NCBI RefSeq assembly: GCF_022837055.1
Contig: NC_062576.1
Location: forward strand, 18,222,144 to 18,286,143
DNA: 64,000 bases
Source of the DNA: Prionailurus viverrinus
Lineage: Eukaryota
Direction of reading: 5' to 3'
Shown: piece by piece, positions 1-64,000 of the stretch
Layout: each line of letters begins with the position of its first letter
How positions within the stretch are numbered: the stretch's first letter is position 1
Translations under genes and position numbers: made by a program
Notes under the pieces: generated by a model
The model's database searches: none
What the model saw: only the letters and a program-made list of their open reading frames with translations
What the model was told of the DNA's origin: nothing

Positions 1-212
1 TGGCTCAATCAGTGGAGCATCCAACTTTGGCTCAGGTCATGATCTCACAGTTGTGAGTTCGATCCCCACATCGAGCTCTGTGCTGACAGCTTAGAGCCTG
101 CAGGCTGCTTTGGACTCTGTGTTTCCCTCTCTCTCGGTCCCTCCCCCACTCACCCTCTGTCTCTGTCTCTGTCTCAAAAATAAATAAACATTAAGAAATT
201 AAAAAAAAAAAA
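1..212 (+). mobile_element. CAN-SINE (SINEC_Fc type), 5' end truncated by the window edge
   Basis: ...GGCTCAGGTCATGATCTCACAGTTGTGAGTTCGATCCCCACATCGAGCTCTGTGCTGACAGC...CTGTCTCAAAAATAAATAAACATTAAG with an A-rich tail. Confidence 0.9.
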
Positions 213-479
213 GAGCAGACCCCTGGGTCAATGAATGCTACTAGCAGGGAGGGAACAATATCTACTTAGAACGTAATATCTTTGTTTAACCTTGTATTTA
301 TTTTCATGTTTTACTTTCTATTTATGGCACGTGATAACTGGTTTTCCATTTGCAGAAGTGATACAAAAAAATGTTCCTTCTAAAATCAATTTATTCAGCA
401 AATAGGAAATCATCTTAAGGAAAAATATGAAGTAAATAATAGTACAGGTGGTAAAGTGATAAGGCAAAAATCCTAACAT

Positions 480-3350
480 TCGTGACTGAAGTTTGGGAAA
501 TCGGGCCCCCCTTCCCTCCCCGTGCCGGGAGTGCATCTCCTTTTCCTCTCCCCAGCTCCTGGCTCCCCTCCCAGGGGGCGGCCAGCTGATACAGATGGCT
601 GCGGAATCAAGGACATCTCTGGGCTCCATTTCTACCGGGTGAGGCATTATAAATAAGCCTGTCATGGGGCAAATCTGTCTGGATTGATCCAGCAAGCTGG
701 GAGGGAGGATGGCCAGAGGCCGCACACCGGGAGCTGCTCTTCCCCAGGGACAGTGTTCCTTTCCACATTGGATCAAACTCCGATCGCTTCGGCGGGCCTC
801 CCTCACCCCGGAGGGGTCAGAGTCAGCGGGCTGCCATGTTCAACCTTAATGGGACGGCTGCCCCCTGACCTCCCTTGACTCGAGGTCCTAGCTGGAGGCA
901 AGGAGGGGCCTCTCCAATTTGGCTGCCCAAGTTTCCTGTGGCAAGTTGGGGGTCAAAGCTACAGTTGGGATGTAATAAGACGCTCCTTTGCCTGGCCTTG
1001 ACCTCTGTCTGTGTTTTCCTGGAGGCATGATCCGTGGCTCTGGGAGGCTGGCTTCCTGTCCTCTCCTGCTGGCAGGACTGACCCTGGTCATCTACATTCA
1101 GTCTGTTCGGCAGCCACAGGACCCCTGCACGCCGATGTTGGCATCTTAGGTGCACAGTGAAGGTGGAAGCTTCTGTGACGATCCTATTTCCTACCTGTTT
1201 GGTAGCTTGAGATCTTTCTTAATCTAGAACATGATTTTGGCGACTTCTGGCCCGTAGTCGGCCCCACCTCCAATTGTCTGTGCCGCGACCCTGGGCAGCC
1301 AGAGAGATACTTCTGGGCTTCCCCTGCAGCACAGGCTCTGTCCATGCGGTGCCTGCCCAGCCCCAGATCCAGGGAATTGAAATCCAGATGTAAAAGGCCT
1401 TGGGAGGGGTGTTCTTCCCTGTGGGCCCAAGTATGAACTTGGGCTCTTACGCTGGAGCCTCAGGGTCTTAAGGCCTCAGAGAGACCCTCTGAGGTAAGGG
1501 CTTCCTCAGTGTCTTGGAGAGGCCAGTCCTCCAGGCCCTAGGGAATCAGAACCCCACGCTGGTCCGACCTTCACGCCTCCAGAAAGCAGAGATCTGCTCC
1601 AGGGTGACCCGAGGTTGGAGGCCCCACTCCAGATCAGAGCTCCCTAGCCGCTGCCTCCGGGTCTGGGGGCTCCCCAGGTGCATGCTGGCCTCTGGCCTCT
1701 GTTCAGGCTCAGCCCAGCTCACCAGGCCCGGAGCATAGGGCCTCTCCTCCAAGGCCTGGGGCCCCCAGAAGGTGCTGCGGACTGGGGCCCTGGGTGGGCT
1801 CTGGAGGCCCAAGGAGCTGGGAGGGGAGAGTGGGGCTATAGGGGCAGGTGGGGCTGTGGCTCGGGCCTCCAAGGTGCCTCCAGAGATGGGAGGGTCTGGG
1901 GCCCCATCCATCAGCAAGGGGACCGCAGAGCCATACCAGTCTTCTGAGCGCTCTCGGGGGGTGCCCCTGGGCTCGATCCACAGTTCTCCTCCGGGGCGCC
2001 AGACCAGGGTGGGTGCACGGTTGCTGGGGTCTGGGTGCAGAGAGCGGCGGAAGAGGCGTTCGGCCAACACAGCTGTCGTTACGAGGAAGAGGGCGGCGAG
2101 GGAGGCCAGGGCCAGCATGATGGGGATGCAGGGCCCACAGGGCAGCGGGGGCCATGTAACCAGCTCCGACTCAGGGAGTCCCTCCACATGCCCAGAGGGC
2201 TGCTCTGGAGTTGAGGGCATCTGAAGAGACAGGGGTCAGGAGAGGAAGCACATGAGACAAGGTCAGCACAACCTATAGGAAGAGAGAGGCAGCGTGTGTC
2301 CAAACAAGAATGAGGGGAGAGACAGAGGCCCGAGCGGCTCCGCATCCGGCCTGGGAAACAGACCCCAGCAGACAGAGGAACAAAGAGGGCCCAGAACGGC
2401 GAGAGATAGGCAGAAGGTTGGAGAGCCAGGATCCCACCTTGGTCGGCAGCCGGCCCTCCTGCTCTGGCTCCTGAACCTGCTTCCAGACGCCCTGTCCCCC
2501 ACCCCTACTCCCGCCACCCAGACCCCGGGGTGCCTCAGACAAAACTGTAAGGGCCCCCAGAGATTCTTTCCTGCTGTCTAGGCTCCCCCCACGTCTTGCT
2601 TGGGCCTCAGAGGAAGTGGTGGGTGCAGAAACGAGAAGCTCCCCTCCCGACTCCCACCCTGCCTGTGCGCCCCCTCCCACCGCTTGGCTGGCACCTTGGG
2701 TGCTCCTGGGCCCTCACGACTCTCCTTGGATTTGGTCTTGCTCTCTGCAGGTTCCACTGAGCTTGCTGTCCTGCCAGGTCCCGGCGCCACCTCTGCACCT
2801 GTCCCCGCCTCTCCTCTCCGGCTCTGGCCCCGGGCCTGGCCAAACGTGCCTCCCTTGTTTGACTCTGCCTGCTTCTCTCTGCCCCCCAGGTCTGCCACCT
2901 GCAGGGGCCCTCACCACGCCTCACCTTAACTCAGGGCGGCCCCAGGGCTCCTGCCTCTCCCTTCAGAGCACTCCTCCTTGTGCAGGGTGTCAGGCAGTTG
3001 CCTCAGATGAGGCCGGAAGGGAGGGCACCACCTGTTGCTGGGCAACAGTGCCCCAACTCCTCTTGCCCCTGGGGAGTGTTTCCAAGGCAACCTGGGGGGA
3101 TGTGGTCAATGTGGTGGGGAGGCGTTTCCTGGCGAGAGGTGGGGCCGGAATGGGCAGTGGTTGTGTTGAACTCAGTCTCACCCCATAGCCAGGCCCCAGG
3201 CCCCTCGCTCTGCCTGATCTCGAGGTGTGGCCCTGGCCCTGGCCTGCCCACTGCACCCCTCCGAACCCGCCCCTGCCATCCAGCCCCCTCCTGCTTGACC
3301 CAGCCTTCCCCATACTTTTCATGAATATGCATCTCTTCGTCTTTAGGCCA
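480..3350. promoter_or_regulatory. GC/CpG-rich block spanning the C16orf54 coding exon and its 5' flank; probable CpG-island promoter region for the minus-strand gene
   Basis: Sustained high GC with many CpG dinucleotides and long spurious ORFs in all frames, in contrast to the AT-rich, SINE-filled flanks. Confidence 0.45.
1546..2220 (-). CDS. C16orf54: C16orf54-like single-pass transmembrane protein; complete 224-aa ORF in one coding exon
   Basis: Intact minus-strand ORF in the six-frame track (MPSTPEQPSGHVEGLPE...ISAFWRREGRTSVGF). It has a hydrophobic segment (IMLALASLAALFLVTTAVLA) followed by RLFRR and a Pro/Ser-rich tail. Its length and position immediately upstream of and opposite to ZG16 match the human 16p11.2 gene order. 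Overlapping alternate-frame ORFs are GC-content artefacts. Confidence 0.7.
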   Translation of the reverse strand: MPSTPEQPSGHVEGLPESELVTWPPLPCGPCIPIMLALASLAALFLVTTAVLAERLFRRSLHPDPSNRAPTLVWRPGGELWIEPRGTPRERSEDWYGSAVPLLMDGAPDPPISGGTLEARATAPPAPIAPLSPPSSLGLQSPPRAPVRSTFWGPQALEERPYAPGLVSWAEPEQRPEASMHLGSPQTRRQRLGSSDLEWGLQPRVTLEQISAFWRREGRTSVGF

Positions 3351-3991
3351 GTTAGCCTCAGTTTTGGTTGGAAGCCATCTGTGAGGTGAGGCGTGGGCAC
3401 CAACAAAGTAGGCCTCTTGGGAGAATTCTGTCTCCAAGACCCTGAACATTTGCCCTCCGGCCTCCCTTCTCCTGGGGTGAGGCTCGGAGGAACCTGGGAG
3501 CAAGGAGTGAGGAGGGAGTGTTGTTCAGCCACTCGGCTCCCTTCGGAGATTGTCTAGTTCCACTCGCTCGCTGACAGATGACAAGCAGGCCCCGCACACG
3601 GGTGACGTTGTGCCCCAAGTCACACAACCCATGTATACGGGAGGGACTGGAGAAGCATAGGTATAAATTCCTGGTCTGGCAAGCAACCTGAACACAATCC
3701 TTACCAGGTATTAATATTTGCTTTTGCAAAATGACAGCCATTTCATGAGAAATGCTACAAAAATATGTTGCAATGTTAGTGTCTTACAAGATGGTCACAA
3801 GGGCAGCCTGACTCACATTGGTCTGGCCCGGTGGTTTTGAGGAAAGGGCCAGAAGGAGCACAAAATGTGGCATGGGATGGGGGTAGGTGGAAATGGAGAG
3901 TCCCGAGGCTCCTGGCTTTACGACATATGCCGAAACCTGATGTGATTATAATCCGATGAGATCATAAGCCTTAAAATAAAACTGGAACTTG

Positions 3992-4212
3992 GGGCGCCTG
4001 GGTGGCTTCGTCGGTTGAGCATCCAACTTCAACTCAGGTCATGATCTCACGGTTTGTGGGTTTGAGCCCCACATTGGGCTCTATGCTGACAGCTCGGAGC
4101 CTGGAGCCTGTTTCAGATTCTGTGTCCCCCCTCTCTCTCTCTGTCCCTCCCCTACTCTCTCTCTCTCAAAAATAAATAAGCATTAAAAAATAAAATAAAA
4201 TAAAAAATAAAA
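3992..4212 (+). mobile_element. CAN-SINE with 14-bp TSD (AAAACTGGAACTTG / AAAACCTGAACTTG)
   Basis: Head GGGGCGCCTGGGTGGCTTCGTCGGTTGAGCATCC, an A-rich tail, and flanking near-identical direct repeats. Confidence 0.9.
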
Positions 4213-4260
4213 CCTGAACTTGATACCACTGAGATGGACACAAAAAATGGTTAAGATTGG

Positions 4261-5396
4261 GGCGCCTGCCTGACTCAGTCGGAAGAGCATGTTACTTTTG
4301 ACCTTGGGGTCATGAGTTCAAGCCCCACGTCGAGTGTGGAGATTACTAAAAAAATAAACTTAAAAAAAAAAAAGGTTGAGGGAACACCTGGGTGGCTCAT
4401 TCGGTGAAGCATCTGGCTCTTGATTCGGCTCAGGTCATGATCTCCTGGTTCATGGGTTCAAGCCCCAAGCTTGGGATTCTCTCTCTCCCTCTCCCTCTCC
4501 CCTCCCCCACTTGCTTGCACACACTGTCTCTCTCAAAATATATAAATAAAGTTAAAAAAAGGTTAATATAATAAATTTTGTTACATGTATTTACAACAAT
4601 AAAAAATTTTAAGTCTAAATAAATAAGTAAATAAAATCTGAAAATTATGTATGTTCTGTTTTAATCAGTGATCCCTTAAAAAAACAAAGCACTAAGGGCA
4701 CCTGGCTGGCTCAGTCGGTAGAGCATGTGACTCTTAATCTCAGGGTTGTGAGTTCAAGCCTTATGCTGGGGGTGGAACCTACTAAAATAGAATTTAAATT
4801 TAAAATTTAAACAAAACAAAACACTAGAAGGGTAAACATTATTAAAACCAGGAAGATCCGACATGATGTGGAATCCAAATGGGATGTTTTTGATTCTTAA
4901 CTATCTCTTACCACTTAAAAAATAGCTTAACATTTTTGGAGGGTGCCTGGGTGGCTCAGTTGGTTAGGCATCCAACTCTTGATTTTGGCTCAGGTCATAA
5001 TCTCATGGTTCATGAGCCCCGTATTGGGCTTTGTGCCAACAAGCGGAGCCTGCTTGGGATTCCTTCCTTCACTTCTGCTTAGATCCCCCTGTCCAATCTA
5101 GCCACCAGTATACCTTAACAGTTCTCTGCAGCCAAAGCTCACAGGCCCCATCAGAAGATAAAGGGACCTGGGGTACCTGGGTGGCTTAGTCGCTTGAGCG
5201 TCTGACTTTGGCTCAGGTCGTGATCTCACACTTCGTGAGTTTGAGCCCCGCATCGGGCTCCTCACTGACAGTGTGGAGACTGCTTGGAATTCTCTCTCTC
5301 TGCCCCTCCACCACTTGTTTTCCCTCTCCCTCTCTCTCTCTCTCTCTCTCACTCTCTCTCAAAATAAATAAATAAACTTAAAAAACGAATAAGTAA
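4261..5396 (+). mobile_element. Cluster of five further same-orientation CAN-SINEs (about 4261-4378 short type, 4382-4562, 4697-4806 short type, 4942-5090, 5169-5396)
   Basis: Each begins with a GGGGCNCCTGGNTGGCTCAGT-type head and ends in an A-rich or (CT)n tail. Together with 3992-4212 this gives six head-to-tail SINEs within about 1.4 kb. Confidence 0.85.
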
Positions 5397-6209
5397 AAAA
5401 AGAAGGTAAGGGGACCAGAACGATCTCAAGGAAGCTAAGTATGTGTAGGGGCAACTTCCCACATGGCCACTTGTGAATGGCACATGGGTCCCTTTTCTCT
5501 GCCATGATGCCACTTGGAAAGTCACTGAGGTCCATTCTATACTGAGGCTTTCTGTAGCCAGCATCTGACCCCACACCCTGTGATACATGGCTGCCCACCA
5601 GATGTTCCCAGGAGAAAGGAGGGCCCAAGGGGCTGCTACAATTTTCCCAATTCCTACGCGAAACGGGCCTGCCTGTACAAAGGTTCTTAGTCTGATTCTG
5701 GTGGAGATGGGTGGTCTCAAGAAAATGTTAAGCTTCATCCCCTCCACAACATACTTGGCTGTCACAGCCCCATTCATCACAAGAGTTTTACTACCTCCAT
5801 AGGCAGTTAACCACTGGTGATCCAATTGGAGGATCCACTTGTAGCCTGGGTGCGGGAGACTCATCCCCATCCAAACCCACCCATCTTCTAACACCCCATC
5901 CCAATGCCAAAGGGTATCAACAGGAGCCCAAAGGCATCACTCCACTGCTGTACTTTCTACATGCACAGGACTCAGTGGCCAAACTTCGTTTATTATTATT
6001 TCTATTGAACTTCACATGCTATGAAGTTCACCCAGTACAGTAGTAGTGGGTTTTAATATATTCATAAGATTGCGCAACCATTACCACTATCTAATTTCAG
6101 GACATTTTCATCACCCCAGAAAGAAACCCTGTACCCATTAGTGGTCACTCCCCATTCCCTCCTCCCCCAGACCTTGGCAACACTGTTTTCTTTTTTCAAA
6201 ATATTTCTA

Positions 6210-6412
6210 AGTGTTTATTTTTGAAAGAGAGAGAGAAAGAGAAAGAGAGAGACGGAGCAGGCAAGGGGCAGAGAGAGAGGGAGACAGAGAATCCAAAGCA
6301 GGCTTCACGCTGTCAGCGCAAAGCTGGATGTGGGTCTCCAACCCGTGAGCCACCAGATCATGACCTGAGCTGACGTTGGATGCTCAACTGACTGAGCCAC
6401 CAGGTGCCCCAA
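6210..6412 (-). mobile_element. CAN-SINE, antisense
   Basis: Reverse-complement structure: T-rich start, (GA)n, ...GGAATC..., ending ...GAGCCACCAGGTGCCCC. Confidence 0.85.
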
Positions 6413-6567
6413 CAACTGTCTGTTTTCTGTGTCTATGCATTTGCCTCTTCTGGACATTTCATATAAATGAAATCACATAACCTGCAGCGTTTTGTGCCTG
6501 GCAGCTTTCACTTCACATAATGTTTTCAGGGTTCATCCATGCTTAATGAATCAGTACCTCATTCTTC

Positions 6568-6775
6568 CTTTTTTTTTTTTTTTTTAATGTTTATTTATGT
6601 TGAGAGAGAGACTGTTGGGGGAGATACAAAGAGAGAGGAGAGAGAGAATCCCAAGCAGGCTCCACACTGTCAGCACAGAGCCAGACACGGGCCTCGATCC
6701 CACAAACCATGAGATCATGACCCGAGCTGAAGCCATGAGCCAGGCGTTCAACCAGCTGAGCCACCCAGGCGCCCC
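6568..6775 (-). mobile_element. CAN-SINE, antisense
   Basis: Poly-T at 6568-6585 and ending ...GAGCCACCCAGGCGCCCC. Confidence 0.85.
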
Positions 6776-7563
6776 AGTACTTCATTCTTTTTTTTGTACA
6801 AAAGCTGAATATTTTAGTGTATGGCTATACTACATTTTTATCCATCCATCAGTCGAGGGACACGTGGATTGTTTCTGCTTCTTGGTTATTGCAAGTAATG
6901 CTGCTGTGAACAGTCATGTATAGGTTTTTGTGTGGATATGTTTTCAGTTTCTCTTGGGTCTATAGCTGGGAGTCAGACCTCACAGTCGGATGGCAACACT
7001 GTGTTCACCTTTTTGAGGAAGTGTGGGTGACCAAATTTATAACTGCTGAGTTCATCCACCTCTCCTTACTCTCTGCTCCGGGCCCACCCTCCGACAGCAG
7101 CAACGGTTCCACAACTTCTTCCTGCACCGTGTTGGGTCCACCGTGCACTTGGCTTCTAGGAAACGTGTGGAGGCCACCAACCTCAGGCAAGAGGAGAATC
7201 AACCGTCAACAGGCATGAGGGAAGACAACCCTTCAAGAAGATGGCTGCGGTCCTTCCATGCTCACGCCACCCGTCCTGGCTGAAGCCTAAAGACCTCTTC
7301 TTATGCAATGATACTGTGACCAGAGTTCTAGGTTTTGTGTTTCAAGCTGCCTTCATTCACGCACACCCAACCCTTGTCTCACCCCTGCCTGCGGAGCATG
7401 GTGTGCTCGGATCTTGCCACGCTTCCCTGGCGACAAGAGGGAGTAGCCAGGAACGGTAGGGGAGGAGGGGCAAGTAGAGGAGCTCATGACTTGGGGTCCG
7501 TGTCACAACATGAGCTACAGTCTGAGGTCTCCAAGCAGAATGTCAGTAAAACGTTGCTTTGCA

Positions 7564-7770
7564 GGGGCGCGTGGGTGGCTCAGTGGATTAAGTGTCTGAC
7601 TTCAGCTCAGGTCATGATCTTGTGTTCTGTGAGTTTGAGCCCCATGTTGGGCTCTGTGCTGACAGCTCAGAGCCTGGAGCCTGCTCCAGATTCTGTGTCT
7701 CCCTCTCTCTCTGCCCCTCCCCTGCTCACACTCTGTCTGTCTCAAAAATAGACATTAAAAAAAAAGTTGC
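7564..7770 (+). mobile_element. CAN-SINE
   Basis: GGGGCGCGTGGGTGGCTCAGTGGATTAAGTGTCTGACTTCAGCTCAGGTCATGATC...CTCAAAAATAGACATTAAAAAAAAA. Confidence 0.9.
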
Positions 7771-8622
7771 TTTGCACTTCAGAAGGAGGCTTCAGCGGCT
7801 TCAGTGGATGAAGGAGCATACAGCCAACCTGTCAGCCAACATCTCCTGGCCATACGGAATTAAATCGTGTTCTCTGCTCTTGTGTTCTCTGAAAGGCACA
7901 ACCCCAGGTGGTGAGGAGCAGAGAAGCAGACGGCCTATGACCACATTTTATACTTGGAAACTGAGACTTAGGAGGATTGAGTAGCCCAACCGGGGTGACC
8001 AACCATTCCCATTGTGCCTGGGGCCATCCTTATTTTTATTCACTCACTCATTCATTCATTCATTCATTTTAAAATGTAAGCTCTATGCCCAACATGGGGC
8101 TTGAACTCATGACCCCAAGATCGAGAGCCACATGGTCTACTGATGAACCAGCCAGGCACCCGGGACCATCCTGGTTTTAGCACTTGAAGTTCCACATCCC
8201 AGAAAACACTTTAATTCTGGGTCAACTGAGAAAGTTGGTTGTTGTCATCCAAAGTCACACAACTCAAGTCCCAGAGCTGAATTGGAACCCAGATCTGACC
8301 GTCTCCAACCTCCTGCTGCTGAATGAATGACTTACTGAGCAGGTCAGTCATAAGAAACACCTTCAGAGTTTCAACAGAAAGGTCCAGGCACTTCCGGTTG
8401 TTCTTCCCTTCACCCTCACCCCCTCTGCAGTGGGGTCCACCCTGCTGAGAGTCCCAGCCCTCACCCGGAGCTATCTTGCTGCCAGACAGGGGATAAACAC
8501 AGGGCTGAGCTCAGGAGCTTTTTATCACTGCTCAGGGCCTGCTGGGTGGCACCTACCGGCTGCTCAGGATCCCAAGAGTCAGAGATTCCAACCTTGAGAG
8601 CTGTGAAAAATGATAAGATTGG

Positions 8623-8735
8623 GGGTGCCTGGCTGGCTCAGTCAGAGGAACATGCAAGTCTTGATCTCAGGGTCGTGAGTTCAAGCCCCACGTTGGGTAT
8701 TAGAGATAATTTAAATAAATAAACTTTAAAAAATG
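8623..8735 (+). mobile_element. Short-type carnivore tRNA-derived SINE
   Basis: GGGGTGCCTGGCTGGCTCAGTCAGAGGAACATGCAAGTCTTGATCTCAGGGTCGTGAGTTCAAGCCCCACGTTGGG...AAATAAATAAACTTTAAAAAA. Confidence 0.8.
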
Positions 8736-11026
8736 ATAAGAATGAATTAGAAAGGTCCCAAGTGCCACCTGTGTGGGGAAATCGGGGAAGGTGGAAAGAA
8801 TCTGGGCTTTGGAACCAGGCAGCCCTGGGATTAAATCTGAGGTTCCTGGCTCCACAGCTGTTGAGACCCTTGGCAATCTATTCGATTTCCATTTTTTCAT
8901 GAATTCCCAACTTGAAGGGTTGTTGGAGGGTAATATTAGATAGTTTATATAAAGCACCTCTTAAAGTAGGCATTCAGCACTTCTGTCCCCTTCCATCTTG
9001 GTCTAGCATTGTTGCTCATCTTTGAAAGGCCCTAAAGGATCTGTCCTTTCACATCTGTTCACCCACCTGAAATCTTGTTACCACTCAAGATTGTTCTATA
9101 CCAACCATCAGATTCCCCCGGGCTCTGAGCCTCCCTCCCTCTTCTCCCACTCCACTTCTGGTCCATCCCATTATACTTCTTTTCCTGGAGCCCACATCCT
9201 GGAGTCCCCTCCTGACCAGCCCTACCCAATCTCACTCCACTTCCTCTATAACCTTGACTTTGTGCTGTATTGTTCCAACCACTCTCTTCCTGGCATTTGC
9301 CAGCCTTGTCCCCCCCCCCCCCACACACACACACCTTCCTCATAAAGCTTCTGCCTGGAACCAGTACAACTACTTTCCTTTTGTCCTGTTAACAGGTTGG
9401 TGAGCCACATTGGAGAAAATCACACAACTGACCACGTGTAGTGCCCCCACCTCCACCTGGTCCCTCAGTCATGCTGTCATGTGGATCTGGGCAACGCTCT
9501 CTCTCTATCTCTCCTTTCCCTACTAGCTTTGCCCAACCTCGACTTTAACCATCAGCGCGGATACACTTTCTCTCTCTTGTGCAGAAAGCTGAGGCCTTCA
9601 GGCAGGAGCTCTCTGCCTTGTTCATTCTCAGCCTCTGAGAGTGGGGTTGGCCATGCTCACTCTTGGTTCTGTTCATGGCTTGCCTGGGGATTCTCACTGG
9701 CTTCCTCCAGTCCTGTGGGCCCTGTCTGCCCTGGTACTTTCTTCCCTCAGTGAAGGATGGTGTAGCCCACTTACTTCGTCCTCTGTGCTGATCTTCCTAC
9801 TTTGTTCCAATGTCTCTATTCCTCCTAAGCTACTGCTCCTGGCCAAGGCGCTTCTATGTGCCTAGCAATTTACTAACCCCTCTTCTCTTCTCTTTTCTTC
9901 TCTTCTCTCTCTTTTCTTTTCTTTCCTTATTAAGTAATCTCTATACCCAACATCAGGCTCGAAGTCACAAACCCAGAGATCAAGAGTCAGATGCTTCACC
10001 AACTGAGCCAGCCAAGCACCCCTGAGCACATTGCTATATCTCATTTAATCCTGTAAAGCAACCCTTGAAGTGGATCTTATCCTTCCTTTTGCAATGAGGA
10101 AACTGAGATTCAGAGACTTTAACTTGCCAGGGGAAAGCGGCAAAGCCAGGCCTCAGCCCGCTTCTCTCTTTTCACTGTGCAATTCTGGCATCTGTGACCA
10201 CACTTCCTGGCCACAGCCAGGATCCTTGTCCCCTCCTCTGGGTTTGACTGAATCCCTATGCATCCAGCTATGCTCCTTCCCTGCACTCTGAAGACCAGCT
10301 TGATTAGGTTTGCCCTTCAGGAGAGTGTGAGCCCCTCTGGGGCAGGACACTTCATTTCCACTTTCCCAGGGCCCTCAGTAGGTGCTTTTGATGTTCAGTT
10401 CAAGCTACCTTGGCCTGTGTATCAGTGGTCTCCGGTTACTTGACCATTTTGCCCTTACTCTTTTATAAGATGCGTAGACATGATGAGGTGATGATACCAG
10501 AGAAGACACGTGACATCCTCATAACCTTGATATGATAAGGCCAGAGTTGAGAAGTACTAAAATCAGTACGTCTGGCCTCAGGCGGACACACACCTTTAGT
10601 TTGCCTGCAATATATTCAATTGGGGGGCGGGGGCGGAAAACCAAACCTCACGATGTTAGCAAATGTATGGAAGGCTAGGAAAATGTGATTTAGGTTTACA
10701 ACAAAAACATGAGGGGTATTTAGGAATTTTATGATTTTCTTATTTCCACAGGATGGAGCCACTCCTTAGACGATGAGAAACAGAGAACTTCCTTGGCATC
10801 AGGCAGTGTTCTGGAACTTTACGTCCATTAACTATATCATAACCACAGCAACCTGAGGAGGTAGGCAAAATTATCGCCTTTTTGTTTGTGTGTGTGTTTT
10901 CAGACGAGAACAGAAGCAGAGAGAAGTGAAATACCTTGCCCCAGGCACCCAGCTTCTGAGTCCAGCCCTGTCTGTGCACCTCTCAAACACTCCACCCCGC
11001 GTCTGTCTTAAAAATAAACAACAATA

Positions 11027-11030
11027 TGTG

Positions 11031-11090
<60 letters not shown>
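11027..11090. repeat. Compound microsatellite (TA)n(CA)n(TA)n
   Basis: TGTGTATATATATATATATATACACACACACACACACACACATATATATATATATATATATA. Confidence 0.95.
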
Positions 11091-11289
11091 ACAGGTTTCC
11101 AAGTGACTTTAACTTTAGTTGTCCAAATCAACCTACACAAATATCTTTCTTTGAGGGGTGCTTGGCCGGCCCAGTAGGACAAGCATGTGACTCTTAATCT
11201 CAGGGTCGGGAGTTCAAGCCCCATGATGGGTATGGAGATTACTAAAAAAAAAAAAAAAAGCATAAACTTAAAAAAATTCTTTTTGCAAG

Positions 11290-11988
11290 GGGGCGCCTGG
11301 GTTGCTCAGTCGGTTAAGTGTCTGACTTTGGAGCAGGTCATGATCTCACAGTTTGTGAATTCGAGCCCAAATCAGACTCTGTGCTGATAGTGCGGAGCCT
11401 GCTTCTGATTCTCTGTCTCCCTCTCTCTCTGCCCCTCCTACACTCATTCTCTCTCTCTCTCTCTCAAAAATAAAGAAATAAACATTAAAAAAATTCTTGT
11501 GTCAAGTTGTATGATGCATTTGACAAAGATCTCCAGGATCTGAACTAAGCTAAACCATAAAAATAAAGCTAACTGCAGATGAGAAAGACAAGGCCTGCCC
11601 TCATCAACTTTATCTGAAAGAAATGAAAAAGAAAGACCATATTTTGTGAGAATTGAAGAGAGAGAAAAAAATAAACATTTACTCAGTACTTATGTGTGCT
11701 AGATCTGTGCCAGGGGCTTGACACAAATTGGTTAGACTCATTATCTCCTATCGCAGATGAACAAACTGAAGTTCGAGGATCATGGAGGAAGGGCACGAAC
11801 CAAGCTTTAAGACAAGTCTCTTGCTGGGGTTCCTGGGTGGCTCAGTCGGTTAAGTGTCTGACTTTGGCTCAGATCATGACCTGGGGGTCAGTGAGTTTGA
11901 ACCCCGTGTTGGGCTCTGTGCTGACTGTTCACAGCCTGGAGCCTGCTTCGGATTCTGTGTCCCCCTCGCTCTCTGCCCCTCCCCCACT

Positions 11989-12053
<65 letters not shown>

Positions 12054-12095
12054 TCTTTCAAAAATAAATAAACATTAAAAAAATAAAAATCTTAC
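11290..12095 (+). mobile_element. Two CAN-SINEs (about 11290-11497 and 11826-12095), the second with an (AC)n(CT)n compound tail
   Basis: GGGGGCGCCTGGGTTGCTCAGTCGGTTAAGTG... and GGGGTTCCTGGGTGGCTCAGTCGGTTAAGTG... heads, with typical tails. Confidence 0.85.
11993..12055. repeat. Compound microsatellite (CA)n(CT)n in a SINE tail
   Basis: ACACACACACACACACACACACACACACACTCTCTCTCTCTCTCTCTCTCTCTCC. Confidence 0.95.
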
Positions 12096-12295
12096 CCTTT
12101 GAGAGAGGTAGGTTTTTTTTCAAGGATTTTTTTTTTTAACAGCAGTTCAGAATAGGGAAGAAACTTTTATATTGTGAGTCAGTACATGCAGTATAGAGTA
12201 TTTGACTGAAACAGTATTTTAGGAAATAGTATTTAGTCTTGTTACATGTGATGCTCTTACTTTCTCTATTTCACTTTTCAAATGTGTTGGTCTTG

Positions 12296-12852
12296 GGGCA
12301 CCTGGGTGGCTCGGTTGAGCATCCGATTTGGTTTTGGCTCAGGTCATGATCTCAGGGTTGTGGGATTAAGCCCTGAGTCTGGCTTTGCGCTAAGCATGGA
12401 GCTTGCTTAAGATTCTCTCTCTCCCCCTCTACCCCTCTCCGCGACTCACTCTTTCAAATTAAAAAAAAAAATGTTGGTCTTGGGGCACCTGGCTGTTCTA
12501 GGGGTCATAGGTTCGAGCCCCACGTTGGGTATAGAGATTACCAAAAAAAATAATAAACTTAAAAAATATGTTGGTCTTGAGCCGTTAAAATGATTTTGTG
12601 GTCCACTAGTGAGTTAAGACCTACAGTTTAAAAAGCACTGTCCTGGGGCACCTGGGTGGCTCAGTCGGTTAGGCATCCGACTTCGGCTCAGGTCATGATC
12701 TCACGGTCCGTGAGTTCGAGCTCTGTGCTGATGGCTCGGAGCCTGGAGCCTGTTTCGGATTCTGTGTCTCCCTCTCTCTCTGACCCTCCCCCATTCATGC
12801 TGTCTCTCCCTGTCTCAAAAATAAATAAACATTAAAAAATTTTTTTAAAAAA
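12296..12852 (+). mobile_element. Three CAN-SINEs (about 12296-12478, 12482-12570 truncated short type, 12646-12852)
   Basis: Canonical heads and A-rich tails. Confidence 0.85.
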
Positions 12853-12949
12853 TAAATAAAAAGCACTGTCCTTGAGGATTTTGGTTGATCTTGAGTCCTT
12901 TAACTTCTCATGTTCCAAATGCAGAAATATAGACTCAAAGAAATAGTGA

Positions 12950-13143
12950 CTTCTGTTTTTTAAAAATATTTATTTTTGAGAGAGACAGCATGCATACAAG
13001 TGGGGGATGGCAGAGAAACAGAAAGGGAGATACAGAATCCAAAGCAGGCTCCAGGCTCTGAACTGTCAGCACAAAGCCCGATGCGGCGCTTGACCACACG
13101 AGCGGTGAGATCATGAACTCAGCCGATGAAGTCAGATGCTCAA
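12950..13143 (-). mobile_element. CAN-SINE, antisense, at the boundary of the ZG16-containing duplicon
   Basis: TTTTTGAGAGAGACAGC...GAATCCAAAGCAGGCTCCAGGCTCTGAACTGTCAGCACAAAGCCCGATG...CATCTGGGCGCCCC. Confidence 0.85.
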
Positions 13144-14668
13144 CCACCTGAACCATCTGGGCGCCCCTGAGCTGCCATCTTTGATATCCAGTGTTTGGTT
13201 CCATCCTGTGGGATATACTCCTCATAAGGAAGACGAAAGACAGACAGTAGTAAGAGGAGACAGAGGAGAGAATTAGAGAGAGAGCTTGGGGGAGGAGAAG
13301 AGACAGAGAGAAGAGGCAAAAGGAAAAAGGTATGGAGACAGTGAATACAAAGAACAACCCTTAGAGCAGGAGATGATGGGGAAAGATCAAGACAAACAGA
13401 AAGAGAGAAGTAGGAAAGAAAGAAAACCAGAGAGAACAAGAGAGACAGAACAAAACAGCTGGAATGAGGAAGTAATCTCACCAGGACTTGCTTGTTTTGA
13501 ACTTGAAGCAGAGATCAGACAATGCAACCCTGGCTGCCCTCCTTGCTCCCAGAATCTCCAGGCCAAGAGCCCTGTCCTATTTCCGGCTCCTTAGGTTGGG
13601 GTTCCCTGGCTTTCCTGGGAGGAGTCCTCAGTCCTAGATGGTCTATGAGGGGTGGATATTCTGTTTGTCCAGCTACTAGTCATTAATCACCAAGGCTAAT
13701 GACTCCAGCTTTTCCCTGGGCTCCACCCATCTCTCTGCTTGGGAGGGCCCGCTGACTCAAAGAGCCAATCCTAGAGGAGTCAAGAAGTAGGACTCAGGAG
13801 TCCATCCTAGAGACTTGGGTGGAAGAGAAGAGCCTCAGAAGAGAAGAAATCTATGACATCAAGCTAACCTATGGGAAGGAGCTGTTGCCCCGTGTGGGCT
13901 TTATCCCCCAGAAGATTCAGCCATGGCTCCCAGGAGCCCTGAGGGCCTTGAGACCAGAACTTCCCCCAAGGGAGGAACCGTGTACCGTTACTTCCTCAGC
14001 GTCCCACATGCCTATTGGCCTGACTGCCTGTCTCTCAGGAGGGAGATCGACAGGTGTTAGTTGTCCACCTGCAGCAACACATTACCCTTCTCAGAAAAGT
14101 TTTGTAAACAGTCTGGCAGATTGAGGATGGATAGATGGGGGAAAAAAAGCCAAGTACGGCAAAATATTAACCATGGTAGAATCTATGTGGTGTGCATATG
14201 AGTGTTCACTGTACATTTCTTTCAATTTTTCTCTATGTTTGGATTTTTTTCATATAAAATAACAGGAAAGAGGAAGAAAAAAATTGTATGGAAAATAGTA
14301 GACACTCCTAAGTACAGGGCATAGGGTGTATCATCCCTTCCCATGAGAGTTTAGATTTCAAATGTAGGACAATGAGGACAATGTTTCTCCTGAAAGATGA
14401 CAGATTGCAGGTAGGAGCACCTGTAGAACACCCAAATAGGGGGGCGACAACCTTAGACTACACCCAGAAGAAATTAGTAACTTTGGCCACCCAAAGCTGC
14501 TGGCTCTTCCGTTGGTGACTGTTTCCTCAAGTTTATTCTGTCCATCCTGATACCTGGGCCTTGGCCCAGAGAGGACACCACTCTGACAACTGACCCCACG
14601 AGGCTGATCATGTTTGCTCAGGAGGTGAAGTTCACACGATAAAGAGCAGGGGGAGGGCTTGGACCTGA

Positions 14669-14676
14669 TATAAAAG
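14669..14676 (+). promoter_or_regulatory. ZG16: TATA box (TATAAAAG) of ZG16 copy 1
   Basis: TATAAAAG lies about 25-30 bp upstream of the candidate TSS and about 45 bp upstream of a CCAG|GTGAGG splice donor. The same arrangement is conserved at 41183-41190 in the paralogue. Confidence 0.6.
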
Positions 14677-14699
14677 ATCTGGAAGTCTCAGGGGGGTTA

Positions 14700-14720
14700 C
14701 TTTGCACCTGGAACTGCCAG
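14700..14720 (+). other. ZG16: Putative non-coding first exon (5'UTR) of ZG16 copy 1; donor GT at 14721
   Basis: TATA box followed by ...TTTGCACCTGGAACTGCCAG|GTGAGGGG. The ATG-containing exon is preceded by a canonical acceptor (CTTTCCCCTCCAG|CCCCAGAATG), which implies an upstream non-coding exon. The exact TSS is not determinable from sequence. Confidence 0.45.
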
Positions 14721-15606
14721 GTGAGGGGTGACAGAGGCCTGAGCTAAGATTTGAGTTAGGGGAAATTCAAGCAGAGCTGGACTGCCTGGAGTGAGTGGCA
14801 GGGGAGACCTGTGTGGCAGGTACCTGGGGCGTCTGAGGGAGGTGCAAAGATATCTGGGTCTCAGAGGAAAGACTGGAGATACCTGGGATGCTCGGGGTAT
14901 CGATACAGCCAGATTTGTGTTAGTGGAGAAAGAATTATGACAAATAGACCAGGCATCTGGAATCTGATATCTTGAGCTGTGGTCCAAACTCGTTGTGCAG
15001 TTTCTCAACTGTTCCGATGCTGGTATTGGCGGTCTCATCTATAATCACCCTCACTGCCTGGGTGACACAAAGACGCACCCCTAAAATGCTCCTTTCCTTC
15101 TGATTTGAGACCTGGCTGAAGCTAGGAATTTAAACTCTGCCCCAGATATACCCCAAGCCAGGCCCGTGTATCACAGGCAGGTTGCAGTTAGGTTTTGCTC
15201 AGAATCCTGGTTTGGTAAACTCAACCATCTCTATGGTTTGGAGATGGCCTCCACTTCTTTGAAACTCTTTTCCTGCTTTGTGCCAGGAGGGACCAGGACT
15301 TACACGGGTTGGTCCAGACAGAGGCTTAGATTTGATCTTCTGACTCAGGATGGAACAAGGGGCCGTCTTCCTCGAGACCAGGGAGGACAGAGGGGTTAAG
15401 GACACCGTACCTGCCAGGAGCAGGACTAGAGACTAGGGGCAATCCTTTCTGAGCCCAATACTGGGTCAGTTAGGTCTGAGTTGAGGGACAAAGAGGGCCA
15501 AGTCTCAGTTGGAGATCTAACCCAGGGAAGCCTGGGTAAATGAAGTCCAATGGAAACAGGGTGAATGAACCTTGACATGCTCCTTTCTTTCCCCTCCAGC
15601 CCCAGA

Positions 15607-15661
15607 ATGTTGACCATTACTCTTCTTGCCCTTGTCTGCGCATCAGCCTCAGCCAATGTCA
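15607..15661 (+). CDS. ZG16: ZG16 copy 1 coding exon 1: signal peptide MLTITLLALVCASASANV plus 1 nt; donor GTAAGT at 15662
   Basis: ATG at 15607 preceded by acceptor ...CCTCCAG at 15599. Translation matches the zymogen granule protein 16 N-terminus (human MLTVALLALLCASASGNA from memory). Phase-1 donor. Confidence 0.85.
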
Positions 15662-15845
15662 GTAAGTGAGAGGCCAGAAGACCAGTATTAGCGTCATGGG
15701 AAGACAGCTTCCTGCTCTGCCAGTGGCCAAGGCTCACAGGGGCTGGCTTGGGGTGGTGGGCATCGAGTTGTGGGAGGTGTAGGAGTGGTGAGGAGGGACT
15801 GGAGCTCTTGAGATCTCTCCTTCTGACGCCTACTGTCCCCTCCAG

Positions 15846-15978
15846 TTCAGGCTAGGTCCTCCTCCTACAATGGAGAGTATGGAGGCGGTGGAGGTGAGCG
15901 ATTCTCCCATTCTGGTTACCAGCTGGAGGGTCCCATCACTGCCATCCGTATCCGGGTCAACAGATACTACATCGTAGG
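15846..15978 (+). CDS. ZG16: ZG16 copy 1 coding exon 2: (I)QARSSSYNGEYGGGGGERFSHSGYQLEGPITAIRIRVNRYYIV(G)
   Basis: Acceptor CCCCTCCAG|TTCAGGCT and donor GTAGG|GTAAGA. The reading frame continues from exon 1. The GG-loop poly-Gly motif of jacalin-type lectins is present. Confidence 0.85.
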
Positions 15979-16650
15979 GTAAGATTCTTTGTGTGTCTGT
16001 GGTTTGGGGATCCTCTCCGATCTTACCACACTGGAAAGTTCTCAGTCACTTTGGGTCACATCTGTTTCAGTCAACAAGTCCCAGGGATAACTTGGGATGT
16101 GAAAGGTATCAGGAGGCTGGGGTCTGAGGCCGGTGCTGCTACAGCCCTACAGCCCCCAGCGTGCACGTCTTGGGCAAATCTGTAGCACAGCCACTGAGGC
16201 GCTGGGAAGCTGGCTACTTTGGCCCCACCTGAGGTGTAGGTCCCCTTGGGCATCCTCCATCTTGGATGACGCCTCTCCCCAAAACATGTATCCTTCTGAT
16301 CCTGGAGCAACAGAGTCTCTTCCCTGATGAAAGCCATCCAGAAAGGCCCATCTGCTTCTTTCACGTAGGGGTTGGGGGCACAGCAGGAACCTAGATTTCA
16401 AACTGAAGATCTACCACTGTCTGAGGGGCTCCGGCCAAGTTACTTTTCCTCTCTGAGCCTATCTGTCGGCAAAAGGAGTTGAAGTTTACAGTGGGACATC
16501 AAGGGCTCCCTCATCCCTCACACACCTTGGGACTGGCAGGGGACCTGTCATCTCTGCCACCAGTTTGCAGGTCTCTCGGCTTGTAGGCCAAGAGGTCCTG
16601 AATTCCAGTCACCCTGCTCAGTCTTCCCTCCCTCACCACCCCCCACCCAG

Positions 16651-16966
16651 CCTCCAGGTGCGCTATGGCAAGGTGTGGAGCGACTATGTGGGTGGCACCC
16701 AGGGAGACCTGGAGGAGATTTTCCTGCACCCTGGGGAGTCAGTGATCCAGGTGTCTGGCAAGTACAAGTACTACCTGAGGAAGCTCGTCTTCGTGACTGA
16801 CAAGGGCCGGTACCTGCCTTTTGGGAAAGACACAGGCACGAGTTTCAATGCTGTCCCCTTGTACCCCAACACCGTGCTACGCTTCATCAGCGGCCGATCT
16901 GGTGCCCTCATCAATGCCATCGGCCTGCACTGGGATGTCTATCCCAGCGACTGTGGCAGTTGCTGA
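16651..16966 (+). CDS. ZG16: ZG16 copy 1 coding exon 3: jacalin-like domain body ending ...HWDVYPSDCGSC, stop TGA at 16964-16966
   Basis: Acceptor CCACCCAG|CCTCCAGGTG. Translation LQVRYGKVWSDYVGGTQGDLEEIFLHPGESVIQVSGKYKYYLRKLVFVTDKGRYLPFGKDTGTSFNAVPLYPNTVLRFISGRSGALINAIGLHWDVYPSDCGSC is essentially collinear with human ZG16 (167 aa, from memory). The ORF track frame 16565..16966 covers it. Confidence 0.9.
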
Positions 16967-17044
16967 ACCACAGCCTTGCCCTGGGCCGGGCACTGCAGTG
17001 GGGCTGTGAGAACTACCTTACCACCAACCCCACCTACAGGGTTC

Positions 17045-17050
17045 AATAAA
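17045..17050 (+). terminator. ZG16: AATAAA polyadenylation signal of ZG16 copy 1, about 80 nt after the stop
   Basis: GGGTTCAATAAAAATAATAATAAAAGG lies downstream of the stop codon and is conserved in the paralogue. Confidence 0.6.
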
Positions 17051-18159
17051 AATAATAATAAAAGGACATGGCTGACGCTAGAGTGTATGTGGGTGTGTGC
17101 AGCTGGGACCCGCCTCCTGACTCTGGCTGTGGATGTGTGAATCTCCTTTCTGGCTATCTGTTGGGCGTCTTTCTGGTGAAGAGTGGGAGGGAGAGAGAGA
17201 GGTGTAATGTCTTGGGCTTTTCTTCATAGTTTATTGAGAAGAGGAAAGATTCTGACTTGCTCCAACTCTTTTTTTTCAAGGATAGCTCCTGACACTAGTT
17301 TATCCAAACTGGGGTTCCAAGCCTGAGAGTGCGGCCTAGCTTACTGCCCAAACCCCAGATGTCCAAGTTTCTAGACCATGTCTCCCTTGAGATAGTGTCT
17401 CCCCACCAAAAGGCTGTCACCTGGCTCTCTTGCCATTAACCCACTTGCTGTCTCTGGGTGGCCTGGGCCATTTTCTTTCGTGCTTTCTCAGAATCCGCCT
17501 GACTCCCGAAGCTTGGCCCACGTTTGTGTCAAGAAATCTGTCTCTTACTCCAGCCTGGTTCCTCCCCACCTTTGCCCATAAGCACTGATGCTCCCTGCTT
17601 AGCTCAGCTCGCTCAGAATTGGGCTTCTTTCCCTAGGAAGCCGCTACCTCCTCAACAGCTTCTACTCTGCCAATACCATCCTCAAAAATGGGCATTCCAA
17701 GAGGGATAGATGTCCATGGTGGGTTTCCGTGAACGTCGGGGGTTGGTTACCATTCAGGGGAAGCAACAGACTGGCTGGATAGATTCAGCAAGGATATAAA
17801 GTTGCTTTGGAAATAATTCTTGGGACTCTAGTGCCCAGTCCTAAAATTACCACAGTGTTTTGTTTTTGCTGTTTGGTGGTGGTGGTTGGGGGTGAGGGAA
17901 GTCACTCATTGCTCCCCAAAGATTTATTCACATCATGGGGAATGCCAGAGTCACATCTCTTCCCAATGAGACAAAGATAACAATTGTTTACATGTAATTT
18001 GAGGAAGAAATATTAACATTACAGAAACAAACTCATGCCTAGAGAGTTTTTAGAACAATTCCTTTATTTCTCTCAAAGAATTCCATGGGATGGAGTATCA
18101 TGTCAGAATAATTTGTTTTGAGATATAAAGTACATAAAATCCACCCATTTATTTATTTA

Positions 18160-18365
18160 TTTATTTATTTATTTAAGTTTATTTAAGAGAGAGCATGAGC
18201 AGCGGAGGGGCAAAGAGAAGAGAGACAGAGACAGAGAGAATCCCAAGCAGCCTCCACACTCAGTGCGGAGCACAAAGCGGGGCTCGATCTCACAAACCGT
18301 GAGATCATGACCTGAGCTGAAATCCAGAGTCAGCCACTTCACCGACTGAGCCATCCGGGTGCCAC
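18160..18365 (-). mobile_element. CAN-SINE, antisense; the paralogous copy at about 44690-44905 carries an expanded (GA)n/(GGGAGA)n tract
   Basis: Reverse-complement SINE structure ending ...GAGCCATCCGGGTGCCAC, with (TTTA)n before it. Confidence 0.85.
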
Positions 18366-19607
18366 AATATTCGACCTTTTAAAGCGTGCCATTTCTGACG
18401 TTTTTAGTACATTCACAGATTGTGCAACTATCACCGCTAATGCCAGAATTTCGTCATCAGCTCAGAAAGAAATCCCATCCCCATTAAGCAGTCGCTCCCC
18501 ATTCCTCTCCCCCAGCCCCTCGTAACCACCCATCTACTTTCTGTCTCTATGGATTTCCCTGTTCCAGGCATTTCATGTAGATGGAATCGTCCAGTAGTGT
18601 GGTCTTTTGTGTCTGGCTTCTCCCATTTAGTGTATTTTCAAGGTTCATCCACGTGGTAGCACGTGTCAGGACTTCGTTCCCTTGTGCGGCTGAATCTGAC
18701 ACATCAGATACCTGGTCAACTTCAGGATCAGCTTTGCACCAGCGGGTCTCACCCTCGGCCAGTGAAGTCACTGGCACCTGACAGGCAGCTGCCGCAGAAG
18801 AGGACGAAGTCATGGGATTCCCGGCTTTTGTGTAGTTGACATATTAGGCTTTTGTAAAAGATTTTATGTAAAGAAAATTTTCCTTTCCTTATAAAGTTCT
18901 AAAATTGCTAAATTGAGCTAATCATACGTTTATCAAATGCTCTCTGCTAGGTGCTTGGGAATACAAAGACCACTGAAGATTTCTTTTCCTCTAGTCAAAG
19001 GGAAGACTTGGTGAAGGAAGGGGCGTGTGTGTGTGTGTGTGTGTGTGAGCGTACGCATGTGCGTGTGTGATAGGGGCACAGTACTGGGCTCAGGCCACAG
19101 CCTATGCAGAAATATGAACACATTACAACGACAATTGTACCGTTAAAATGCAAAGTTTAACTGGGTACAGACGAAGTCTCATGGAAAGGCAGGGACCATG
19201 CATGTCATGCTAAACTGTTGAAATTTTATTTTATGGGCTACAAGAAGCCACTGAACCAAGATTTCACCCAGGGGATTGATAAGATTTATACGAAAATCAT
19301 CTTTCCTTGTATAAGTGGGGAAAATGGATTGATGGTGAAGCAGGATGAGATAATAGTTAAGAGACTAGGTCTAGATCAGAAATGATGGATGTTTGAACAA
19401 AGGCAGTGATGTGATGAAAAAAAGATAGGGAGGAATTTGAGAGATTTGAGAGATTTGAAGACTCAGAAAAACTTGATAAAAGAACACATGAGGGTGAATG
19501 AAAGAGGAGAGTCTAGAAAACTATCATGTCTAGTATGGGCAACTGGGAAGAGAGAGATCCTCTCTAAGATGAGGACTACAGGAGAATAAATTAGCTTTTG
19601 GACCTGT

Positions 19608-21235
19608 TGCATTTTTAAATAATACTTATTTATTTTGAGAGGGAGGAAGAGAGAGAAAAAGAGCAAGAGAGTGCAGCAGCGGGTCAGCAAGAGACAGAGA
19701 GAGAGATATCCAACCAGGGTCCGTGCCACTAGTGCAGAGCTTTATGCAAGGCTCGATCTCACAAACCTGAGATCATGACCCGAGCCGAAATCAAGAGTCA
19801 GACGCTTAACTGACTGAGCCAGACAGCTGCCCCAAGGACCTGTTGCATTTTGACATATCTGTGGCACATCCTGATGGAGACCCAACATTACACAGAGGAC
19901 TATTTAGCAATAAAGGTGTGGATACAGCTTTCAGGTAAGCCTTAGATTCAGGAGTCACAAGCACAGAGACAATGGACTTCCAGTGATGGATATGTGGAAG
20001 AAGTCATGTGGGAAAGCTGTGGGCATATAAAATGAGAAGAAGGCTGGCGTCAGAGGATTGGAGAATACCAAAGAGGAATTGGTTAGAGAAAAGAGACGGG
20101 AGGGGCCGGGGAGGGAACGCACTCAGGGGCAAGAGAGAAATTTCATGGAGCTGTTACTGCCATCTAAGCAAGAAAAAGAACGACTTGAGATTCTTTGCCT
20201 TTGGCAATCAGAAGGTCACGAATAATCCCGAAAGAGCTTCGGGGGATTGGGGGAAGCTGAAACCAGGCTGCAGTTGGCTAAGGAATGAATGGGAAATGAG
20301 GAAATACAGGCAGCAAGACTTGAATATTCCAAGATGTCTGGCTCCAGAAAGCCAGAAAATAGGCTAGTCACAGTTATGGGAGATGTAAGGAAAGAGAGAT
20401 TGGGTTTTTTTCCTAGACAGGGGAGACGTGAGCATGTTTATATGACAAAGAAGGAGTCAGAGGGAGGAAGAGGCTGAGGATTCAGGAAAGAGGAGGGAAC
20501 TGATGGAACGAGGTCTCGCAGGAGATTGGGGAGGATGTGTTACGTAGCTGTTGGGGCAGGAAACCTTAAGAAAGAAGAAAATGAAGATGAGTGAAGGTAC
20601 AGGTTAGTTTGTAGAGGGAGTGGGTATGGAGCAAACCTTGAGGGAATTAATACCCAACCTTGACTTGTTCGGTTGCATAAGTAAACCTGCCTGTTGTATG
20701 AGTCACATTCTTCCAGAGGAAAACCAGCAGGAGACATACGTACATATATACATAAAGAGTTTTTTTTTTATGTTTTTATTTATTTAAATGCTTTATTTTT
20801 GTGAGAGAAGGAGAAAGAGCACAAGAGGAGGAGGGGCAGAGAGAGAGAGAGAGAGAGAGAGGAAGACAGAATCCGAAGCAGGCTCCAGCTGTCAGCACAG
20901 AGCCCACTCAGGGCTTGAACTTGTGAACCGCAACATCATGACCTGAGCTGAATTTGGATGCTTAACCGAAGGGGCCACCCAGGCACCGCTTTAAGGTTAT
21001 TTATTTATTTAAATATTTTATGTTTATTTTGAGAGAGAGAGAGACAGAGAGAGAGTGCACACACTAGCAAGCATGAGTTGGGGAGGAGTAGAGTGAGGGA
21101 GACAGAACCCTAAGTGGGCTTCAGGCTCTGAGCTGTCAGCACAGAGCCAGACATGGGGCTTGAACTCATGAACTTGAGAGCATGACCTGAGCTGAAGTCA
21201 GACGCTTAATTGACTGAGCCACCCAGGCGTCCCTT
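19608..21235 (-). mobile_element. Three antisense CAN-SINEs (about 19608-19835, 20765-20995, 21000-21235); paralogues at about 46150-46375 and 47285-47740
   Basis: Each runs from a T-rich start through a (GA)n tract and GAATCC...CAGGCTCCAG core to ...GAGCCACCCAGGCGCCCC (or a variant) at the end. Confidence 0.85.
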
Positions 21236-21570
21236 CTTATGCCTGTTGTTGGAGGTATTTTTTTATGCTTTTTTTTCTCCTTTGTTGACTTATGAGCTAT
21301 ACCTCTTTCAGTGTGTGTGTGTAGTTGCTTTAGGGTTTATAGCATTCAACTTTAACCTCTCTCAGTCTGCTTCTGAGAAGCATTACACCACATCATACAT
21401 AGTATAAAAACCTTGCAACTGTAGACTTCCATTTCACCTCTCCTGGCCTCTATGCTATCATTGTGATGTATTTAACTTTTATATGTATTTTAACCTCCAC
21501 AGTATACTATTCTTTTTTTTGAAAAAAATCAATCATCTTTGAAAGGTACTTAAATAATAAGAAAATAAGT

Positions 21571-21640
21571 CATACATATATATATATATATACATATATA
21601 TGTATAATGTATATATATGTTTATATATATACACATATAT
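21571..21640. repeat. (TA)n-rich simple repeat
   Basis: CATACATATATATATATATATACATATATATGTATAATGTATATATATGTTTATATATATACACATATATATCC. Confidence 0.85.
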
Positions 21641-21689
21641 ATCCATATGTCTACTATTTTTTTAATTTTTAAATTTTTATATAATCTCC

Positions 21690-22975
21690 ATATCCAACGT
21701 GTGGCTCGGTCTCACAACCCAGAGATCAAGAGTCACGTGGTCTACTGACTGAGCCAGCCAAGTGCCCCTATATCTAAGTTTATTTATTTTGAGAGACAGA
21801 AAGAGCAGAGGAGGGGCAGAGAGAGAGAGAGGGAGAGAGAGAATCTCAGGCAGGCTCTGTGCTGTGAGCATGGAGCCTGATGTGGGCTCAAACTGACGAG
21901 CCGTGAGATCATGACCTGAGTGGAACCAAGAGTTGGACGCCTAACTGACTGAGCCACCCAGGCGCCCCTACAATTTCTACTATTTCTGATGCTCCTCATT
22001 CCTTTTGTGAATACAGATTCCTTCTAGGATTATTTTTCTGCTGCTCAAAGGATGTCATTTTACAATTTCATTGGGTGTGGGTCTTCTGGTTCAGCATTTG
22101 TAAATCTGAAAATGTCTCTTTTTTGCCTTCACTTTTTTTGAATTGAGATGTAATGGACATACAACATTATATTAGTTGAAATGTATAATGTGATGATTTG
22201 ATATCTGTGTATATTGCACAATGATTACCACAAGAAGTCTAGTTAACATCCGTCTTCACACCTAGTCACAGTTTTCTTTTCTTGTGATGACAACTTTTAA
22301 GATCTACTATCTTAGCAACTTTCCAGTATAGATTACAATATTGTTAACCATAGGCACCACACGGTACATTACATCCTCAGGACTTATTTATTTTATGACT
22401 CTACTTTGGATCTTTTGACCCCTTTCACTCACCAATCTGTTCTTAGGATCTATGAATTTGGGCTTTGCTTTTTTTTTTTTAATTTTATTTACTTATTTAT
22501 TTATTTTAAGTAAGCTTCACGCCCACCATGGAGCCCAACATAAAGCTTGAACTCACGACCCCAAGATCAAGATCCGAGCTAAGATCAGGAGTTGGATGCT
22601 TAACCACTGAGTTGGACACTTAACCATCTTAACCACGTTAAAGATTTACTTTTGTTTATTTTAAAGGTTACTTACTGTTGAGAGAGAGAGAACATAGGGA
22701 AAGGGCAGAGAGAGGAGGAGAGAGAGAGACAATCCCAAGCAGGCTCCTCACCATCAGCATGGAGCTGGACTTGGGGCTTGAACTCATGAACTGTGACATC
22801 ATGACCTGAGCCAAAGTCGGAACTTAACCAACTGAGCCACCCACCCAGGCGCCACTAAAGATTTTAGTTTTTAAATAATCTCCATACTCAATGTGGGGCT
22901 TCGGGCTTGAACTCGCAACCCCAAGCCCAAGAGGTGCATGATTTACTGATGAAGCCAGCCAGGTGCCCCTTTGGG
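21690..22975 (-). mobile_element. Five antisense SINEs (about 21690-21770 short, 21775-21965, 22470-22630 short, 22650-22860, 22862-22975 short)
   Basis: Reverse-complement SINE cores such as ...CTCACAACCCAGAGATCAAGAGTCACGTGGTCTACTGACTGAGCCAGCCAAGTGCCCC and ...TGAGCCACCCACCCAGGCGCCAC. Confidence 0.75.
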
Positions 22976-24810
22976 AGTGCCTCGGTGGAGATTCTTGTGG
23001 GTGAGATTTGTTGAGCTTCTTGTATCTGTATGTTTATAATTTTCATCAAGCTTGGAAATTATTCAGCCATTAGTTCTTAAAATATTTTTCCATCTCTCTG
23101 TCTCTCCTCTCCTTCAACTCCAATCATTCACACACTAGGCCACTTGACGTCATCCCACAGTACACTGATGCATTTTTCATTAAAAAAACTTCCTTTCGGA
23201 CCTATGGTGGGGAGGAGCCAAGATGGCAGAACAGCATGGAAGTTTTTTGTGTGTCTCGCATCCATGAAATACAGCCAGGCCAACACTAAACCATCCTGCA
23301 CACCTAGAAAACTGACCTGAGGCTTAACACAACAATGTGCACAACCTGAACCACAGAATTGAGCAGGCACGCAGCACAGAGAGATGAACTGGAAGGTAGA
23401 GAAGCCAAGGAGGGTAGGGACCCACTTTTGTGTGTGGAGAGAGGATGGAGACGTGGGGGTGGGGGGAGGAGGTGAAAAGTACCCCCCTCAAAAGCAGCTG
23501 GAGAAAAAGTGGAAAAGTGTAAACAGCCGCAGGGAATGAACTAAAAAAGGAGAAGGAGAAAGGAGAAGTTTTAAACTCCATTAAGACTCTACAAACAGAG
23601 GGAGTGCAGAGGCTGAAACTCCGCAGCTAATACCTGGCGGTGCTCTGGTGGGAAGGGCAAATCCCCAGGAGCAGAGTGGGGTCCGGGGTTCTTCAGGCCA
23701 CGCGGGAGAGGCGGTTCCCCTGCTGGGAGGACACCTGTGTGGTTCCCCAAAGGCAAGGCCCCAGTGGACCCGGGAAAACAACCACATTCGCAGGTACTGG
23801 AGCAGGGTCGTTGGGGGTAAAGCCTGGTGCCAGACACGTGTTGTGATTTTCCATAGTCCCTGAAATGCTGCTGCTACACTATCGTGTGAACTTTTTCTGG
23901 GGCAGGCTGGCACCCGGCCACAGTCTCTGGGCATCGGCAGCAGCACAGTCTCTCAAACGTTCCTGAGTGCAGCCGGCACCAGGCCATTGTTCGGTGAGGC
24001 CCTCCACAGAGGGGCAGAACGGGTCAAAGCCCGAGTCCCTCAGAAGTAAGGGGCCGGGAAAAACAGCCACATCAGAGACAAAACTCAGGAGGGAGGTGCT
24101 GCCTGGGGCTTGGTCACGAACTGCATAAAAGCGGGGAGTGGATGGAAGCCGAATACAAAGGACGGGTGTGTGATTGCTGATCAGGGAGAACAGAGTTCTG
24201 ATACTAGAGACTGGGTGACTGGGTGACGCCATTTTCACCACTCCCGCCCATGTGCATATACACCTACAAGCGCCACAACTGTCCACCCAGCAAGCTAAGC
24301 AGTGCCATCTACTGGAGAATGGAGCCATTACACTAAGTTCCGCCCAACTGGGCCAACCTCGCTCTTCAGGAACAGAAGACTCTCCGCCTCCTTAGTTTAT
24401 GGACTATAAAGTGCTTCATAGTTTGACTACTAGGAGAAAACGAAATAATTTCAGTCCTATTTCAGTCTGCTCACCATTGCATCTGTTCAATTTTCTTTCT
24501 TTTTTTCCCTTTCTTCTTTATTCTCTTTTTCGTTTCTTTTTCTTGAATACAGAAAAAAATAAAAATCATTTATTTTCAATTTTTACTAAGATATTTTTCT
24601 TTGTTTTTCTACTATATTTTTTAATTTTCTGTATTTTTTTCTAATTCTATTTTACTTCCATCATTTCATTTTAGTCTACTTCAGTGTATTCATTTTTTCA
24701 AATTTTCAAATGATTTCCTTTTTTTTTCCTTTCCCCTTTTTTCTCTAATCTATCAAGCCCCTTTCAATGCCCTGACCAAAACACACCTAGGATCTTGGAT
24801 CATTTATTCG

Positions 24811-24824
<14 letters not shown>

Positions 24825-24843
<19 letters not shown>
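24825..24843. repeat. (TG)n microsatellite inside the L1 5' region
   Basis: TGTGTGTGTGTGTGTGTGTGTGTGTGTG, followed by about 120 bp of T-rich low-complexity sequence. Confidence 0.9.
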
Positions 24844-24937
24844 CTTCGTTTTTAATTTTTTAAGTTTAATATATTTCAATTTTAGTATTTTTAAAATTTT
24901 ATTTTTTTACCTCATTCATTCTTTTTCTCCCTTCAAA

Positions 24938-25820
24938 ATGATGAAACGAAGGAATTCAACCCAAAAGAAAGAGCAGGAAGAAACGACAGCCAAGGACTTA
25001 TCCAACACAGAAACAAGCAAGATGTCTGAACCAGAATTTAGAATCATAATAATAAGAATACTAGCTGGAGTTGAAAATAGATTAGAATCCCTTTCTGGGA
25101 AGATAAAAGAAGTAAAATCTAGTCAGGATGAAATAAAAAATGCTATAACTGAGATGTGATCTCGAATGGAGGCCACAGCAGCAAGGATGGATGAGACAGA
25201 ACAGAGAATCCGTGATATAGAGGACAAACTTATGGAGAATAATGAAGCAGAAAAAAAGAGGGAGATTAAGGGAAAAGGGCATGATTTAAGAATTAGAGAA
25301 ATCAGTGACTCATTAAAAAGGAACAACATCAGAATCATAGGGGTCTCAGAAGAGGAAGGGAGAGAAATAGGGGTAGAAGGGTTATGTGAGGAAATCATAG
25401 CGGGAAACTTTCCTAACCTGGGGAAAGACACAGACATAAAAATCCAGGAAGCACAGAGGCCCCCATTAGATTCAACAAAACCGACCATCAACAAGGCATA
25501 TCAGAGTCAAATTCACAAAATACTCCGACAAGGAGAGAATCATGAAAGCAGCAAGGGAAAAAGAGTCCCTAACCTACAAGGGAAGACAGATCAGGTTTGC
25601 AGCAGACCTATCCACAGAAACCTGGCAGGCCAGAAAGGAGTGGCAGGATATAGTCAATGTGCTGAATTGGAAAAATATGCACCCAAGAATTCTTTATCCA
25701 GCAAGGCTGTCATTCAAAATAGAAGGAGACACAAAAAGTTTCCCAGACAAACAAAAATTAAAGGAGTTTGTGACCACTAAACCAGCCCTGCAAGAAATTT
25801 TAAGGGGGACTCTCTGAGGG
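24938..25820 (+). pseudogene. L1 ORF1 remnant (coiled-coil and RRM-like ORF1p), broken by frameshifts
   Basis: ORF track pieces 24818..25159, 25166..25780 and 25542..25817 each carry ORF1p-like sequence (...LTYKGRQIRFAADLSTETWQARKEWQDIVNVLN...) in different frames. Confidence 0.85.
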
Positions 25821-25929
25821 GAGAAAAGATGAAACAAAAAACACAAATAAATAAATAAAGGCCAAAAGCAACAAGGACTAGAAAGGACCAGAGAACACCA
25901 GCAGACACTCCAACTCCACAAACAACATA

Positions 25930-28900
25930 ATGGCAATAAATTCATATCTTTCAGTACTCACTCTAAATGTCAATGGACTAAATGCTCCAATCAAAAGACA
26001 CAGGGTAACAGAATGGATTAAGAAAACAAGATCCATCTATATGCTGCTTACAAGAGACCCACTTTAGACCTAAAGATACCTTCAGATTGAAAGTAAGGGG
26101 ATGGAGAGCCATGTATCATGCTAACGGTCAACAAAAGAAAGCCGGAGTAGCCATACTTATATCAGACAATCTAGACTTTAAAATAAAGACTGTATCAACA
26201 GATGAAGAAGGGCATTATATCATACATAAGGGGTCTATCCACCAAGAAGACCTAACAATTGTAAACATTTATGTGCCAAATGTGTGAGCACACAAATATA
26301 TAAATCAATTAATCACAAACATAAAGGGCCTCATTGATTGCAATACCATAATAGTAGGAGACTTCAACACCCCACTCACAGCAATGGACAGATCACCTAA
26401 TCAAAAAATCAACCAGGAAACAATAGCTTTGAATGACACACTGGACCAGATGGATATAACAGATATATTCAGAACATTTCATCCTAAAGCAGTGGAATAT
26501 ACATTCTTCTCCAGTGCACATGTAACGTTCTCCAGAATAGACCACATGCTGGGACACAAATCAGCCCTCAACAAGTACAAAAAGATTGAGATTATACTGT
26601 GCATATTTTCAGGCCACAACTCTATGAAACTCGAAATCAACCACAAGAAAACATGTGGAAGGGTAACAAATACTTGGAGACTAAACAATATCCTACTAAA
26701 GAATGAATGGGCTAAGCAAGAAGTTAAAGAAGAAATTAAAAAGTTCATGGAAGCCAATGAAAATGATAACACCACAACCCAAAACCTCTGGGATGGAGGA
26801 AAGGTGGTCATAAGAGAAAGTATATCCAGGCTTTCCTAAAGAAGGAAGAAAGATCTCAGATACATAACCTAACCTTGCACCTTAAGGAGCTGGAAAAAGA
26901 ACAGCAAATAAAAACCACAACCAGAAGAAGACAGGAAATAATAAAGATTAGAGCAGAAATAAATGCTATTGAAACTAAAACAAAAAACAAAACAAAAAAA
27001 CCAGTAGAACCGATCAATGAAACCAGAAGCTGGTTCTTTGAAAGAATTTAAAAAATTGATAAACCACTAGCCAGTTGGATCAAAAAGAAAAAGGAAAGGA
27101 CCCAAATAAATAAAATCAAGAATGAAAGAGGAGAGATCACAACCAACACAGCAGAAATAAAAACAATAATAAGAGAATATTATGAACAATTATATACCAA
27201 TAAAATGGGAAACCTGGAAGAAATGGACAAATTCCTAGAAACATATACACTACCCAAACTGAAACAGGAAGAAATAGAAATTTGAACAGACTCATGACCA
27301 GAAAAAAAAAAAACGGAATTAGAAATAAAAAATGTCCCAAAACACAAGAGTCCAGGGCCAGATGGCTTTCCAGGGGAATTCTACCAAACATTTAAAGAAG
27401 AGTTAAGACCTATTCTCTTGAAGCTGTTCCAAAAAGATAGAAATGGAAGGACAACTTCCAAACTCTTTCTATGAAGCCAGCACTACCTTGCTTCCAAAAC
27501 CAAAGACCCCACTAAAAAGGAGAGCTACAGACCAATTTCCCTGATGAACATGGATGAAAAAATCCTCAACAAGATACTAGCCAACCAGATCCAACAATAC
27601 ATTAAGAGAATTATTCACCACAACCAAGTGGGATTTGTACCTGGGATGCAGGGCTGGTTCAGTATCCACAAAACAATTAATGTGATGCATCACATCAATA
27701 AAATAAAGGACAAGAACCACATGATCCTCTCAATAGATGCAGAGAAAGCATTTGAAAAAATACAGCATCTTTTCTTGATAAAACCGTCAAGAAAGTAGGG
27801 ATAGAAGATCATAAAAGCCATACATGAAAGACCCACCACTAATATCATCCTCAATGGGGAAAAACTGAGAGCTTTCCCCCTCTAAGGTCAGGAACATGAC
27901 AGGGATGTCCACTCTCACCACTGTTATTTAACATAGTATTGGAAGTCCTAGCTTCAGCAATCAGGCAACACAAAGGAATAAAAGGCATCCAAATCAGCAA
28001 GGAGGTAGTCAAACTTTCACTCTTCACACATGATATGATACTCTATATGGAAAACCCAAAAGATTCCACCTAAAAACTGCTGGAACTGATTCATGAATTC
28101 AGCAAAGTTGCAGGATAGAAAGTCAATGCACAGAAATCAGTTGCATTCCTATACACCAACAATGAAGCAACAGAAAAATAAATCAAGGAAACAATCCCAT
28201 TTATAATTGCACCAAAAGCCATAAAATACCTAGGAATAAGTCTAACCAAAGAGGTGAAAAATCTATACACTGAAAATTATAGAAAGCTTATGAAAGAAAT
28301 TGAAGAAGACACAAAAAATGGAAAAAGATTCCAAGCTCCTGAATAGGAAGAACAAATATTGTTAAAATGTTGATACTACCAAAGCAATCTACATATTCAA
28401 TGCAATCCCTATCAAAATAACACCAGCATTCTTCACAGAGCTAGAACAAACAATCCTAAACTTGTATGGAACCAGAAAAGACCCCGAATAGCCAAAACAA
28501 TCTGGAAAAAGAAAACCAAAGCAGGAGGTATTACAATCCTGGACTTCAAGCTATACTACAAAGCTGTAATCATAAAGACAGTATGGTACTGGCACAAGAA
28601 CAGACACTCAGATCAATGGAACAGAATAGAGAACCCAGACATGGACCCACAAACGTATGGCCAACTAATCTTTGACAAAGCAGGAAAGAATATCCAATGG
28701 AATAAAGACAGTCTCTCTAGCAAGTGGTGCTGGGAAAACTGGACAGAAAAAAGAGCCTGGACCACTTTCTTTCTTACACCATACACAAAAACAAACTCAA
28801 AATGGATGAAAGACCTAAATGTAAGACAGGAAGCCATCAAAATCCTCGAGGAGAAAGCAGGCAAAAACTTCTTTGATCTTGGCCGCAGCAACTTCTTATT

Positions 28901-29650
28901 CAACACGTCTCCAGAGGCAAAGGAAACAAAAGCAAAAATGAACTATTGGGACCTCATCAAAATAAAAAGCTTCTGCACGGCGAAGGAAACAATCAGCAAA
29001 ACTAAAAGGCAACCGACAAATGGGAGAAGATGTTTGCAAACGACAAAGCTGATAAAGGGTTAGTATCCAAAATCTATAAAGAACTTATCAAACTCAACAC
29101 CCAAAAAACAAGTAATCCAGTGAAGAAATGGGCAAAAGACATGAATAGACACTTCTCCAAAGAAGACATCCAGACGGCTAACAGACACATGACAAAATGC
29201 TCCACATCACTCATCATCAGGGAAATACAAATCAAAAACACAATGAGATATCACCTTACACCTGTCAGAATGGCTAACATTAACAATTCCGGCAACAACA
29301 GATGATGGCGAGGATGCAGAGAAAGAGGAACTCTTTTGCATTGCTGGTGGGAATGTGAGCTGGTGCAGACACACTGGAAAACTGTATGGAGGTTTTTTTC
29401 CTCAAAAAACTAAAAATAGAACTACCCTACAACCCAGCAATTGCACTACTAAGTATTTATCCAAGGGATACAGGGATGCTGTTTTGAAGGGACACACGCA
29501 CCCTGATGTTTATAGCAGCACTATCGACAATAGCCAAAGCATGGAAAGACACCAAATGTCCATGGATGGATGGATGTGGTATATATATACAATGGATTAT
29601 TCCTCAGCAATCAAAAAGAATGAAATCTTGCCATCTACAACTACATAGAT
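25930..29650 (+). pseudogene. L1 ORF2 remnant (endonuclease, reverse transcriptase and C-terminal domain) with multiple stops and frameshifts
   Basis: MAINSYLSVLTLNVNGLNAPIKRHRVTEWIKK then a stop. Later fragments include ...KVRGWRAMYHANGQQKKAGVAILISDNLDFK... and an RT piece ...[43 protein letters not shown]... across several ORF-track pieces. Confidence 0.85.
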
Positions 29651-31442
29651 GGAACTAGAGGGTTATTATGCTAAGCGAAATTAGTCAGAGAAAGACAAAT
29701 ATCATATGACTTCACTCATATGAGGACTTTAAGACCCAGAACAGATGAACATAAGGGAAGGGAAGCAAAAATAACATAAGAACAGGTAGGGGAACAAAAC
29801 ATGAGACTCTTAAATATGGAGAACAGAGGGTTACTGGAAGGGTGGTGGGAGGGGACATGGGCTAAATGGGTAAGGGTCATTAAGGTATCTGCTCCTGAAA
29901 TCTTCGGATGTACATTAAAAACAACAAAACAAAACAAAAACTTCCTTTCTCTGTGTGTTTCATTTGGATAATTTCTGTGGCTATGCCTTCAGCTTCACTA
30001 ATCTTTTCTTCTGCGATGTCTCATCTACTGTTGATTCCATTCAGTGTAGTTTTCATCTCTGACACTGTAATTTTCTGTATTTTTTTAAGTAATCTCGACA
30101 CCCAACGTGGGGCTCAAACTCACAACCCCAAGAGCAAGAGTTGTGTGCTCTACAGACTGAGCCAGCCAAGTGTCCTTGACATTGGAATTTTCGTTTCTTT
30201 CTTATATGTCCATGTCTCTATTTAACTTTTTAAAAACATATGGAATATCATTAGAGTAGCTGTTTAATGTCCTTTTCTGCTCCCTCTAGCGTTTGTATAA
30301 GTGCTGGGTTGGTTTCAATTGATTGATGATTCTCCTCATTCTGCGTCATGCATAATCTGTGGCTGATTGGCCAGCGTTGTGAGTTTTACCTTGCCGAGTG
30401 CCAGATACTTTGGTAATCTGTGTGATTTGTTAGGCAGGTGCATAGTAGTGCTCAGCTTGGGGCTGATTATTCCCCACTACTAAGTGAAACCCTTCCTGAA
30501 CACTCTGCCCTCCACTTTGTCACATTGCTAGTCGGGCTGGTGCGAAAAGGCCCTGAGCACAGCTGCCTGCAGAGATGGCTCTCGCCCTGGTGTCCTCAAA
30601 GGACAAATCTCACTTGTTTTCCTTTCTCTCTGGGATTGCGAGGCATGTTACTGCCTTTCATTGCTTGGTGTCCACTGTTTTGAAAACCGTTGTATCGTGT
30701 GTTTTGTCTGGTTTTGTTGCAGTGGTGGTGGCAGTTTCTGGCGGGAAGGTAAAACTGGTCCCTGTGACTCCACCTTGAGGAGAAGCAGGGATCTTGGTGT
30801 GTGTGTTTCTAAGAGCTCTCAGGTGATCCAGGGTGCAGCCAGGTGAGAGCCACTTTACAGACCTGTTTTCTCTGCTTGAAATGTTTTTTTCTCAGTCAAA
30901 TAGAATCTTTGATTATCTCCTCTCCTCCATTTTCTTGGTGCTCTCTGGAACTTCTGTTAGATTAATATGGAATACATTGGCCCTCCATCTCTTAACTTTT
31001 CTTTCATACTTTCCATTTCGTTGTCATTTTGTTCTACATCCTGAGAGATTTTTAAACTTTTCGTCTCATACCTTCCTTTGATTAGCTTTTTCTTTTTTCT
31101 TTTTTAACATAAGTAGCCTTCATGCCAAGGATGGAGCCCAACGCGGAGCTTGACCTCACACAGGTGACACTTGGCGATGTTTGGAGACATCTTTGGTTGT
31201 AACATCTATGGGGTTAGTGAATAGAGACCAGAGAGGCTGTGAAATATCCTACAGCATGCAGGAAAGTCTCCCCCACCAAGAATTACCTGGGTCAGATGTC
31301 AATACTGTGAAGGTGAGGAAACCCTAGTTTAAGACCATTTGGGAGCAGGCTGCCACAACTCACACCACCAAAGGCCAAGGCAAGGAGGGATCCTCCATAC
31401 CCACTTCAGGAGACTTCCTGGGCACGTATTCAAGTTTGTTTA

Positions 31443-31930
31443 AAAGAGCTCGGGGCACCTGGGTGGCTCAGTTGGTTAAGCGTCCGACTTCGGCTCAAAT
31501 CATGATATCGTTCATAGGTTTGAGCCCCATGTTGGGCTCTGTGCTGACAGCTTGGAGCATGGAGCCTGCTTCAGATTCTGTGTCTCCCTCTCTCTCTACC
31601 CCTCCCCTGCTTGTGCTCTGTCTTTCTCTGTCTCTCAGAAGTAAATAAACATTACAAAATTCTCCAAAAAAATTAACAAATAAATAAAATAAAATCTTAA
31701 AAAAAAAAAAAAGAAGAAGAGTGCCTGGGTGGCTCAGTCAGTTGAGTTTCTGACTCTTGATTCGGCTCAGGTTATGATCTCCTGTTTTGGGGGTTCAAGC
31801 CCCAAGTCCTGCTCCCCACTGAGGGTGGGGCTTACTTGAGATTCTCTGCCTCCCTCCCTCTCTCCCCTCCCCCAATTGCTTGCTTGCCCGTGCACACACT
31901 CTCTCTCTCAAAATATATATAAAGTTTTAA
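31443..31930 (+). mobile_element. Two CAN-SINEs (about 31443-31700 and 31728-31930)
   Basis: GGGGCACCTGGGTGGCTCAGTTGGTTAAGCGTCCGACTTCGGCTCAAATCATG... and GTGCCTGGGTGGCTCAGTCAGTTGAGTTTCTGACTCTTGATTCGGCTCAGG... Confidence 0.85.
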
Positions 31931-32055
31931 AAAAGGTTAATATAATAAATTTCTTTACATGTATTTACAACAATAAAAAATGTTACATCTAAATAAATTA
32001 ATAAATAAGTAAAATCTGAATATTATGTATATTCTGTTTTAATTAGTCATTCTTC

Positions 32056-32268
32056 GGGGCACCTGGGTGGCGCAGTCGGTTAAGCGTCCGACTTCAGCCA
32101 GGTCACGATCTCGCGGTCCGTGAGTTCGAGCCCCGCATCGGGCTCTGGGCTGATGGCTCAGAGCCTGGAGCCTGCTTCCGATTCTGTGTCTCCCTCTCTC
32201 TCTGCCCCTCCCCCGTTCATGCTCTGTCTCTCTCTGTCTCAAAAATAAAGAAAACATTAAAAAAAAAA
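32056..32268 (+). mobile_element. Young CAN-SINE with a perfect 15-bp TSD (AATTAGTCATTCTTC at 32041-32055 and about 32267-32281); absent from the paralogous site in copy A (about 4665)
   Basis: CpG-intact sequence GGGGCACCTGGGTGGCGCAGTCGGTTAAGCGTCCGACTTCAGCCAGGTCACGATCTCGCGGTCCGTGAGTTCGAGCCCCGCATCGGG... Copy A reads TTTTAATCAGTGATCCCTTAAAAAAACAAAGCACTAAGGGCACCTGG without the element. Confidence 0.9.
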
Positions 32269-32299
32269 TTAGTCATTCTTCAAAAAAAAAAAACCACTC

Positions 32300-32965
32300 A
32301 GGGCATCTGGCTGGCCTAGTCGGTAGAGCCTGTGACTCTTATTCTCAGGGTTGTGAGTTCAAGCCTCATGCTGGGTGTGGAACCTACTAAAATAAAATTT
32401 TAATTTAAAATTTAAACAAAACACTAGAAGGGTAAACATTATTAAAACCAGGAAGATCTGACATGATCTAGAATCAAAATGAGATGTTTTGATTCTTAAC
32501 TATCTCTTATCACTTAAAAAAATAGCTTAACATTTTTGGAGGGTGCCTGGGTGGCTCAGTTGGTTAGGCATCCAACTCTTGATTTTGGCTCAGGTCATGA
32601 TCTCATGGTTCATGAACCCCGTATTGGGCTTCATGACAACAACATGGAGCCTGCTTGGGATGCCTTCCTTCACTTCTGCTTAGATCGTCCCTGTCCAATC
32701 TAGCCACTTGTATACCTTAACACTTCTCTGCAGCCAAAGCTCACAGGCCCCATCAGAAGATAAAGGGACCTGGGGTACCTGGGTGGCTTAGTCGCTTGAG
32801 CGTCTGACTTTGGCTCAGGTCGTGATCTCACACTTCGTGAGTTTGAGCCCCGCATCAGGCTCCTCACTGACAGTGTGAAGACTGCTTGGAATTCTCTCTC
32901 TCTGCCCCTCCCCACTTGTTTTCCCTCTCTCTCTCTCTCTCAAAATAAATAAATAAACTTAAAAA
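32300..32965 (+). mobile_element. Three SINEs (about 32300-32410 short type, 32540-32690, 32770-32965), paralogous to 4697-5396
   Basis: Canonical heads. The copies are collinear with copy A SINEs. Confidence 0.85.
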
Positions 32966-34154
32966 ACGAATAAGTAAAAAAAGAAGGTAAGGGGACCAGA
33001 ACGATCTCAAGGAAGCTAAGTATGTGTAGGGGCAACTTCCCACATGGCCACTTGTGAATGGCACATGGGTCCCTTTTCTCTGCCATGATGCCACTTGGAA
33101 AGTCACTGAGGTCCATTCTATACTGAGGCTTTCTGTAGCCAGCATCTGACCCCACACCCTGTGATACATGGCTGCCCACCAGATGTTCCCAGGAGAAAGG
33201 AGGGCCCAAGGGGCTGCCACATCTTTTCCCAATTCCTACACGAAATGGGCCTGCCCGTACGAAGGTTCTTAGTCTGATTCTGGTGGAGATGGGTGGTCTC
33301 AAGAAAATGTTAAGCTTTATCTCCTCCACAACATACCTGGCCAGGATGGAGCCTCTCCTTAGACGATGAGAAACAGAAGAACTTCCTCGGAGCTCGCCTT
33401 GCATCAGGCAGTGTTCTGGAACTTTACTTCTGTTAAGTACATCACAACCACAGCAACCTGAGGAGGTAGGCAAAATTATTGCCTTTTTGTTTGTGTATGT
33501 GTGTGTTTTCAGATGAGAACAGAAGCAGAGAGAAGTGATATAACTTTCCCCAGGGACCCAGCTTCTGAGTCCTGCCCCGTCTGTGCGCCTCTCAAACACT
33601 CCAACCTGCGTCTGTCTTCCTGTGCTTGTAGAACGTGCCAAGTGCAAGAGCAGGTGACTGTTGGAGCCTCAGTCATATATGAAGGAAATGAAATCAGCTC
33701 ATACTTTCAGCTGAATTGTTCCTGACACAAAGCAAGAATGACCGTGTCCTGGTGGAATGACCTCACCTCATTCCCATTTGATACTGTTATATCAATATTT
33801 GATGTTATATTGTGTTATGTTCTGGAGAATGCTCTTTGTGAGGAGGAAAACAAATAGAGGAAACAAAGGAAAAAATAAACAAAGCAAGTTTTGCAGTTGC
33901 ATTACAATTGATCAAGCCTTGCGGTAAGAGATGTGGAGGCTGAAGGCAAAAATGATAGAGGTTAGGGGCACCTGGCTGGCTCAGTCTGTACAGCATGTGA
34001 CTCTGATCTCCGGGTTGTGAGGTTGAGCCCCATGTAGGATTAGAGATTACTTAACATTCAGATCTCAAAAAAAACAACAACCACACACAAAGGCTAAAAA
34101 AAAGCTACCATGTAATCATAGCTCAATAAACAGAAATTAAAACCAGGTTCCCAA

Positions 34155-34314
34155 GGCACCCAGGTGGCTCAGTTGGTTAAGCAGCTGACTTCGGCTCAGG
34201 TAATGATCTCACAGTTCATGGGTTCAAGCTCCACATTGGGCTCTGTGCTCACAGCTCAGAGCCTGGAGCGTGCTTTGGATTCTGTGGAACCCTCTCTCTC
34301 TGCCCCTCCTCCAC

Positions 34315-34359
<45 letters not shown>

Positions 34360-34925
34360 AATAAAGAAATAAACATTAAAAAAATTCTTGTGTCAAGTTG
34401 TATGATGCATATACAAAGCTCTCCAGGATCTGAACTAAGCTAAACCATAAAAATAAAGCTAACTGTAAATGAGAAAGAAAGCCCATGCTCCCTCATCAAC
34501 CTTATCTGAAAGAAATGAAAAAGAAAGACCATATTTTTTGAGAATTGAAGAGAGAAAAAAATAAATGTTAACTCAGTATTATATGTGCCAGAGCTGTGTC
34601 AGGGGCTTGACACAAATTGGTTAGACTCATTATCTCCTATCACAGATGAACAAACTGAAGTTCGAGGATCATGGAGGCAGGGCATGAACCAAGCTTTACG
34701 ACATGTCTCTTGCTGGGGGTTCCTGGGTGGCTCAGTCAGTTAAGCGTCCGACTTTGGCTCAGGTCATGACCTGGTGGTCAGTGAGTTAGAGCCCTACGTC
34801 GGGCTCTGTGCTGACTGCTCAGAGCCTGGAGCCTGCTTTGGATTCTCTCTCTCTCTGCCCCACCCCGTCCCTGCTCACCCTCTGTCTCTCTCTCTCAAAA
34901 ATGAATAAACATTAAAAAAAATTTA
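34155..34925 (+). mobile_element. Two CAN-SINEs (about 34155-34385 with a (CT)n tail; about 34720-34925), paralogous to 11290-12095
   Basis: CCAGGTGGCTCAGTTGGTTAAGCAGCTGACTTCGGCTCAGG... and GGGGTTCCTGGGTGGCTCAGTCAGTTAAGCGTCCGACTTTGGCTCAGG... Confidence 0.85.
34319..34356. repeat. (CT)n microsatellite in a SINE tail
   Basis: TCTCTCTCTCTCTCTCTCTCTCTCTCTCTCTCTCTCTC. Confidence 0.95.
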
Positions 34926-35729
34926 AAGACATGTCTCTTACTAAGGCACCATTCTATGCATGAATTCTTGGCAGGTTGCTATAGGTTTCTGACTTTAAGA
35001 AATGATTAACACATTTCGCAATATATACATATGTCGAATCAGCATGTTGTAATCCCTGAAACTAATATAATGTTACGTGTCAATTCCATGTCAAAAAATA
35101 AAATAAAATAAAAAGATTATCAACATATTCTTCCATACTTGAGTCTGGGTCTCAGGCGCTGCTCTAATTATTACCCTAAAGGTGTCCCAACCCATTTCTG
35201 GCCTGGCAGTTTTGAACTGTGTTGACATATAAAAAATCGTACCCTTTGATAGAGGTAGAGTTTATTTTTCTCAAGGATTTTTTTTTTAAAGAGCAGTTCA
35301 CAATAGAAAAGAACATTTTATATTGTGAGCCAGTTACGCGTAGGATAGAGTATTTGACTGAAACGCTACCTCAGGAAATAGTATTTAGCCTTGTTACATG
35401 CGATGCTCTTACTTTCTCTATTTCATTCTAAAATATGTTGGTTTGGGGGCACCTGGGTGGCTCAGGTGGGAAAGCATGAGATTCTTGTTGTAGGGCTTGT
35501 GGGTTCGAGCCCCACGTTGGGTAGAGAGCTTACTAAAGAAAATAAACTTAAAAAAATACGTTGTTTTTGAGCTGTTAAAGTGATTTCATGGTCCACTAGT
35601 GAGTTAAGACCCACAATCTGAAGAACTCTGTCCTTGAGGATTTTGGTTGATCTCGAGACCATTTGCTTCTCATGTTCCAAATGCAGAAATACAGGCTCTA
35701 AGAAATAGTGACTTTTTATTTTTTAGCGC

Positions 35730-35935
35730 TTATTTATGTATTTATGAGAGTTTGGGAGAGAGAGCCCACACAAGTGAGGGAGGGGCAGAGAAAGAGAGGG
35801 AGACACAGAATCCGAAGCAGGCTCCAGGCTCCGATCTGTCAGCACAGAGCCCGACATGGGGCTCGAACTGTGAGATTATGGCCTGAATCGAAAACAGATG
35901 CTTAACCAACCAAGCCACCCAGGCACCCTAGTGAC
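35730..35935 (-). mobile_element. CAN-SINE, antisense; left flank of the 3.7 kb copy-B-specific block
   Basis: ...GAATCCGAAGCAGGCTCCAGGCTCCGATCTGTCAGCACAGAGCCCGACATGGGGCTCGAACTGTGAG...CAAGCCACCCAGGCACCC. Confidence 0.85.
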
Positions 35936-36944
35936 TTTTTAAAATTCACATGGCTAATGAGTGTTGGAATGGAGGACCTTAACCCACAATTCTGTCTTTA
36001 GGTACAGTATGCTACCGAACAGGGTTTCACCAGAAGGTTCAGAAATAAGAAACAAGAAAACCCAAATTCAAGCCTGCCAGAAGAGAGACACTGGCCTGAA
36101 AAGACAAAGGAGGAGTATTTAATGGAATTCTCACCGCAGACAAGGCATGTGACGGTCATTTATGGGGCACCTGTAATGTGCCAGATGGGAAGCAGGAGCC
36201 TGGAATTCAGAGCTGGACAAGACAGGCCTTCCGCCTTAGAATGGGCTTGGGGTTTGGTGGAGAAGGCTTCTGTGTACACAGATAAATTACAGCGCAGGGT
36301 AATCAGAGCTGAGCTGGGGAGGTAGCAAACACAGTTGGAGGCCAGAAAAAGGAATTCTGTCTGAAGTGGAGGGGCTGGAGGGAGACCCCTATGATAGAAG
36401 CCCTAGGGAGGAGTGCAGGGGGTGGTGCGTGCAGGGGGTAGTGGGGGGAGGGGTAGGGGCTGAATGTCTTAAGGGTAGAAGATGGGCAGGTGAGCAGGAC
36501 AGGAGAACATTTAGGCAGCCAGAGTGGCAGGAGCAAACAGCTGGCTAGTGTAGGGACTGGCATGTGGGTTACGAGGGACAGGAGGCAAGGTGTGGTGTCC
36601 CGATCAGATGGGGGCCCCCAAATGTGCAGTGACCACCTGGTGGAGGCTGGGGGCTTGGGCCGTGAAAGAATTCACCTGAGGCAGAACAAAGGAGATAGAA
36701 GCTTATGGAATACACAGCAAGGTTGCAGAGGAGAGGCTGTCTGAGAAGAGGCAGTGTGGGGGATGGGGGACTATTTTGGAAGGGGGAAGGTGAGGACTTA
36801 TGGGGATATATAGAATTCTCCCCTTTGGTGGTGACTGTGCCTGGTTGTAAGCAGCCCATTGGTCAGTTAGAGCCTATAACTGATGCATGGAGGTGCCCCC
36901 GACCCATGGGCCTGTCTGTATTCAGCCAGGGGGTCGCCGTGGCC

Positions 36945-37650
36945 CTTTTCTTTTTTTTTTTTTTAAAGAGTTTTTTACTTCATTATTTTTTTAATTTTAT
37001 GTTCTTAAATTTACATCCAAATTATTTAGCCTATGGTGCAACAATGATTTCAGGAGTAGATTCCTTAGTGCCCCTTACCCATGTAGCCCATCCCCCCTCC
37101 CACACTCCCACCAGTAACCCTCTGTTTGTTCTCCATTTTAAAGTCTCTTCTGTTTTGTCCGCCTCCCTGTTTTTATATTATTTTTGCTTCCCTTCCCTTG
37201 TGTTCATCTGTTTTGTATTTTAATATCCTCGTATGAGCGAAGTCATATGATTTTTGTCTTTCTCTAATTTCGCTTAGCATAATACCCTCCAGTTCCATCC
37301 ACGTAGCTGCAAATGGCAAGATTTCATTCTTTTTTGATTGCCGAGTGATACTCCGTTGTATATATATATACACCACATCTTTATCCATTCATCCATCAAT
37401 GGACATTTGGGCTCTTTCCATACTTTGGCTATTGTCGATGGTGCTGCTATAAACATGGGGCTGCAAGTGTCCCTTCGAAACAGCACATGAAACAGTGGAT
37501 AAACACCTAGTAGTGCAGTTGCTGGGTCGTAGGGTACTTCTATTTTTAATTTTTTGAGGAGCCTCCATACTTTTTCCGGAGTGGCTACACCAGCTTGCAT
37601 CCCATCGTTGTGGCCCTTTTCTACCTCCTGTCACCCAAGCCTGTTTGCCT
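36945..37650 (-). mobile_element. 5'-truncated L1 3'-end fragment (ORF2 C-terminus plus 3'UTR), antisense
   Basis: Poly-T at 36950-36965. Minus-strand ORF 37389..37634 translates to ...CSHSGKSMEAPQKIKNRSTLRPSNCTTRCLS...STIDNSQSMERAQMSIDG, which parallels the + strand L1 C-terminus at 29355-29648. Confidence 0.8.
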
Positions 37651-38144
37651 ACAAGTGGCCTCTACAGCAGGGAGTGGAGGGACCCTCTTTGCAGCTTAGT
37701 GAGGTCACTTCTCTCTCAAGACTTTACTTTCTTCACGGGAACCATGAAGGGTGAACAGAAAAGCACTGTTCACATTTGCTTTTGTGGTAAAACCCTTTGT
37801 TCAAATGAAACCACCATCTACCCAAGGCGTAAATGAGGAGACAGAGAATATTTTTTTCTTAACAGGAAAGAGATCTGCTATCATTTGGAAATACATTTTG
37901 AAAAATCAGTGATGGGAGTCAAGGGGCAGATTCTCCCCCCTGGGGTGTGAATTTGCACCAGGATTTAAGAGGCTTTGTCTGAGAGAGGAAATAGTGCTCT
38001 GAGCAGGGGCCCCTTGAGACAAGGGTTGGGGGGTATGAGAGCTCACACTGTTCCTGCCTCCTGAGGTGGGCTCCCCCTCCCCCTTCCCCTCCACACACCC
38101 TCATTCCCCACCCTGTCCATTCTCCACTTTTAAGAGTGGAACGA

Positions 38145-38369
38145 GGGGCGCCTGGGTAGCGCAGTCGGTTAAGCATCCGACTTCAGCCAGGTCACGATCT
38201 CGCGGTCCGTGAGTTCGAGCCCCGCGTCGGGCTCTGGGCTGATGGCTCAGAGCCTGGAGCCTGTTTCCGATTCTGTGTCTCCCTCTCTCTGCCCCTCCCC
38301 CGTTCATGCTCTGTCTCTCTCTGTCTCAAAAATAAATAAACGTTAAAAAAAATAAATAAAAAAAAAAAA
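38145..38369 (+). mobile_element. Young CAN-SINE (CpG-intact), flanked by an AAGAGTGGA direct repeat; near-identical to the copies at 32056 and 60631
   Basis: GGGGCGCCTGGGTAGCGCAGTCGGTTAAGCATCCGACTTCAGCCAGGTCACGATCTCGCGGTCCGTGAGTTCGAGCCCCGCGTCGGGCTCTGGGCTGATGGCTCAGAGCCTGGAGCCTGTTTCCGATTCTG... Confidence 0.85.
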
Positions 38370-39424
38370 GAGTGGAGAAACCACTCGGTGGCTTCCCTCA
38401 CCTTCAGGAGGAATCCAAACTCCTGACCACAGCCTCCCAGGCCCTGTACTACCTGCCCGGCGGCTGCTGCCCACACCTCCCCTCCCGCTGGCAGCCACAC
38501 TTCCCAGCAGCCACCCTGCCCTCCCGCACACTGTTCCGCACACTTCCTGCTCAGGGTTTGCGTACCGTTCCCTCACCAGGTCCAGTCTTCTCCCAAACGT
38601 CTGTAGTCTCTCCATCACTTTGGTGAGGTCTTCACAAATGTTACCCGTGGAGAGGGGGGCCTCCCAGGCAGAGAGACAGCTTTCCCAGCCCTTCTCCTGG
38701 TTCACTCTGCCTCATTTCCTCCTGGCCTGGCCCATGGGAACGAGTTGTTCAATTGTCCGACCCCCCACCCTGCAGTGAAAGCTCCAGCACTACGATTTGA
38801 CCCTTCCTCTGTGACTGTCTGTCCAGCATCTAGGACGGTTCCTCCAACATACAGATGCTGCATAAATGTGCTGAGTGAGTCGCTTTGCCAAGGGGCAGGG
38901 AAGACAGCAAGAGAATGAGTGTCAGCTGCCCTGCCATAGCAGAAAGCTTGGGGAGGTTTTGGACTTCGCAGCCTTGGGACTGGGCAGGGATGACCTTCAC
39001 TGCCTGTAGGACTGGGGAAGGTCGGCCCCCAGGGGACACATGGGCAAAATGTGACAAGTTCAAATGGGAGCAATGGAACTGGACCTGATGGCATACCAAC
39101 ATTAGCTGCACAGTGGTCTAGCTGGTCTCTGGGACCCACAGGCGATGAGCCCTGAGACCCCTGCCACTGGAATAAAGTCCTCTCTTTACACTCTGGAGAG
39201 GAGATGGAGGGCCTGCTGGGGGGAACCAGGGACCAGTCTATGGGCATCGGGGAGACTCTGACTCTCTGCATAGGTGGGGCCAGTGCATCAGAGTGAACCT
39301 ATGACAAGTGTGATGGTCTCCCCCTGAGGGTCCCAGATGTGTCATGTATGGAAATATGAGGGTATTTTCCTAAGGCATTCACTGCAGACCTCTCTGGGCT
39401 ACCATATTTTTTTTCTTAATCTTT

Positions 39425-39610
39425 TATTTATGTTTAGAGAGAGAGAGAGAGAGAGAGAGAGTGAGTGGGGAAGGGGCGGGGGGTGGAAACAGAATCTGAA
39501 GTAGGCTCCAGGCTCTGAGCCATCAGCAGAGCCCGATGCAGCTCTCGAACCCACGAGTGGTGAGATCACTATTGGTCCAATTCTTAACCAACTCAGTCAC
39601 CTGGATGCCC
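39425..39610 (-). mobile_element. CAN-SINE, antisense; right flank of the copy-B-specific block and start of the ZG16 duplicon
   Basis: (GA)n...GAATCTGAAGTAGGCTCCAGGCTCTGAGCCATCAGCAGAGCCCGATGCAGCTCTCGAACCCACGAGTGGTGAGATCAC...CTGGATGCCCC. Confidence 0.85.
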
Positions 39611-41182
39611 CTGAGCTGCCATCTTTGATATCCAGTGTTTGGTTCCATCCTGTGGGATATACTCCTCATAAGGAAGAGGAAAGACAGACAATAGTGAGAG
39701 AAGACAGAGGAAAGATTTAGAGAGAGAGCTTGGAGGAGGAGAAGAGACAAAGAGAAGAGGCAGAAGGAAAAAGGGATGGAGACAGTGAATACAAAGAACC
39801 CTTAGAGCAGGAGATGATGGGGAAAGATCAAGACAAACGGAAAGAGAGAAGTAGGAAAGAAAGAAAACCAGAGAGGACAAGAGAGACAAAACAAAACAGA
39901 TGAATGAGGAAGTTATCTCACCAGGACATGCTTGTTTTGAACTTGAAGCAGAGATCAGACAATGCAACCCTGGCTGCCCTCTTTGCTCTCGGAATCTCCA
40001 GACCAAGAGCCCTGTCCTATTTCTGGCTCCTTAGGTTGGGGTTCCCTGGCTTTCCTGGGAGGAGTCCTCAGTCCTAGATGGTCTATGAGGGGTGGATATT
40101 CTGTTTGTCCAGCTACTAGTCATTAATCACCAAGGCTAATGACTCCAGCTCTTCCCTGGGCTCCATCCATCTCTCTGCTTGGGAGGGCCCGCTGACTCAG
40201 AGGGTCAAAGAGCCAGTCCTAAAGGGGTCAGGAAGTAGGACTCAGGAGTCCGTCTAGAGACTCCGGTGGAACAGAAGGGCCTCGGAAGAGAAGAAATCTA
40301 TGACACGAATCTAAGGCCTATGGGAAGGAGCTGTTGCCCCGTGTGGGCTTTATCCTCCAGAAGATTCAGTCATGGCTCCCAGGAGCCCCGAGGGCCTTGA
40401 GACCAGAATTTCCCCCAAGGGAGGAACCATGTACCGTTACTTCCTCAGCGTCTCACATGCCTATTGGCCTGACTGCCTGTCTCCCAGGCGGGAGATTGAC
40501 AGGTGTTCGTTGTCCACCAGCAGCAACACGTTACCCTTCTCAGAAAAGTTTTGTAAACAGTCTGGCAGATTGAGGATGGATAGATGGGGGGGAGGGGGGG
40601 GCAGAAAAAGGCAAGTACAGCAAAGTATTAACCATGGTAGAATCTATGTGGTGTGTATATGAGTGTTCACTGTATAATTCTTTAAATATTTCCTATGTTT
40701 GAATTTGTTTTTTTCATATAAAATAACCGGGATGAGAAGGAAAAAAATTGTCTGGAAAATAGTAGACACTCCTAAGTACAGAGTGTTGGGTGTATCATCC
40801 CTTCCCAGAAGAATCTAGATTTCAAATGCAGGACAGTGAGGACAAGGTTTCTCCTGAAAGATGACAGATTGCAGGTAGGAGCACCTGCAGAACACCCAAA
40901 TAGGGGGGTGACAACCTTAGACTACATCCAGAAGCACTTAGCTACTTTGCCCACCAAAAGCTGCTGGCCCTTGGGTTGGTGACCTTTTCTCAAGTTTATT
41001 CTGCCCATCCTGAGATCTGGGCCTTGGCCCAGATTGGACCCCACCCTGCCACATGAAACTCTTGGGGGGAGAGCAGGATATGGTATTCCAGACCTTGCCT
41101 GACCACTGACCCTAGAGGCTGAGCATGTTTGCTCAGGTGGTGAGGCCACACGATAAAGAGAAGGCAGAGGGCTTGGACCTGG

Positions 41183-41190
41183 TATAAAAG
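41183..41190 (+). promoter_or_regulatory. TATA box (TATAAAAG) of ZG16 copy 2
   Basis: Same TATAAAAG...CCAG|GTGAGGGG arrangement as copy 1; the non-coding first exon is about 41214-41234. Confidence 0.55.
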
Positions 41191-42163
41191 ACCTGGAAGT
41201 TTCCAGGTGATTACTTTGCACCTGGAACTGCCAGGTGAGGGGTGACAGAGGCCTGGGCTAAGGGGTGAAAGGGATGATTGGATTTGAGTTTCGGGGGAAT
41301 TCAAGCAGCGGTGGACAGCAGCCTGCCTGGAGTGAGCGGCAGGGGAGACCTGTGTGGCAGGTACCTGGGGCATCTGAGGGAGGTGCAAAGTATCTGGGTC
41401 TCAGAGGAAGGACGGGAGACACCTGGGATGCTCGGGGTATCGATACAGCCAGATTTGTGTTAGTGGAGAAAGAATTATGACAAATAGACCAGGCATCTGG
41501 AATCTGGTATCTTGAGCTGTGGTCCAAACTCGTTGTGCAGTTTCTCAACTGTTCCGATGCTGGTATTGGCACAGTCTCGTCTATAATCACCCTCACTGCC
41601 TGGGTGACACAGAGACGCACCCCTAAAATGCTCCTTTCCTTCTGATTTGAGACCCAGCTAAAGCTAGGAATTTAAACTCTGCCCCAGAGGTCCCCCAAGC
41701 CAGCCCCATGTGTCACAGGCAGGTTGCAGTTAGGTTTTGCTCAGAATCCTGGTTTGGTAAACTCAACCATCTCTATGGTTTGGAGATGGCCTCCACTTCT
41801 TTGAAACTCTTTTCCTGCTTTGTGCCAGGAGGGACCAGGACTTACATGGGTTGGTCCAGACAGAGGCTTAGGACTGACCTTCTGACTCAGGATGGTCAAC
41901 AAGGGGGTCAACAAGGGGGTCGACTACCTCGAGACCAGGGAGGACAGAGGGGTTAAGGACACCGTACCTGCCAGGAGCAGGACTAGAGACTAGGGGCAAT
42001 TCTTTCTGAGCCCAAGACTGGGTCAATTAGGTCTCAGTTGAGGGACAAAGAGGGCCGAGTCTCAATTGGAGATCTAACCCAGGGAAGCCTGGGTAAATGA
42101 AGTCCAAAGGAAACAGGGTGAATGAACCTTGACGTTCTCCTTTCTTTCCCTTCCAGCCCCAGA

Positions 42164-42218
42164 ATGTTGACCATTGCTCTTCTTGCCCTTGTCTGTGCAT
42201 CAGCCTCAGCCAATGCCA
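42164..42218 (+). CDS. ZG16 paralogue (copy 2) coding exon 1: MLTIALLALVCASASANA plus 1 nt; donor GTAAGT at 42219
   Basis: ATG at 42164 preceded by acceptor CCCTTCCAG at 42148-42156. It is 2 aa different from copy 1. Confidence 0.8.
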
Positions 42219-42402
42219 GTAAGTGAGAGGCCAGGAGCCCAGTATTAATGTCATGGGAAGACAGCTTCCTGCTCTGCCGGTGGCCAAGGCTTGCAGGGGC
42301 TGGCTTGGGGTGGTGGGCGTCGAGTTGTGGGAGGTGTAGGAGTGGTGAGGAGGGACTGGAGCTCTTGAGCTCTCTCCTTCTGACGCCTACTGTCCCCTCC
42401 AG

Positions 42403-42535
42403 TTCAGGCTAGGTCCTCCTCCTACAATGGAGAGTATGGAGGCGATGGAGGTGAGCAATTCTCCCATTCTGGTTACCAGCTGGAGGGCCCCATCACTGCC
42501 ATCCGGGTCCGCATCGACAACAACTACATCATAGG
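42403..42535 (+). CDS. ZG16 paralogue coding exon 2: (I)QARSSSYNGEYGGDGGEQFSHSGYQLEGPITAIRVRIDNNYII(G)
   Basis: Same splice signals as copy 1. It is 133 nt with about 12 nt differences, 8 of them non-synonymous. These include G to D inside the Gly-rich GG loop and RVNRYY to RIDNNY. Confidence 0.8.
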
Positions 42536-43207
42536 GTAAGATTCTTTGTGTGTCTGTGGTTTGGGGGTCATCTCCGATCCTACCACACTGGAAAGTTCTC
42601 AGTCACTTTGGGTCACATCTGTTTCAGTCAACAAGTCCCAGGGACAACTTGGGATGTGAAAGGTATCAGGAGGCTGGGGTCTGAGGCCGGTGCTGCTACA
42701 GCCCTACAGTCCCCAGCGTGCACGTCTTGGGCAAATCTGTAGCACAGCCACTGAGGCGCTGGGAAGCTGGCTACTTTGGCCCCACCTGAGGTGTAGGTCC
42801 CCTCGGGCATCCTCCATCTTGGCTGACACCTCTCCCCAAAACATGTATCCTTCTGATCCTGGGGCAACAGAGTCTCTTCCCTCATGAAAGCCATCCAGAA
42901 AGGCCCATCTGCTTCTTCCACGTAGGGGTTGGGGGCACAACCGGAACCTAGATTTCAAAGTGAAGCTCTACCACTGTCTGGGGGGCTCCGGCCAAGTTAC
43001 TTTTCCTCTCTGAGCCTATCTGTTGGCAAAAGGAGTTGAAGTTCACAGTGGGACCTCAAGGGCTCCCTCATCCCTCACACACCTTGGGACTGGCAGGGGA
43101 CCTGTCATCTCTGCCACCAGTTTGCAGGTCTCTCGGCTTGTAGGCCAAGAGGTCCTGAATTCCAGTCACCCTGCTCAGTCTTCCCTCCCTCACCAGCCCC
43201 CACCCAG

Positions 43208-43511
43208 CCTCCAGGTGCGCTATGGCAAGGTATGGAGCGACTATGTGGGTGGCACCCAGGGAGACCTGGAGGAGATTTTCCTGCACCCCGGGGAGTCAGT
43301 GATCCAGGTGTCTGGCAAGTACGACTACTACCTGAGGAAGCTCGTCTTCGTGACTGACAAGGGCCGGTACCTGCCTTTTGGGACAGACATAGGCAGGAGT
43401 TTCAGTGCTGTCCCCTTGTACCACAACACCGTACTACGATTCATTAGTGGTCGCGCTGGCACCCTCATCAATGCCATAAGCCTGCACTGGGACTTATACC
43501 GCAGGTATTGA
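43208..43511 (+). CDS. ZG16 paralogue coding exon 3, ending ...HWDLYRRY with stop TGA at 43509-43511; four codons shorter than copy 1 and lacking both C-terminal Cys
   Basis: ORF track 43023..43511. Translation LQVRYGKVWSDYVGGTQGDLEEIFLHPGESVIQVSGKYDYYLRKLVFVTDKGRYLPFGTDIGRSFSAVPLYHNTVLRFISGRAGTLINAISLHWDLYRRY. The splice acceptor is intact. The premature stop arises by substitution (GACTGTGGC to TATTGAACC), not a frameshift. Confidence 0.8.
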
Positions 43512-43577
43512 ACCAGTTGCTGAACCGCTGCAGCCGGCTGTGAGAACCGCCTTACCACTACCCCACCTACAGGGTTC

Positions 43578-43583
43578 AATAAA
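43578..43583 (+). terminator. AATAAA polyadenylation signal of ZG16 copy 2
   Basis: GGGTTCAATAAAAATAATAATAAAAGG is conserved with copy 1. Confidence 0.55.
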
Positions 43584-44728
43584 AATAATAATAAAAGGAC
43601 ATAGCTGACGCTGGAGTGTATGTGGGTGTGTGCAGCTGGGACCCGCCTCCTGACTCTGGCTGTGGATGTGTGAATGTCCTTTCTGGCTATCTATAGATGT
43701 CTTTCTGGTGAAGAGTGGGAGGGAGAGAGAGAGGTGTAAAGTCTTGGGCTTTTCTTCCTGGTTTATGGAGAAGAGATAAGATTCTGGATTGCTCCAACTC
43801 TTTTTTTCAAGGATAGCTCCTGAGACTGTTTACCCAAACTGGAGTTAAGCCTGAGGGTGCAGCCTCGCTTCCTCCCCAAACCCCAGATGTCCCAGTCTCT
43901 AGGCCTTGTCTCCCCTTGAGATAGTGTTTCCCCACCAAAAGGCTGTCACCTGGCTCTCTTGGCATTAACCACTTGCTGTCTCTGGGTGGCCTGGGCCATT
44001 TTCTTTCATGCTTTCCCAGAATCCACCTGTCTCCCGAAGCTTGGCCTAAGTTTTTGTTGAGAACTCTGTCTCTTACTCCAGCCTAGTCCCTCCCCACCTT
44101 TGCCCATAAGCACTGATGCTCCCTGATTAGCTTAGCTCGCTCAGAATTGGGCTTCTTTCCCTAGGAAGCTGCCACCTCCTCAACAGCTTCTATTCTGCCA
44201 ATTCCATCCTCAAAAAAAGGGCATTCCAAGAGGGATAGATGTCCATGGTGGGTTTCCATGAACGTCGGGGGTTGGTTACCATTCAGGGGAAGCAACAGAC
44301 TGGCTGGATAGATTCAGCAAGGATACAGAGTCACTTTGGAAATAATTCTTGGGACTCTAGTGCCCAGTCCTAAAATTACCACAGTGTTTTGTTTTTGCCT
44401 TTTGGTGGTGGTGGTTGGGGATGAGGGAAGTCACTCATTGCTCCCCAAAGACTTATTCACATTATGGTGAATGCCAGAGTCACATTTCTTCCCAATTAGA
44501 CAAAGATAACAATTATGTACATGTAGTTTTAGAAAGGAATATTAACATTACAGAAACAAACTCATGCCTAGATACTTTTTAGAACAATTCCTTTATTTCT
44601 CTCAAAGAAACATGGGATGGAGTATCATGTCAGAGTAATTTGTTTTGAGATATAAAGTACATAAAATTCACCCATTTATTTAGTTATTTAAGTTTATTTG
44701 AGAGAGAGCATGAGCGGCACAGGGATAG

Positions 44729-44749
44729 AGAGAGGGAGGGAGGGAGAGA

Positions 44750-44797
<48 letters not shown>

Positions 44798-44806
44798 CCC
44801 AAGCAG
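44729..44806. repeat. (GGGAGA)n/(GA)n expansion within an antisense SINE; not expanded in the paralogous SINE at about 18230
   Basis: GAGAGAGGGAGGGAGGGAGAGAGAGGGAGAGAGAGAGAGAGAG...(GA)n, about 75 bp, versus GGGGCAAAGAGAAGAGAGACAGAGACAGAGAGAATCC in copy A. Confidence 0.9.
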
Positions 44807-47800
44807 CCTCCACACTCAGTGCGGAGCACAAAGCGGGGCTCGATCTCACAAAGTGTGAGATCATAACCTCAGCTGAAATCCAGAGTCAGCCAGCCATCCG
44901 GGTGCCCCAATATTTGACCTTTTAAAGCGTGCCATTTCCGTCGTTTTTAGTATTCACGGATTGTGCAACCATGACCACTAATGCCAGAATTTCGTCATCA
45001 GCTCAGAAAGAAATCCCATCCCCATTAAGCAGTCGCTCCCCATTCCTCTCCCCCAGCCCCTCGTAACCACCCATCTACTTTCTGTCTCTATGGATTTCCC
45101 TGTTCCAGGCATTTCATGTAGATGGAATCGTCCAGTAGTGTGGTCTTTTGTGTCTGGCTTCTCCCATTTAGCGTATTTTCAAGGTTCATCCACGTGGTAG
45201 CACGTGTCAGGACTTCGTTCCCTTGTGCGGCTGAATCTGACACATCAGATACCTGGTCAACTTCAGGATCAGCTTTGCACCAGCGGGTCTCACCCTCGGC
45301 CAGTGAAGTCACTGGCACCTGACAGGCAGCTGCCGCAGAAGAGGACGAAGTCATGGGATTCCCGGCTTTTGTGTAGTTGACATATTAGGCTTTTGTAAAA
45401 GATTTTATGTAAAGAAAATTTTCCTTTCCTTATAAAGTTCTAAAACTACTAAATTGAGCTAATCATACGTTTATCAAATGCTCTCTGCTAGGTGCTTGGG
45501 AATACAACGACCACTGAAGATTTCTTTTCCTCTAGTCAAAGGGAAGACTTGGTGAAGGAAGGGGTGTGTGTGTGTGTGAGCGTATGCATGTGCATGTGTG
45601 ATAGGGGCACAGTACTGGGCTATGCAGTATCAGCCTATGCAGAAATATGAACACATTAAAATGACAATTGCACAGTTAAAATGCAAAGTTCTACTGGGTA
45701 AAGATGAAGCCTCATGGAATGGCAGGGACCATGCATGTCATGCTAAACTGTTGAAACTTTATTTTATGGGCTACAAGAAGCCAATGAACCAAGATTTTGC
45801 TCAGGGGATTGGTAAGATTTATACGAAAATCATCTTTCCTTGTATAAGTGGGGAAAATGGATTGAAGGTGAAGCAGGATGAGATAATAGTTAAGAGACTA
45901 GGTCTAGATCAGAAATGATGGATGTCTGAACAAAGGCAGTGATGTGAGGGAAAAAAGAGAGGGAGGAATTTGAGAGATTCGAGGGGGAGGGGAGACTTAG
46001 AAGAACTTGATAAAAGAACCCATGAAGGTGAGTCAAAGAGGAGAGTCTAGAAGAACTATCATGTCTAGTATGGGCAACTGGGAAGAGAGAGATTCTTTCT
46101 AAGATGAGGACTACAGAAGAAGAAATTAGCTTTTGGACCTGTTGCATTTTTAAATAATATTTATTTTGAGAGGGAGGAAGAGAGAGAAAGAGAGCAAGAG
46201 AGTGGAGTAGCAGGGAAGTGAGAGAGAGAGAATCCCAAGCAGGGTCCGTGCCTCTAGTGCAGAGCTTTATGCAAGGCTCGATCTCACAAACCTGAGATCA
46301 TGACCCGAGCCGAAATCAAGAGTCAGACGCTTAACTGACTGAGCCAGACAGCTGCCCCAAGGACCTGTTGCATTTTGACATATCTGTGGCACATCCTGAT
46401 GGAGACCCAACATTACACAGAGGACTATTTAGCAATAAAGGCTCGGATACAGCTTTCAGGTAAGCCTTAGATTCAGGAGTCACAAGCACAGAGACAATGG
46501 ACTTCCAGTGATGGATATGTGGAAGAAGTCACGTAGGAAAACTGTGGGCATATAAAATGAGAAGAAGGCTGGCGTCAGAGGATTGGAGAATACCAAAGAG
46601 GAATTGGTTAGAGAAAAGAGACGGGAGGGGCCGGGGAGGGAACGCACTCAGGGGCAAGAGAGAAATTTCATGGAGCTGTTACTGCCATCTAAGCAAGAAA
46701 AAGAACGACTTGAGATTCTTTGCCTTTGGCAATCAGAAGGTCACGAATAATCCCGAAAGAGCTTCGGGGGATTGGGGGAAGCTGAAACCAGGCTGCAGTT
46801 GGCTAAGGAATGAATGGGAAATGAGGAAATACAGGCAGCAAGACTTGAATATTCCAAGATGTCTGGCTCCAGAAAGCCAGAAAATAGGCTAGTCACAGTT
46901 ATGGGAGATGTAAGGAAAGAGAGATTGGGTTTTTTTCCTAGACAGGGGAGACGTGAGCATGTTTATATGACAAAGAAGGAGTCAGAGGGAGGAAGAGGCT
47001 GAGGATTCAGGAAAGAGGAGGGAACTGATGGAACGAGGTCTCGCAGGAGATTGGGGAGGATGTGTTACGTAGCTGTTGGGGCAGGAAACCTTAAGAAAGA
47101 AGAAAATGAAGATGAGTGAAGGTACAGGTTAGTTTGTAGAGGGAGTGGGTATGGAGCAAACCTTGAGGGAATTAATACCCAACCTTGACTTGTTCGGTTG
47201 CATAAGTAAACCTGCCTGTTGTATGAGTCACATTCTTCCAGAGGAAAACCAGCAGGAGACATACGTACATATATACATAAAGAGTTTTTTTTTTTATGTT
47301 TTTATTTATTTAAATGCTTTATTTTTGTGAGAGAAGGAGAAAGAGCACAAGAGGAGGAGGGGCAGAGAGAGAGAGAGAGAGAGAGGAAGACAGAATCCGA
47401 AGCAGGCTCCAGCTGTCAGCACAGAGCCCACTCAGGGCTTGAACTTGTGAACCGCAACATCATGACGTGAGCTGAAGTCGGACGCTTAACCAACTGAGCC
47501 ACCCAGGTTCCCCTTTAAGATTTTATTTTTATTTATTTATTTACATTTTTAACACTTATTTATTTTGAAAGGGGTGGGGCAGAAAGAGGGAGACAGAATC
47601 CATATCAGGCTGCAGGCTCTGAGCTGTCAGCACAGAGCGGGACTTGGGGCTTGAACTCATGAACCGCGAGATCGTGACCTGAGCAGAAGTTGTACACTTA
47701 GCCACTGAGCCACCCAGGTGCCCTTAAGATTTTATTTTTAAGTCATCTCTACCCCCAGTGTGGAGCTTGAACTCACCACCCCAAGATCAAGAGTTGCCTG

Positions 47801-48414
47801 CTCTAGTGACTGAACTAGCCAGGTGCCCCTATACATGAAGAGATTTACTGCAAGGGATCGGCTCCTCAACCGTGGAGGCGGGTGAGGCCAATGTGACGTC
47901 TGTAAGGCAGGCTGACAGTCTGGAAACTCCTGGGCAGGAGCGGGTGCTGCAGTCCAGAGGCGGAATTTACTCTTCCTAAGGGAAACCCCAGTTTTGCCTT
48001 TTCTTCCTTGTAAATTAATTTATCATCAAAATTTACACTCATAGTAACTTAATTTTCTTTAGAAATTCTTTTTCCAGTTTTATTGAAGTATAAATGGCAA
48101 ATAAAATTGTAATGTTTAAGGTGTACGGCGTGATGATTTGATACCTTGTGAAAGAACTCCCACAATCAAGTTCATTAACACATCCATCGCCTCAGAGTTA
48201 GCTTAAAAAATTTTTTTTATGGAAGAATAATTGACATACAATATTGTATTAGTTTCAGGTATACAACACAGTGATTCAATATTTATATACATTATGAAAT
48301 GATCACCATCTGTCACCATATAAAGTTGTTACAATATTATTAACGATATTCCCTATACTGTATATTATATCCCTATATCTTATTTACTTTATCAATTGTT
48401 ACTCTTTTATATTA

Positions 48415-49030
48415 CTTATTTTAATTATTTTAGAGAGAGAGAGAAAGCGCACGTGAGCTAGGGAAAGGGGCAGGAGAGAGAGTGAAGCTTAAGCAGACTC
48501 CATGCTCGGCGCAGACCCTGAACGCAGGGCTCGATCCCATGACCCTGGGATCATGACCTGAGCCGAAATCAAGAGTCAGATGCTCAACTGACTGAGCCAC
48601 CCAGGCGTCCAAATAGTAACCCTTACTTAAAAAAAATTTGGGGGGCGGGGGGGACGCCTGGGTGGCTCAGTCAGTTAAGCATCTGATTCTTGATCTCAGA
48701 TCAGGTCTCGATCTCAGGGTTGTGACTTCAAGCCTCACATTTGGGCTCCATGCTGGATGTGAAGCCTACTTAAAATAATAACAAAAAATTAAAAAATAAA
48801 AAAACTGGGGGGGGGGGCACGTGGGTGGCTCAGTTGGTGGGGTATCTACTCTTGATCTTGGCTCAGGTCAAGATCTCACAGTTCATGGGATCAAGCCCCA
48901 CATCGGGCTCTACACTGACAGTGCGGAGCTTGCTTACGATTCTCTCTCTCTCCATCTCTCTCTTTGCCCCTCTCCTGCTTGCATGCTCTCTCTCTCTCTC
49001 TCTCAAAATAAATAAACATTTTTTAAAAAT
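48415..49030. mobile_element. Three SINEs (about 48415-48610 antisense; 48648-48800 + short type; 48815-49030 +)
   Basis: ...CTGACTGAGCCACCCAGGCGTCC (antisense); GGGGGACGCCTGGGTGGCTCAGTCAGTTAAGCATCTGATTCTTGATCTCAG...; GGGGGGCACGTGGGTGGCTCAGTTGGTGGGGTATC... Confidence 0.8.
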
Positions 49031-49699
49031 TAAAAAAAAATTTGTGAGAATGCTTAAGATCTACTCTCTTAGCAAACTGCAATCATACAGTACAGTATTA
49101 TCAACTATAGTTACCATGCTACACAGTGGAATGTCTGTACCCTTTTACCAACTTTCCTCATTTCCTATACTTCCCAATTCCTGGTGACTACCATTCTACT
49201 CGGTTTCTACGTGTTCAACTTTTTTTTTTAAGAAATACTTTTTTTTTTTTTTTAAGTAATCTTTACCCTGAAGGTTGGGCTCAGATGCACGACCCTGAGA
49301 TCTAGAGTCACATGCTCTACAGACTGAGTCAGCCAGGAGCCCCTATGTTCAACTTTTTGATTTTAGATTCCACACATAAGTGACACCATGTAGTATCAGT
49401 TTTGCTTCTAAGCCTTGGAACTGCCTAGATGATGCCCACCCAGCTTACCCAGGATCATCACTTAAAGTCAAATGATTGTAGATGGTAACCACACCTACTA
49501 AGCCTCTTCACAGCAACACCTAGACTGCTTTTGACTTAACACTCTACTACAGCCTAGCCAAACTGACACAAACTACCTGTTGCACCTGAGAAAACCTAGG
49601 AGGGCTGGGGTGGGGAATCAGGACAATGGCAGGGAATGAAGGAGTTTGCTGACCAAAGTCAGATAAAAAGATTACTGAGGAATGCTGGGAACTTAGCTA

Positions 49700-49860
49700 A
49701 TAGCTATTAGAGGTCACAGTGGGGTTGACAGAGTATTGCACAGGGACTTGGGAAACCTAAGTCCTACCTCCCCTTGGCTACATGGCCTCAGTCAAATCTC
49801 TTAACCTCTCTGGGTTTCAGTTACCCATTTGTAAAAGGAGTTTCTCTGGGTCACACGCTC
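49700..49860 (+). mobile_element. MIR (mammalian-wide interspersed repeat) fragment
   Basis: ...CCTCAGTCAAATCTCTTAACCTCTCTGGGTTTCAGTTACCCATTTGTAAAAGGAG... matches the MIR core (GGGCAAGTTACTTAACCTCTCTGTGCCTCAGTTTCCTCATCTGTAAAATGGGG). Confidence 0.7.
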
Positions 49861-51499
49861 TGTATGACCTATCCAGCTCACACATGCTAGAAATCTAACA
49901 ATTTACTGTTACATGAAAATAACTGGCCTCACTGTGTGGTGGTTGAATGTTAAATAGGGATAACGGAGATATGTGTAGGAAGGAGGTCCCAGGCACATAG
50001 CCTGAGGTGGCCTGGAATGGGGGCACGTCTGAGGCCTTTCCAAGTAGGGAATACTCTGGAACATGCCTGGAATGAAGGGCCCAAAGGCCCACAAACTACA
50101 AAGAGAACCCATAGCTCCTCTGATGGCAACTGGAGATGAAAGGCGATCTCTCAAAAAGAAGAGCCCACCCCCGGCTAGGGGCGCCTGGCTGGCTCTGTTG
50201 GTACAGCACTGGATTCCTGAACTTGGGGTTGTAAATTTCAGCCCCATGTTAGGTATAAAGGTCAGGAAGAAGAAAAAAAAAAAAGGACCCTTCCCACCCT
50301 ACCCTGACCCTCCCTACAGGAGGTCACCAAATTAACTGGGTGATATGACTGCTTCCCAGTTTGGACCATCATGGACCCCCCAGTGGCTGGTACTGAGTCC
50401 TCAAGCTCCCACTGCAGAGTGGAGCGATGAAAGAGCCATTTTAAGGAAACGCAGGGCCAGGCCTCTTGAGCAGTCCCAAGAATAGAGAAGCCCCAATATG
50501 CACAAGCTGATGCAGTCACCCAGGAGACAGCTAAGGTCAAATCCCTAAACAATCCCCACCCACAAAACAACCCAACTATCCAAGAAAGAGAAGACTCCCC
50601 TTGGACTACAGTTCGTGGGTTTCAAGAAAGTTTTGAGCCCAATAAATTCAAGTCCAGCCAATGACACAATGTGATCCTTGGCGCTGTCACATGTAACGTG
50701 ATGGGGAAGGAGAGCAAATATAGATCGATTACTAACACAGCACATATGAGAGAACGTTTAAGGATCACTTCTGGTAGAAAGTCTATATTAGCAGTCATAC
50801 ATGTTTTGGGGTGTGGTTATTTCAAGCAAAATAGTACAGAGAGACGAAAAATGGAAGAGGGACTTACATTTATTTTGCATCCATTGTGACTTCAGGCACT
50901 CTGCAAAAAGTACTTCATTTATTTATGACAACAATCCTATCGGAAGGTAGTAAGCATGGTCTCATTTTTCAGATGAAGTCACCAAGACAGAAATCAGTTA
51001 CGTCTGTAGGTGGCTTAAGAGTTACAACAGCAGATGTCCAAGGCGTGTTGTGTCTCCTCCCCCTCCATCCTTAACCCCCTGCTTATTCCCCAGCAGGTGA
51101 TAACCAAGCAAACCCAAACAAAAGCATGTTTGGTTTTTTCTCTGCTTCGGTTTGCCATTAAAGGAAACTCACCCAGAAACCCTCCAAATCTTGGTGGAGC
51201 AAATGAAAGTGAGATTTCTTGGAGTCAGTACAAAGTAGAGCTCTGGAAAATTACATGGCTTCATTCAGTCATATTACAAATATTCATTAGGTGCCTATGT
51301 GTCAAGCACTCTGCTAAATGCTGTTACTTGTCCAAAGTCACGAACATAACATAGAGCAGAGTTAGGATCGAACCCAGGTCTTTCTGACATTGAAATGTGG
51401 GCATTTTCCACATGTCTGATTTTCAAACGTCTTAGAAACAAAGTCTTGGACAAGATTTTCCAGTCTGAAGATCCTACAGTTGGAAAACCATGCCATGAT

Positions 51500-51712
51500 G
51501 GGGCGTCTGGGTGGTTCAGTTGGTTGAACTTCCGACTTCGGCTCAGGTCATGATCTCACGGATCGTGAGTTCAGGACCCGAGTTGGGCTCTGCGCTGACA
51601 GCTCAGAGCCTGCAGCCTGCTTCAGATTCTGTTTCTCCCTCTCTCTCTGCTCCTACCCATCTCGTGCTCTGTCTCTGTCTCTCTCAAAAATAAATTAACA
51701 TAAAAAAAAGAA
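51500..51712 (+). mobile_element. CAN-SINE
   Basis: GGGGCGTCTGGGTGGTTCAGTTGGTTGAACTTCCGACTTCGGCTCAGGTCATGATCTCACGGATCGTGAGTTCAGGACCCG...CTCTCAAAAATAAATTAACATAAAAAAAA. Confidence 0.9.
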
Positions 51713-52104
51713 AGAAAACCATGCCATGCTTCTGCACATGAGTTCTGACAAATATATATGCCTGTGGAACCCAAACTCCTCCATCAAGATACCATCATCA
51801 AGATGTCACCATCACCACCCAAAATATTCCTTCTGGGCCTTTCCCAGTCACTTCTTGCCCTCAACTCCCAAAAGGCAATCACTCTTCTGACTTTTTCACC
51901 ACAGCCTAGTTTAGCCTGTTCTGCATTCAAACTGTTGTTATATATTAGACAACATGGAGCACTTGGAAAACTTCACTGTACGCCCCTGAGAGAATGAGTG
52001 AAAAGGCAAATAACATCTTTGGTATCATGAAAATTGCTTTAACTCTGTAGAGGCCAGGGGTCCCCAGACTACATTTTGAGAATCCTTGCTCTAGGGATTA
52101 CAAG

Positions 52105-52107
52105 ATC

Positions 52108-52138
<31 letters not shown>

Positions 52139-52142
52139 GCAC
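52105..52142. repeat. (TTTA)n microsatellite
   Basis: TTTATTTATTTATTTATTTATTTATTTATTTAGC; a similar (TTTA)n occurs at 18150-18178. Confidence 0.9.
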
Positions 52143-52290
52143 GCGTGTGCACTAGGGAGAAGGGCAGAGGGACAGACAGAACCTTAAGCAGGCTCCATGC
52201 TTAGCGCCTAGCCTGAAGCAGGGCTCGTTCCCACGAACCTGGGATCATGAGCTGGGCTGAACTCAAGAGTCTGAGCAGCCAGGTGCCCTA
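52115..52290 (-). mobile_element. SINE, antisense (preceded by (TTTA)n)
   Basis: ...CAGGCTCCATGCTTAGCGCCTAGCCTGAAGCAGGGCTCGTTCCCACGAACCTGGGATCATGAGCTGGGCTGAACTCAAGAGTCTGAGCAGCCAGGTGCCC. Confidence 0.75.
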
Positions 52291-53494
52291 TGCTGTAAAT
52301 GTGAATGTGCCACTCCGTTTTGTCTTCTCTAGGCGTCCTCTGCAGTGAGCAGGTCACGCTTGCCTATGCACAGCAGCCCTTCAGAGCCCACCTCCGTGCC
52401 TTCAGTAAAGGACCTGCGGTTCCTTTTAGGAACCTCCCCCCACCCCCCCAACCCCCATAGCTCTTATACAGAGTCTATGACGTGAAGGAAAAGGATGTCC
52501 ACCTGGCAGACTGGCAAGGCTTCCTGGCCACCCGTGTGCTCTGTTATCTCTCCCAGGAGTCCTTCCCCACCTGGCCCCCCAGATCTGGTCTTTTCCAGCG
52601 CCAATTCCCTTCTTCATCACTGCTGCTGTGTCTCTCACCCCAGATGATCCTCATTTACATCTTCCCAGGCTTAAAGGACAGAACCGTCTTCCTCGCTAAC
52701 TAGTCTCCTTCCTGTTGTTATGGCGTAAACTCATGACTTTCCTCTGTTCTGCTTTGCTTCCCAAGGGTCTCATCTGGAAATTAAAAAAAAAAAAAAAAAA
52801 AAAATCCACTGCTTCTTTCTCTTCACCTGTCAGGTATTTCAGAACCTAATTTCCACCAGGCAAATGCACATCCTTAAAATCCTAGGAGGCAGATTCAACC
52901 ATTAATCCCTTTTACCACCTCAGGAAATGGAGGCACAGAGAGGCTAAACCCCTACCCTGGATGGTCTGATACAAAGCCCTGTCCCTAAGCTATTTATTCA
53001 ACCTAGGAAGTCCTGACTCCCTGACCTATGCTCTTTGCAACTACTTCCGGCAGGTATCTTACCAAATTTCTGGGGACTGGCAACAAATGTGAAAACCTGA
53101 AGAGCCTTTTCTGAAGTGTGGGGGGAGACCAAACTGCCAATGGTGTAAGTCCATAGTTTCCCAAGGGTAGTCTAGGAGATTCTGAAAGTGTCTCGGCAGA
53201 GGTTGGGGGGGGGGGGGGGAGGGAGGGAGTGTTCACAAGGCCAAAACCATTTTCATAATAAAACTAAGATGCCATTTGACTTTTCTCCTTGCATCCTTAC
53301 AGTTCTCAAGAAGCTATATGATGTACTGATATCACAACATATGGAATGCAGAAGCAGGTATGAGAATACAGCTATTTTCTCTTCAGCCAGACATATTTGT
53401 AAACAACAACAACAACAAAAAAACAAAAACGTAAAACAATGCCACTCTTCTCACTATTGTTTTGCTTTGGAAAAAATTTCCAAATTTATTTTTG

Positions 53495-54635
53495 GGGCGC
53501 ACTTGGGTGGCTCAGTTGGTTAAGCATCCGACTCTCGGTTTCGGCTCAGGTCATGATCTCATAGTTCATGAGTTCAAGCCCTGTGAGCAGAGCCTGCTTA
53601 GGACTCTCTCTCTGCTCCTCCCCACTCACTCACTCTCAAAATAAATAAACTTTAAATGGTAAATCTTATGGACATTTAAAAACTATCTTTAAAAGTAAAA
53701 TGTTATTTATATTCTGTGTAATAGGTTTGTTATTGTAATTTTGGGGGAAGATTTTTAAATGGAGGTACAATTCACTTATCATTTTTAAGTGTATACTTCA
53801 GTGGTTTTTAGTATATTCACCATGCTGTACAACTATCACACTAATTCTAGAACATTTCTATCACCCAGAAAGAAACTCTATACCTAACTAATAGCAATAA
53901 TCCTAATTCACCAACACTTCACCAACTTCTGATCTACTGTCTCTATGGATTTGTTACTGCAATTTTTAAGTGCATTAATAAACATTTAAAATTTGTTTTC
54001 TTTTTTGTAAAGTTTATTTATTTTGAGAGAGAGAGCAAGAGGGGTAAGGGCAGAGAGAGAGAGAGAGAGAGGTGGGAGGGGAGTGAGAGAATCCCAAGCA
54101 GGCTCCACACTGTTAGCACCCATTCCGGGCTCAAACTCACTAACCCTGAGATCCTGACATGAGCTGAAACCAAGAGTTGGGAGTTTAACCACCAGAGCAG
54201 AGCCACCCAGGCACCCGTTTTAATTTCTAATACAATAAGTATGAAGACACAACCCATATAAACAAAAGATCTCTTGGGCCTCAATTTTTTAAAACATTTT
54301 TAAATTATTTTAAAATTATTTTTACATTTATTCATGTTTGAAAGACAGAGAGAGACAGAGCACAAGCAGGGGTGGGGCGGAGAGAGAGGGGAACACAAAA
54401 TCTGAAGCAGGCTCCAGGCTCTGAGCTGTCACTACAGAGCCCGATGTGGGGCTGGAATTCAGGAACCGTGAGAGCGTGACCTGAGCGGAAGTCAGACGCT
54501 CAACCGACTGAGCCACCCAGGCGTCCCTTAAATTAACTTTTAAGTAATCGCTACACCCACCCTGGGGCTGTTATTTACAACTCCAAGATCAAGAGTCGCA
54601 GCCTGTACCTACCTACAGAGCCAGCCAGGTGTCCC
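53495..54635. mobile_element. Four SINEs (about 53495-53655 +; 54010-54215 -; 54320-54530 -; 54535-54635 - short type)
   Basis: Canonical heads (+) or reverse-complement structures ending ...GAGCCACCCAGGCACCC / ...GAGCCACCCAGGCGTCCC (-). Confidence 0.8.
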
Positions 54636-55640
54636 TGAGGCCTCATTTTTTTTTTTTAACAATGTAAAGGATTCCAATGCCAAAAAATTTGAGAACCGCT
54701 GGTCTAACACTTGTTTTGTTTAATAGTCTAGACATGTCTGACCCAGGGCTCTATCAGGAGCTCAGAGATGGGACATTCATCCCTGGTTAAGCTTCCAGAA
54801 GGGACAGGGACTTCACAGATGGCTGAACCCCTAGGACACTGGGACCGTGGATGAAGCTAAGTAACAGACTGAACATGCCTTTAAGGCTCACTCCGATATA
54901 TTGAGTTACAAAGCAAGGAACATCCGAGACCAGCCCCCCTCCGCTGGTCATAAGAGGACACATGTCACCTGGTATCTGCATGGTGATGTGGGCTTAGCAA
55001 GAGGGGGAGTGTAACGCGACTGTCTACAAACCAGACAGCGCAGGTCAGACCTACAGAAGTGACCAGACGGTAAAGTACCGTGAACTGGCACTGAGTTCCA
55101 GTCCGAGAACCCACAAACCCACGAACCCACGGAGCGCGAAACAAGCTGAAGAAACTGCTGAAAGTGAAACTCGCTTTGAATAACCCGTTTACACGCACGT
55201 CTCCCTTTTTCATATAATCACCTCTTCTGCCACTAAAACAGCTAAAATTGTATTCAATTCAGGGAAATCTGGGAGTAAAATCGATTAAGAAGTCTTCGAT
55301 CACTCGCATGATTAGTACCAAAATTCGTGGTTGAGGGGGAAACACGAGGCGAAAAGTCTGGACTTACGCAAATCTACGACTCGAAATCCGAAAGCCAGAA
55401 GGTACAGAGAGTCCAGTGCCCAGTGGCGCTCAGCGGCTCCTCCGACCGCCACCGCCGCCCAAGCCTCGGGCGCCAGAGTTCAAGCCACGACGAGCGCCGG
55501 GGCGTCCACGGCCGGGTGGCCATCCTGCGCGCATGCGTCCTCCGCCAGGGGAAACTTTTTCTTGCAGGACCCTGAGGCGAGCCCTAGAGGGCGGGATGGT
55601 TGCGAACCAAAGCAGGGGCTTCCGGTAGCGAGTAGCCGTG

Positions 55641-55685
55641 ATTGGTGGAGGCCAGGACGGGGGGCGGGGCACCGGGAAATTCGAA
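55641..55685 (+). promoter_or_regulatory. KIF22: Inverted CCAAT box (ATTGG, 55641-55645), Sp1 GC box and CHR-like TTCGAA (55680-55685) in the KIF22 core promoter
   Basis: GTGATTGGTGG ... GGGGCGGGG ... GGGAAATTCGAATGG lie 30-75 bp upstream of the ATG. CCAAT boxes followed by a CHR (TTYGAA) are the signature of late cell-cycle (DREAM/MMB-FOXM1) promoters, of which KIF22 is a known member. An NRF1-like GCGCATGCG motif is at 55527-55536. Confidence 0.45.
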
Positions 55686-55715
55686 TGGGAGAGGCGGGCC
55701 AACGGAGGGAGCGGA

Positions 55716-55773
55716 ATGGACGCGGGGGGTACCGCGCAGCTGAGGCGACGCGAGATGGCGGCGGCGATCTCAG
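55716..55773 (+). CDS. KIF22: KIF22 (kinesin family member 22, Kid) coding exon 1: [19 protein letters not shown] plus 1 nt; donor GTACGC at 55774
   Basis: ATG in a good Kozak context (GGAATGG) inside a CpG island. The sequence matches the human KIF22 N-terminus ([24 protein letters not shown] from memory). The frame continues into exon 2 at 62311. Confidence 0.8.
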
Positions 55774-56539
55774 GTACGCGAGCCCGGCCTGGGCAGGACG
55801 CCGAAGTCTGGAACCTGGTGGAGTAATGTGCCGGAGCCTGGTCCGGGTTCTGCGGGTTGTCGGGGAGAGGCCGAAATGGCGCGGGGGCGGGGAGGGGAGG
55901 GGAAGGTGGGAGTCTCGAGCTGGTCAGCGCACCTCGCTCTTCCCGTCTCACTTGTTTCCAGCCCTCCGTGCGGGTCAATTGACCGTGTTAAAACACCCAG
56001 TTCCGATATAGAGCTTTGTTTGAGCCTAGCGCACTTTTCCTCTGTGAGCTTCCAGTTTCTTTGTAGAATGGGGACAGTTACCCCATCTCGGGAGATTATA
56101 TGAGTAAGCGAGCGAAGAGTAGCTGACACTGACCCGTAGGGACCAGACGAAAGGAGCTGGATGCGCATTTTGCGAGGGGAGGGTTCTGTGTATGACGTGC
56201 TGTTCGGGTGAGCGGAGATCCCTGGGAGACGCTGGAGGGCAGGCCGAGGCACAGCAGCTGGGTGTGAGTTGACAGTATAAGATGTGCCCAGATCACAAAT
56301 AGGGGGAATAAGGGACTGTTTCCTTTCGCTCTAGCCGTGGAAGTCAGTGCTATTTTAGGGTTGGAAAGGCTGTTGGGACATTACGAATCTTGTATGTTGT
56401 GAGTGTTTGTTTACAGATGTCTCTGCTCTCTTCCTGTCCCCTGAATTCTGGTCATTGATTATGGTAGATGCCATAGTAATTGATTTGAGTCCCCTGCTGT
56501 TGGTCAGGCCCCGTGGAGAAACAAAGTTGTCTAGCAGAA

Positions 56540-56800
56540 TGTCAAACACATGTTGAGCCCTTGCTAGGTGCCAGGCACAGTTGTAAGCACTTTGTGGTGA
56601 TGAATCGTTTAATTGCTACACAATGCTATGAGGTGGTTGGTTGTTATTGTCCCTGTTTTACAGATGAGGAAACTGAGGCATAGATGGGTTAAATAGCTTG
56701 CTCAAAGTTAACACAACTAGTGAATATTGGGGTCTGAATTCTCACTCAGGCAGTCCTACTCTAGGGCCTCTGCTCTTAACCATTATGCCCAAGCACATGA
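56540..56800 (-). mobile_element. MIR element in KIF22 intron 1
   Basis: ...GCTAGGTGCCAGGCACAGTTGTAAGCACTTTG...TTTTACAGATGAGGAAACTGAGGCATAGATGGGTTAAATAGCTTGCTCAAAGTTAACACAACTAGTGAATATTGGGGTCTGAATTCTCACTCAGGCAGTCC... is the reverse complement of the MIR consensus. Confidence 0.8.
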
Positions 56801-57081
56801 TACTCCTGCTTTCGGAGCACAGCCTCCCTCCCCTCACTTTTCTGACACCCACTGTGCCTGGTACATAGTAGATATGGTTAAAATGCTTGAATGAATATTG
56901 ACCCTTCTCCCAGACAAGTTTATAATCTGTTTCAGTGGATAATCGTATAAATATATGCTATCATGAAAAGCAATGAGAGATATGTATAAACTGCGATAGA
57001 GAGTGTAAAATCTGAAGTAAGTAAACCCTTGGATATTCTGGGAGGACCTAATTAACGGAAGTGATATTTGAAGTGGGTTTC

Positions 57082-57313
57082 TTTTTTTTTTTTTTTTTTA
57101 ATTTTTTTTTCAACGTTTATTTATTTTTGGGACAGAGAGAGACAGAGCATGAACGGGGGAGGGGCAGAGAGAGAGGGAGACACAGAATCGGAAACAGGCT
57201 CCAGGCTCTGAGCCATCAGCCTAGAGCCTGACGCGGGGCTCGAACTCACGGACCGCGAGATCGTGACCTGGCTGAAGTCGGACGCTTAACCGACTGCGCC
57301 ACCCAGGCGCCCC
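57082..57313 (-). mobile_element. Young antisense CAN-SINE in KIF22 intron 1 with a 12-13 bp TSD (GAAGTGGGTTTC at 57070-57081 and 57315-57326)
   Basis: Poly-T start and a CpG-intact body (...CGCGAGATCGTGACCTGGCTGAAGTCGGACGCTTAACCGACTGCGCCACCCAGGCGCCCC) flanked by identical direct repeats. Confidence 0.9.
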
Positions 57314-58859
57314 TGAAGTGGGTTTCAAGGGTCGGATAGGAGTTTATCAGGCCTCAGCTGGATGAAAAGACCACCGAGTGATTTATTTATGATGTATAAA
57401 GAGGCCAATGATGCTGTCTTTGGCTCAATTTCCTCATCAATAAAAGAGGAGTTAAACCAAATGAAGTTGGGGAATTGTGAGAGGGAGGAAATTAGAAGAA
57501 GTAAGTGCTAGCCTTGCCCAACCCTTAAAGTTGCTTTTATGACGAAAGGGATAGACTCTTGTACTATAAGCACTTGTATACATGTGCCTCTCCTTTCCTT
57601 CTCCCTTGGGCTGTGAGCTTTGGGACAGGAATAGCAGGGAGCCATTTTTATGAAGAAAACAAGAAACAAGACAATGCTTTATGTTCATTCACCAAAACTT
57701 AATTTGTTCAGCAAATATTCCTGAGAACTACTCTGTGCCAGGCACTGGGGATATAAAGGTGACCAGAGTAAGACTTGTTGTCACCGAGTTCACAGTCAGA
57801 TGGAGCACAGAGACACATCTACAGTTACAGTGGGATGTCATGAGTGCTTGGATGGAGGAGCCAGAGAGCCATGGACACAACTTCATGGGAGAGTAATTTT
57901 ACAAAAGAGGGTTTTTTAGAGGAAGTAAGGTGTATTTACCTCAGTCACATGGCGAGTGGTGGTGAGAAGGAAGATACTTCGGGGAGAGAGGATAGCATGT
58001 GCAAAGGCCCAGAGGTGTGAGAGAACTGGGCATGTTGTAGGAACTGTAGGAAGGTCATTGTGGCTGAGAGCTTATAGTGCAAGGGAGGAAGTGGGAAGAG
58101 AGCGACTGGAGGGGAGTGAAACTAGAGGAAGGGAGACCAATGTGGGAGACTGTTGAGATGATGGTTGCCTTTGCGAAGATTGTGCAGTGGGGTAGAGAGA
58201 AGTGGACTCCTCTAAAAAGGCAGAATTGACAGATACTGAATAACTGATGTAGAAGGTGAGAAAGAAGCTGGAGTTAAGGAAGACTCCCGTCTTTGGGGTT
58301 GGTTCCATTCATTTACACTAGAGAGCATAGGAGGAGGACCAGGTGGCAAGAGAGATGGGGAAGGGTTCAGTTTGGGATAGGTGGGGTTTGAAGTACCTTA
58401 CGACTTTAAGAGGAGGTGGGGGGGGGGGTGCAGAATGTTACTGGCATGTGTGTTTAGCATAGATGTGCTAAACACCCTATAGTGCACAGGACAGCCTCAC
58501 TACAAAGAATTATGTAGCCCAACATATTAGGGCCAAAGTTGAGTGACCTCAGGCTAGAGAAAGGATAGAAGGAGCCTGGAAAAATATTTAAGATTGGCAG
58601 AAACTTAGAAGGAGTAAGCAGAGAGCTGTTCACCTTGGCCCTCTGGCATGGAAACTAGGGGAAAATGTATTTTTCAAAGGAAGGCAGATCGAGGGTGTCC
58701 GATCCTACTGGGAAGTCAAATAGGTTGGGGACCAGGCATGTCCACTGGATTTAGCATTAGGGAGGTTATTAGTGACCCTGCTGAATGGTGAGGGCTGAAG
58801 TGAATTGCTACCTGGAGGAGTGGGTAACAAGAGTAAATAAGTAAAAGAGTGCAATAATA

Positions 58860-59640
58860 ACAATAACTAATATTTACTGAGCCCCTGATGCCACCCACTG
58901 TGCCAAACATTGTATGTACATTCTTTTTTTGACTTCTCACAATCTTATGATACTGTTATTTTATAAAGAGAAACTGAGGCTTGCAACAGTGAAGAAGGCT
59001 TCCCAAGCTCACACAGCTACTGGGTGGGTGGAACTTGTCTCTGACTCCCAGGCCCATGGGGATACAAAGATGAGCTGAGAAGGTCTGGGGACTCATACAG
59101 TGAACTTCAGAGTTAGACCTTCATTTGAAGCTCTGTCACTAGGTAGCTGTTGACCACAGGCAAGTTAGCCAACCTCTCTATACTGAGGTTTGCACATTTG
59201 GAAAATGAAAGATGAACATAAAATAAAACACCAAGGCTTTTACCAATGTACCAAATGCCATTCTGAGCACTTTGACATGAATTACCTCATTTATTCCCTT
59301 AGCAACCCAGCGAGTACATATTTATTCCCATTTTACAATTGTGGAAACTGAGGCACAGGAATAGACCATTATGTACCCGTTTCCTTGTAAGTGGCAGAGC
59401 TGGGCTTTGAACCCAGGCCATCTTACCTTGAATAACGAACCTACTTATTGTGTGCTGGTTACTGTGTTGGTATTTTACATGTTACTTCTTTTAATTCTCA
59501 TTAAGCCTCTCCGAGGCCCACCCCACCCCATTGTATAAACAAAGAAAACCAGAGCACCTGGATGTTAAGTCACTTGCCCAAGGTCACAAGCTAACAAGTG
59601 TTAGAGCTGGAATTGAAATTCAGCTCTGTCTGACCCAAGT
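58860..59640 (-). mobile_element. Three MIR copies or fragments in KIF22 intron 1 (about 58860-59060, 59225-59460, 59490-59640)
   Basis: TATTTACTGAGCCCCTGATGCCACCCACTGTGCCAAACATTG...AGAAACTGAGGCTTGCAACAGTGAAGAAGGCTTCCCAAGCTCACACAGCTACTGGGTGGG; ...ATTTTACAATTGTGGAAACTGAGGCACAGG...GTGGCAGAGCTGGGCTTTGAACCCAGGC; ...GTCACTTGCCCAAGGTCACAAGCTAACAAGTGTTAGAGCTGGAATTGAAATTCAG. Confidence 0.75.
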
Positions 59641-60344
59641 ACATCACCACAGACTTCCCCTTCCCCTTAAACTTCCTTAAATGTGTCTGTATCTGCCAAC
59701 TTTCTCTGTTCTCCCCCAAACCCTGGGAAAGATAGGCAAGGAGAAGCCCCTGCACACATTTCTGACAAGTCAGTGAACCTCTCTGCACTTTAGTGTTCTC
59801 ACCTGCATGGGTGCATCTGCAGGTTTCTCTTGTTACGGACTTTCAGGACTCCTGAGGATCGAGCGAAAACTAGATGCCCAAGTGCCTTGTAAACCATGGA
59901 ATGAGAAGGGGTATTACTGGCTTCGTTTGTCAGATAAGGGAGCAGAAGCCCGGGTTTTGTAGGCCATCCGCTTATGGGCATGCCTTATGTGTAAGATTCT
60001 CAGCAAGGGTAGTCTGCCCACCTTTTCATCTCGTTGTTCCTGTGTTGGTCACACATACCAGCCTCTTGCCTTCTCTGAGGCCTATGGCCCCGACAACCAG
60101 CTGTTACCACTAGAAAAAGGGAGAGAGTCAGAGATGCCAAGAACTTTCCCAATAGGCAATATGGCATCCTCACTGAAAGCAGATTTTTGGAGGCAAAGAG
60201 ATCCAGGTTGGAATTCTGCTGTTAGCTGTGAGGTACTGTGTGGTATCCTGCACCATAAAATAGAGAAATGCCCTCCTCATGAGATATTTTTTAGCTCATT
60301 CCGTCCTCATGAAAATAAGGAGGCTATTTGTTGTTAAATTTTTA

Positions 60345-60449
60345 TTTTTTTTAAGTAGTCTCTATACCCACTGTGGGGTGCGAACTCACCACCCCAGGAT
60401 CAAGAGTCTCATGCTCTACTGACTGAGCTAGCCAGGCACCCCAAACAGG

Positions 60450-60485
<36 letters not shown>

Positions 60486-60595
60486 TAAGCTTCCCGCCTA
60501 GTGCAAAGCCCAACATGGGGCTTGAGCTTATGACCCTAAGATCAGGGCCTGAGCTGAGATCAAGAGTCAGATGACGACGAGCCACCCAGGCGCCC
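60345..60595 (-). mobile_element. Two short-type antisense SINEs (about 60345-60445 and 60480-60595)
   Basis: ...CTCACCACCCCAGGATCAAGAGTCTCATGCTCTACTGACTGAGCTAGCCAGGCACCCC; ...GGGCCTGAGCTGAGATCAAGAGTCAGATGACGACGAGCCACCCAGGCGCCCC. Confidence 0.75.
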
Positions 60596-60630
60596 CCCTC
60601 AAAACAGGCTTTTTTAAAAAAGTTTTATCT

Positions 60631-60841
60631 CAGGGTACCTGGGTGGCGCAGTCGGTTAAGCGTCCGACTTCAGCCAGGTCACGATCTCGCGGTCCGTGAG
60701 TTCGAGCCCTGCGTCAGGCTCTGGGGTGATGGCTCAGAGCCTGGAGCCTGTTTCCGATTCTGTGTCTCCCTCTCTCTCTGCCCCTCCCCCGTTCATGCTC
60801 TGTCTCTCTCTGTCCCAAAAATAAATAAACGTTGAAAAAAC
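60631..60841 (+). mobile_element. Young CAN-SINE in KIF22 intron 1 with a 12-bp TSD (AAAGTTTTATCT at 60619-60630 and 60842-60853)
   Basis: CAGGGTACCTGGGTGGCGCAGTCGGTTAAGCGTCCGACTTCAGCCAGGTCACGATCTCGCGGTCCGTGAGTTCGAGCCCTGCGTCAGG...GTCCCAAAAATAAATAAACGTTGAAAAAA, with identical direct repeats at both ends. Confidence 0.9.
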
Positions 60842-62288
60842 AAAGTTTTATCTTGTGTTTTCTGATAAAAATATTTATAATCTCTCTTTTTTTTAATGAC
60901 TTAAATTTAATTATTGGAAGCAAACTAAACAGAAAGCTTACAACAGAGGAGGATTGCATGTTAATGCCTTTTGCAGACTGAGCTGGGGCAGAAAGGGACT
61001 GGGCTGCCTTTCAACCTCATCCCTTCCAAACAAAGGTGTCCATCCACAGTGTTACTTATTTTTTTAATGCAAACATTAGAGCATCACAGAACTGGGTAAC
61101 AAAAGAAACCCACATAAGCTCCATCAAGAGAAAACCATCAGTTTTGTGTATGTAACACACATGTACAGGTAAGTGTGTGTTGTAAACCTCAGGTGAGAAA
61201 TAGAAGCACAGAAGAGTCAGGCAGTTCATTGACTGGTTTTGGGAGGGGCAAATGTCAGCTCTTTTAATCCTTACAAGATGCTGGTCTACAACACCTTGGC
61301 AATCCAAAGCATGTCCTACCATCAGCATCCACACCATCTGGCAGTTTGTTACAAATGCAGAATCTCAGGCATCATTCCAGGGACGGAAGTGAAATCGGCA
61401 TTTTAACAAGAGCTTCCAGGTTACTTGTGTAAACATGACAATCTACTCCCCACTGGACTTATTTGTGGAGCAAGGAAAGAACTGGGCCAAGCTGGGGACA
61501 CCCACACTACAGCCAGGGTGGAAAGAGCTTCCCCGAAATGAGCTGTGGCCCCTGGCCCTCCCATGGTGTCCCCACGACCTTAGCCTCCAGTCCATCTTCC
61601 CTGCCCCTCTGTCAAGGTTATGTGGGTCTCTAGTCTACTTAAGATGCTGGGGTTTTGTTTTGTTTTCAGGCTGTGCTTACTCTTTCGAGGAGCAAAAAGA
61701 CAAAATGTAGGCTATGAAACAAGGTGCGACAGCCACAAGGCCCCAGGTGTAAAATACCGACGTGCTCAGAAGAGCTGCTGCACCTCCATAAGCCTCTTTG
61801 TTGGTAAAATGGCACTAAGAGGGGACACCACGGGAGACCATGAAAGATTAAAGTGGTGTACCTGACATGTAGCCAGTGCTTACTGTTAATGTTAATGTTA
61901 ATGCTAATGTTACTGTTAATGTTTGCTAAGTACATGATATGGTTTGCAACCCCTGACCTGTATGTAGGTAATCTCTGTCCTCCAACCCCCACCGTACTCC
62001 TCCTGAGACCATGTATCTGATTCATCTTTGTCTTCCATCCTGCCCTTCTCTGGTCATCCTCACTAACAGAACACAGAGTCCCGCCTCACCAGTTCTCCAG
62101 GGGGCCATGCTTTCACACCATCATGCTTTTGCATATGCCATTCCTTCTGCCTGGAATGCTGGGCAAGCTGCTATTCATCCGTCAGAGCTCAGCTCTATCA
62201 AGTAGCTCTTCCTGTAAGACTCCTACCGTTACCTCTCTGCAAAGCCGGCTCCTGCAACTTCTGTGCTACCACCATATTTCATGCCTAA

Positions 62289-62507
<219 letters not shown>

Positions 62508-63489
62508 TAAGGTTCAGGCCACTCTTCCCTCCTGTCCCTCTCCTCTCTCCTAGCTCATGTTATCACTTGCCCAGACAGTTTCTCAGACGTGCCTTTTTAG
62601 AATCTCCACCTTTCATAGCACAACTTTGTTCCCCACACCTTCGTTCGGGCTTTCAGAAATGTTCATAGGTGCCCACTTGTGACCAGTGTTCTGTAGGATA
62701 CTTGGGGAAAGACTGGCAGCTGAACCAGATTTATATTACTATTCACAGTCTCATGGGGGAAATAGGCACAAAGTGGGGAAGGAGTAGCAAGGGTGACCAG
62801 GGGAGCCCCAGCTAGGATCAGGGAGGTGTGGGAAGGGTGGGAGGAACATAGACCAGCCAGCCAGCCAGCCCAGGCTGCAGCTGGGTGTGACAGAAGCCAT
62901 CCGGATTTGGGGACAGAACTCACAAGGGCAGCTACCTTAAAACCCCACTGGAGGTGGAAAGTTGAGACTTTTCGGCCTCTCGTTCTAGGCTAGGGGGTGG
63001 CAAACTACAGCCTGCAGGTCAAATCTGACCAGGAATCTTTTTTTGTAATAAAAGCTTTATTGGAACAGAACCACACGTGTTCATTTGCATACGGTCCACG
63101 GCTGCTTTCTGACTATAATGACAGAGGTGAATAGCTGCAAAAGGAATCCTATGGCTCACCAAGCCTAAAATATTTATTAGCCGGCTCTTTACAGAAAAAG
63201 TTTGACAACCTCATTCTAGGCCCTTGGCAATTGGACTTATTTCTTACCAGCCTCATTCCCCCCAACACAGGCTACACTCCACTTAAAATACTAATCTCTG
63301 CTGTGGCCTCAGCCACGGCTTCTCTACCAGAGTATAGAGAGTAGACTGCAGGTGAGTGGAGTCTCTCCTAGTCAGAAGCAGCATCCTCTGCGCCATCGTG
63401 GTGTACCAATACTGCTTCCTATATACACTGTGTTGGGGGAAAGATCAGGAAGCCCTGCTCTTGCACACCATGCCTTCTCTGTGCTATTT

Positions 63490-63690
63490 TTTTTTTAAGT
63501 TTTGTTAATGTTTATTTATTTTGACAGAGAAAACACGAGCGGGGAAGGGGCAGAGAGAGGAGAGAGAATCCCAAGCAGGCTCCCTCGCTGTCTGTGAGAT
63601 CTCACGAACAGTGAAGATCATGACCTAAACCAAAATCAAGAGTTGGACACTTGACTGACTGAGCCACCCAGGCACCCCTGTGTGCTCTTT
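63490..63690 (-). mobile_element. CAN-SINE, antisense
   Basis: Poly-T...GAGAGAATCCCAAGCAGGCTCCCTCGCTGTCTGTGAGATCTCACGAACAGTGAAGATCATGACC...GACTGAGCCACCCAGGCACCCC. Confidence 0.85.
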
Positions 63691-64000
63691 TTGATACGTG
63701 GAATATCTTTCTCCTCTCTGTCTCTGGCAAAATCCTCTTTGCTCAAGCAGACTCACTTATTCTTTCTAGTGTGTCCTCCTCTTCGTTTCCTGAATCACAA
63801 CAAAGGATGGGTATCTTTCTATCCCACCAGACTACAGAACTCCCAAGATCAGGGCATCAGATTCATCTCTTTATTTCTAACACCAGTACAGAGACAGGGA
63901 CAGGACAGGTGTTCAGTGGGTGCTTTCTAAGGTCTTTATGCAAGAAAAGGGATAGAGACTCTTTTAAATCCGTGGCTAGTATTACCCTGTAAGTCTGGGT

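Follow-up and report, generated by a model that had tools for sequence, protein, structure and literature searches.

Two head-to-tail ZG16 copies in a felid: hybrid SINE at the duplication junction, copy-specific block losses and gene conversion tracts

Gene content and architecture of the locus

The window, i.e. the whole stretch of 64,000 nucleotides that was analysed, contains the C16orf54–ZG16–KIF22 locus of a felid, in which the gut lectin gene ZG16 is present in two head-to-tail copies. In a self-comparison of the window, 4470-21235 (copy A) aligned to 31835-47725 (copy B), showing that the duplication is real. The true duplicated unit is about 26 kb long and comprises S1, S2, Y, C16orf54, L and the ZG16 region. 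Its genes and the elements shared by or specific to the copies are as follows:

1546..2220 (-), C16orf54 homologue, single-exon open reading frame of 224 aa, part of the first copy of the unit
15607..16966 (+), ZG16 copy A, protein of 167 aa with a jacalin lectin domain, encoded by exons 15607-15661, 15846-15978 and 16651-16966
42164..43511 (+), ZG16 copy B, protein of 163 aa with a jacalin domain, encoded by exons 42164-42218, 42403-42535 and 43208-43511
3991..4560 (+), tRNA-derived SINE cluster where A/B homology ends on the left, members 3991-4194, 4255-4368 (short) and 4387-4560
4678..5759 (+), left shared segment of copy A, paired with B 32283-33341 at 96% identity excluding gaps
10749..12955 (+), middle island of copy A, flanked by the two large heterologies, paired with B 33342-35717
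12645..12865 (+), A-only SINE inserted after the duplication, target-site duplication (TSD) AAAAAGCACTGTCCT
32056..32282 (+), young B-only SINE, 96% identical to its consensus, TSD ATTAGTCATTCTTC, not in Panthera
38145-38369, second young B-only SINE, inside the B-only block

The C16orf54 protein (Pfam PF15755) was 99% identical to that of Puma and was matched exactly in Prionailurus and Lynx assemblies; copy 2 has no C16orf54 counterpart. ZG16 copy A differed from the bear protein at 6 aa, with a dN/dS of 0.05. For copy B, which has a shortened and divergent C-terminus, dN/dS was 0.16 against bear and 0.43 against A. Among proteins already in the databases are an A-type one from Panthera tigris ('ZG16-like', with 98% identity to A) and B-type ones from Felis catus and Panthera uncia. 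No published description of this ZG16 duplication or of its structure was found in the literature.

The locus was compared with those of polar bear, panda, dog, hyena, meerkat and other felids including Panthera. The bear locus is single-copy, has the order C16orf54-ZG16-KIF22, and contains homologues of both copy-specific blocks. Each cat copy has therefore lost one block. A reading made previously from the sequence alone (the sequence-only reading) had described A and B as collinear except for these two blocks. Both blocks are real, but collinearity is also broken by further SINEs, by several indels of 100-300 bp within 11010-12500 and by a 28-bp gap in the edge SINE. The middle island was only 83-91% identical to its B counterpart, with many small indels, and B 33685-33950 and 34923-35352, ancestral according to bear, are partly absent from A. 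The SINE cluster at A 3991-4560 is the counterpart of B 31452-31934; bear has the equivalent of 4255-4466 and lacks the SINE 3991-4194. Neither block is a rearranged copy of sequence in the other duplicate, as self-comparison gave no non-repeat homology there; matches elsewhere were confined to SINEs and an L1 fragment (37046-37604) matching the large L1 described below.

Origin of the copy-specific blocks

The following elements define the two blocks:

5760..10748 (+), A-only block, 4,989 bp, ancestral and lost from copy B according to junction strings and outgroups
33341..33342 (+), 5-kb deletion junction in copy B, blunt, …CCTGGC/CAGGATGG…
about 35929-39611, B-only block of roughly 3.7 kb with antisense SINEs B1 and B2 on either side
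35929..39405 (+), inner part of the B-only block, ancestral and deleted from copy A, plus later insertions
36956-37604 (-), 5'-truncated L1 in the B-only block, later insertion, TSD GTGGCCCTTTTCT
35718..35928 (-), SINE B1, intact TSD TAGTGACTTTTT at 35706-35717 and 35929-35940
39406..39611 (-), SINE B2, TSD TGAGCTGCCAT, perfect in hyena and 9/11 in cat
12956..13167 (-), chimeric SINE of copy A, product of B1 x B2 recombination and scar of the 3.7-kb deletion

The A-only block of about 5 kb claimed by the sequence-only reading was confirmed, with the junction strings at the places given for them: in B, CCACAACATACCTGGC and CAGGATGGAGCCTCTCC at 33326 and 33342, respectively, and in A, CCACAACATACTTGGCT and GATGGAGCCACTCC at 5744 and 10752. 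The uninterrupted junction of the state without the block reads CCACAACATAC…CAGGATGG. Bear aligned to 7807-10748 and ran contiguously into 10749 onward, and panda aligned to 8045-9652. The deletion junction was common to cat B, Panthera B and one meerkat contig, i.e. to every feliform sequence covering the site. In A, the surroundings of the left breakpoint are free of SINEs out to about 370 bp and those of the right one out to about 540 bp. The difference is a deletion from copy B with a blunt, non-homologous junction and without a repeat.

The B-only block and its two antisense SINEs were likewise found as described. Bear aligned to 35930-36585, 37669-37999 and 38390-38966 of the block and has empty sites for both SINEs, while hyena aligned to B at 35713-36953 and 37605-39360 and retains the block together with B1 and B2. 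The truncated L1 and the young SINE at 38145-38369 were absent in bear and hyena. The lone antisense SINE reported for copy A is present, although its right end, given as 13143, had been placed 24 bp short. When sites agreeing with only B1 or only B2 were counted in this SINE, the B1:B2 ratios were 29:1 in the left flank, 24:4 in the tail half, 22:20 in the head half (ambiguous) and 0:17 in the right flank (Fisher p = 5e-10). The flanking sequences of this SINE, TAGTGACTTCTG and TGAGCTGCCAT, differ from each other and form no TSD pair. The element thus has the left flank and tail of B1 and the right flank of B2, the mark of a deletion by recombination between two SINEs. Of the two directions that had been left open for this recombination, the outgroups show a deletion from A and not an insertion into B.

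The segment between the copies belongs to the duplicated unit

The sequence between the copies contains these elements:

21234..22976 (+), S1, first part of the supposed spacer and actual start of duplicated unit 2
22977..31451 (+), S2, in two pieces (22977-23197 and 29950-31451) split by an L1
23198..29935 (+), full-length but defective L1 of 6.7 kb inserted into S2
23184-23197 and 29936-29949, 14-bp TSD AAAAACTTCCTTTC of this L1
31452..31934 (+), SINE cluster at the S2/copy B boundary, scar of the Y-C16orf54-L loss from unit 2

The spacer had been taken to hold a full-length L1 with a TSD. Both are present (ORF1 with the RBD-like domain PF02994; ORF2 fragmented), but the non-L1 part belongs to the duplicated unit. 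S1 was 86% identical to S1' (3234-4599 of L008, window orientation), which lies 3.8-5.2 kb left of the window start, and a paralogue of S1 lies left of C16orf54 in four felids; in the dog locus, a short match to S1 was located at the left end. Sequences beyond C16orf54 in bear (2501-5000) and dog (3222-4958) aligned to 22977-23196 and 29936-31489, and hyena aligned to 30154-31159 of S2. The S1' and S2 matches were single hits per locus. The segment 21234-31451 without the L1 is duplicated unit and not an unrelated spacer, and the duplicon boundaries proposed earlier are not supported, as the paralogue of S1 lies left of the window and S2 is homologous to sequence beyond C16orf54. The L1 insertion was also found in Panthera (with an internal gap of 2.9 kb there) and was absent in hyena.

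The left 'edge' at about 4380/31720 is the scar of a later deletion that took the second C16orf54 copy. In dog and bear, a short SINE and then a second SINE follow directly after S2 in the same orientation, and this loss may have been mediated by SINEs. B 31452-31659 resembled A 3991-4194 no more than it resembled unrelated SINEs. In felid copy 1 most of S2 is missing and a 250-bp piece of it is inverted, with GGCTTTGG microhomology at the join, so that an extra rearrangement must be assumed.

The duplication junction

Three SINEs are relevant to the breakpoint of the duplication:

21012..21233 (start approximate) (-), junction SINE J, hybrid with a tail side from Q and a head side from P, true tandem-duplication junction
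47532..47723 (start approximate) (-), SINE Q, right-hand parental SINE, flanked on either side by its TSD TTAAGATTTTATTTTTA
about 5.2 kb left of the window, minus orientation, SINE P, the other parental SINE

P and S1' were read from other felids (Prionailurus, Puma and Lynx) because both lie outside the window. The left flank of J is that of Q, including the TSD of Q, and its right flank is that of P. Counted as Q-type:P-type sites, the left flank gave 13:4, the head 4:13 and the right flank 3:28. Internally the tail was P-like (18 sites versus 9), which was attributed to the loss of about 28 bp from Q and weakens the internal chimera test. SINE Q is absent in bear, where the equivalents of B 46133 and 47761 are spaced within about 94 bp. 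Hyena has the identical J-S1-S2 arrangement with the same flanks in gap-free sequence, and shares J-specific substitutions with cat J.

The duplication was created by repeat-mediated unequal crossing-over, as had been suggested, although not between the edge SINEs pointed to. Those SINEs have opposite orientations (A 4387-4560, plus; A 21070-21233, minus), which makes a tandem duplication by their recombination impossible. The observation that all edges fall in SINEs holds for the high-identity edges, but the left one is not a duplication breakpoint and the junction of the 5-kb block is blunt. One single crossover event probably sufficed.

Age of the duplication and gene conversion

As hyena has the same J junction, the duplication is old, dating back at least to the split between cats and hyenas. 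The A/B identity of 94% would then reflect gene conversion: A and B were 0.944 identical, versus 0.858 for A-hyena and 0.859 for B-hyena, with hyena equally near to both. S1, S1' and hyena S1 were equidistant (0.856-0.860 identity). Across the duplicon, A/B identity ranged from 0.76 to 1.00, with minima at the tract edges (J vs Q 0.76; left SINE cluster 0.82-0.84). Lineage-specific conversion tracts were observed directly. In the window lineage A and B were 99-100% identical at 19969-20768, and in Panthera they were 99.7% identical at 17969-18368, a stretch in which identity between the B orthologues is only 93.6%. The high A/B identity hence appears to be secondary and due to interlocus gene conversion, as judged from only four sequences. 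In both felids, A and B differ by 9-11% in the 3' half of exon 3 and in the 3' flank, for which selection or chance may be responsible. Neither the old age of the duplication nor the secondary nature of the identity had been noticed in the sequence-only reading.

Snow leopard (Panthera) has both deletions and the L1. The meerkat locus consists of six contigs in doubtful order; one joins ZG16 to S2, one the 5-kb-deletion junction to L, and another the ZG16 region to L. The hyena ZG16 copy preceding J-S1-S2, i.e. where copy A lies in the cat, is of B type in both its coding sequence and its stop codon. A simple duplication model does not predict this, and it counts against the explanation preferred here.

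Discussion

The history that we consider likely is an old SINE x SINE tandem duplication followed by erosion, later insertions and gene conversion. Unequal crossing-over between the minus-oriented CAN-type SINEs P and Q in an early feliform ancestor would have produced the hybrid J. Unit 2 would then have lost Y-C16orf54-L, with both breakpoints within same-orientation SINEs, and the 5-kb upstream block through the blunt, non-homologous junction, while unit 1 would have lost 2.8-3.7 kb of the sequence upstream of ZG16, with B1 x B2 recombination leaving the lone chimeric SINE. This order of the deletions is the one we infer, except that the 3.7-kb loss, given the block kept in hyena, is certainly the later event. 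The L1 and several SINEs would have been inserted into either copy afterwards, and repeated gene conversion would have homogenised long collinear tracts, chiefly the 8 kb around ZG16, so that the copies are about 94% identical despite their age.

Two duplicons of about 17 kb, an unrelated 10.5-kb spacer and crossing-over at the edge SINEs, with block (ii) gained or lost in either direction, would account for the end of high-identity homology in SINEs on both sides and for a self-comparison of the window alone that shows no paralogue of the spacer. This is highly improbable, however, because the non-L1 spacer has paralogues or orthologues on the left of C16orf54, block (ii) is ancestral per bear and hyena, and the left-edge SINE is in plus and the right-edge SINE in minus orientation; crossing-over between inverted repeats inverts the sequence between them and does not duplicate it in tandem. 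A young, felid-specific duplication without conversion, dated by the 5-6% A/B divergence and with the hyena and meerkat arrangements independent or artefactual, is also quite unlikely. Throughout the ZG16 region, hyena is indeed more distant from both A and B than these are from each other, the meerkat locus is visibly mis-scaffolded, and the hyena assembly is at scaffold level. Nevertheless, the hyena J described above argues against it, as do the uneven identity along the duplicon and the separate near-identical A/B tracts of Panthera and the window species where orthologues differ more. In addition, hyena and felid B share the B-type stop codon and coding substitutions, with a dS of 0.107 for hyena–Panthera B versus 0.16-0.17 for hyena–A.

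Construction of unit 2 without the 5-kb block and C16orf54 in one replicative rearrangement (FoSTeS/MMBIR template switching) would fit the blunt, repeat-free 5-kb junction, its presence in all feliform sequences covering it, and the microhomology at the inverted S2 fragment of felid copy 1. We consider it unlikely, since J resembles a plain SINE x SINE crossover and the 3.7-kb loss came later. Moreover, the meerkat contig with the 5-kb junction keeps L sequence to its left, so that block loss and L loss are separable. Under the preferred history of duplication and erosion, the locus is a clear yet ordinary case of mammalian gene-duplicate decay, and the type of event is ordinary.

Comparison with known systems

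A chimeric element without a TSD pair is the hallmark of Alu recombination-mediated deletions (Han et al. 2007, PMC2041999). As in those, a same-orientation SINE pair flanked the segment before the deletion, a lone chimeric element without a TSD pair remains, and an outgroup keeps the pre-deletion state; the 3.7 kb lost here are inside the reported range of 111-31,861 bp (PMC2041999). Unlike Alu, the elements are carnivore tRNA-derived SINEs, and the event occurred in one tandem paralogue, with the other serving as an internal record of the ancestral state. Tandem segmental duplications by SINE/Alu-mediated NAHR share the direct-orientation repeats at the unit ends, the hybrid repeat at the head-to-tail junction and the single-copy outgroups. 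In contrast to the usual cases, the parental SINEs, with a length of about 200 bp, are short and today share only about 76-80% identity, one of the two is located beyond the window, and each copy of the unit is by now missing about a third of its content. The patchy identity, the lineage-specific near-identical tracts, the within-species paralogues closer than the duplication age allows and the drop of identity at tract edges and beside large heterologies resemble concerted evolution in young tandem gene pairs, such as globin or opsin duplicates, except that conversion at ZG16 is deduced from those four sequences. The NCBI annotations of felid ZG16 and ZG16-like contain the same A-type and B-type pair and do not state the origin of the copies.

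Gene content of the window

The window carries C16orf54 and two copies of ZG16:

1546-2220, minus strand: C16orf54, intact 224-aa ORF, 99% identity to the Puma protein
15607-16966: ZG16 copy A, three exons, jacalin lectin; PF01419, 75 bits
42164-43511: ZG16 copy B, three exons, jacalin lectin; PF01419, 69 bits

The exact sequence of the C16orf54 protein was found in Prionailurus and Lynx assemblies. Both ZG16 copies have a jacalin-like domain, three coding exons and synteny with C16orf54 and KIF22. The polar bear ZG16 and C16orf54 loci, stitched to 38.9 kb, were used as a reference for the single-copy state; they contain one ZG16, with KIF22 called 9.7 kb downstream, and the dog agrees over the left half. 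Positions ~54620-55957 of the window matched the KIF22 end of the bear locus. Together with C16orf54 and the two ZG16 copies, this match identifies the window as the felid C16orf54-ZG16-KIF22 interval. Among the assemblies compared, that of Prionailurus was nearest to the window (99.0% identity over 12 kb).

Comparison of the two copies

The sequence-only reading had described a direct duplication in which each copy holds one block that is missing from the other. Self-BLAST agreed, aligning copy A (4470-21235) with copy B (31835-47725). The A-only block was located at 5760-10748 (4,989 bp), and all four junction strings quoted for it were found in their places. The B-only block (~35929-39611) is flanked by two minus-strand SINEs, B1 (35718-35928) and B2 (39406-39611), and copy A has a single minus-strand SINE (12956-13167) at the corresponding junction. 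Neither block is homologous to the other copy, the only self-BLAST matches being SINEs and an L1 fragment. The observation of a mosaic duplication was thus confirmed, with the restriction that the collinearity of A and B is also interrupted by several indels of smaller size and by SINE insertions specific to one copy. The copies were compared by BLAST chains; a global MAFFT alignment forced unrelated blocks together at 40-50% 'identity' and was discarded.

Bear sequence matched A-only positions 7807-10748 and continued unbroken into 10749 and onward. Further on it matched three stretches of the B-only block (35930-36585, 37669-37999 and 38390-38966), followed by the ZG16 region common to both copies. 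The giant panda match to the A-only block (8045-9652) was in agreement with the bear. In the hyena copy the B-only block was complete and both SINEs were present; the target-site duplication (TSD) of B2 was perfect in this species. From these matches both blocks are ancestral, and one was lost from each cat copy.

Loss of the 3.7-kb block from copy A

A SINE-SINE recombination had been suggested for the B-only block, with the direction left open. This suggestion was borne out by a chimeric SINE in copy A, and the direction was deletion from A, as bear and hyena carry the block. The copy-A SINE was aligned with B1 and B2, and the sites at which it matches only one of the two were counted.

Sites at which the copy-A SINE and its flanks match only B1 or only B2
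Region: B1-only; B2-only
Left flank: 29; 1
Tail half: 24; 4
Head half: 22; 20
Right flank: 0; 17

The two halves of the element including their flanks differed significantly (Fisher's exact test, p = 5e-10), and the switch from B1 to B2 lies near 13072-13082. The mixed counts in the head half stem from an 11-bp deletion and other changes that the cat B2 has since undergone; its ancestral form is preserved in the hyena B2. The flanks are decisive for the chimera. The left flank is TAGTGACTTCTG, the TSD of B1, the right flank is TGAGCTGCCAT, the TSD of B2, and the copy-A SINE has no matching TSD. B1 and B2 share the minus orientation and also bracket the intact block in hyena. The undeleted state was found in hyena with both SINEs and in bear with clean empty sites for them. 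All four features of an ARMD-type event were therefore present, namely a same-orientation pair, a chimeric element, no matching TSD and an undeleted outgroup, and the loss from copy A is a SINE-SINE recombination deletion. The ancestral segment lost from A was ~2.8 kb, and two elements were later additions to copy B:

36956-37604: 5'-truncated L1 with TSD GTGGCCCTTTTCT
38145-38369: young SINE

A consensus of the young SINEs was built from four copies with TSDs, and it is probably that of the feline CAN-SINE. CAN-SINEs have a tRNA-related head, a CT-rich middle and an A/T-rich tail, and are flanked by a TSD. The SINEs at 57102-57313 (minus strand) and 60638-60843 (plus strand) had 98-99% identity to the consensus and clear TSDs. 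They indicate very recent insertion and an active SINE family in this species. Rfam gave only three tRNA-like matches (29-45 bits), at 4700-4772 (plus), 32305-32377 (plus) and 8086-8157 (minus), of which the first two are at paralogous positions in A and B. These are not obvious tRNA genes; each is the head of a short SINE (~100 bp) from a family found repeatedly across the locus and distinct from the young consensus type.

Loss of the 5-kb block from copy B

The junction in copy B is blunt, with …CCTGGC joined directly to CAGGATGG…, and no microhomology was visible there. SINE-bounded breakpoints had also been proposed for this block and were not found, the nearest SINE being more than ~370 bp from the left and more than ~540 bp from the right breakpoint. 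An insertion into copy A, for example of an LTR element, was considered and rejected, as the block has no terminal repeats or TSD and its sequence is present in bear and panda. The left breakpoint adjoins …CCACAACATAC. No bear homologue of A 4900-7800 was detectable in the stitched locus, and therefore the right breakpoint is the only one spanned by an outgroup. The dog locus ends ~90 bp short of the 5-kb junction and so cannot show the ancestral state there. Copy B of the snow leopard (Panthera) has the identical deletion junction, and a meerkat contig has it too (CCACAACATACCTGGACAGAATGGAGCC). As the junction is common to both, the loss of the block is old.

Within the A-only block, positions 8136-8900 had 84-87% identity between cat and bear, compared with 70-80% in neighbouring non-coding sequence. 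The segment may be a conserved regulatory element located upstream of ZG16 and missing from copy B through the deletion.

Extent and origin of the duplicated unit

Repeat-mediated unequal crossing-over had been proposed as the origin of the duplication. This holds in general, but not for the SINEs that had been named as duplicon edges. The elements at 4387-4560 (plus) and 21070-21233 (minus) are mutually inverted and could not give a tandem duplication. The left edge and the extent of the unit had likewise been misplaced, and the 'spacer' is not unrelated sequence between the duplicons, since its non-L1 part belongs to the duplicated unit. This part comprises S1 and S2. A paralogue of 21066-22565, S1', lies in felid sequence left of the window (L007-L010), 3.8-5.2 kb before its start, with 86% identity (gaps excluded). 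S2 (22977-23197 and 29950-31451) has its dog and bear matches beyond C16orf54, and a short match to S1 lies at the very left end of the dog locus. The ancestral order is S1-S2-Y-C16orf54-L-ZG16 region-KIF22, where Y and L are the segments on either side of C16orf54, and in the cat the unit would have been present twice.

Two copies were found of S1, of the ZG16 region and of the left segment. The right unit (unit 2, with copy B) has no C16orf54, Y or L, and the left unit (unit 1, with copy A) lacks most of S2, so that the model requires later deletions. A meerkat contig in which L lies beside the 5-kb junction is compatible with duplication of the whole unit followed by such deletions.

The junction SINE, J (21012-21233), was compared with P (L008, felid sequence left of the window, 3039-3233 in window orientation, before S1') and Q (47532-47723), both minus-oriented and at unit ends. 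The left flank of J is of Q type (13:4) and includes a copy of the 17-bp TSD of Q; the right flank (28:3) and the head (13:4) are of P type. Comparison of the tail was confounded by a deletion in Q. Such a hybrid is expected from unequal crossing-over between P and Q.

At the left edge of copy B, S2 abuts a plus-strand SINE cluster (31452-31934) that aligns to A 3991-4560. In dog and bear a short SINE and then a second SINE follow directly after S2 in the same orientation. On the simplest reading, a second SINE-SINE deletion would have removed Y-C16orf54-L from unit 2. The SINEs at 3991-4194 (A) and 31452-31659 (B) were rejected as a proven recombination pair, as their similarity of 75-82% is no better than that of unrelated SINEs (85% for 7564-7743 versus 31452-31628).

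The region in which most of S2 is missing from felid unit 1 was found at L008 4732-5077 (window orientation; ~3.4-3.7 kb before window position 1). A 250-bp piece of S2 (equivalent to window 31154-31387) is inverted there and lies 63 bp inside the adjoining segment. Microhomology of GGCTTTGG marks the join, and the structure is a small deletion-inversion scar.

The full-length L1 with TSD described in the 'spacer' was recovered at 23198-29935 (6,738 bp, 14-bp TSD, ORF1 domain PF02994). Its ORF2 is in pieces and the element is thus defective. The snow leopard copy (L011, ~21450) is without ~2.9 kb of ORF2 sequence found in the window at 26803-29673, the cause being either an internal deletion specific to that lineage or a gap in the assembly. 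Hyena (L002 18187-21356) and meerkat (L014 18501-21750) share a minus-strand L1 just after S2 (~window 31160) that felids do not have and that could be a marker for a hyena-mongoose clade.

Age of the duplication and probable gene conversion

The hyena has the J-S1-S2 arrangement of the cat in gap-free sequence, and a meerkat contig joins ZG16 to S2. S1, S1' and hyena S1 are mutually equidistant (0.856-0.860 identity), which dates the duplication to the cat-hyena split or shortly before it. In the ZG16 region the identity of A and B is 0.944; hyena is equally close to both (0.858 each).

Candidate conversion tracts, specific to one lineage, were located in a five-way alignment that included snow leopard. 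At 19969-20768 window A and B are 0.993-1.000 identical, compared with 0.970-0.975 for window A and Panthera A. At 17969-18368 Panthera A and B are 0.997 identical, compared with 0.936 for window B and Panthera B. The lowest A/B identities were at the ends of the homology (0.76 for J versus Q, 0.82-0.84 in the left SINE cluster), and the 2.2-kb island that separates the two large heterologies had values in between (0.83-0.91). Given an old duplication and lineage-specific tracts, the high A/B identity is secondary. It appears from the alignments to come from interlocus gene conversion that has acted repeatedly wherever long stretches of collinear homology are retained.

The meerkat locus (L014) consists of six contigs separated by 100-N gaps, among them 2679-9407, 9508-11711 and 11812-17540, of doubtful order and orientation, and is too fragmented for ordering its copies. 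One contig joins the 5-kb-deletion junction to L (window 3567-3973), which is absent from cat copy B; another joins position 20266 of the ZG16 region to L position 2625. A different deletion of ~3.8 kb (B 34824 to 38624) was also observed in meerkat.

The ZG16 genes

ZG16-A differs from the bear protein at 6 amino acids (dN/dS 0.05) and ZG16-B at 18 (dN/dS 0.16); dN/dS between A and B is 0.43. The ORF of ZG16-B is intact (163 aa) and ends in a shortened C-terminus that contains no Cys (…LHWDLYRRY-stop). By these comparisons ZG16-A is the conserved orthologue, and ZG16-B, intact in both felids, is yet evolving faster. The hyena copy (L002 10001-11370) has the B-type stop codon and several B-type substitutions, although it is placed like cat copy A, before J-S1-S2; this could be due to additional copies, to unequal crossing-over or to conversion in the lineage of the hyena. 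It is a tentative and rather unlikely proposition that ZG16-B, far from decaying, is an old, feliform-wide and functionally distinct secretory lectin. On this view, selection would have preserved its differences from ZG16-A in exon 3 and at the C-terminus (loss of the Cys-containing tail, changes around the FGxD and NAVP motifs) over tens of millions of years, even though conversion was pervasive in the 8 kb around them.

In giant panda (L003 10001-13078) part of ZG16 has undergone a separate, small tandem duplication (period ~1.5 kb), and two jacalin genes were called there, 137 bp apart, the first truncated C-terminally by the junction. Polar bear does not have this duplication.

Significance and comparison with known events

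No paper describing a ZG16 duplication in felids was found in a literature search. For feline genomics, felids have a conserved ZG16 and in addition a faster-evolving, intact ZG16 paralogue. The locus also warns that ~94% paralogue identity and duplicon edges taken from a single genome mislead on the age and extent of a segmental duplication: the true unit is ~50% longer than the apparent one, and the duplication goes back at least to the split between cats and hyenas.

All events at the locus belong to well-known classes and no new mechanism is involved; it is a compact example of a locus shaped by SINE-mediated duplication, by deletions both SINE-mediated and non-homologous, and by gene conversion. 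A chimeric element without matching TSD is a criterion for Alu recombination-mediated deletions (PMC2041999). The scar in copy A has the same signature as these deletions, and its deletion size is within their range.

Follow-up and report, generated by a model that had tools for sequence, protein, structure and literature searches.

The window, a 64,000-nucleotide stretch of DNA from the fishing cat (Prionailurus viverrinus), holds a two-unit tandem array of ZG16, a secreted jacalin-type gut lectin gene, flanked by C16orf54 and KIF22. We think it likely that the duplication arose on the feliform stem and was followed by ongoing conversion and unequal exchange, with copy 1 as the canonical gene and copy 2 as a functional, diverged secreted lectin. 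The features of the window are listed below.

1546..2220, minus strand: C16orf54 orthologue, single-exon CDS, 224 aa, upstream neighbour of the array (ORF and Pfam)
4348..21235, plus strand: duplication unit 1, with an older patchy part (4348-13146) and a well-conserved block (13029-21235) (self-BLAST; repeat families D2-D15)
14669..14720, plus strand: copy 1 core promoter and short non-coding exon 1, TATAAAAG at 14669-14676, exon end at 14720 (CCAG, GTGAGG donor)
15600..15661, plus strand: copy 1 exon 2, acceptor ctccag then CCCCAGA, ATG at 15607, putative signal peptide
15846..15978, plus strand: copy 1 exon 3, codons 19-63, GG loop
16651..17080, plus strand: copy 1 last exon, CDS to TGA at 16964-16966, AATAAA at 17045 and 17057
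18544..20829, plus strand: recent conversion tracts, in copy-1 coordinates (sliding-window distances and ABAB runs)
21236..31682, no strand: spacer between units, carnivore SINEs and a decayed plus-strand L1 at roughly 24400-30200
31683..47725, plus strand: duplication unit 2, main block 39486-47725 (self-BLAST; repeat families)
41183..41234, plus strand: copy 2 core promoter and non-coding exon 1, TATAAAAG at 41183-41190, exon end at 41234
42157..42218, plus strand: copy 2 exon 2, ATG at 42164, putative signal peptide intact
42403..42535, plus strand: copy 2 exon 3, with G33D, R37Q and VNRY to IDNN at residues 56-59
43208..43613, plus strand: copy 2 last exon, CDS to TGA at 43509-43511, AATAAA at 43578 and 43590
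55716..55773, plus strand: KIF22 exon 1, MDAGGTAQLRRREMAAAIS then gt donor, downstream neighbour of the array (sequence)

Self-BLAST of the window returned a direct-repeat pair, 13029-21235 and 39486-47725, with 90.6% identity over 8379 columns (E = 0). This main block of 8.2 kb showed a mean of 6% substitutions between units. Upstream of it we observed weaker collinear matches (4348-13146 and 31683-35908, 76-93%), so that the full units span approximately 4348-21235 and 31683-47725. An earlier sequence-only reading had set the extent at 13158-47740, narrower than these full units. A counterpart of segment 35908-39486 in unit 2 was absent upstream of copy 1. The L1 pieces in the spacer comprised an ORF1 RBD (25166-25780), a dsRBD (25542-25817) and an RT fragment (27544-27798), and window positions 26803-29673 were missing from snow leopard.

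The C16orf54 orthologue matched Pfam DUF4689, the family of C16orf54, over its full length (E = 4.2e-122). KIF22 starts at 55716, and its exon 2 (62310-62507) was 91% identical to human KIF22 residues 24-89. Human ZG16 also sits between C16orf54 and KIF22. With the direct repeat and both flanking genes identified, the tandem duplication proposed for this interval is real. The spacing of 26.5 kb in direct orientation also held, with an ATG-to-ATG offset from copy 1 to copy 2 of 26,557 bp. As the same reading had described, a promoter element (TATAAAAG), a non-coding first exon with its donor, three coding exons and polyA signals (AATAAA) were located in both copies, and the coding exons had GT/AG splice sites and matching phases. 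TATAAAAG and the exon 1 donor were conserved in both fishing-cat copies, both snow leopard copies and hyena, and transcription of copy 1 would start at ~14698.

The coding exons of copy 1 (15607-15661, 15846-15978 and 16651-16966) encode a protein of 167 aa with the C-terminal end PSDCGSC. This protein was an exact match to the RefSeq fishing-cat model XP_047694817.1 (ZG16) and scored 75.3 bits against the Pfam Jacalin-like lectin domain (PF01419; cut-off 22). Omega for copy 1 was 0.07-0.16, indicating strong purifying selection. Copy 1 shares with human and rat ZG16 (ZG16p; a zymogen-granule/goblet-cell jacalin-related beta-prism lectin; PDB 3APA, 7O4P) the position between C16orf54 and KIF22, three coding exons, a length of 167 aa, the Jacalin domain, Gly35, Tyr104 and the CXXC motif. 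It is the conserved canonical ZG16 orthologue.

Copy 2 (coding exons 42164-42218, 42403-42535 and 43208-43511) encodes 163 aa with the C-terminal end DLYRRY. It scored 69.4 bits against PF01419 (cut-off 22) and aligned over residues 21-160 to the human ZG16 structure 7o4p (E = 1.4e-72). The N-terminus MLTIALLALVCASASA was near-identical to the human ZG16 signal sequence by sequence comparison. Copy 2 resembles human and rat ZG16 in predicted fold and in its putative signal peptide. A TGA at codon 164 deletes the final four residues, which are the CXXC motif; the tail is thus present in copy 1 only (ending CGSC), and copy 2 is not a canonical, full-length ZG16. The claim of two complete genes therefore stands for the intact frames and fails for these last four residues. 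The inactivating lesions whose presence would have spoken against a second gene (frameshift, internal stop, broken splice site) were looked for in copy 2; only the shared terminal stop was found, and every GT/AG site was kept. The copy 2 protein exactly matched the RefSeq fishing-cat model XP_047695187.1 (‘ZG16-like’), and both models lie on one 42.2-Mb contig. Because both proteins match RefSeq models exactly, the pair was already annotated; a literature search found no paper on the cat ZG16 pair or its expression.

We compared the lectin residues with those described for ZG16p. The mannose contacts Gly35 (in the GG loop) and Tyr104 were conserved in both copies, and G33D of fishing-cat copy 2 adjoins the GG loop. 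The basic patch Lys102/Lys106/Lys122 and the heparin-binding residues have been described (PMC4059138). In copy 2, Lys102 and Lys122 were replaced (K102D, K122T), as were residues 56-59; one of these, at position 58, binds heparin in rat ZG16p. Relative to human and rat ZG16, copy 2 thus has no CXXC tail and carries K102D, K122T, N57D and R58N, to which the fishing cat adds G33D and R37Q. The CXXC tail of ZG16 is redox-active and structurally apart from the glycan site (PMC9291870). Neither cat copy has the GXXXD sugar motif (Gly147...Asp151 in human ZG16p): human ZG16 has Asp at 151, whereas both cat copies have Asn (GALIN / GTLIN). In human ZG16p, mannose binding is weakened when D151N is introduced (PMC4059138). 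Many mammals carry Asn151, among them bear, sea lion, bats, sloth and hedgehog, and the residue bears on sugar specificity, not on family membership.

Alignment to other felids, which had been suggested as a check, gave the same two-copy layout in snow leopard, where an independent assembly was collinear with window 5584-53440 and contained both copies. Copy-2 orthologues were annotated in tiger, lion, leopard, snow leopard, clouded leopard, lynx, cheetah and domestic cat, the cheetah model having only 139 aa. Cats share the ZG16-like lineage with hyena and meerkat, so the gain did not occur at the level of the species. No signal-peptide exon was detected in meerkat ZG16-like, whose locus is rearranged, and the hyena flanks do not fit a simple two-copy layout. 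ZG16-like paralogues were also annotated in panda, rabbit, voles, deer mice, gerbils, marsupials and monotremes, in a protein-database sample that is biased in showing annotated, hence intact, genes only. This distribution leaves the suggested link to carnivory unsupported.

Divergence between copies 1 and 2 was 0-16% per 400-bp window, a broader range than the 1-9% first given. Site patterns fell in alternating runs, with 238 AABB (orthology), 80 ABAB (conversion) and 4 ABBA sites. Within the conversion tracts, divergence was 0-0.7% at 18544-18943 and 1.8% at 19717-20112, and 20113-20829 was identical between copies (717 bp, the longest identical tract). The low non-coding divergence (~6%) is thus due to recurrent gene conversion, and since conversion holds divergence down, the difference between copies does not date the event. 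The earlier reading was right that the duplication is real and old, but the divergence figure it relied on is no measure of age.

Copy number may not be uniform. The middle gene of the leopard cat is a hybrid: its 5′ part is of copy-2 type, its 3′ part is of copy-1 type, and spacer sequence comes after the 3′ part. This gene, annotated there as ZG16-like, is 29 kb away from leopard cat copy 1. In tiger the distance from copy 1 to copy 2 was 50.9 kb, double the spacing. A count of two therefore holds for fishing cat and snow leopard and is a simplification for leopard cat and tiger; these two cases suggest that copy number varies among cat species. The units have gone on trading sequence through gene conversion, and this holds non-coding DNA at ~6% divergence. 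Unequal recombination has also made hybrid genes and, as the leopard cat and tiger suggest, probably changes in copy number. Tandem pairs in concerted evolution likewise intersperse orthology tracts with conversion tracts, contain hybrid genes and give indications that close species differ in copy number, with no mechanistic difference at the cat locus. The cat ZG16 locus is textbook concerted evolution, at a locus where it was previously undescribed.

We assessed the age of the duplication from coding sequence, with hyena and meerkat each represented by one paralogue, ZG16-like. A clade of cat copy 2, hyena-like and meerkat-like sequences received 97% bootstrap on exons 2 and 3 and 72% on third positions, whereas monophyly of cat copies 1 and 2 received 0.6%. 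Shared-derived sites numbered 16 for this clade against 0 and 1 for the alternatives. A compound change of four nucleotides at codons 162-165 (AGC>AGG, TGT>TGA, GGC>ACC) was common to cat copy 2 and hyena-like, and TGA at codon 164 followed by ACC/ATC, together with D57 and T122, occurred in cat copy 2 (five species), hyena-like and meerkat-like. dS was 0.18 between copies 1 and 2, 0.16 between cat and hyena, and 0.37-0.43 between cat and panda. The coding trees, shared-derived sites and compound C-terminal mutation together place the duplication before the cat/hyena split. A ~17-kb segment with the whole gene was duplicated in head-to-tail orientation on the feliform stem, after the Caniformia split and before Felidae parted from Hyaenidae and Herpestidae.

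Two other accounts of the pair bear on its origin. Repeated regions carry a general risk of uncollapsed haplotypes or misjoins, and nothing more than this speaks for copy 2 being an assembly artefact. Such a reading is almost certainly wrong: the 6% difference between copies (10-16% in places) is far above allelic variation, the flanks of the two copies differ, copy-2 orthologues occur in at least five other cat assemblies, and the same architecture in the independent snow leopard assembly shows that neither assembly nor haplotype is the source, as the sequence-only reading had maintained. We regard as very unlikely an independent duplication in the cat lineage after the hyena split, with convergence and long-branch attraction producing the likeness of copy 2 to hyena and meerkat. 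It fits the 8.2-kb block, where the cat copies differ by 6% and each is 14.4% from hyena-like, and even the windows where the copies differ most (10-16%) only just come up to the cat-hyena distance. In panda and rodents, independent -like paralogues have changed at the same positions, and an all-mammal protein tree groups all -like genes together, so attraction does occur. Against it, demonstrated gene conversion accounts for the low non-coding divergence, the four-nucleotide compound change is shared, third positions still recover the clade, and among the 16 shared-derived sites are two synonymous and two beyond the stop codon, which are invisible to selection.

Whether copy 2 is alive was weighed against the possibility that it is non-functional or dying and looks intact through overwriting by copy 1. 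Its protein evolves ~5-fold faster than that of copy 1: within Felidae we counted 19 non-synonymous and 14 synonymous changes in copy 2 (omega 0.43) and 4 and 16 in copy 1 (omega 0.08; P = 0.010, Fisher). Against hyena, omega for copy 2 was 0.64-0.91, and between families it was 0.5-0.9, most pairs being not significantly below 1. This rate, the loss of the conserved CXXC tail, the plentiful conversion tracts, the truncated cheetah model, the meerkat gene without exon 1 and the hybrid nature of the annotated leopard cat gene are what a dying copy would explain. However, omega within cats was significantly below 1 (P = 0.015), and exon 3 follows the orthology rather than the conversion pattern and is still open in five cats and hyena. 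The 163-codon frame was kept in the same six species; a neutral path from cat to hyena should have gathered ~7.4 disabling events at the locus's own rates (P of none ~6e-4) and none was seen, although conversion from copy 1 could mend lesions and so inflate apparent open-frame retention. Copy-2-specific residues and the stop codon have been retained since before the cat/hyena split, which argues that conversion is not resetting the coding sequence. We therefore consider a dead or dying copy 2 unlikely. These data point to detectable constraint on copy 2, apparently purifying selection relaxed relative to copy 1. In all probability copy 2 works as a secreted lectin that is diverging. Its ligand-binding surface and partner interactions may have diverged from those of ZG16, as sub- or neofunctionalisation of a kind typical of duplicated mucosal lectins.

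Other ZG16 relatives provide comparisons. ZG16B (PAUF), a human ZG16 paralogue, is likewise a secreted jacalin-fold protein with diverged binding loops; it is ancient and unlinked, whereas copy 2 arose far more recently, as a tandem derivative of ZG16 (E = 9e-13 against ZG16B, 1e-72 against ZG16). The RefSeq ZG16-like genes of panda, rabbit (a cluster), voles, deer mouse, spiny mouse, gerbil, marsupials and monotremes are, like copy 2, extra ZG16-derived genes, and they vary where copy 2 does (residues 57, 102 and 122, the 147-151 loop and the C-terminal cysteines). The panda pair is an internal duplication of 1.4-kb period at a single locus position, its truncating mutations differ from that of cat copy 2, and panda ZG16-like pairs with its own neighbour at third codon positions; these differences indicate an independent duplication. 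The all-mammal protein tree did not separate the origins of the rodent and rabbit ZG16-like genes.

The ZG16 pair is an ordinary old, recombining, already annotated lineage-specific duplication and not a new discovery, and nothing ties it to diet. Tentatively, and as somewhat less than an even prospect, ZG16-like may be a distinct gut/pancreatic lectin kept by Feliformia since before the cat/hyena split. The absence of the tail and a less basic surface would give it a different glycan/glycosaminoglycan specificity or mucus-partner behaviour. It would belong to an array prone to recombination, in which the number of copies (two or three units, hybrids) seems to differ from one sister species to another and may be subject to selection. 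Independent panda, rodent and rabbit duplicates would have converged on changes at these ligand-facing sites. The locus also illustrates cleanly that, with active conversion, tandem-paralogue divergence cannot date a duplication. ZG16 helps to hold bacteria off the colonic epithelium; which ligands it binds physiologically and what its CXXC motif is for are still unclear (PMC9291870). A long-surviving tail-less paralogue, with two of the three basic-patch lysines replaced, is a ready comparison for what the CXXC motif and the patch do.

Self-comparison of the window identified a single long direct repeat, in which 13029-21235 aligns with 39486-47725 (8379 columns, 90.6% identical). Because weaker collinear pieces (4348-13146 vs 31683-35908, 76-93%) extend upstream of it in the same comparison, the duplicated unit is ~17 kb; the repeat period is 26.5-27.3 kb. 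A ZG16 protein probe of the window detected three coding exons per unit, belonging to canonical ZG16 (copy 1, 167 aa) and ZG16-like (copy 2, 163 aa, with TGA at codon 164). GT/AG splice sites and phases were identical between the copies. A CCAG/GTGAGG donor, which ends a short non-coding exon, lies ~45 nt 3' of the TATAAAAG box in both copies, and snow leopard and hyena have kept both of these elements, box and donor. The features are listed below, with coding exon boundaries read from the sequence.

Features of the ZG16 array (window coordinates)
1546-2220, minus strand: C16orf54 family neighbour, full-length DUF4689 protein
14669: TATAAAAG (TATA) box, copy 1
14720: CCAG/GTGAGG donor, end of the short non-coding exon, copy 1
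15607-15661, 15846-15978, 16651-16966: coding exons, copy 1
17045 and 17057: twin AATAAA signals, copy 1
21236-31682: 10.4-kb spacer, SINEs and a decayed plus-strand L1
41183: TATAAAAG (TATA) box, copy 2
41234: CCAG/GTGAGG donor, end of the short non-coding exon, copy 2
42164-42218, 42403-42535, 43208-43511: coding exons, copy 2
43578 and 43590: twin AATAAA signals, copy 2
55716: start of KIF22
62310-62507: KIF22 exon 2

These data bear out the sequence-only reading in its description of two ZG16 genes between C16orf54 and KIF22, each with a TATA box, a non-coding first exon, three coding exons and polyA signals. The human interval between these neighbours presumably holds a single ZG16. The same two-copy layout is present in snow leopard, where both copies, separated by 23.7 kb, lie on a 45-kb locus from an independent assembly (L003) that aligns collinearly with window 5584-53440. 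The tandem duplication is therefore real and not an assembly artefact.

Both predicted proteins exactly match Prionailurus viverrinus RefSeq entries, copy 1 XP_047694817.1 ('ZG16', 167 aa) and copy 2 XP_047695187.1 ('ZG16-like', 163 aa), which lie on one 42.2-Mb contig. Copy-2-type models are annotated in tiger, lion, leopard, snow leopard, clouded leopard, lynx, cheetah and domestic cat; most have 163 aa or an N-terminal extension, and the cheetah model has 139 aa. ZG16-like genes are annotated too in hyena, meerkat, panda, rabbit (a large cluster), several rodents, marsupials and monotremes. The duplication is feliform-wide; the lineage-specific gain proposed earlier is not a notable species-level one. 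A full-text literature search found no paper describing the feliform ZG16 duplication. In Panthera and Lynx, RefSeq isoforms with 177-181 aa begin at a further-upstream in-frame ATG (MNLDVLLSFPSSPR...), which probably reflects misannotation of unspliced intron 1, not a true N-terminal extension. Fishing cat copy 1 also has an in-frame ATG 10 codons 5' of its start (window 15577-15606), at a codon that is GTT in the other copies.

SINEs lie at both unit boundaries (3991-4213 and 31452-31659; 21070-21233 and 47571-47723), and the spacer L1 retains ORF1 domains and a reverse-transcriptase fragment. Later L1 and SINE insertions have erased the original duplication junction. Snow leopard lacks 2.9 kb from within this L1 (window 26803-29673). 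The SINE at 38145-38369, which has 95% identity to copies at 32056, 57104 and 60633, is a young insertion, because the corresponding site is empty in leopard cat and snow leopard. Upstream of the genes, a 54-bp segment ~90 bp from the TATA box is missing from copy 1 in fishing cat (~14583) and snow leopard. Since this segment is kept in copy 2 (~41075-41128), the hyena ZG16-like gene and panda, it is the canonical gene, not the diverged one, that has the derived promoter in cats.

We compared the 8.2-kb block between fishing cat and snow leopard. The two copies differed by 6.0% substitutions within fishing cat and 5.9% within snow leopard, and the orthologues differed by 3.0% (copy 1) and 4.9% (copy 2); hyena ZG16-like differed from any cat copy by 14.4%. 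Orthology was supported by 238 informative sites, within-species homogenisation by 80 and a third kind of pattern by 4, with orthology and homogenisation sites alternating in runs. The fishing-cat copies are identical over some tracts (20113-20829) and 10-16% apart over others (13028-13399, 14172-14678, exon 3, 20830-21235). These patterns are the signature of repeated interlocus gene conversion. Because conversion recurs between the copies, the 1-9% divergence that had been offered as evidence of age cannot date the duplication; low values reflect concerted evolution.

The coding sequences do bear on age. In trees of exons 2 and 3, cat copy 2 grouped with the hyena and meerkat ZG16-like genes (97% bootstrap; 72% on third positions alone), and monophyly of the two cat copies received 0.6%. 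Hyena and meerkat entered these trees and the site counts through their ZG16-like genes only, and meerkat, whose locus is rearranged, was represented by exons 2-3. With polarity set by the canonical-type panda copy, cat copy 2 shared derived states with hyena and/or meerkat at 16 sites; none was exclusive to the two cat copies, and one supported a third grouping. Two of the 16 are synonymous and two lie past the premature stop, so protein-level selection does not explain them. Cat copy 2 and hyena ZG16-like also have in common a compound change that includes this stop (…AGG xxx TGA ACC AGT TGC TGA; canonical counterpart …AGC GAC TGT GGC AGT TGC TGA), of which meerkat has a variant. Synonymous divergence between copy 1 and copy 2 (dS 0.18) was similar to that between cat and hyena (0.16) and well below that between cat and panda (0.37-0.43). 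On the basis of the clade, the shared derived sites, the compound change and dS, we conclude that the duplication and tail loss occurred on the feliform stem lineage, once it had diverged from Caniformia but while cats, hyenas and mongooses still shared an ancestor, an interval of roughly 35-55 million years ago. The duplication is old, as had been argued.

Giant panda also has a pair, two ZG16-type genes ~1.4 kb apart (locus L002, 10001-13087), at a single locus position with a copy-1-type upstream flank and a copy-2-type downstream flank. Both lack the C-terminal cysteines, one because of a 1-nt frameshift and the other because of TGT>TGA, and the two pair with each other at third codon positions. 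The single position, close spacing, different truncations and third-position pairing mark the panda duplication as independent. When first and second codon positions are used, the diverged copy joins the feliform ZG16-like genes (95%), a conflict due to convergence or to local conversion. This locus also has a stray partial exon 3 at 12496-12603. Residue positions that differ in copy 2 are variable too in the '-like' genes of panda, rodents and rabbit. An all-mammal protein NJ tree was set aside as an independence test: it lumped all fast-evolving sequences with weak support, probably through long-branch attraction.

Copy number appears to vary among feliforms. In leopard cat, the sister species of fishing cat, a 'ZG16-like' gene (L007, CM028194.1:18663669-18685025, XP_043416033) lies 29.0 kb downstream of copy 1. 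Compared with window 14209-26969 and 32389-40683, its upstream spacer is copy-2 sequence at 99% identity and its promoter and exon 1 are copy-2-type; from exon 3 into the spacer, up to window 26969, the sequence is of copy-1 type, differing from fishing-cat copy 1 by 0.5-3.6%. Its product has 167 aa and the CXXC tail. Such a hybrid is what unequal crossing-over should yield as its middle product, which implies at least three units in leopard cat. In tiger (CM031446.1), copy 1 (gene at 17,923,177) and copy 2 (17,974,114) are 50.9 kb apart, about twice the spacing in snow leopard (23.7 kb) and fishing cat (26.6 kb), suggesting that an additional unit or a large insertion separates them. The promoter-proximal segment of copy 2 (window 40274-41230) occurs in two forms 8-13% apart, one in fishing cat, tiger and clouded leopard and the other in snow leopard, lynx and the leopard-cat hybrid. 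This distribution is at odds with the species tree and points to a third paralogous lineage or differential unit loss.

Over 21 kb of hyena contig (L001), the ZG16-like gene has a unique copy-2-type 5' flank (3874-7295, matching window 35713-39457) and a unique copy-1-type 3' flank (15507-16996, matching 21066-22572). It is followed by L1 sequence, not KIF22-side DNA, and the same downstream L1 is found in meerkat; gene order or copy number in these species is unlike the cat layout. The meerkat locus (L006) contains inverted pieces, and its ZG16-like gene has no detectable exon 1, the signal-peptide exon. The 139-aa cheetah copy-2 model (P0136) has Lys102, the copy-1 state. The short cheetah model and the meerkat exon loss may be lineage-specific decay or assembly problems. 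Overall, the tiger spacing, two promoter forms and hyena flanks are consistent with gain and loss of units in the array.

Purifying selection on copy 1 is strong (omega 0.07-0.16). Felid-wide parsimony counts gave 4 non-synonymous and 16 synonymous changes in copy 1 against 19 and 14 in copy 2 (P = 0.010, Fisher). For copy 2 within cats, omega was 0.43, significantly below 1 (P = 0.015); in pairwise comparisons across families, dN/dS ranged from 0.5 to 0.9, with P > 0.1 for most pairs. The same 163-codon frame is kept in all five cat copy-2 genes and in hyena ZG16-like. Neutral evolution at this locus's rates (3.7% of substitutions creating stops, 0.069 frameshifting indels per substitution, 14.5% divergence) predicts ~7.4 disabling events in 435 nt on the cat-hyena path, with a probability of none of ~6e-4, a value weakened somewhat by conversion repair and annotation bias.

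Copy 2 differs from copy 1 at ~25 codons. It retains the signal-peptide sequence, the Jacalin domain, Gly35 and Tyr104, and aligns to solved human ZG16 structures over residues 21-160 (E=1.4e-72). The earlier view of both genes as complete stands for their frames and signals and fails for the tail, since copy 2 lacks the CXXC motif; both genes look functional. In human ZG16, this tail forms a flexible redox-active disulfide, oxidised by QSOX1 and PDI and structurally uncoupled from the sugar site (PMC9291870). Of the three lysines in a basic patch proposed to bind phosphate groups, two are lost through K102D and K122T (PMC4059138). Residues 56-59 change from VNRY to IDNN, and position 58 is among the heparin-binding residues mapped in rat ZG16p (PMC4059138). 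G33D and R37Q occur in copy 2 of fishing cat only, with predicted pI falling from 9.1 to 8.1.

Both cat copies carry Asn151 (exons 16651-16966 and 43208-43511). We considered this as a striking loss of the mannose-binding Asp and rejected it as a feature of the duplication, as Asn151 is common across mammals, occurring also in ZG16 of bears, sea lion, bats, sloth, hedgehog, elephant shrew and a marsupial. Engineered D151N in human ZG16p diminished mannose binding and enhanced heparin binding (PMC4059138), so the sugar specificity of natural ZG16 may vary across mammals.

Overall, the duplication observation is confirmed and its initial interpretation partly supported; no evidence ties the duplication to carnivory or diet. 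Copy 2 most likely encodes a secreted lectin that is functional and evolves fast, and whose interactions with ligands and partners have changed, its expression and ligands being inferred. The pair, already in RefSeq annotation, includes an uncharacterised member of the lectin family within a textbook recombining array.

Follow-up and report, generated by a model that had tools for sequence, protein, structure and literature searches.

The ZG16-like gene studied here lies in a 64-kb stretch of Prionailurus viverrinus DNA (the window, 64,000 nt in full). The best explanation is that an old tandem paralogue of ZG16, named type C here and already annotated in RefSeq as ZG16-like, has its fishing-cat orthologue in this gene; we give this explanation as a whole a probability of roughly 0.78. 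The paralogue arose before cats, hyenas and mongooses separated, and the contrast between its exons and introns would come from gene conversion that spared two coding islands and codon 102. Its exons appear more diverged than its introns because conversion with the neighboring canonical gene (copy 1, type A) erases the differences outside the islands. The lectin encoded by ZG16 acts in gut and pancreas: it prevents bacteria from reaching the colon epithelium and contributes to the packing of zymogen granules.

The two genes lie in tandem duplicons, that of copy 1 about 26.5 kb upstream of copy 2. RefSeq models exist for both, as ZG16 (copy 1) and ZG16-like (copy 2), and both proteins are exact matches to P. 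viverrinus RefSeq entries (XP_047694817.1 for copy 1). All splice sites of copy 2 are GT/AG. The features of the pair are listed below by window position.

15607..16966, plus strand: copy 1 (type A, canonical ZG16, the conversion partner), 167 aa with a CGSC tail
15607-15661, 15846-15978 and 16651-16966, plus strand: copy 1 exons
32283..47542, no strand assigned: duplicon with copy 2; its partner at 4678-21018 is broken by insertions (89-93% identity by self-BLAST, 500-bp window profile)
42164-43511, plus strand: copy 2 gene from ATG to TGA, intact, three coding exons, 163 aa
42164..42218, plus strand: copy 2 coding exon 1, with the start codon and signal peptide (MLTIALLALVCASASA...), ATG at 42164 and a GT donor after 42218
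42403..42535, plus strand: copy 2 coding exon 2, 133 nt, with AG acceptor and GT donor
42504..42533, plus strand: divergence island 1, codons 53-62, RIRVNRYYIV in copy 1 and RVRIDNNYII in copy 2
42536..43207, plus strand: copy 2 intron 2, homogenized with copy 1 by gene conversion (20/672 nt differ)
43208..43511, plus strand: copy 2 coding exon 3; TGA at 43509-43511 is codon 164 (TGT in copy 1)
43323..43325, plus strand: codon 102, AAG (Lys) in copy 1 and GAC (Asp) in copy 2, part of the beta7-beta8 recognition loop and an isolated retained difference
43341..43358, plus strand: short copy 1 to copy 2 conversion tract, codons 108-113, with CTC, TTC and Asp113 restored
43383..43523, plus strand: divergence island 2, codons 122-163, the stop and a 12-nt relic of the former CXXC coding sequence
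43578..43595, plus strand: overlapping region with two AATAAA polyadenylation signals, kept in both copies and read directly from the sequence
44978-45445: second near-identical tract between the duplicons
46542..47466, no strand assigned: mismatch-free tract shared with 20017-20942 on the copy 1 side

Exon 2 of copy 2 begins and ends at second codon positions, those of codons 19 and 63, and encodes the GG loop and the beta3-beta4 loop. A DUF4689 (C16orf54-like) ORF was found at 1546-2220 on the minus strand (E=4e-122). In a test of the locus from C16orf54/DUF4689 to KIF22, the DUF4689 side was present and KIF22 was not identified within the window; in bear, ZG16 is followed by a kinesin gene about 10 kb downstream. 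No further ZG16-like sequence was detected by tblastn within the 64-kb window. Some felids carry a third ZG16 copy, type B.

A preliminary description of this DNA had counted about 12 differences between the copies in the 133 nt of exon 2 and about 29 in exon 3, with lower intron divergence and a nearly identical end of intron 2. Our recount gave 12/133 nt in exon 2, 29/304 nt in exon 3, 9/184 nt in intron 1 and 20/672 nt in intron 2, with a 140-bp mismatch-free run just before exon 3, and all six of the peptide changes listed there were found in copy 2. Coding exon 1 differs at 3/55 nt. The exon excess is confined to two patches and is not exon-wide. The patch at codons 53-62 differs at 9/35 nt (9 of the 12 differences of exon 2), and that from about codon 121 to the stop (43380-43511) at 25/132 nt; just four sites differ in the first 172 nt of exon 3. 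When the 6.3 kb of duplicon that could be aligned were scanned with permutation, the 3′ end of exon 3 stood out as the 130-bp window with the highest divergence, at 28 mismatches against a mean null maximum of 14.4 (P<0.0002), and the end of exon 2 was among the top 35-bp windows.

Synonymous sites are raised as much as replacement sites. Between copies 1 and 2, dS is 0.16 over the whole gene and 0.36-0.49 in the islands; with intron divergence at 0.03-0.05, island synonymous divergence is about ten times that of the introns. The pairwise dN/dS is 0.44. Because the flanks of the duplicon are 5-9% diverged, the anomaly lies in the high similarity of the introns; the exons are not unusually diverged relative to the duplicon. 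Island dS between types A and C exceeds dS between felid and hyena type C (0.16) and is close to that between cat and bear (0.40). This level may reflect either an A/C split much older than Feliformia or unusual mutation within the islands.

Type C orthologues are annotated in at least 11 felids, two hyenas and the meerkat, and the ORF, the splice sites and an identical stop are retained in at least 13 species of three families. Together with a dN/dS below 1, this retention is indirect support for transcription and translation of copy 2. The cheetah type C model is truncated, at 139 aa. The derived states common to felid, hyena and meerkat type C include synonymous, stop and post-stop changes. 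They comprise the synonymous changes CGG>CGC at codon 55 and GGC>GGT at codon 144, N57D with changes at codons 58 and 59, K122T, and the TGT>TGA stop at codon 164 that removes the CXXC tail. Similarly, codon 102 is non-basic in all (Asp in felids and meerkat, Asn in hyena), codon 162 has changed from AGC to AGG in felids and hyena and is AAG in meerkat, and the post-stop codon 165 has changed from GGC to ACC, with ATC in meerkat. As these states are shared, the paralogue predates the split of cats, hyenas and mongooses; hyena and meerkat are represented by type C only and not by type A, and the dating uses shared derived states, not a two-paralogue tree. The exon divergence had been described as rapid and specific to copy 2, which does not agree with states common to all felids, hyena and meerkat, nor with the high dS. 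R37Q, G154S and F159L are the type C changes specific to P. viverrinus.

The history of the gene is a mosaic. Informative sites were scored in quartets of cat A, cat C, hyena C and bear. In the introns, 39 sites against 0 group cat A with cat C against hyena (31:0 in intron 2 alone), and in the flanks the same grouping is favored by 27-35 sites vs 5-8. In the islands the result is 0:13, all 13 sites grouping cat C with hyena C; by island, the counts with hyena type C are 6:0 for island 1, including the synonymous change at codon 55, and 7-8:0 for island 2. The non-coding distance of hyena type C to cat A and to cat C is 14.7 vs 14.7% in one comparison and 15.2 vs 14.7% in the other. Within felids, intron 2 sites follow species in preference to paralogue (8:2, 6:3 and 12:7, with no cross patterns), and gene conversion is therefore ongoing. 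Island sites sort by paralogue in all species, at 30:1 within felids (9:0 for island 1; 21-23:0-1 for island 2), and they sit at functional residues. Divergence between A and C in three felids is 26-29% in island 1, vs 0-3% between orthologues, and 17-19% in island 2.

Recent exchange was also mapped directly. The tract at 46542..47466 has 0 mismatches in 924 aligned bp and one 1-bp indel, with a 99th percentile of 195 bp for the longest mismatch-free run under the null; it is the product of very recent conversion. The two L. geoffroyi copies, A and C, differ over exon 1 and intron 1 at 1/239 nt, vs 3-4% between orthologues. Within exon 3, three linked markers at codons 108-113 are A-like in Pviv_C, and Lgeo_C, Pleo_C, Nneb_C and Hhya_C hold the type C states there. 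This conversion is absent from the type C genes of Leopardus, Panthera and Neofelis, and D113 is also present in P. iriomotensis type C. A micro-tract was mapped to codons 135-140 in Neofelis, and reversions to the copy 1 state were seen at T124 and P135 in Neofelis and at G33 and K102 in cheetah. Island 1 measures just 30 bp, and the sequence on either side of it has been converted repeatedly, yet it was never converted in 10 of 10 full-length felid type C sequences. Copies 1 and 2 thus show shared derived non-coding states, species-wise patterns and identity tracts longer than chance allows, the marks of concerted evolution. The preliminary description had offered intron homogenization by gene conversion as its alternative, and for the introns this proved correct from both the quartets and the species-wise sites.

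The product of copy 2 is predicted, from its sequence and a structural model, to be an intact secreted beta-prism (jacalin-type) lectin. The Pfam Jacalin domain (PF01419) scores 69.4 bits in copy 2 and 75.3 bits in copy 1, with a cut-off of 22. The AlphaFold2 model of copy 2 (pLDDT 89.3) has the beta-prism I fold and in Foldseek superposes on 3APA, 7O3I and 7O88 with an rmsd of 0.6-0.9 Å and a target-normalized TM-score of 0.97-0.99. The ligand face, defined by strand alternation in the predicted model together with published contact residues, makes up 33% of the domain and holds 13/18 replacements (binomial p=8e-4). The earlier claim that changes cluster in the sugar-binding loops therefore stands as regards this face, but the FGKDTGTSFN segment that it included forms the beta9-beta10 loop, where Lys122 of the basic patch sits, and lies outside the three canonical sugar loops.

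In human ZG16p, R58, K102 and K122 are published residues of this basic patch for heparin or phosphate (PMC4059138). All three are lost in copy 2, which gains acidic residues at D33, D57 and D102. N57D, R58N, K102D and K122T are found in type C generally, G33D is limited to the feline subfamily and R37Q to P. viverrinus. Near-invariant positions are affected, namely R37 (34/35 sequences), K122 (31/35), N129 (32/35) and P135 (35/35). A shift in overall charge was considered and rejected: net charge and pI show no consistent change across type C, because the new tail adds Arg, and only the local charge of the ligand face is altered. The sugar contacts Gly35 and Tyr104 are kept in both copies, and copy 2 has D in place of G33. 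The change in GRSGALIN had been read as affecting a GXXXD-type segment, which needs correction: the aspartate is already Asn in both copies (Asn151; G-T-L-I-N in copy 2, G-A-L-I-N in copy 1). N151 occurs in 16/40 aligned ZG16 sequences, and the D151N change abolishes mannose binding in human ZG16p (PMC4059138). As Asn151 is found in both copies, the canonical pocket may not be the place where they differ in glycan specificity. Finally, the C-terminal CXXC of ZG16, redox-active on a flexible tail (PMC9291870), is absent from copy 2, which ends in DLYRRY before the TGA at codon 164, and is retained in copy 1 as CGSC.

For selection, we used our own implementation of codon models. The type C lineage has a dN/dS of 0.58 vs 0.15 for the background (2dlnL=26.6, p=2.5e-7); estimates for type C range from 0.44 to 0.66 over trees and partitions and the contrast with the background is robust. 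Moreover, a Tajima relative-rate test assigned 17-18 unique residues to copy 2 vs 3 to copy 1, in line with the earlier claim that copy 2 evolves faster. dN/dS of type C is below 1 overall (p=0.007; 0.014 for non-island codons); on the stem it is 1.08, no different from 1 (p=0.92), and in the crown 0.54. A branch-site test on the type C stem gave no signal. Applied clade-wide it gave 2dlnL=5.45 (p about 0.01) with omega2=2.0 on 19% of sites, an approximate fit with branch lengths fixed in proportion. Gene conversion can inflate branch-site signals, and the evidence for positive selection on type C is weak; the diversifying selection proposed earlier is not borne out by dN/dS values that do not exceed 1 and a branch-site result limited to the clade-wide test. 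The polarity assumed there, copy 1 ancestral and copy 2 derived, applies to most changes but not to codons 140, 146 and 160, where copy 2 holds the ancestral states, shared with bear, sea lion and rhino, and copy 1 is derived.

Taken together, these data show that type C is old, has a mosaic history with conversion still going on, and evolves with a raised dN/dS that stays below 1, and they show where its changes lie. In the explanation favored here, a ZG16 tandem duplication before the divergence of cats, hyenas and mongooses gave rise to type C, which lost the redox-active CXXC tail through the shared TGT>TGA nonsense change and had its ligand face remodeled. Conversion with copy 1 has time and again replaced the sequence of the introns, of the region next to the promoter and of the conserved parts of the exons, continuing past the felid radiation, and these regions appear young for that reason. 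The two islands and codon 102 retain the old divergence, synonymous and replacement alike, probably because convertants restoring copy 1 residues are selected against; heterology that blocks heteroduplex formation could account for their persistence in place of selection. On sequence grounds, type C would bind anionic ligands (glycosaminoglycans, phosphorylated mannans) more weakly and would lack redox or partner interactions mediated by the tail.

Three other explanations were weighed against an old, partly converted paralogue. The main reading of the preliminary description was of a recent duplicate, its introns showing its true young age and its exons rapidly changed since then by selection, positive or diversifying, on glycan specificity. 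The ligand-face enrichment, the relative-rate excess on copy 2, the clade-wide omega2 of about 2 and the three changes specific to P. viverrinus speak for it, but protein-level selection cannot yield an island dS ten times that of the introns. Nor does it agree with island quartets of 13:0 for old paralogy, introns that sort by species within felids, a pairwise dN/dS of 0.44 or a stem value not above 1. With the defining changes common to every felid, hyena and meerkat, synonymous and post-stop sites included, we reject it as highly improbable, on the shared derived states and the island dS. Import of the islands by conversion from a more divergent jacalin-type gene elsewhere in the genome is scarcely credible and was likewise rejected. 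It would explain an island dS above that expected for a split at the felid/hyaenid node, and type B offers a third copy in some felids. However, type B has copy 1 states in both islands and tblastn found no other ZG16-like sequence in the window. Hyena and meerkat share the island states, so any import would predate the feliform radiation, and the ancestral states at codons 140, 146 and 160 fit retention.

It is also unlikely, though less so, that type C is a redundant duplicate drifting under relaxed constraint, with dense mismatches blocking conversion and the loop position of the changes reflecting low constraint. This would be consistent with a dN/dS of 0.58 and a stem value of about 1, with the weak branch-site evidence, with the short conversions tolerated in the Neofelis and P. 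viverrinus islands and with the truncated cheetah model; moreover, ligand-face positions are more variable among orthologues too (26/46 vs 32/93 variable). Against it are the ORF, splice sites and stop kept across three families, dN/dS significantly below 1 even in non-island codons, and replacements at the near-invariant R37, K122, N129 and P135. Drift also leaves unexplained how the 30 bp of island 1, with converted flanks on both sides, stayed unconverted in all 10 felid sequences, and why independent duplicates in bears, rabbit and rodents show changes in the same loops and in the CXXC tail.

Copy 2 resembles human and rat ZG16 (PDB 3APA, 3VY7, 7O3I) in about 80% identity, the Jacalin domain and the fold, in the conserved signal peptide, Gly35, Tyr104 and Leu149, and in a locus adjoining a DUF4689 (C16orf54-like) gene. 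It differs in lacking the CXXC tail (with P161R), in having Asn151 in place of the mannose-binding Asp, as copy 1 does, and in the replaced basic patch (R58N, K102D, K122T, R37Q) with its acidic residues D33, D57 and D102.

Paralogues that evolve in concert while selection keeps islands of divergence are known from RHD/RHCE, the red/green opsins and the beta-like globins. The ZG16 pair shares with them non-coding sequence closer between paralogues than between orthologues, species-wise sites, over-long identity tracts and short coding islands that sort by paralogue with high dS. It differs from them in being a gut lectin of Feliformia, with selection as the probable cause of the islands. The literature searched held nothing relevant on how ZG16 has duplicated or evolved in cats or other carnivores, and neither this gene family nor Feliformia was described there in this context; the type C gene itself was already annotated as ZG16-like.

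Other ZG16-like paralogues, in Ursidae, rabbit and muroid rodents, are also tandem or lineage-specific duplicates with the same loops replaced (56-60, 102-103, 122-126, 146-151) and the CXXC lost or altered. The routes differ: a 1-nt frameshift in ursids, a replaced tail in rabbit and Cys>His or Gln in rodents. The ursid gene lacks the feliform synapomorphies at codons 55, 57, 144, 164 and 165, and quartets for a common origin with feliform type C gave an ambiguous 5-6 vs 4-5 sites, all shared sites being replacements. We propose, tentatively and as one possibility among others, that at each independent ZG16 duplication (Feliformia, Ursidae, rabbit, muroid rodents) one copy loses the CXXC, rebuilds the same loops and sheds the basic glycosaminoglycan/phosphate patch, the feliform copy having been held apart against conversion for tens of millions of years; or else that the feliform and ursid copies are one Carnivora-wide duplicate largely masked by conversion.

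For tandem paralogues whose exons are more diverged than their introns, introns erased by conversion should be suspected first, with raised synonymous divergence in the exons as the tell-tale, and selection tests on such converting pairs are easily misled. If the consequences proposed above hold, type C would serve the gut as a second lectin, with its own profile of ligands and localization, and carnivores, and apparently other mammals with ZG16-like genes, would deploy two lectins differing in ligands or localization. Should either the recurrent-loss or the Carnivora-wide reading be true, these genes would form a functionally distinct and recurrently evolved class of mammalian gut lectins.

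Copy 2 is an intact gene with a product of 163 residues, and the preliminary description had placed it exactly, from the ATG at 42164 to the TGA at 43509-43511. Copy 1, the canonical gene, encodes 167 residues and lies in the upstream member of a tandem segmental duplication seen when the window was compared with itself. In other felid annotations copy 1 sits inside an intron of a DUF4689 gene model. The features are as follows.

Features of the window
4678-21018 and 32283-47542: the two duplicons, 89-93% identity
15607-15661, 15846-15978, 16651-16966: exons of copy 1 (type A, ZG16)
42164-42218, 42403-42535, 43208-43511: coding exons of copy 2 (type C, ZG16-like), with canonical GT/AG splice sites
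42504-42533 and 43383-43508: divergence islands of copy 2 (codons 53-62 and 122-163)
43578-43595: two AATAAA signals of copy 2
1546-2220, minus strand: complete DUF4689 (C16orf54-like) open reading frame, upstream
4678-5759 and 32283-33341: about 1.1 kb near that reading frame, and its duplicate 5′ of copy 2
25166-29063: AT-skewed, low-GC sequence between the duplicons, with several LINE-1-like reading-frame fragments
29348-29902 and 37046-37604: inverted repeat, 81%
55300-56250: GC-rich, with long overlapping reading frames on both strands; a possible CpG-island promoter for the kinesin gene that lies downstream (KIF22 in bear locus L011)

Each protein has a match to the Jacalin domain of Pfam, and the AlphaFold2 model of copy 2 (pLDDT 89) overlays crystal structures of human ZG16 with deviations of 0.6-0.9 Å. 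Since copies 1 and 2 are exact matches to the Prionailurus viverrinus RefSeq entries XP_047694817.1 (ZG16) and XP_047695187.1 (ZG16-like), respectively, both genes are annotated already.

Aligned counts of differences between the copies (12/133 in exon 2, 29/304 in exon 3, 9/184 in intron 1 and 20/672 in intron 2) reproduced the earlier hand counts, and every peptide change listed for copy 2 was found in the translated proteins. The excess of divergence is not exon-wide; it is confined to two patches and to codon 102, an isolated difference outside both. Exon 2 has nine differences in its final 35 nt (codons 53-62). In exon 3, 25 differences lie in the terminal 132 nt (from about codon 121 up to the stop), and the 172 nt before them differ at only four sites. 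The end of exon 3 was the most divergent 130-bp window in a permutation scan of 6.3 kb of the duplicon (P<0.0002). By the Nei-Gojobori method, dS between the copies was 0.16 for the gene as a whole and reached 0.49 in the patches, compared with an intron divergence of 0.03-0.05; synonymous sites were raised as much as replacement sites (pairwise dN/dS 0.44). The duplicon flanks are 5-9% diverged, so the outliers are the introns, not the exons.

Homogenisation of the introns by gene conversion had been offered as an alternative to selection, and for the introns it proved correct. Over introns and flanks, cat A and cat C are equally distant from hyena type C (for example 14.7 vs 14.7% and 15.2 vs 14.7%) and only 3-7% from each other. 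With bear as the fourth sequence, 39 intron quartet sites join cat A to cat C and none joins cat C to hyena C; for the two islands the counts are 0 and 13. Among felids, species-wise patterns outnumber paralogue-wise ones at intron 2 sites (8:2, 6:3 and 12:7, with no cross patterns), and island sites sort 30:1 by paralogue. Types A and C of Leopardus geoffroyi differ at 1/239 nt across exon 1 and intron 1, the orthologues being 3-4% apart, and copy 1 states are present in type C at codons 108-113 of P. viverrinus and codons 135-140 of Neofelis. The similarity of introns and flanks is due to interlocus gene conversion that is old and still active. Conversion has erased divergence outside the islands and left it within them, and the contrast of exon over intron is the resulting mosaic.

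Two tracts 3′ of the genes, set in sequence that is 5-9% diverged, are nearly identical between the duplicons: 46542-47466 matches 20017-20942 over 924 bp with no mismatches and one 1-bp indel, and another covers about 470 bp at 44978-45445. These look like very recent conversion; smoothing during assembly is the less likely source. The leopard cat (P. bengalensis CM028194.1:18663669-18685025, locus L013) has a third copy, type B, of 167 residues. Compared with window positions 32389-40683 and 14583-26969, its upstream flank shows 99% identity with the region upstream of copy 2, and the gene and downstream sequence are copy 1-like (96.7%); type B looks like an unequal-crossover hybrid. As the fishing-cat window holds two copies only, either felid copy number varies or the assembly collapsed.

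Homologue searches and cluster look-ups recovered the 163-residue type C form in at least 11 felids, marked by RVRIDNNYII, KYDYY, FGTDIGRSFS and a short cysteine-free tail. The striped and the spotted hyena both have related 163-residue forms; the meerkat has a short-tailed form of 152 residues. We compared type C loci of L. geoffroyi, lion, clouded leopard, hyena and meerkat with type A loci of five felids (hyena and meerkat being represented by type C only) and with outgroup ZG16 loci of bears, sea lion and rhino. In the codon alignments, felid, hyena and meerkat type C have in common synonymous changes at codons 55 (CGG>CGC) and 144 (GGC>GGT), the derived N57D with changes at codons 58 and 59, the loss of Lys102, the derived K122T and the nonsense change TGT>TGA at codon 164. 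Codon 162 is AGC>AGG in felids and hyena (AAG in meerkat), and codon 165, now untranslated, is GGC>ACC (ATC in meerkat). Since synonymous sites and sites beyond the stop are implausible places for convergence, type C has a single origin, older than the separation of Felidae, Hyaenidae and Herpestidae, which dates back a few tens of millions of years. Island dS between types A and C (0.36-0.49) exceeds that between felid and hyena type C (0.16) and is close to the cat-bear value (0.40), so the A/C split may predate Feliformia; alternatively, unusual mutation within the islands may have raised their dS.

The gene model Hyaena hyaena XP_039103881.1 joins a copy 1-type exon 2 (IRIRVNRYYIV) to a type C exon 3. 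It represents either an isoform reading through tandem copies or a third gene altered by conversion, and bear P0170 is a chimera of the same kind. In the cheetah (Acinonyx jubatus), the type C model has only 139 residues and matches copy 1 at residues 33 and 102, a hint that type C may have been converted and truncated there.

Selection was analysed with a Goldman-Yang codon likelihood (F3x4, our own code) on 13 sequences and 163 codons.

Estimates of dN/dS
One-ratio model: 0.28
Background: 0.15
Felid copy 1 clade: 0.08
Type C lineage: 0.58
Type C stem: 1.08
Type C crown: 0.54

Type C differs from the background (2ΔlnL=26.6, p=2.5e-7), and the contrast holds under a concerted-evolution tree and with island-only or non-island codons (type C 0.44-0.66). 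Comparisons of felid orthologues gave 0.26-0.32 for type C vs 0.09-0.18 for copy 1, and relative-rate tests counted 17-18 unique residues in copy 2 vs 3 in copy 1 (p=0.002-0.003, outgroup bear or rhino). Constraint on copy 2 is about fourfold weaker than on copy 1, and copy 2 is clearly not a pseudogene. The faster evolution that had been proposed for it is borne out. Positive selection is not demonstrated: in the codon model the stem does not differ from 1, and type C as a whole lies below 1 (p=0.007). An approximate branch-site fit gave no signal on the type C stem and a modest one clade-wide (omega2=2.0, 19% of sites, p about 0.01), to which we give little weight because the flagged sites include 113 and 135, toggled by conversion. 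The proposal that copy 1 is ancestral and copy 2 derived does not hold throughout; at codons 140, 146 and 160 copy 2 has the bear, sea lion and rhino state and copy 1 is derived, and at codon 145 rhino shares the copy 1 state, which leaves the polarity ambiguous.

In human ZG16p, mannose is bound by Gly35, Gly147, Ser148, Leu149 and Asp151, with Tyr104 water-mediated; Lys102, Lys106 and Lys122 form a basic phosphate-binding patch, and K33, K36, R37, R55 and R58 (rat numbering) bind heparin (PMC4059138). Taking the ligand face as every other loop of the beta-prism model with a margin of two residues on either side, we found 13 of the 18 lectin-domain differences on this 33% of the domain (p=8e-4). 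This agrees with the earlier placing of the replacements at ligand-binding loops, which are also more variable among orthologues. Two details of that placing did not hold: FGKDTGTSFN is the beta9-beta10 loop, outside the three canonical sugar loops, and in the GXXXD-type segment GRSGALIN the aspartate position is Asn in both copies (window positions 43470-43472 in copy 2, 16913-16915 in copy 1). Asn151 makes both cat copies natural counterparts of the human D151N mutant, in which mannose binding is abolished (PMC4059138) and heparin binding enhanced. It occurs in 16/40 aligned ZG16 sequences, including bats, rhino and the other aligned carnivore sequences except meerkat type C (Asp) and panda ZG16-like (His).

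Direct mannose contacts are nearly unchanged, residue 148 alone differing (Ala to Thr). N57D, R58N, K102D and K122T are general to type C, G33D to the feline subfamily and R37Q to P. viverrinus alone. Copy 2 also lacks the CXXC tail, which is flexible and redox-active in ZG16 (PMC9291870), and has replaced the conserved Pro161. Several positions replaced in copy 2 are near-invariant elsewhere (R37 34/35, K122 31/35, N129 32/35, P135 35/35). The change in copy 2 lies in the electrostatics around the mannose contacts and in the tail.

Independent duplicates changed in the same loops as feliform type C, with the CXXC motif lost or altered. The 162-residue ursid ZG16-like paralogue (bears, panda; P0013, P0170, P0171), whose origin may nevertheless be shared with feliform type C, is truncated by a 1-nt frameshift, vs the feliform TGA, and its residues are replaced at the same positions (56, 59, 62, 102/103, 122, 124, 129 and 147/148); in giant panda (L004, 10001-13087) another jacalin gene model, which contains an assembly gap, is only about 140 bp away. 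Rabbit and muroid rodent ZG16-like proteins (P0051, P0053, P0056, P0058, P0074, P0075, P0120) are altered in loops 56-60, 102-103, 122-126 and 146-151, and their CXXC tail is lost or replaced. Together these sequences suggest a recurrent fate of ZG16 duplicates. No publication on duplicated ZG16 in cats or carnivores came up in our literature search. Divergence islands amid concerted evolution are well known as a mechanism, and copy 2 is an annotated RefSeq model.

From the modelled ligand face, type C may bind anionic ligands (glycosaminoglycans, phosphomannans) more weakly, and it would lack the function of the CXXC tail, whatever that may be. If so, cats would possess two ZG16 proteins that differ in ligand or retention profile.

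Follow-up and report, generated by a model that had tools for sequence, protein, structure and literature searches.

The ZG16 locus of the fishing cat, Prionailurus viverrinus, raises the question of what becomes of a ZG16 gene that has lost its C-terminal pair of cysteines: is such a gene on its way to becoming a pseudogene, or is it kept as a lectin gene without the tail? ZG16 carries a CXXC motif on a flexible tail, which could not be modelled in structures and is located at the end of the prism opposite to the glycan site; the motif forms an intramolecular, redox-active disulfide, which QSOX1 or PDI is able to introduce and which thioredoxin reduces (PMC9291870, Javitt et al. 2021). According to the same paper, the conservation of Tyr160 and Pro161 may reflect an interaction between molecules; some groups, e.g., Cetartiodactyla, miss only the first cysteine, and the physiological role of ZG16, especially that of its redox-active CXXC tail, is unresolved. 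The human ZG16 constructs in the PDB either contain the tail (7O3I, 7O4P, 7O88) or do not (3APA and related entries, residues 21-159). An earlier note on this DNA had taken it for felid, which is correct, and had stated that human ZG16 ends in CSRC; this ending was indeed seen in the alignment with PDB 7O3I and in PMC9291870. The C-terminal disulfide that it suggested looking for in the solved ZG16 structures is not resolved in them, the tail being disordered.

Two ZG16 genes in tandem duplication units

The window, by which we mean the whole stretch of 64,000 nucleotides of fishing-cat DNA that was analysed, contains two complete ZG16 genes of three coding exons each, both on the plus strand, as determined by tblastn with human ZG16 and inspection of the splice sites. 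The protein encoded by the upstream gene (copy 1) matches RefSeq entry XP_047694817.1 (ZG16, 167 aa) residue for residue, and so does that of the downstream gene (copy 2) with XP_047695187.1 (ZG16-like, 163 aa). In both copies, the exons have sizes of 55, 133 and 304-316 nt, and GT and AG are present at every intron. The features of the locus are the following:

1549-2235, minus strand: coding exon of DUF4689 (C16orf54), upstream of the ZG16 genes (domain match)
4678-21018, plus strand: upstream tandem segmental duplication unit, which holds copy 1 (self-BLAST)
15607-16966, plus strand: ZG16 copy 1 gene (protein match XP_047694817.1)
15607-15661, 15846-15978 and 16651-16966, plus strand: coding exons of copy 1 (gene model)
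16952-16963, plus strand: CXXC codons of copy 1, TGT GGC AGT TGC
16964-16966, plus strand: stop codon of copy 1
17045-17050, plus strand: AATAAA poly(A) signal of copy 1
32283-47542, plus strand: downstream tandem segmental duplication unit, which holds copy 2 (self-BLAST)
42164-42218, plus strand: coding exon 1 of copy 2, with the start codon and a putative signal peptide
42403-42535, plus strand: coding exon 2 of copy 2, the second divergence island, in which G33D, N57D, R58N and Y59N are located
43208-43511, plus strand: coding exon 3 of copy 2, stop included, with the acceptor AG intact
43410-43508, plus strand: copy 2 codons 131-163, an old divergence island that includes residues 146-149 of the sugar-binding loop as well as what remains of the tail
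43509-43511, plus strand: derived stop TGA of copy 2, where copy 1 has the Cys164 codon TGT
43512-43523, plus strand: relic codons ACC AGT TGC and ancestral stop TGA of copy 2, now 3' UTR
43531-43532, plus strand: approximate site at which the 3' UTR of copy 2 has lost 23 nt, a deletion specific to felids and not present in hyaenids
43578-43583, plus strand: copy 2 poly(A) signal AATAAA, conserved between the two copies
43590-43595, plus strand: second AATAAA of copy 2

The two tandem units are 89-93% identical when gaps are counted (self-BLAST), and mismatches amount to 5.7% across the aligned 8 kb. The downstream unit is orthologous to the copy 2 units of Leopardus and Felis, with an identity of ~96%. 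Since C16orf54 is located upstream of the ZG16 genes, and the sequence from ~47.7 kb on is collinear with the ZG16-KIF22 interval of bear (Ursus), this is the expected ZG16 locus. The middle gene copy of the domestic cat is absent from the fishing-cat assembly, which indicates that the region is hard to assemble; one repeat unit may be collapsed in this assembly.

Origin and distribution of the stop codon

The earlier note had claimed that an early stop removes the C-terminal Cys pair of copy 2, and had quoted the last 33 nt of each gene. Both 33-mers are unique in the window (copy 1, 16934-16966; copy 2, 43491-43523). Their alignment is free of gaps and contains 11 mismatches in 33 positions; six of these mismatches lie within 9 nt (copy 1 CGACTGTGG, copy 2 GTATTGAAC). 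In the spliced models, the copy 1 protein of 167 aa ends in DVYPSDCGSC and the copy 2 protein of 163 aa in DLYRRY, and copy 2 has no stop other than the TGA at codon 164. The claim was thus confirmed base for base, and the statement that both cysteines are gone and the domain is otherwise open stands as well. Because the alignment is gapless and the relic codons ACC AGT TGC and the old TGA are still in frame, the stop arose, as the earlier note had proposed, by substitution (TGT to TGA) and not by an indel.

A protein search and cluster look-up revealed that the 163-aa form is annotated in 12 further felid species (Felis catus, Prionailurus bengalensis, P. iriomotensis, Lynx canadensis, L. rufus, Herpailurus, Leopardus, Panthera uncia, P. 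tigris, P. pardus, P. leo and Neofelis), in some cases with predicted N-terminal extensions. All of these products end in Y/H-R-R/G-Y at residue 163. The copy 2 products of Hyaena and Crocuta also have 163 aa and end in DVYPRK, and that of the meerkat ends in DVCLKN at the same position. At the DNA level we compared Leopardus, Panthera tigris, Felis, cheetah (Acinonyx), Hyaena (two genes), Crocuta and meerkat (Suricata). Codons 164-168 read TGA-ACC-AGT-TGC-TGA in all felids and the two hyaenids examined, and TGA-ATC-AGT-TGT-TGT in the meerkat. The copies have further derived codons in common, namely AGT129, GGT144, AGC147, A[CT]C148 and AGG162. In Hyaena, the stop-bearing exon 3 is present in both tandem genes, and the main difference between these is located in exon 2. 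The 23-nt deletion directly past the old stop is present in felids only, and is an event separate from the stop.

The presence of the same TGA, the relic codons and the derived codons in three families indicates that the nonsense change arose a single time, before Felidae, Hyaenidae and Herpestidae split. The change from TGT GGC to TGA ACC at codons 164-165, which cut off the four-residue CXXC, would have taken place in the last common ancestor of these three families. These families separated roughly 35-40 million years ago, which is a general date and not one computed from these sequences, and this would also be the age of the stop. The stop is fixed among the copies compared: besides the 12 species with a 163-aa product, the cheetah has the same stop, and no copy 2 ending in DCGSC, which the earlier note had named as the finding that would speak against its reading, was found among the feliform sequences examined. 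We therefore give practically no credit to the possibility that the stop occurs only in the individual that was sequenced, or that it results from faulty sequencing or assembly. Apart from the difficulty of assembling this region, evidence for it is lacking, and it is contradicted by the same TGA, followed by the relic codons, in independent assemblies of eight other species of three families, and by the same stop in RefSeq or UniProt protein models of other felids.

In all feliform copy 2 genes that were examined, with the exception of the cheetah gene, the frame is open 5' of the stop. The cheetah gene has kept TGA164 and has an additional stop at codon 140 (Arg140, CGA to TGA), which cuts off the last strands and the binding loop. 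Copy 2 is thus dispensable in at least one assembly.

The encoded lectin and the missing tail

The Jacalin-like lectin domain (PF01419) is recognised in copy 2 with 69.4 bits over residues 28-155, and in copy 1 with 75.3 bits (cutoff 22). The AlphaFold2 model of copy 2 has a mean pLDDT of 90.2, with strands up to residue 159 and low confidence only past residue 160. Comparison using Foldseek gave a TM-score of 0.99 and an rmsd of 0.5 A over 138 residues against human ZG16 3APA, and a TM-score of 0.97 against 7O3I. Within residues 1-18 (MLTIALLALVCASASANA), 16 positions are the same as in copy 1, and this segment is close to human ZG16; residues 2-21 are modelled as a helix. The mature chain contains zero cysteines. 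The truncated gene, which has been kept, is thus predicted to encode a full beta-prism lectin of the Jacalin type, preceded by a putative signal peptide; the protein is presumably made, and is most likely a secreted beta-prism lectin without a cysteine in the mature chain. As it has no mature cysteine, it would be incapable of the thiol-disulfide reactions of the tail and of partner interactions that depend on them. With the tail gone, binding as a lectin would be uncoupled from what the tail does in redox chemistry or with a partner. Peptides specific to copy 2 include IDNNYIIGLQVR and, at the C-terminus, LHWDFYR or LHWDLYR.

Copy 2 differs from copy 1 by 23 substitutions, including G33D, R37Q, N57D, R58N, K102D, S146A and A148T. 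Published mannose contacts are Gly35, Tyr104, Gly147, Ser148, Leu149 and Asp151 (PMC4059138, Kanagawa et al. 2014), and the residues involved in heparin binding in rat are Lys33, Lys36, Arg37, Arg55 and Arg58, as cited in the same paper. Compared with these positions, the two islands of high divergence between the copies (exon 2 and codons 131-163, see below) overlap the ligand-binding surfaces and the tail, and the sugar-binding and glycosaminoglycan-binding loops have diverged from those of copy 1. The GXXXD motif is incomplete in the fishing cat: copy 2 has Gly35, Tyr104 and Gly147 but Asn151, and Asn151 is also present in copy 1 and in the other carnivore ZG16 examined. Gly147 of this motif is Ser147 in most felid copy 2 genes. 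The segment GLHWD was considered as the sugar motif and dropped, because the numbering of PMC4059138 puts the motif at Gly147-Asp151; G154S of the fishing cat and D158G of Panthera are therefore not motif changes. We also rejected the idea of a less basic copy 2 with altered glycosaminoglycan binding, as its pI is inconsistent (8.1 in the fishing cat, 9.1-9.5 for other copy 2 products).

Canonical ZG16 (ZG16p; human O60844; 3APA, 7O3I, 7O4P, 7O88) resembles copy 2 in having a signal peptide, putative in copy 2, and a single Jacalin-type beta-prism. Human ZG16 and copy 2 are 78% identical, have three coding exons with equal phases and occupy the same locus, between C16orf54 and the KIF22 side. 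Canonical ZG16 has the CXXC, however, whereas copy 2 has neither this motif nor any mature cysteine. In addition, Pro161 is replaced in copy 2, the GG loop carries G33D, the position of a rat heparin-binding residue carries R58N, K102D is present, and the binding loop carries S146A and A148T, as well as G147S in most felids; the omega of copy 2 is about six times higher. By domain, fold, locus and exon structure, copy 2 belongs to the ZG16 family, of whose features it lacks the CXXC and, in common with all carnivore ZG16 examined, Asp151. The engineered ZG16p construct 21-159, which like copy 2 lacks the CXXC, crystallises as a beta-prism and binds mannose-type glycans and heparin. Copy 2 extends to residue 163 and thus includes every structured residue; unlike this human laboratory construct, it has extra changes in the binding loop, and it is known here from its sequence and model. 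The single-cysteine ZG16 of Cetartiodactyla (PMC9291870) is, as copy 2, a natural ZG16 unable to form the CXXC disulfide. That protein, however, is the ZG16 ortholog of these species, has full length, keeps the last Cys, Tyr160 and Pro161, and gains His/Tyr and then Glu, whereas copy 2 is a paralog that lost both cysteines through a stop and whose remaining tail drifts. ZG16B (PAUF; 3AQG) is a beta-prism paralog of ZG16 whose alignment to cat ZG16 ends at residue 161, before the CXXC; being only about 32% identical, it is far more distant than the tandem copies.

We tabulated the C-termini of about 150 homologs, in which the CXXC is found from amphibians to placental mammals with scattered losses. 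Bears and panda have a ZG16-like protein (giant panda XP_034526028; Ursus americanus A0A452STI6) that, as copy 2, is encoded by a tandem duplicate and has an open Jacalin domain but no CXXC. It has 162 aa and ends in GAYPK, and its CXXC was lost through a 1-nt insertion, whereas that of feliform copy 2 was lost through a nonsense substitution. The ursid ZG16-like sits with ursid ZG16 in every tree partition. We had considered this paralog as the ortholog of feliform copy 2, with which it has a GRAST segment in common, and rejected this because of its own mutation and the ursid grouping. Judged by these two observations, the ursid copy would be either an independent duplication or fully homogenised, and the ursid loss of the CXXC appears to be independent of the feliform stop. 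The bear, panda and Hyaena cases support the tail being separable, and dispensable in a second copy. The downstream panda copy, located in a gappy assembly, has a TGA at codon 164 too. The spacing of 137 bp between the two panda genes was discarded as an artefact of an assembly gap of 100 N.

Selection and gene conversion on copy 2

Omega was determined from Nei-Gojobori distances and from parsimony counts on the species tree, which are approximate methods applied here to small substitution counts. Moreover, gene conversion confounds omega, because a constrained copy 1 acting as donor could lower apparent omega and repair lesions. With these limits, Nei-Gojobori omega is 0.04-0.08 (about 0.05) for copy 1 orthologs and 0.26-0.44 for copy 2 within felids. 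Between felid and hyaenid copy 2 it is 0.57-0.83, i.e., not significantly below 1 under a conservative null. Parsimony gave 14 synonymous and 13 nonsynonymous changes for crown-felid copy 2, corresponding to an omega of ~0.3 and lying below the neutral expectation (binomial p = 0.002-0.014), and 43 synonymous and 8 nonsynonymous changes for copy 1. Copy 2 is thus by far the faster evolving of the two genes (Fisher p = 3e-7), with an omega about 5-10 times higher. In the unconverted islands, felid omega is ~0.4 (p = 0.05). The remnant tail, codons 158-163, underwent 7 nonsynonymous and 0 synonymous changes on the tree of felids and hyaenids, which indicates that the tail stub appears to be unconstrained.

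Lesions typical of a pseudogene, in the domain, the splice sites or the start, were absent from copy 2 of the window, 12 felid species, two hyaenids and the meerkat; the cheetah is the exception. From the observed synonymous tree length of six sampled lineages, 3.5-4.3 nonsense changes and roughly 8-10 frameshifts are expected on the six-taxon tree under neutrality, and 0 were observed, the probability of zero lesions being about 0.01-0.03 for nonsense changes only and about 1e-6 with indels. Crown-felid omega below the neutral value, together with the missing lesions, suggests that copy 2 is relaxed but not neutral, purifying selection on it being probably weaker than on copy 1 but still present.

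In the fishing cat, the divergence of copy 2 from copy 1 is not uniform. It is 3.0-4.9% in the introns, 4.7% in the 5' flank and 9.0% in exon 2, an excess over the introns with p = 0.008. In codons 131-163, 20 of 99 nt differ (20%; dS about 0.75); extended to codons 131-168, this becomes 23 of 114 nt, whereas the two introns together have 29 differences in 856 nt (Fisher p = 1e-9). When copy 1 and copy 2 are compared with a 150-nt sliding window, the highest clean peak in 8 kb is located at the end of exon 3, and several stretches elsewhere in the aligned 8 kb show 0% divergence between the copies. The introns of felids and hyaenids are ~15% divergent, far above the paralogs within one cat. 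We then constructed regional neighbour-joining trees with bootstrap, built on 115-133 columns. The intron and 5' flank trees group the genes by family and leave the paralogs unseparated. The exon 2 tree unites felid copy 2 with the upstream gene of Hyaena and with Crocuta (90% bootstrap), and in the tree of codons 131-168, the stop-bearing copy 2 genes of felids and hyaenids group together (99% bootstrap). The simplest reading is an old duplication of which the non-coding parts and the first part of exon 3 (exon 3a) would have been repeatedly homogenised by gene conversion, two exon segments remaining paralog-specific. Conversion with copy 1 would thus keep the introns and flanks alike, while exon 2 and the 3' coding end with the stop would stay specific to the paralog. 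As to the order of the duplication and the cat-bear split, three-way distances in the 99-nt island fit either order.

We consider it probable that copy 2 is an old, feliform-wide ZG16 paralog that has been retained as a relaxed lectin without the thiol-disulfide tail. A slowly decaying, non-functional duplicate, of which the loss of the CXXC was the first hit and whose frame has been patched by conversion from copy 1, seems unlikely to us, even though it would account for the elevated omega of copy 2 (5-10 times that of copy 1, and 0.6-0.8 between felids and hyaenids), the unconstrained remnant tail with 7 nonsynonymous and 0 synonymous changes, the second stop of the cheetah at codon 140, the loss of Gly147 from the sugar motif in most copy 2 genes of felids, and the clear conversion tracts, some with 0% divergence. 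The frame, splice sites and poly(A) signal, however, have been intact since before the families split (fishing cat, 12 felids, two hyaenids, meerkat), which does not fit decay, nor does the absence of all the nonsense changes and frameshifts expected of a neutral sequence. Patching by copy 1 does not apply to exon 2 and codons 131-163, which are unconverted and yet open, with a felid omega of ~0.4. In addition, conversion should restore the CXXC, which it never did in the feliforms examined, and in Hyaena it is the stop-bearing exon 3 that is present in both genes. The suggestion of the earlier note that the stop may mark an early step of pseudogenisation is therefore not supported, since every feliform copy 2 examined has the same stop and, except in the cheetah, an open frame; its other suggestion, a functional change to the C-terminal tail, is consistent with an old shared stop in a gene that has been kept open.

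Still more doubtful is the idea that positive selection shaped the tail for a novel role of the C-terminus, e.g., as a motif for binding a partner or for processing, beyond a simple loss of the former role. All seven changes in codons 158-163 being nonsynonymous, the 6 changes per 9 nt around the stop and the greater divergence of the exon islands than of the introns are in line with it, but the tails differ by lineage (YRRY, YRGY, HRGY, YPRK, CLKN) and have no motif in common, and bears became tail-less through an unrelated frameshift with another ending (GAYPK). Fifteen nonsynonymous sites are too few to test. The dS of the island, about 0.75, is also very high, which points to age and escape from conversion rather than to adaptive bursts. 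The cluster of six changes in 9 nt that the earlier note had pointed out was therefore counted correctly, but it does not reflect a mutation burst: it is part of the old island that escapes gene conversion, and the changes around the stop accumulated over tens of millions of years.

Literature searches yielded no description of the carnivore ZG16 duplication, the age of the paralogs, the common stop or the conversion mosaic, the nearest published remark being that some species miss the first cysteine (PMC9291870). The practical weight is modest, because the gene models are already in RefSeq as predicted ZG16-like and the function of copy 2 is a prediction only. For annotation, the result implies that 163-aa ZG16-like models deserve no flag for truncation or poor quality. 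Furthermore, the locus illustrates mosaic concerted evolution in a clean way, with homogenised introns and functionally diverged exon segments that stay distinct.

Cats, hyaenas and mongooses have a full-length type of ZG16 and an old tail-less type, which are adjacent in cats. Retained, relaxed lectins of the second type offer a natural comparison for the role of the tail, with respect to expression sites, binding partners, glycan specificity and mixed disulfides with mucus or granule components. A more tentative possibility is that carnivores repeatedly turn one ZG16 duplicate tail-less, and that selection then keeps conversion away from the tail-less 3' end and from the ligand patch in exon 2. 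If true, the CXXC tail would have a separable function, e.g., tethering, covalent or gated by redox state, to a partner in mucus or granules, a free, non-tetherable ZG16 would be useful beside the tethered one, and the paralogs would be natural separation-of-function alleles for the role of the ZG16 tail.

Genes and repeats around the ZG16 units

Several features flank or separate the two ZG16 units, whose genes are referred to as copy 1 (complete) and copy 2 (truncated).

Features around the ZG16 units (window positions)
1549-2235, minus strand: coding exon of C16orf54 (DUF4689), scoring 406 bits in Pfam
4470-5759 and 32267-33400: flanking repeats
25160-29060, plus strand: LINE-1 ORF2-like ORFs of the endonuclease and reverse transcriptase type, between both ZG16 units
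29348-29902 and 37046-37604: inverted repeat pair
32282-38142: breakpoint region (Felis catus locus L013: 34645-57916)

The C16orf54 coding exon, located upstream of copy 1, is complete, and the duplicated unit includes sequence 5' of this exon. The Leopardus annotation places the start of a C16orf54 gene model directly upstream of copy 2.

The domestic cat (Felis catus) contains three tandem ZG16 genes in the order A, B and truncated copy, and genes A and B each encode 167 aa with the CGSC ending. Three ZG16 genes are also annotated in the leopard cat. The unit of about 23 kb that contains gene B is missing from the fishing-cat window, which reflects either a true copy-number difference generated by unequal crossing-over or assembly collapse. 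For the truncated domestic cat gene, RefSeq isoform X1 has 201 aa (L013 10001-63059); this model starts upstream of gene A and is spliced over about 50 kb into copy 2. The model suggests that the Felis catus ZG16 array gives rise to read-through or chimeric transcripts.

Divergence between tandem copies

Alignment of the upstream and downstream units of the fishing cat revealed about 900 nt with no differences (window 19759-19908 and 20059-20807), and the mean mismatch level across the alignment around these stretches is 5.7%. Such identity amid that divergence points to gene conversion between the two ZG16 units in the very recent past.

The tandem genes of Hyaena hyaena are located about 27.7 kb apart, and both contain the stop-bearing, copy-2-type exon 3. 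Divergence between them is 0-2% throughout, except for exon 2, where it reaches 9%. Exon 2 is copy-1-like in one gene and copy-2-like in the other; the copy-2-like version is present in the upstream gene, an arrangement opposite to that in cats. The approximately 49 kb of Hyaena hyaena sequence examined showed no ZG16 copy with the CXXC.

Motif and tail residues of copy 2

Two sites of the coding sequence concern the sugar-binding motif and the remnant tail.

Coding sites (window positions)
16913-16915: codon 151 of copy 1
43470-43472: codon 151 of copy 2
43491-43508: codons 158-163 of copy 2

Codon 151 encodes Asn in both cat copies and in every other carnivore ZG16 examined, whereas human ZG16 has Asp151, the aspartate belonging to the GXXXD mannose-binding motif. 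Residue 151 is Asp in meerkat copy 2. In most felid copy 2 genes, Gly147 is replaced by Ser. The stub past the last strand of copy 2 (codons 158-163) evolves very fast, with seven nonsynonymous and no synonymous changes, and ends in YRRY, YRGY, HRGY, YPRK or CLKN. In canonical ZG16, Tyr160 and Pro161 are strongly conserved.

Truncated copies in panda, bear and cheetah

Two ZG16 copies are present in the panda (Ailuropoda melanoleuca) locus L005, and cheetah (Acinonyx jubatus) copy 2 is in locus L014.

Truncation sites
L005, about 11365-11375 and 13075-13080: panda ZG16 sites
L014, exon 3 (window equivalent 43437-43439): cheetah codon-140 stop

The upstream panda ZG16-like gene is truncated by a 1-nt insertion and ends in GAYPK*, as does the ZG16-like protein of Ursus americanus. 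The downstream panda ZG16 copy reads GAC TGA GGC AGC TGC (PSD*GSC). Neither of the two panda copies in this gappy assembly encodes the CXXC. Cheetah copy 2 carries, on top of the shared codon-164 stop, a CGA to TGA change at a CpG site in codon 140. This stop would delete the binding loop and the last beta-strands, making cheetah copy 2 probably a lineage-specific pseudogene.
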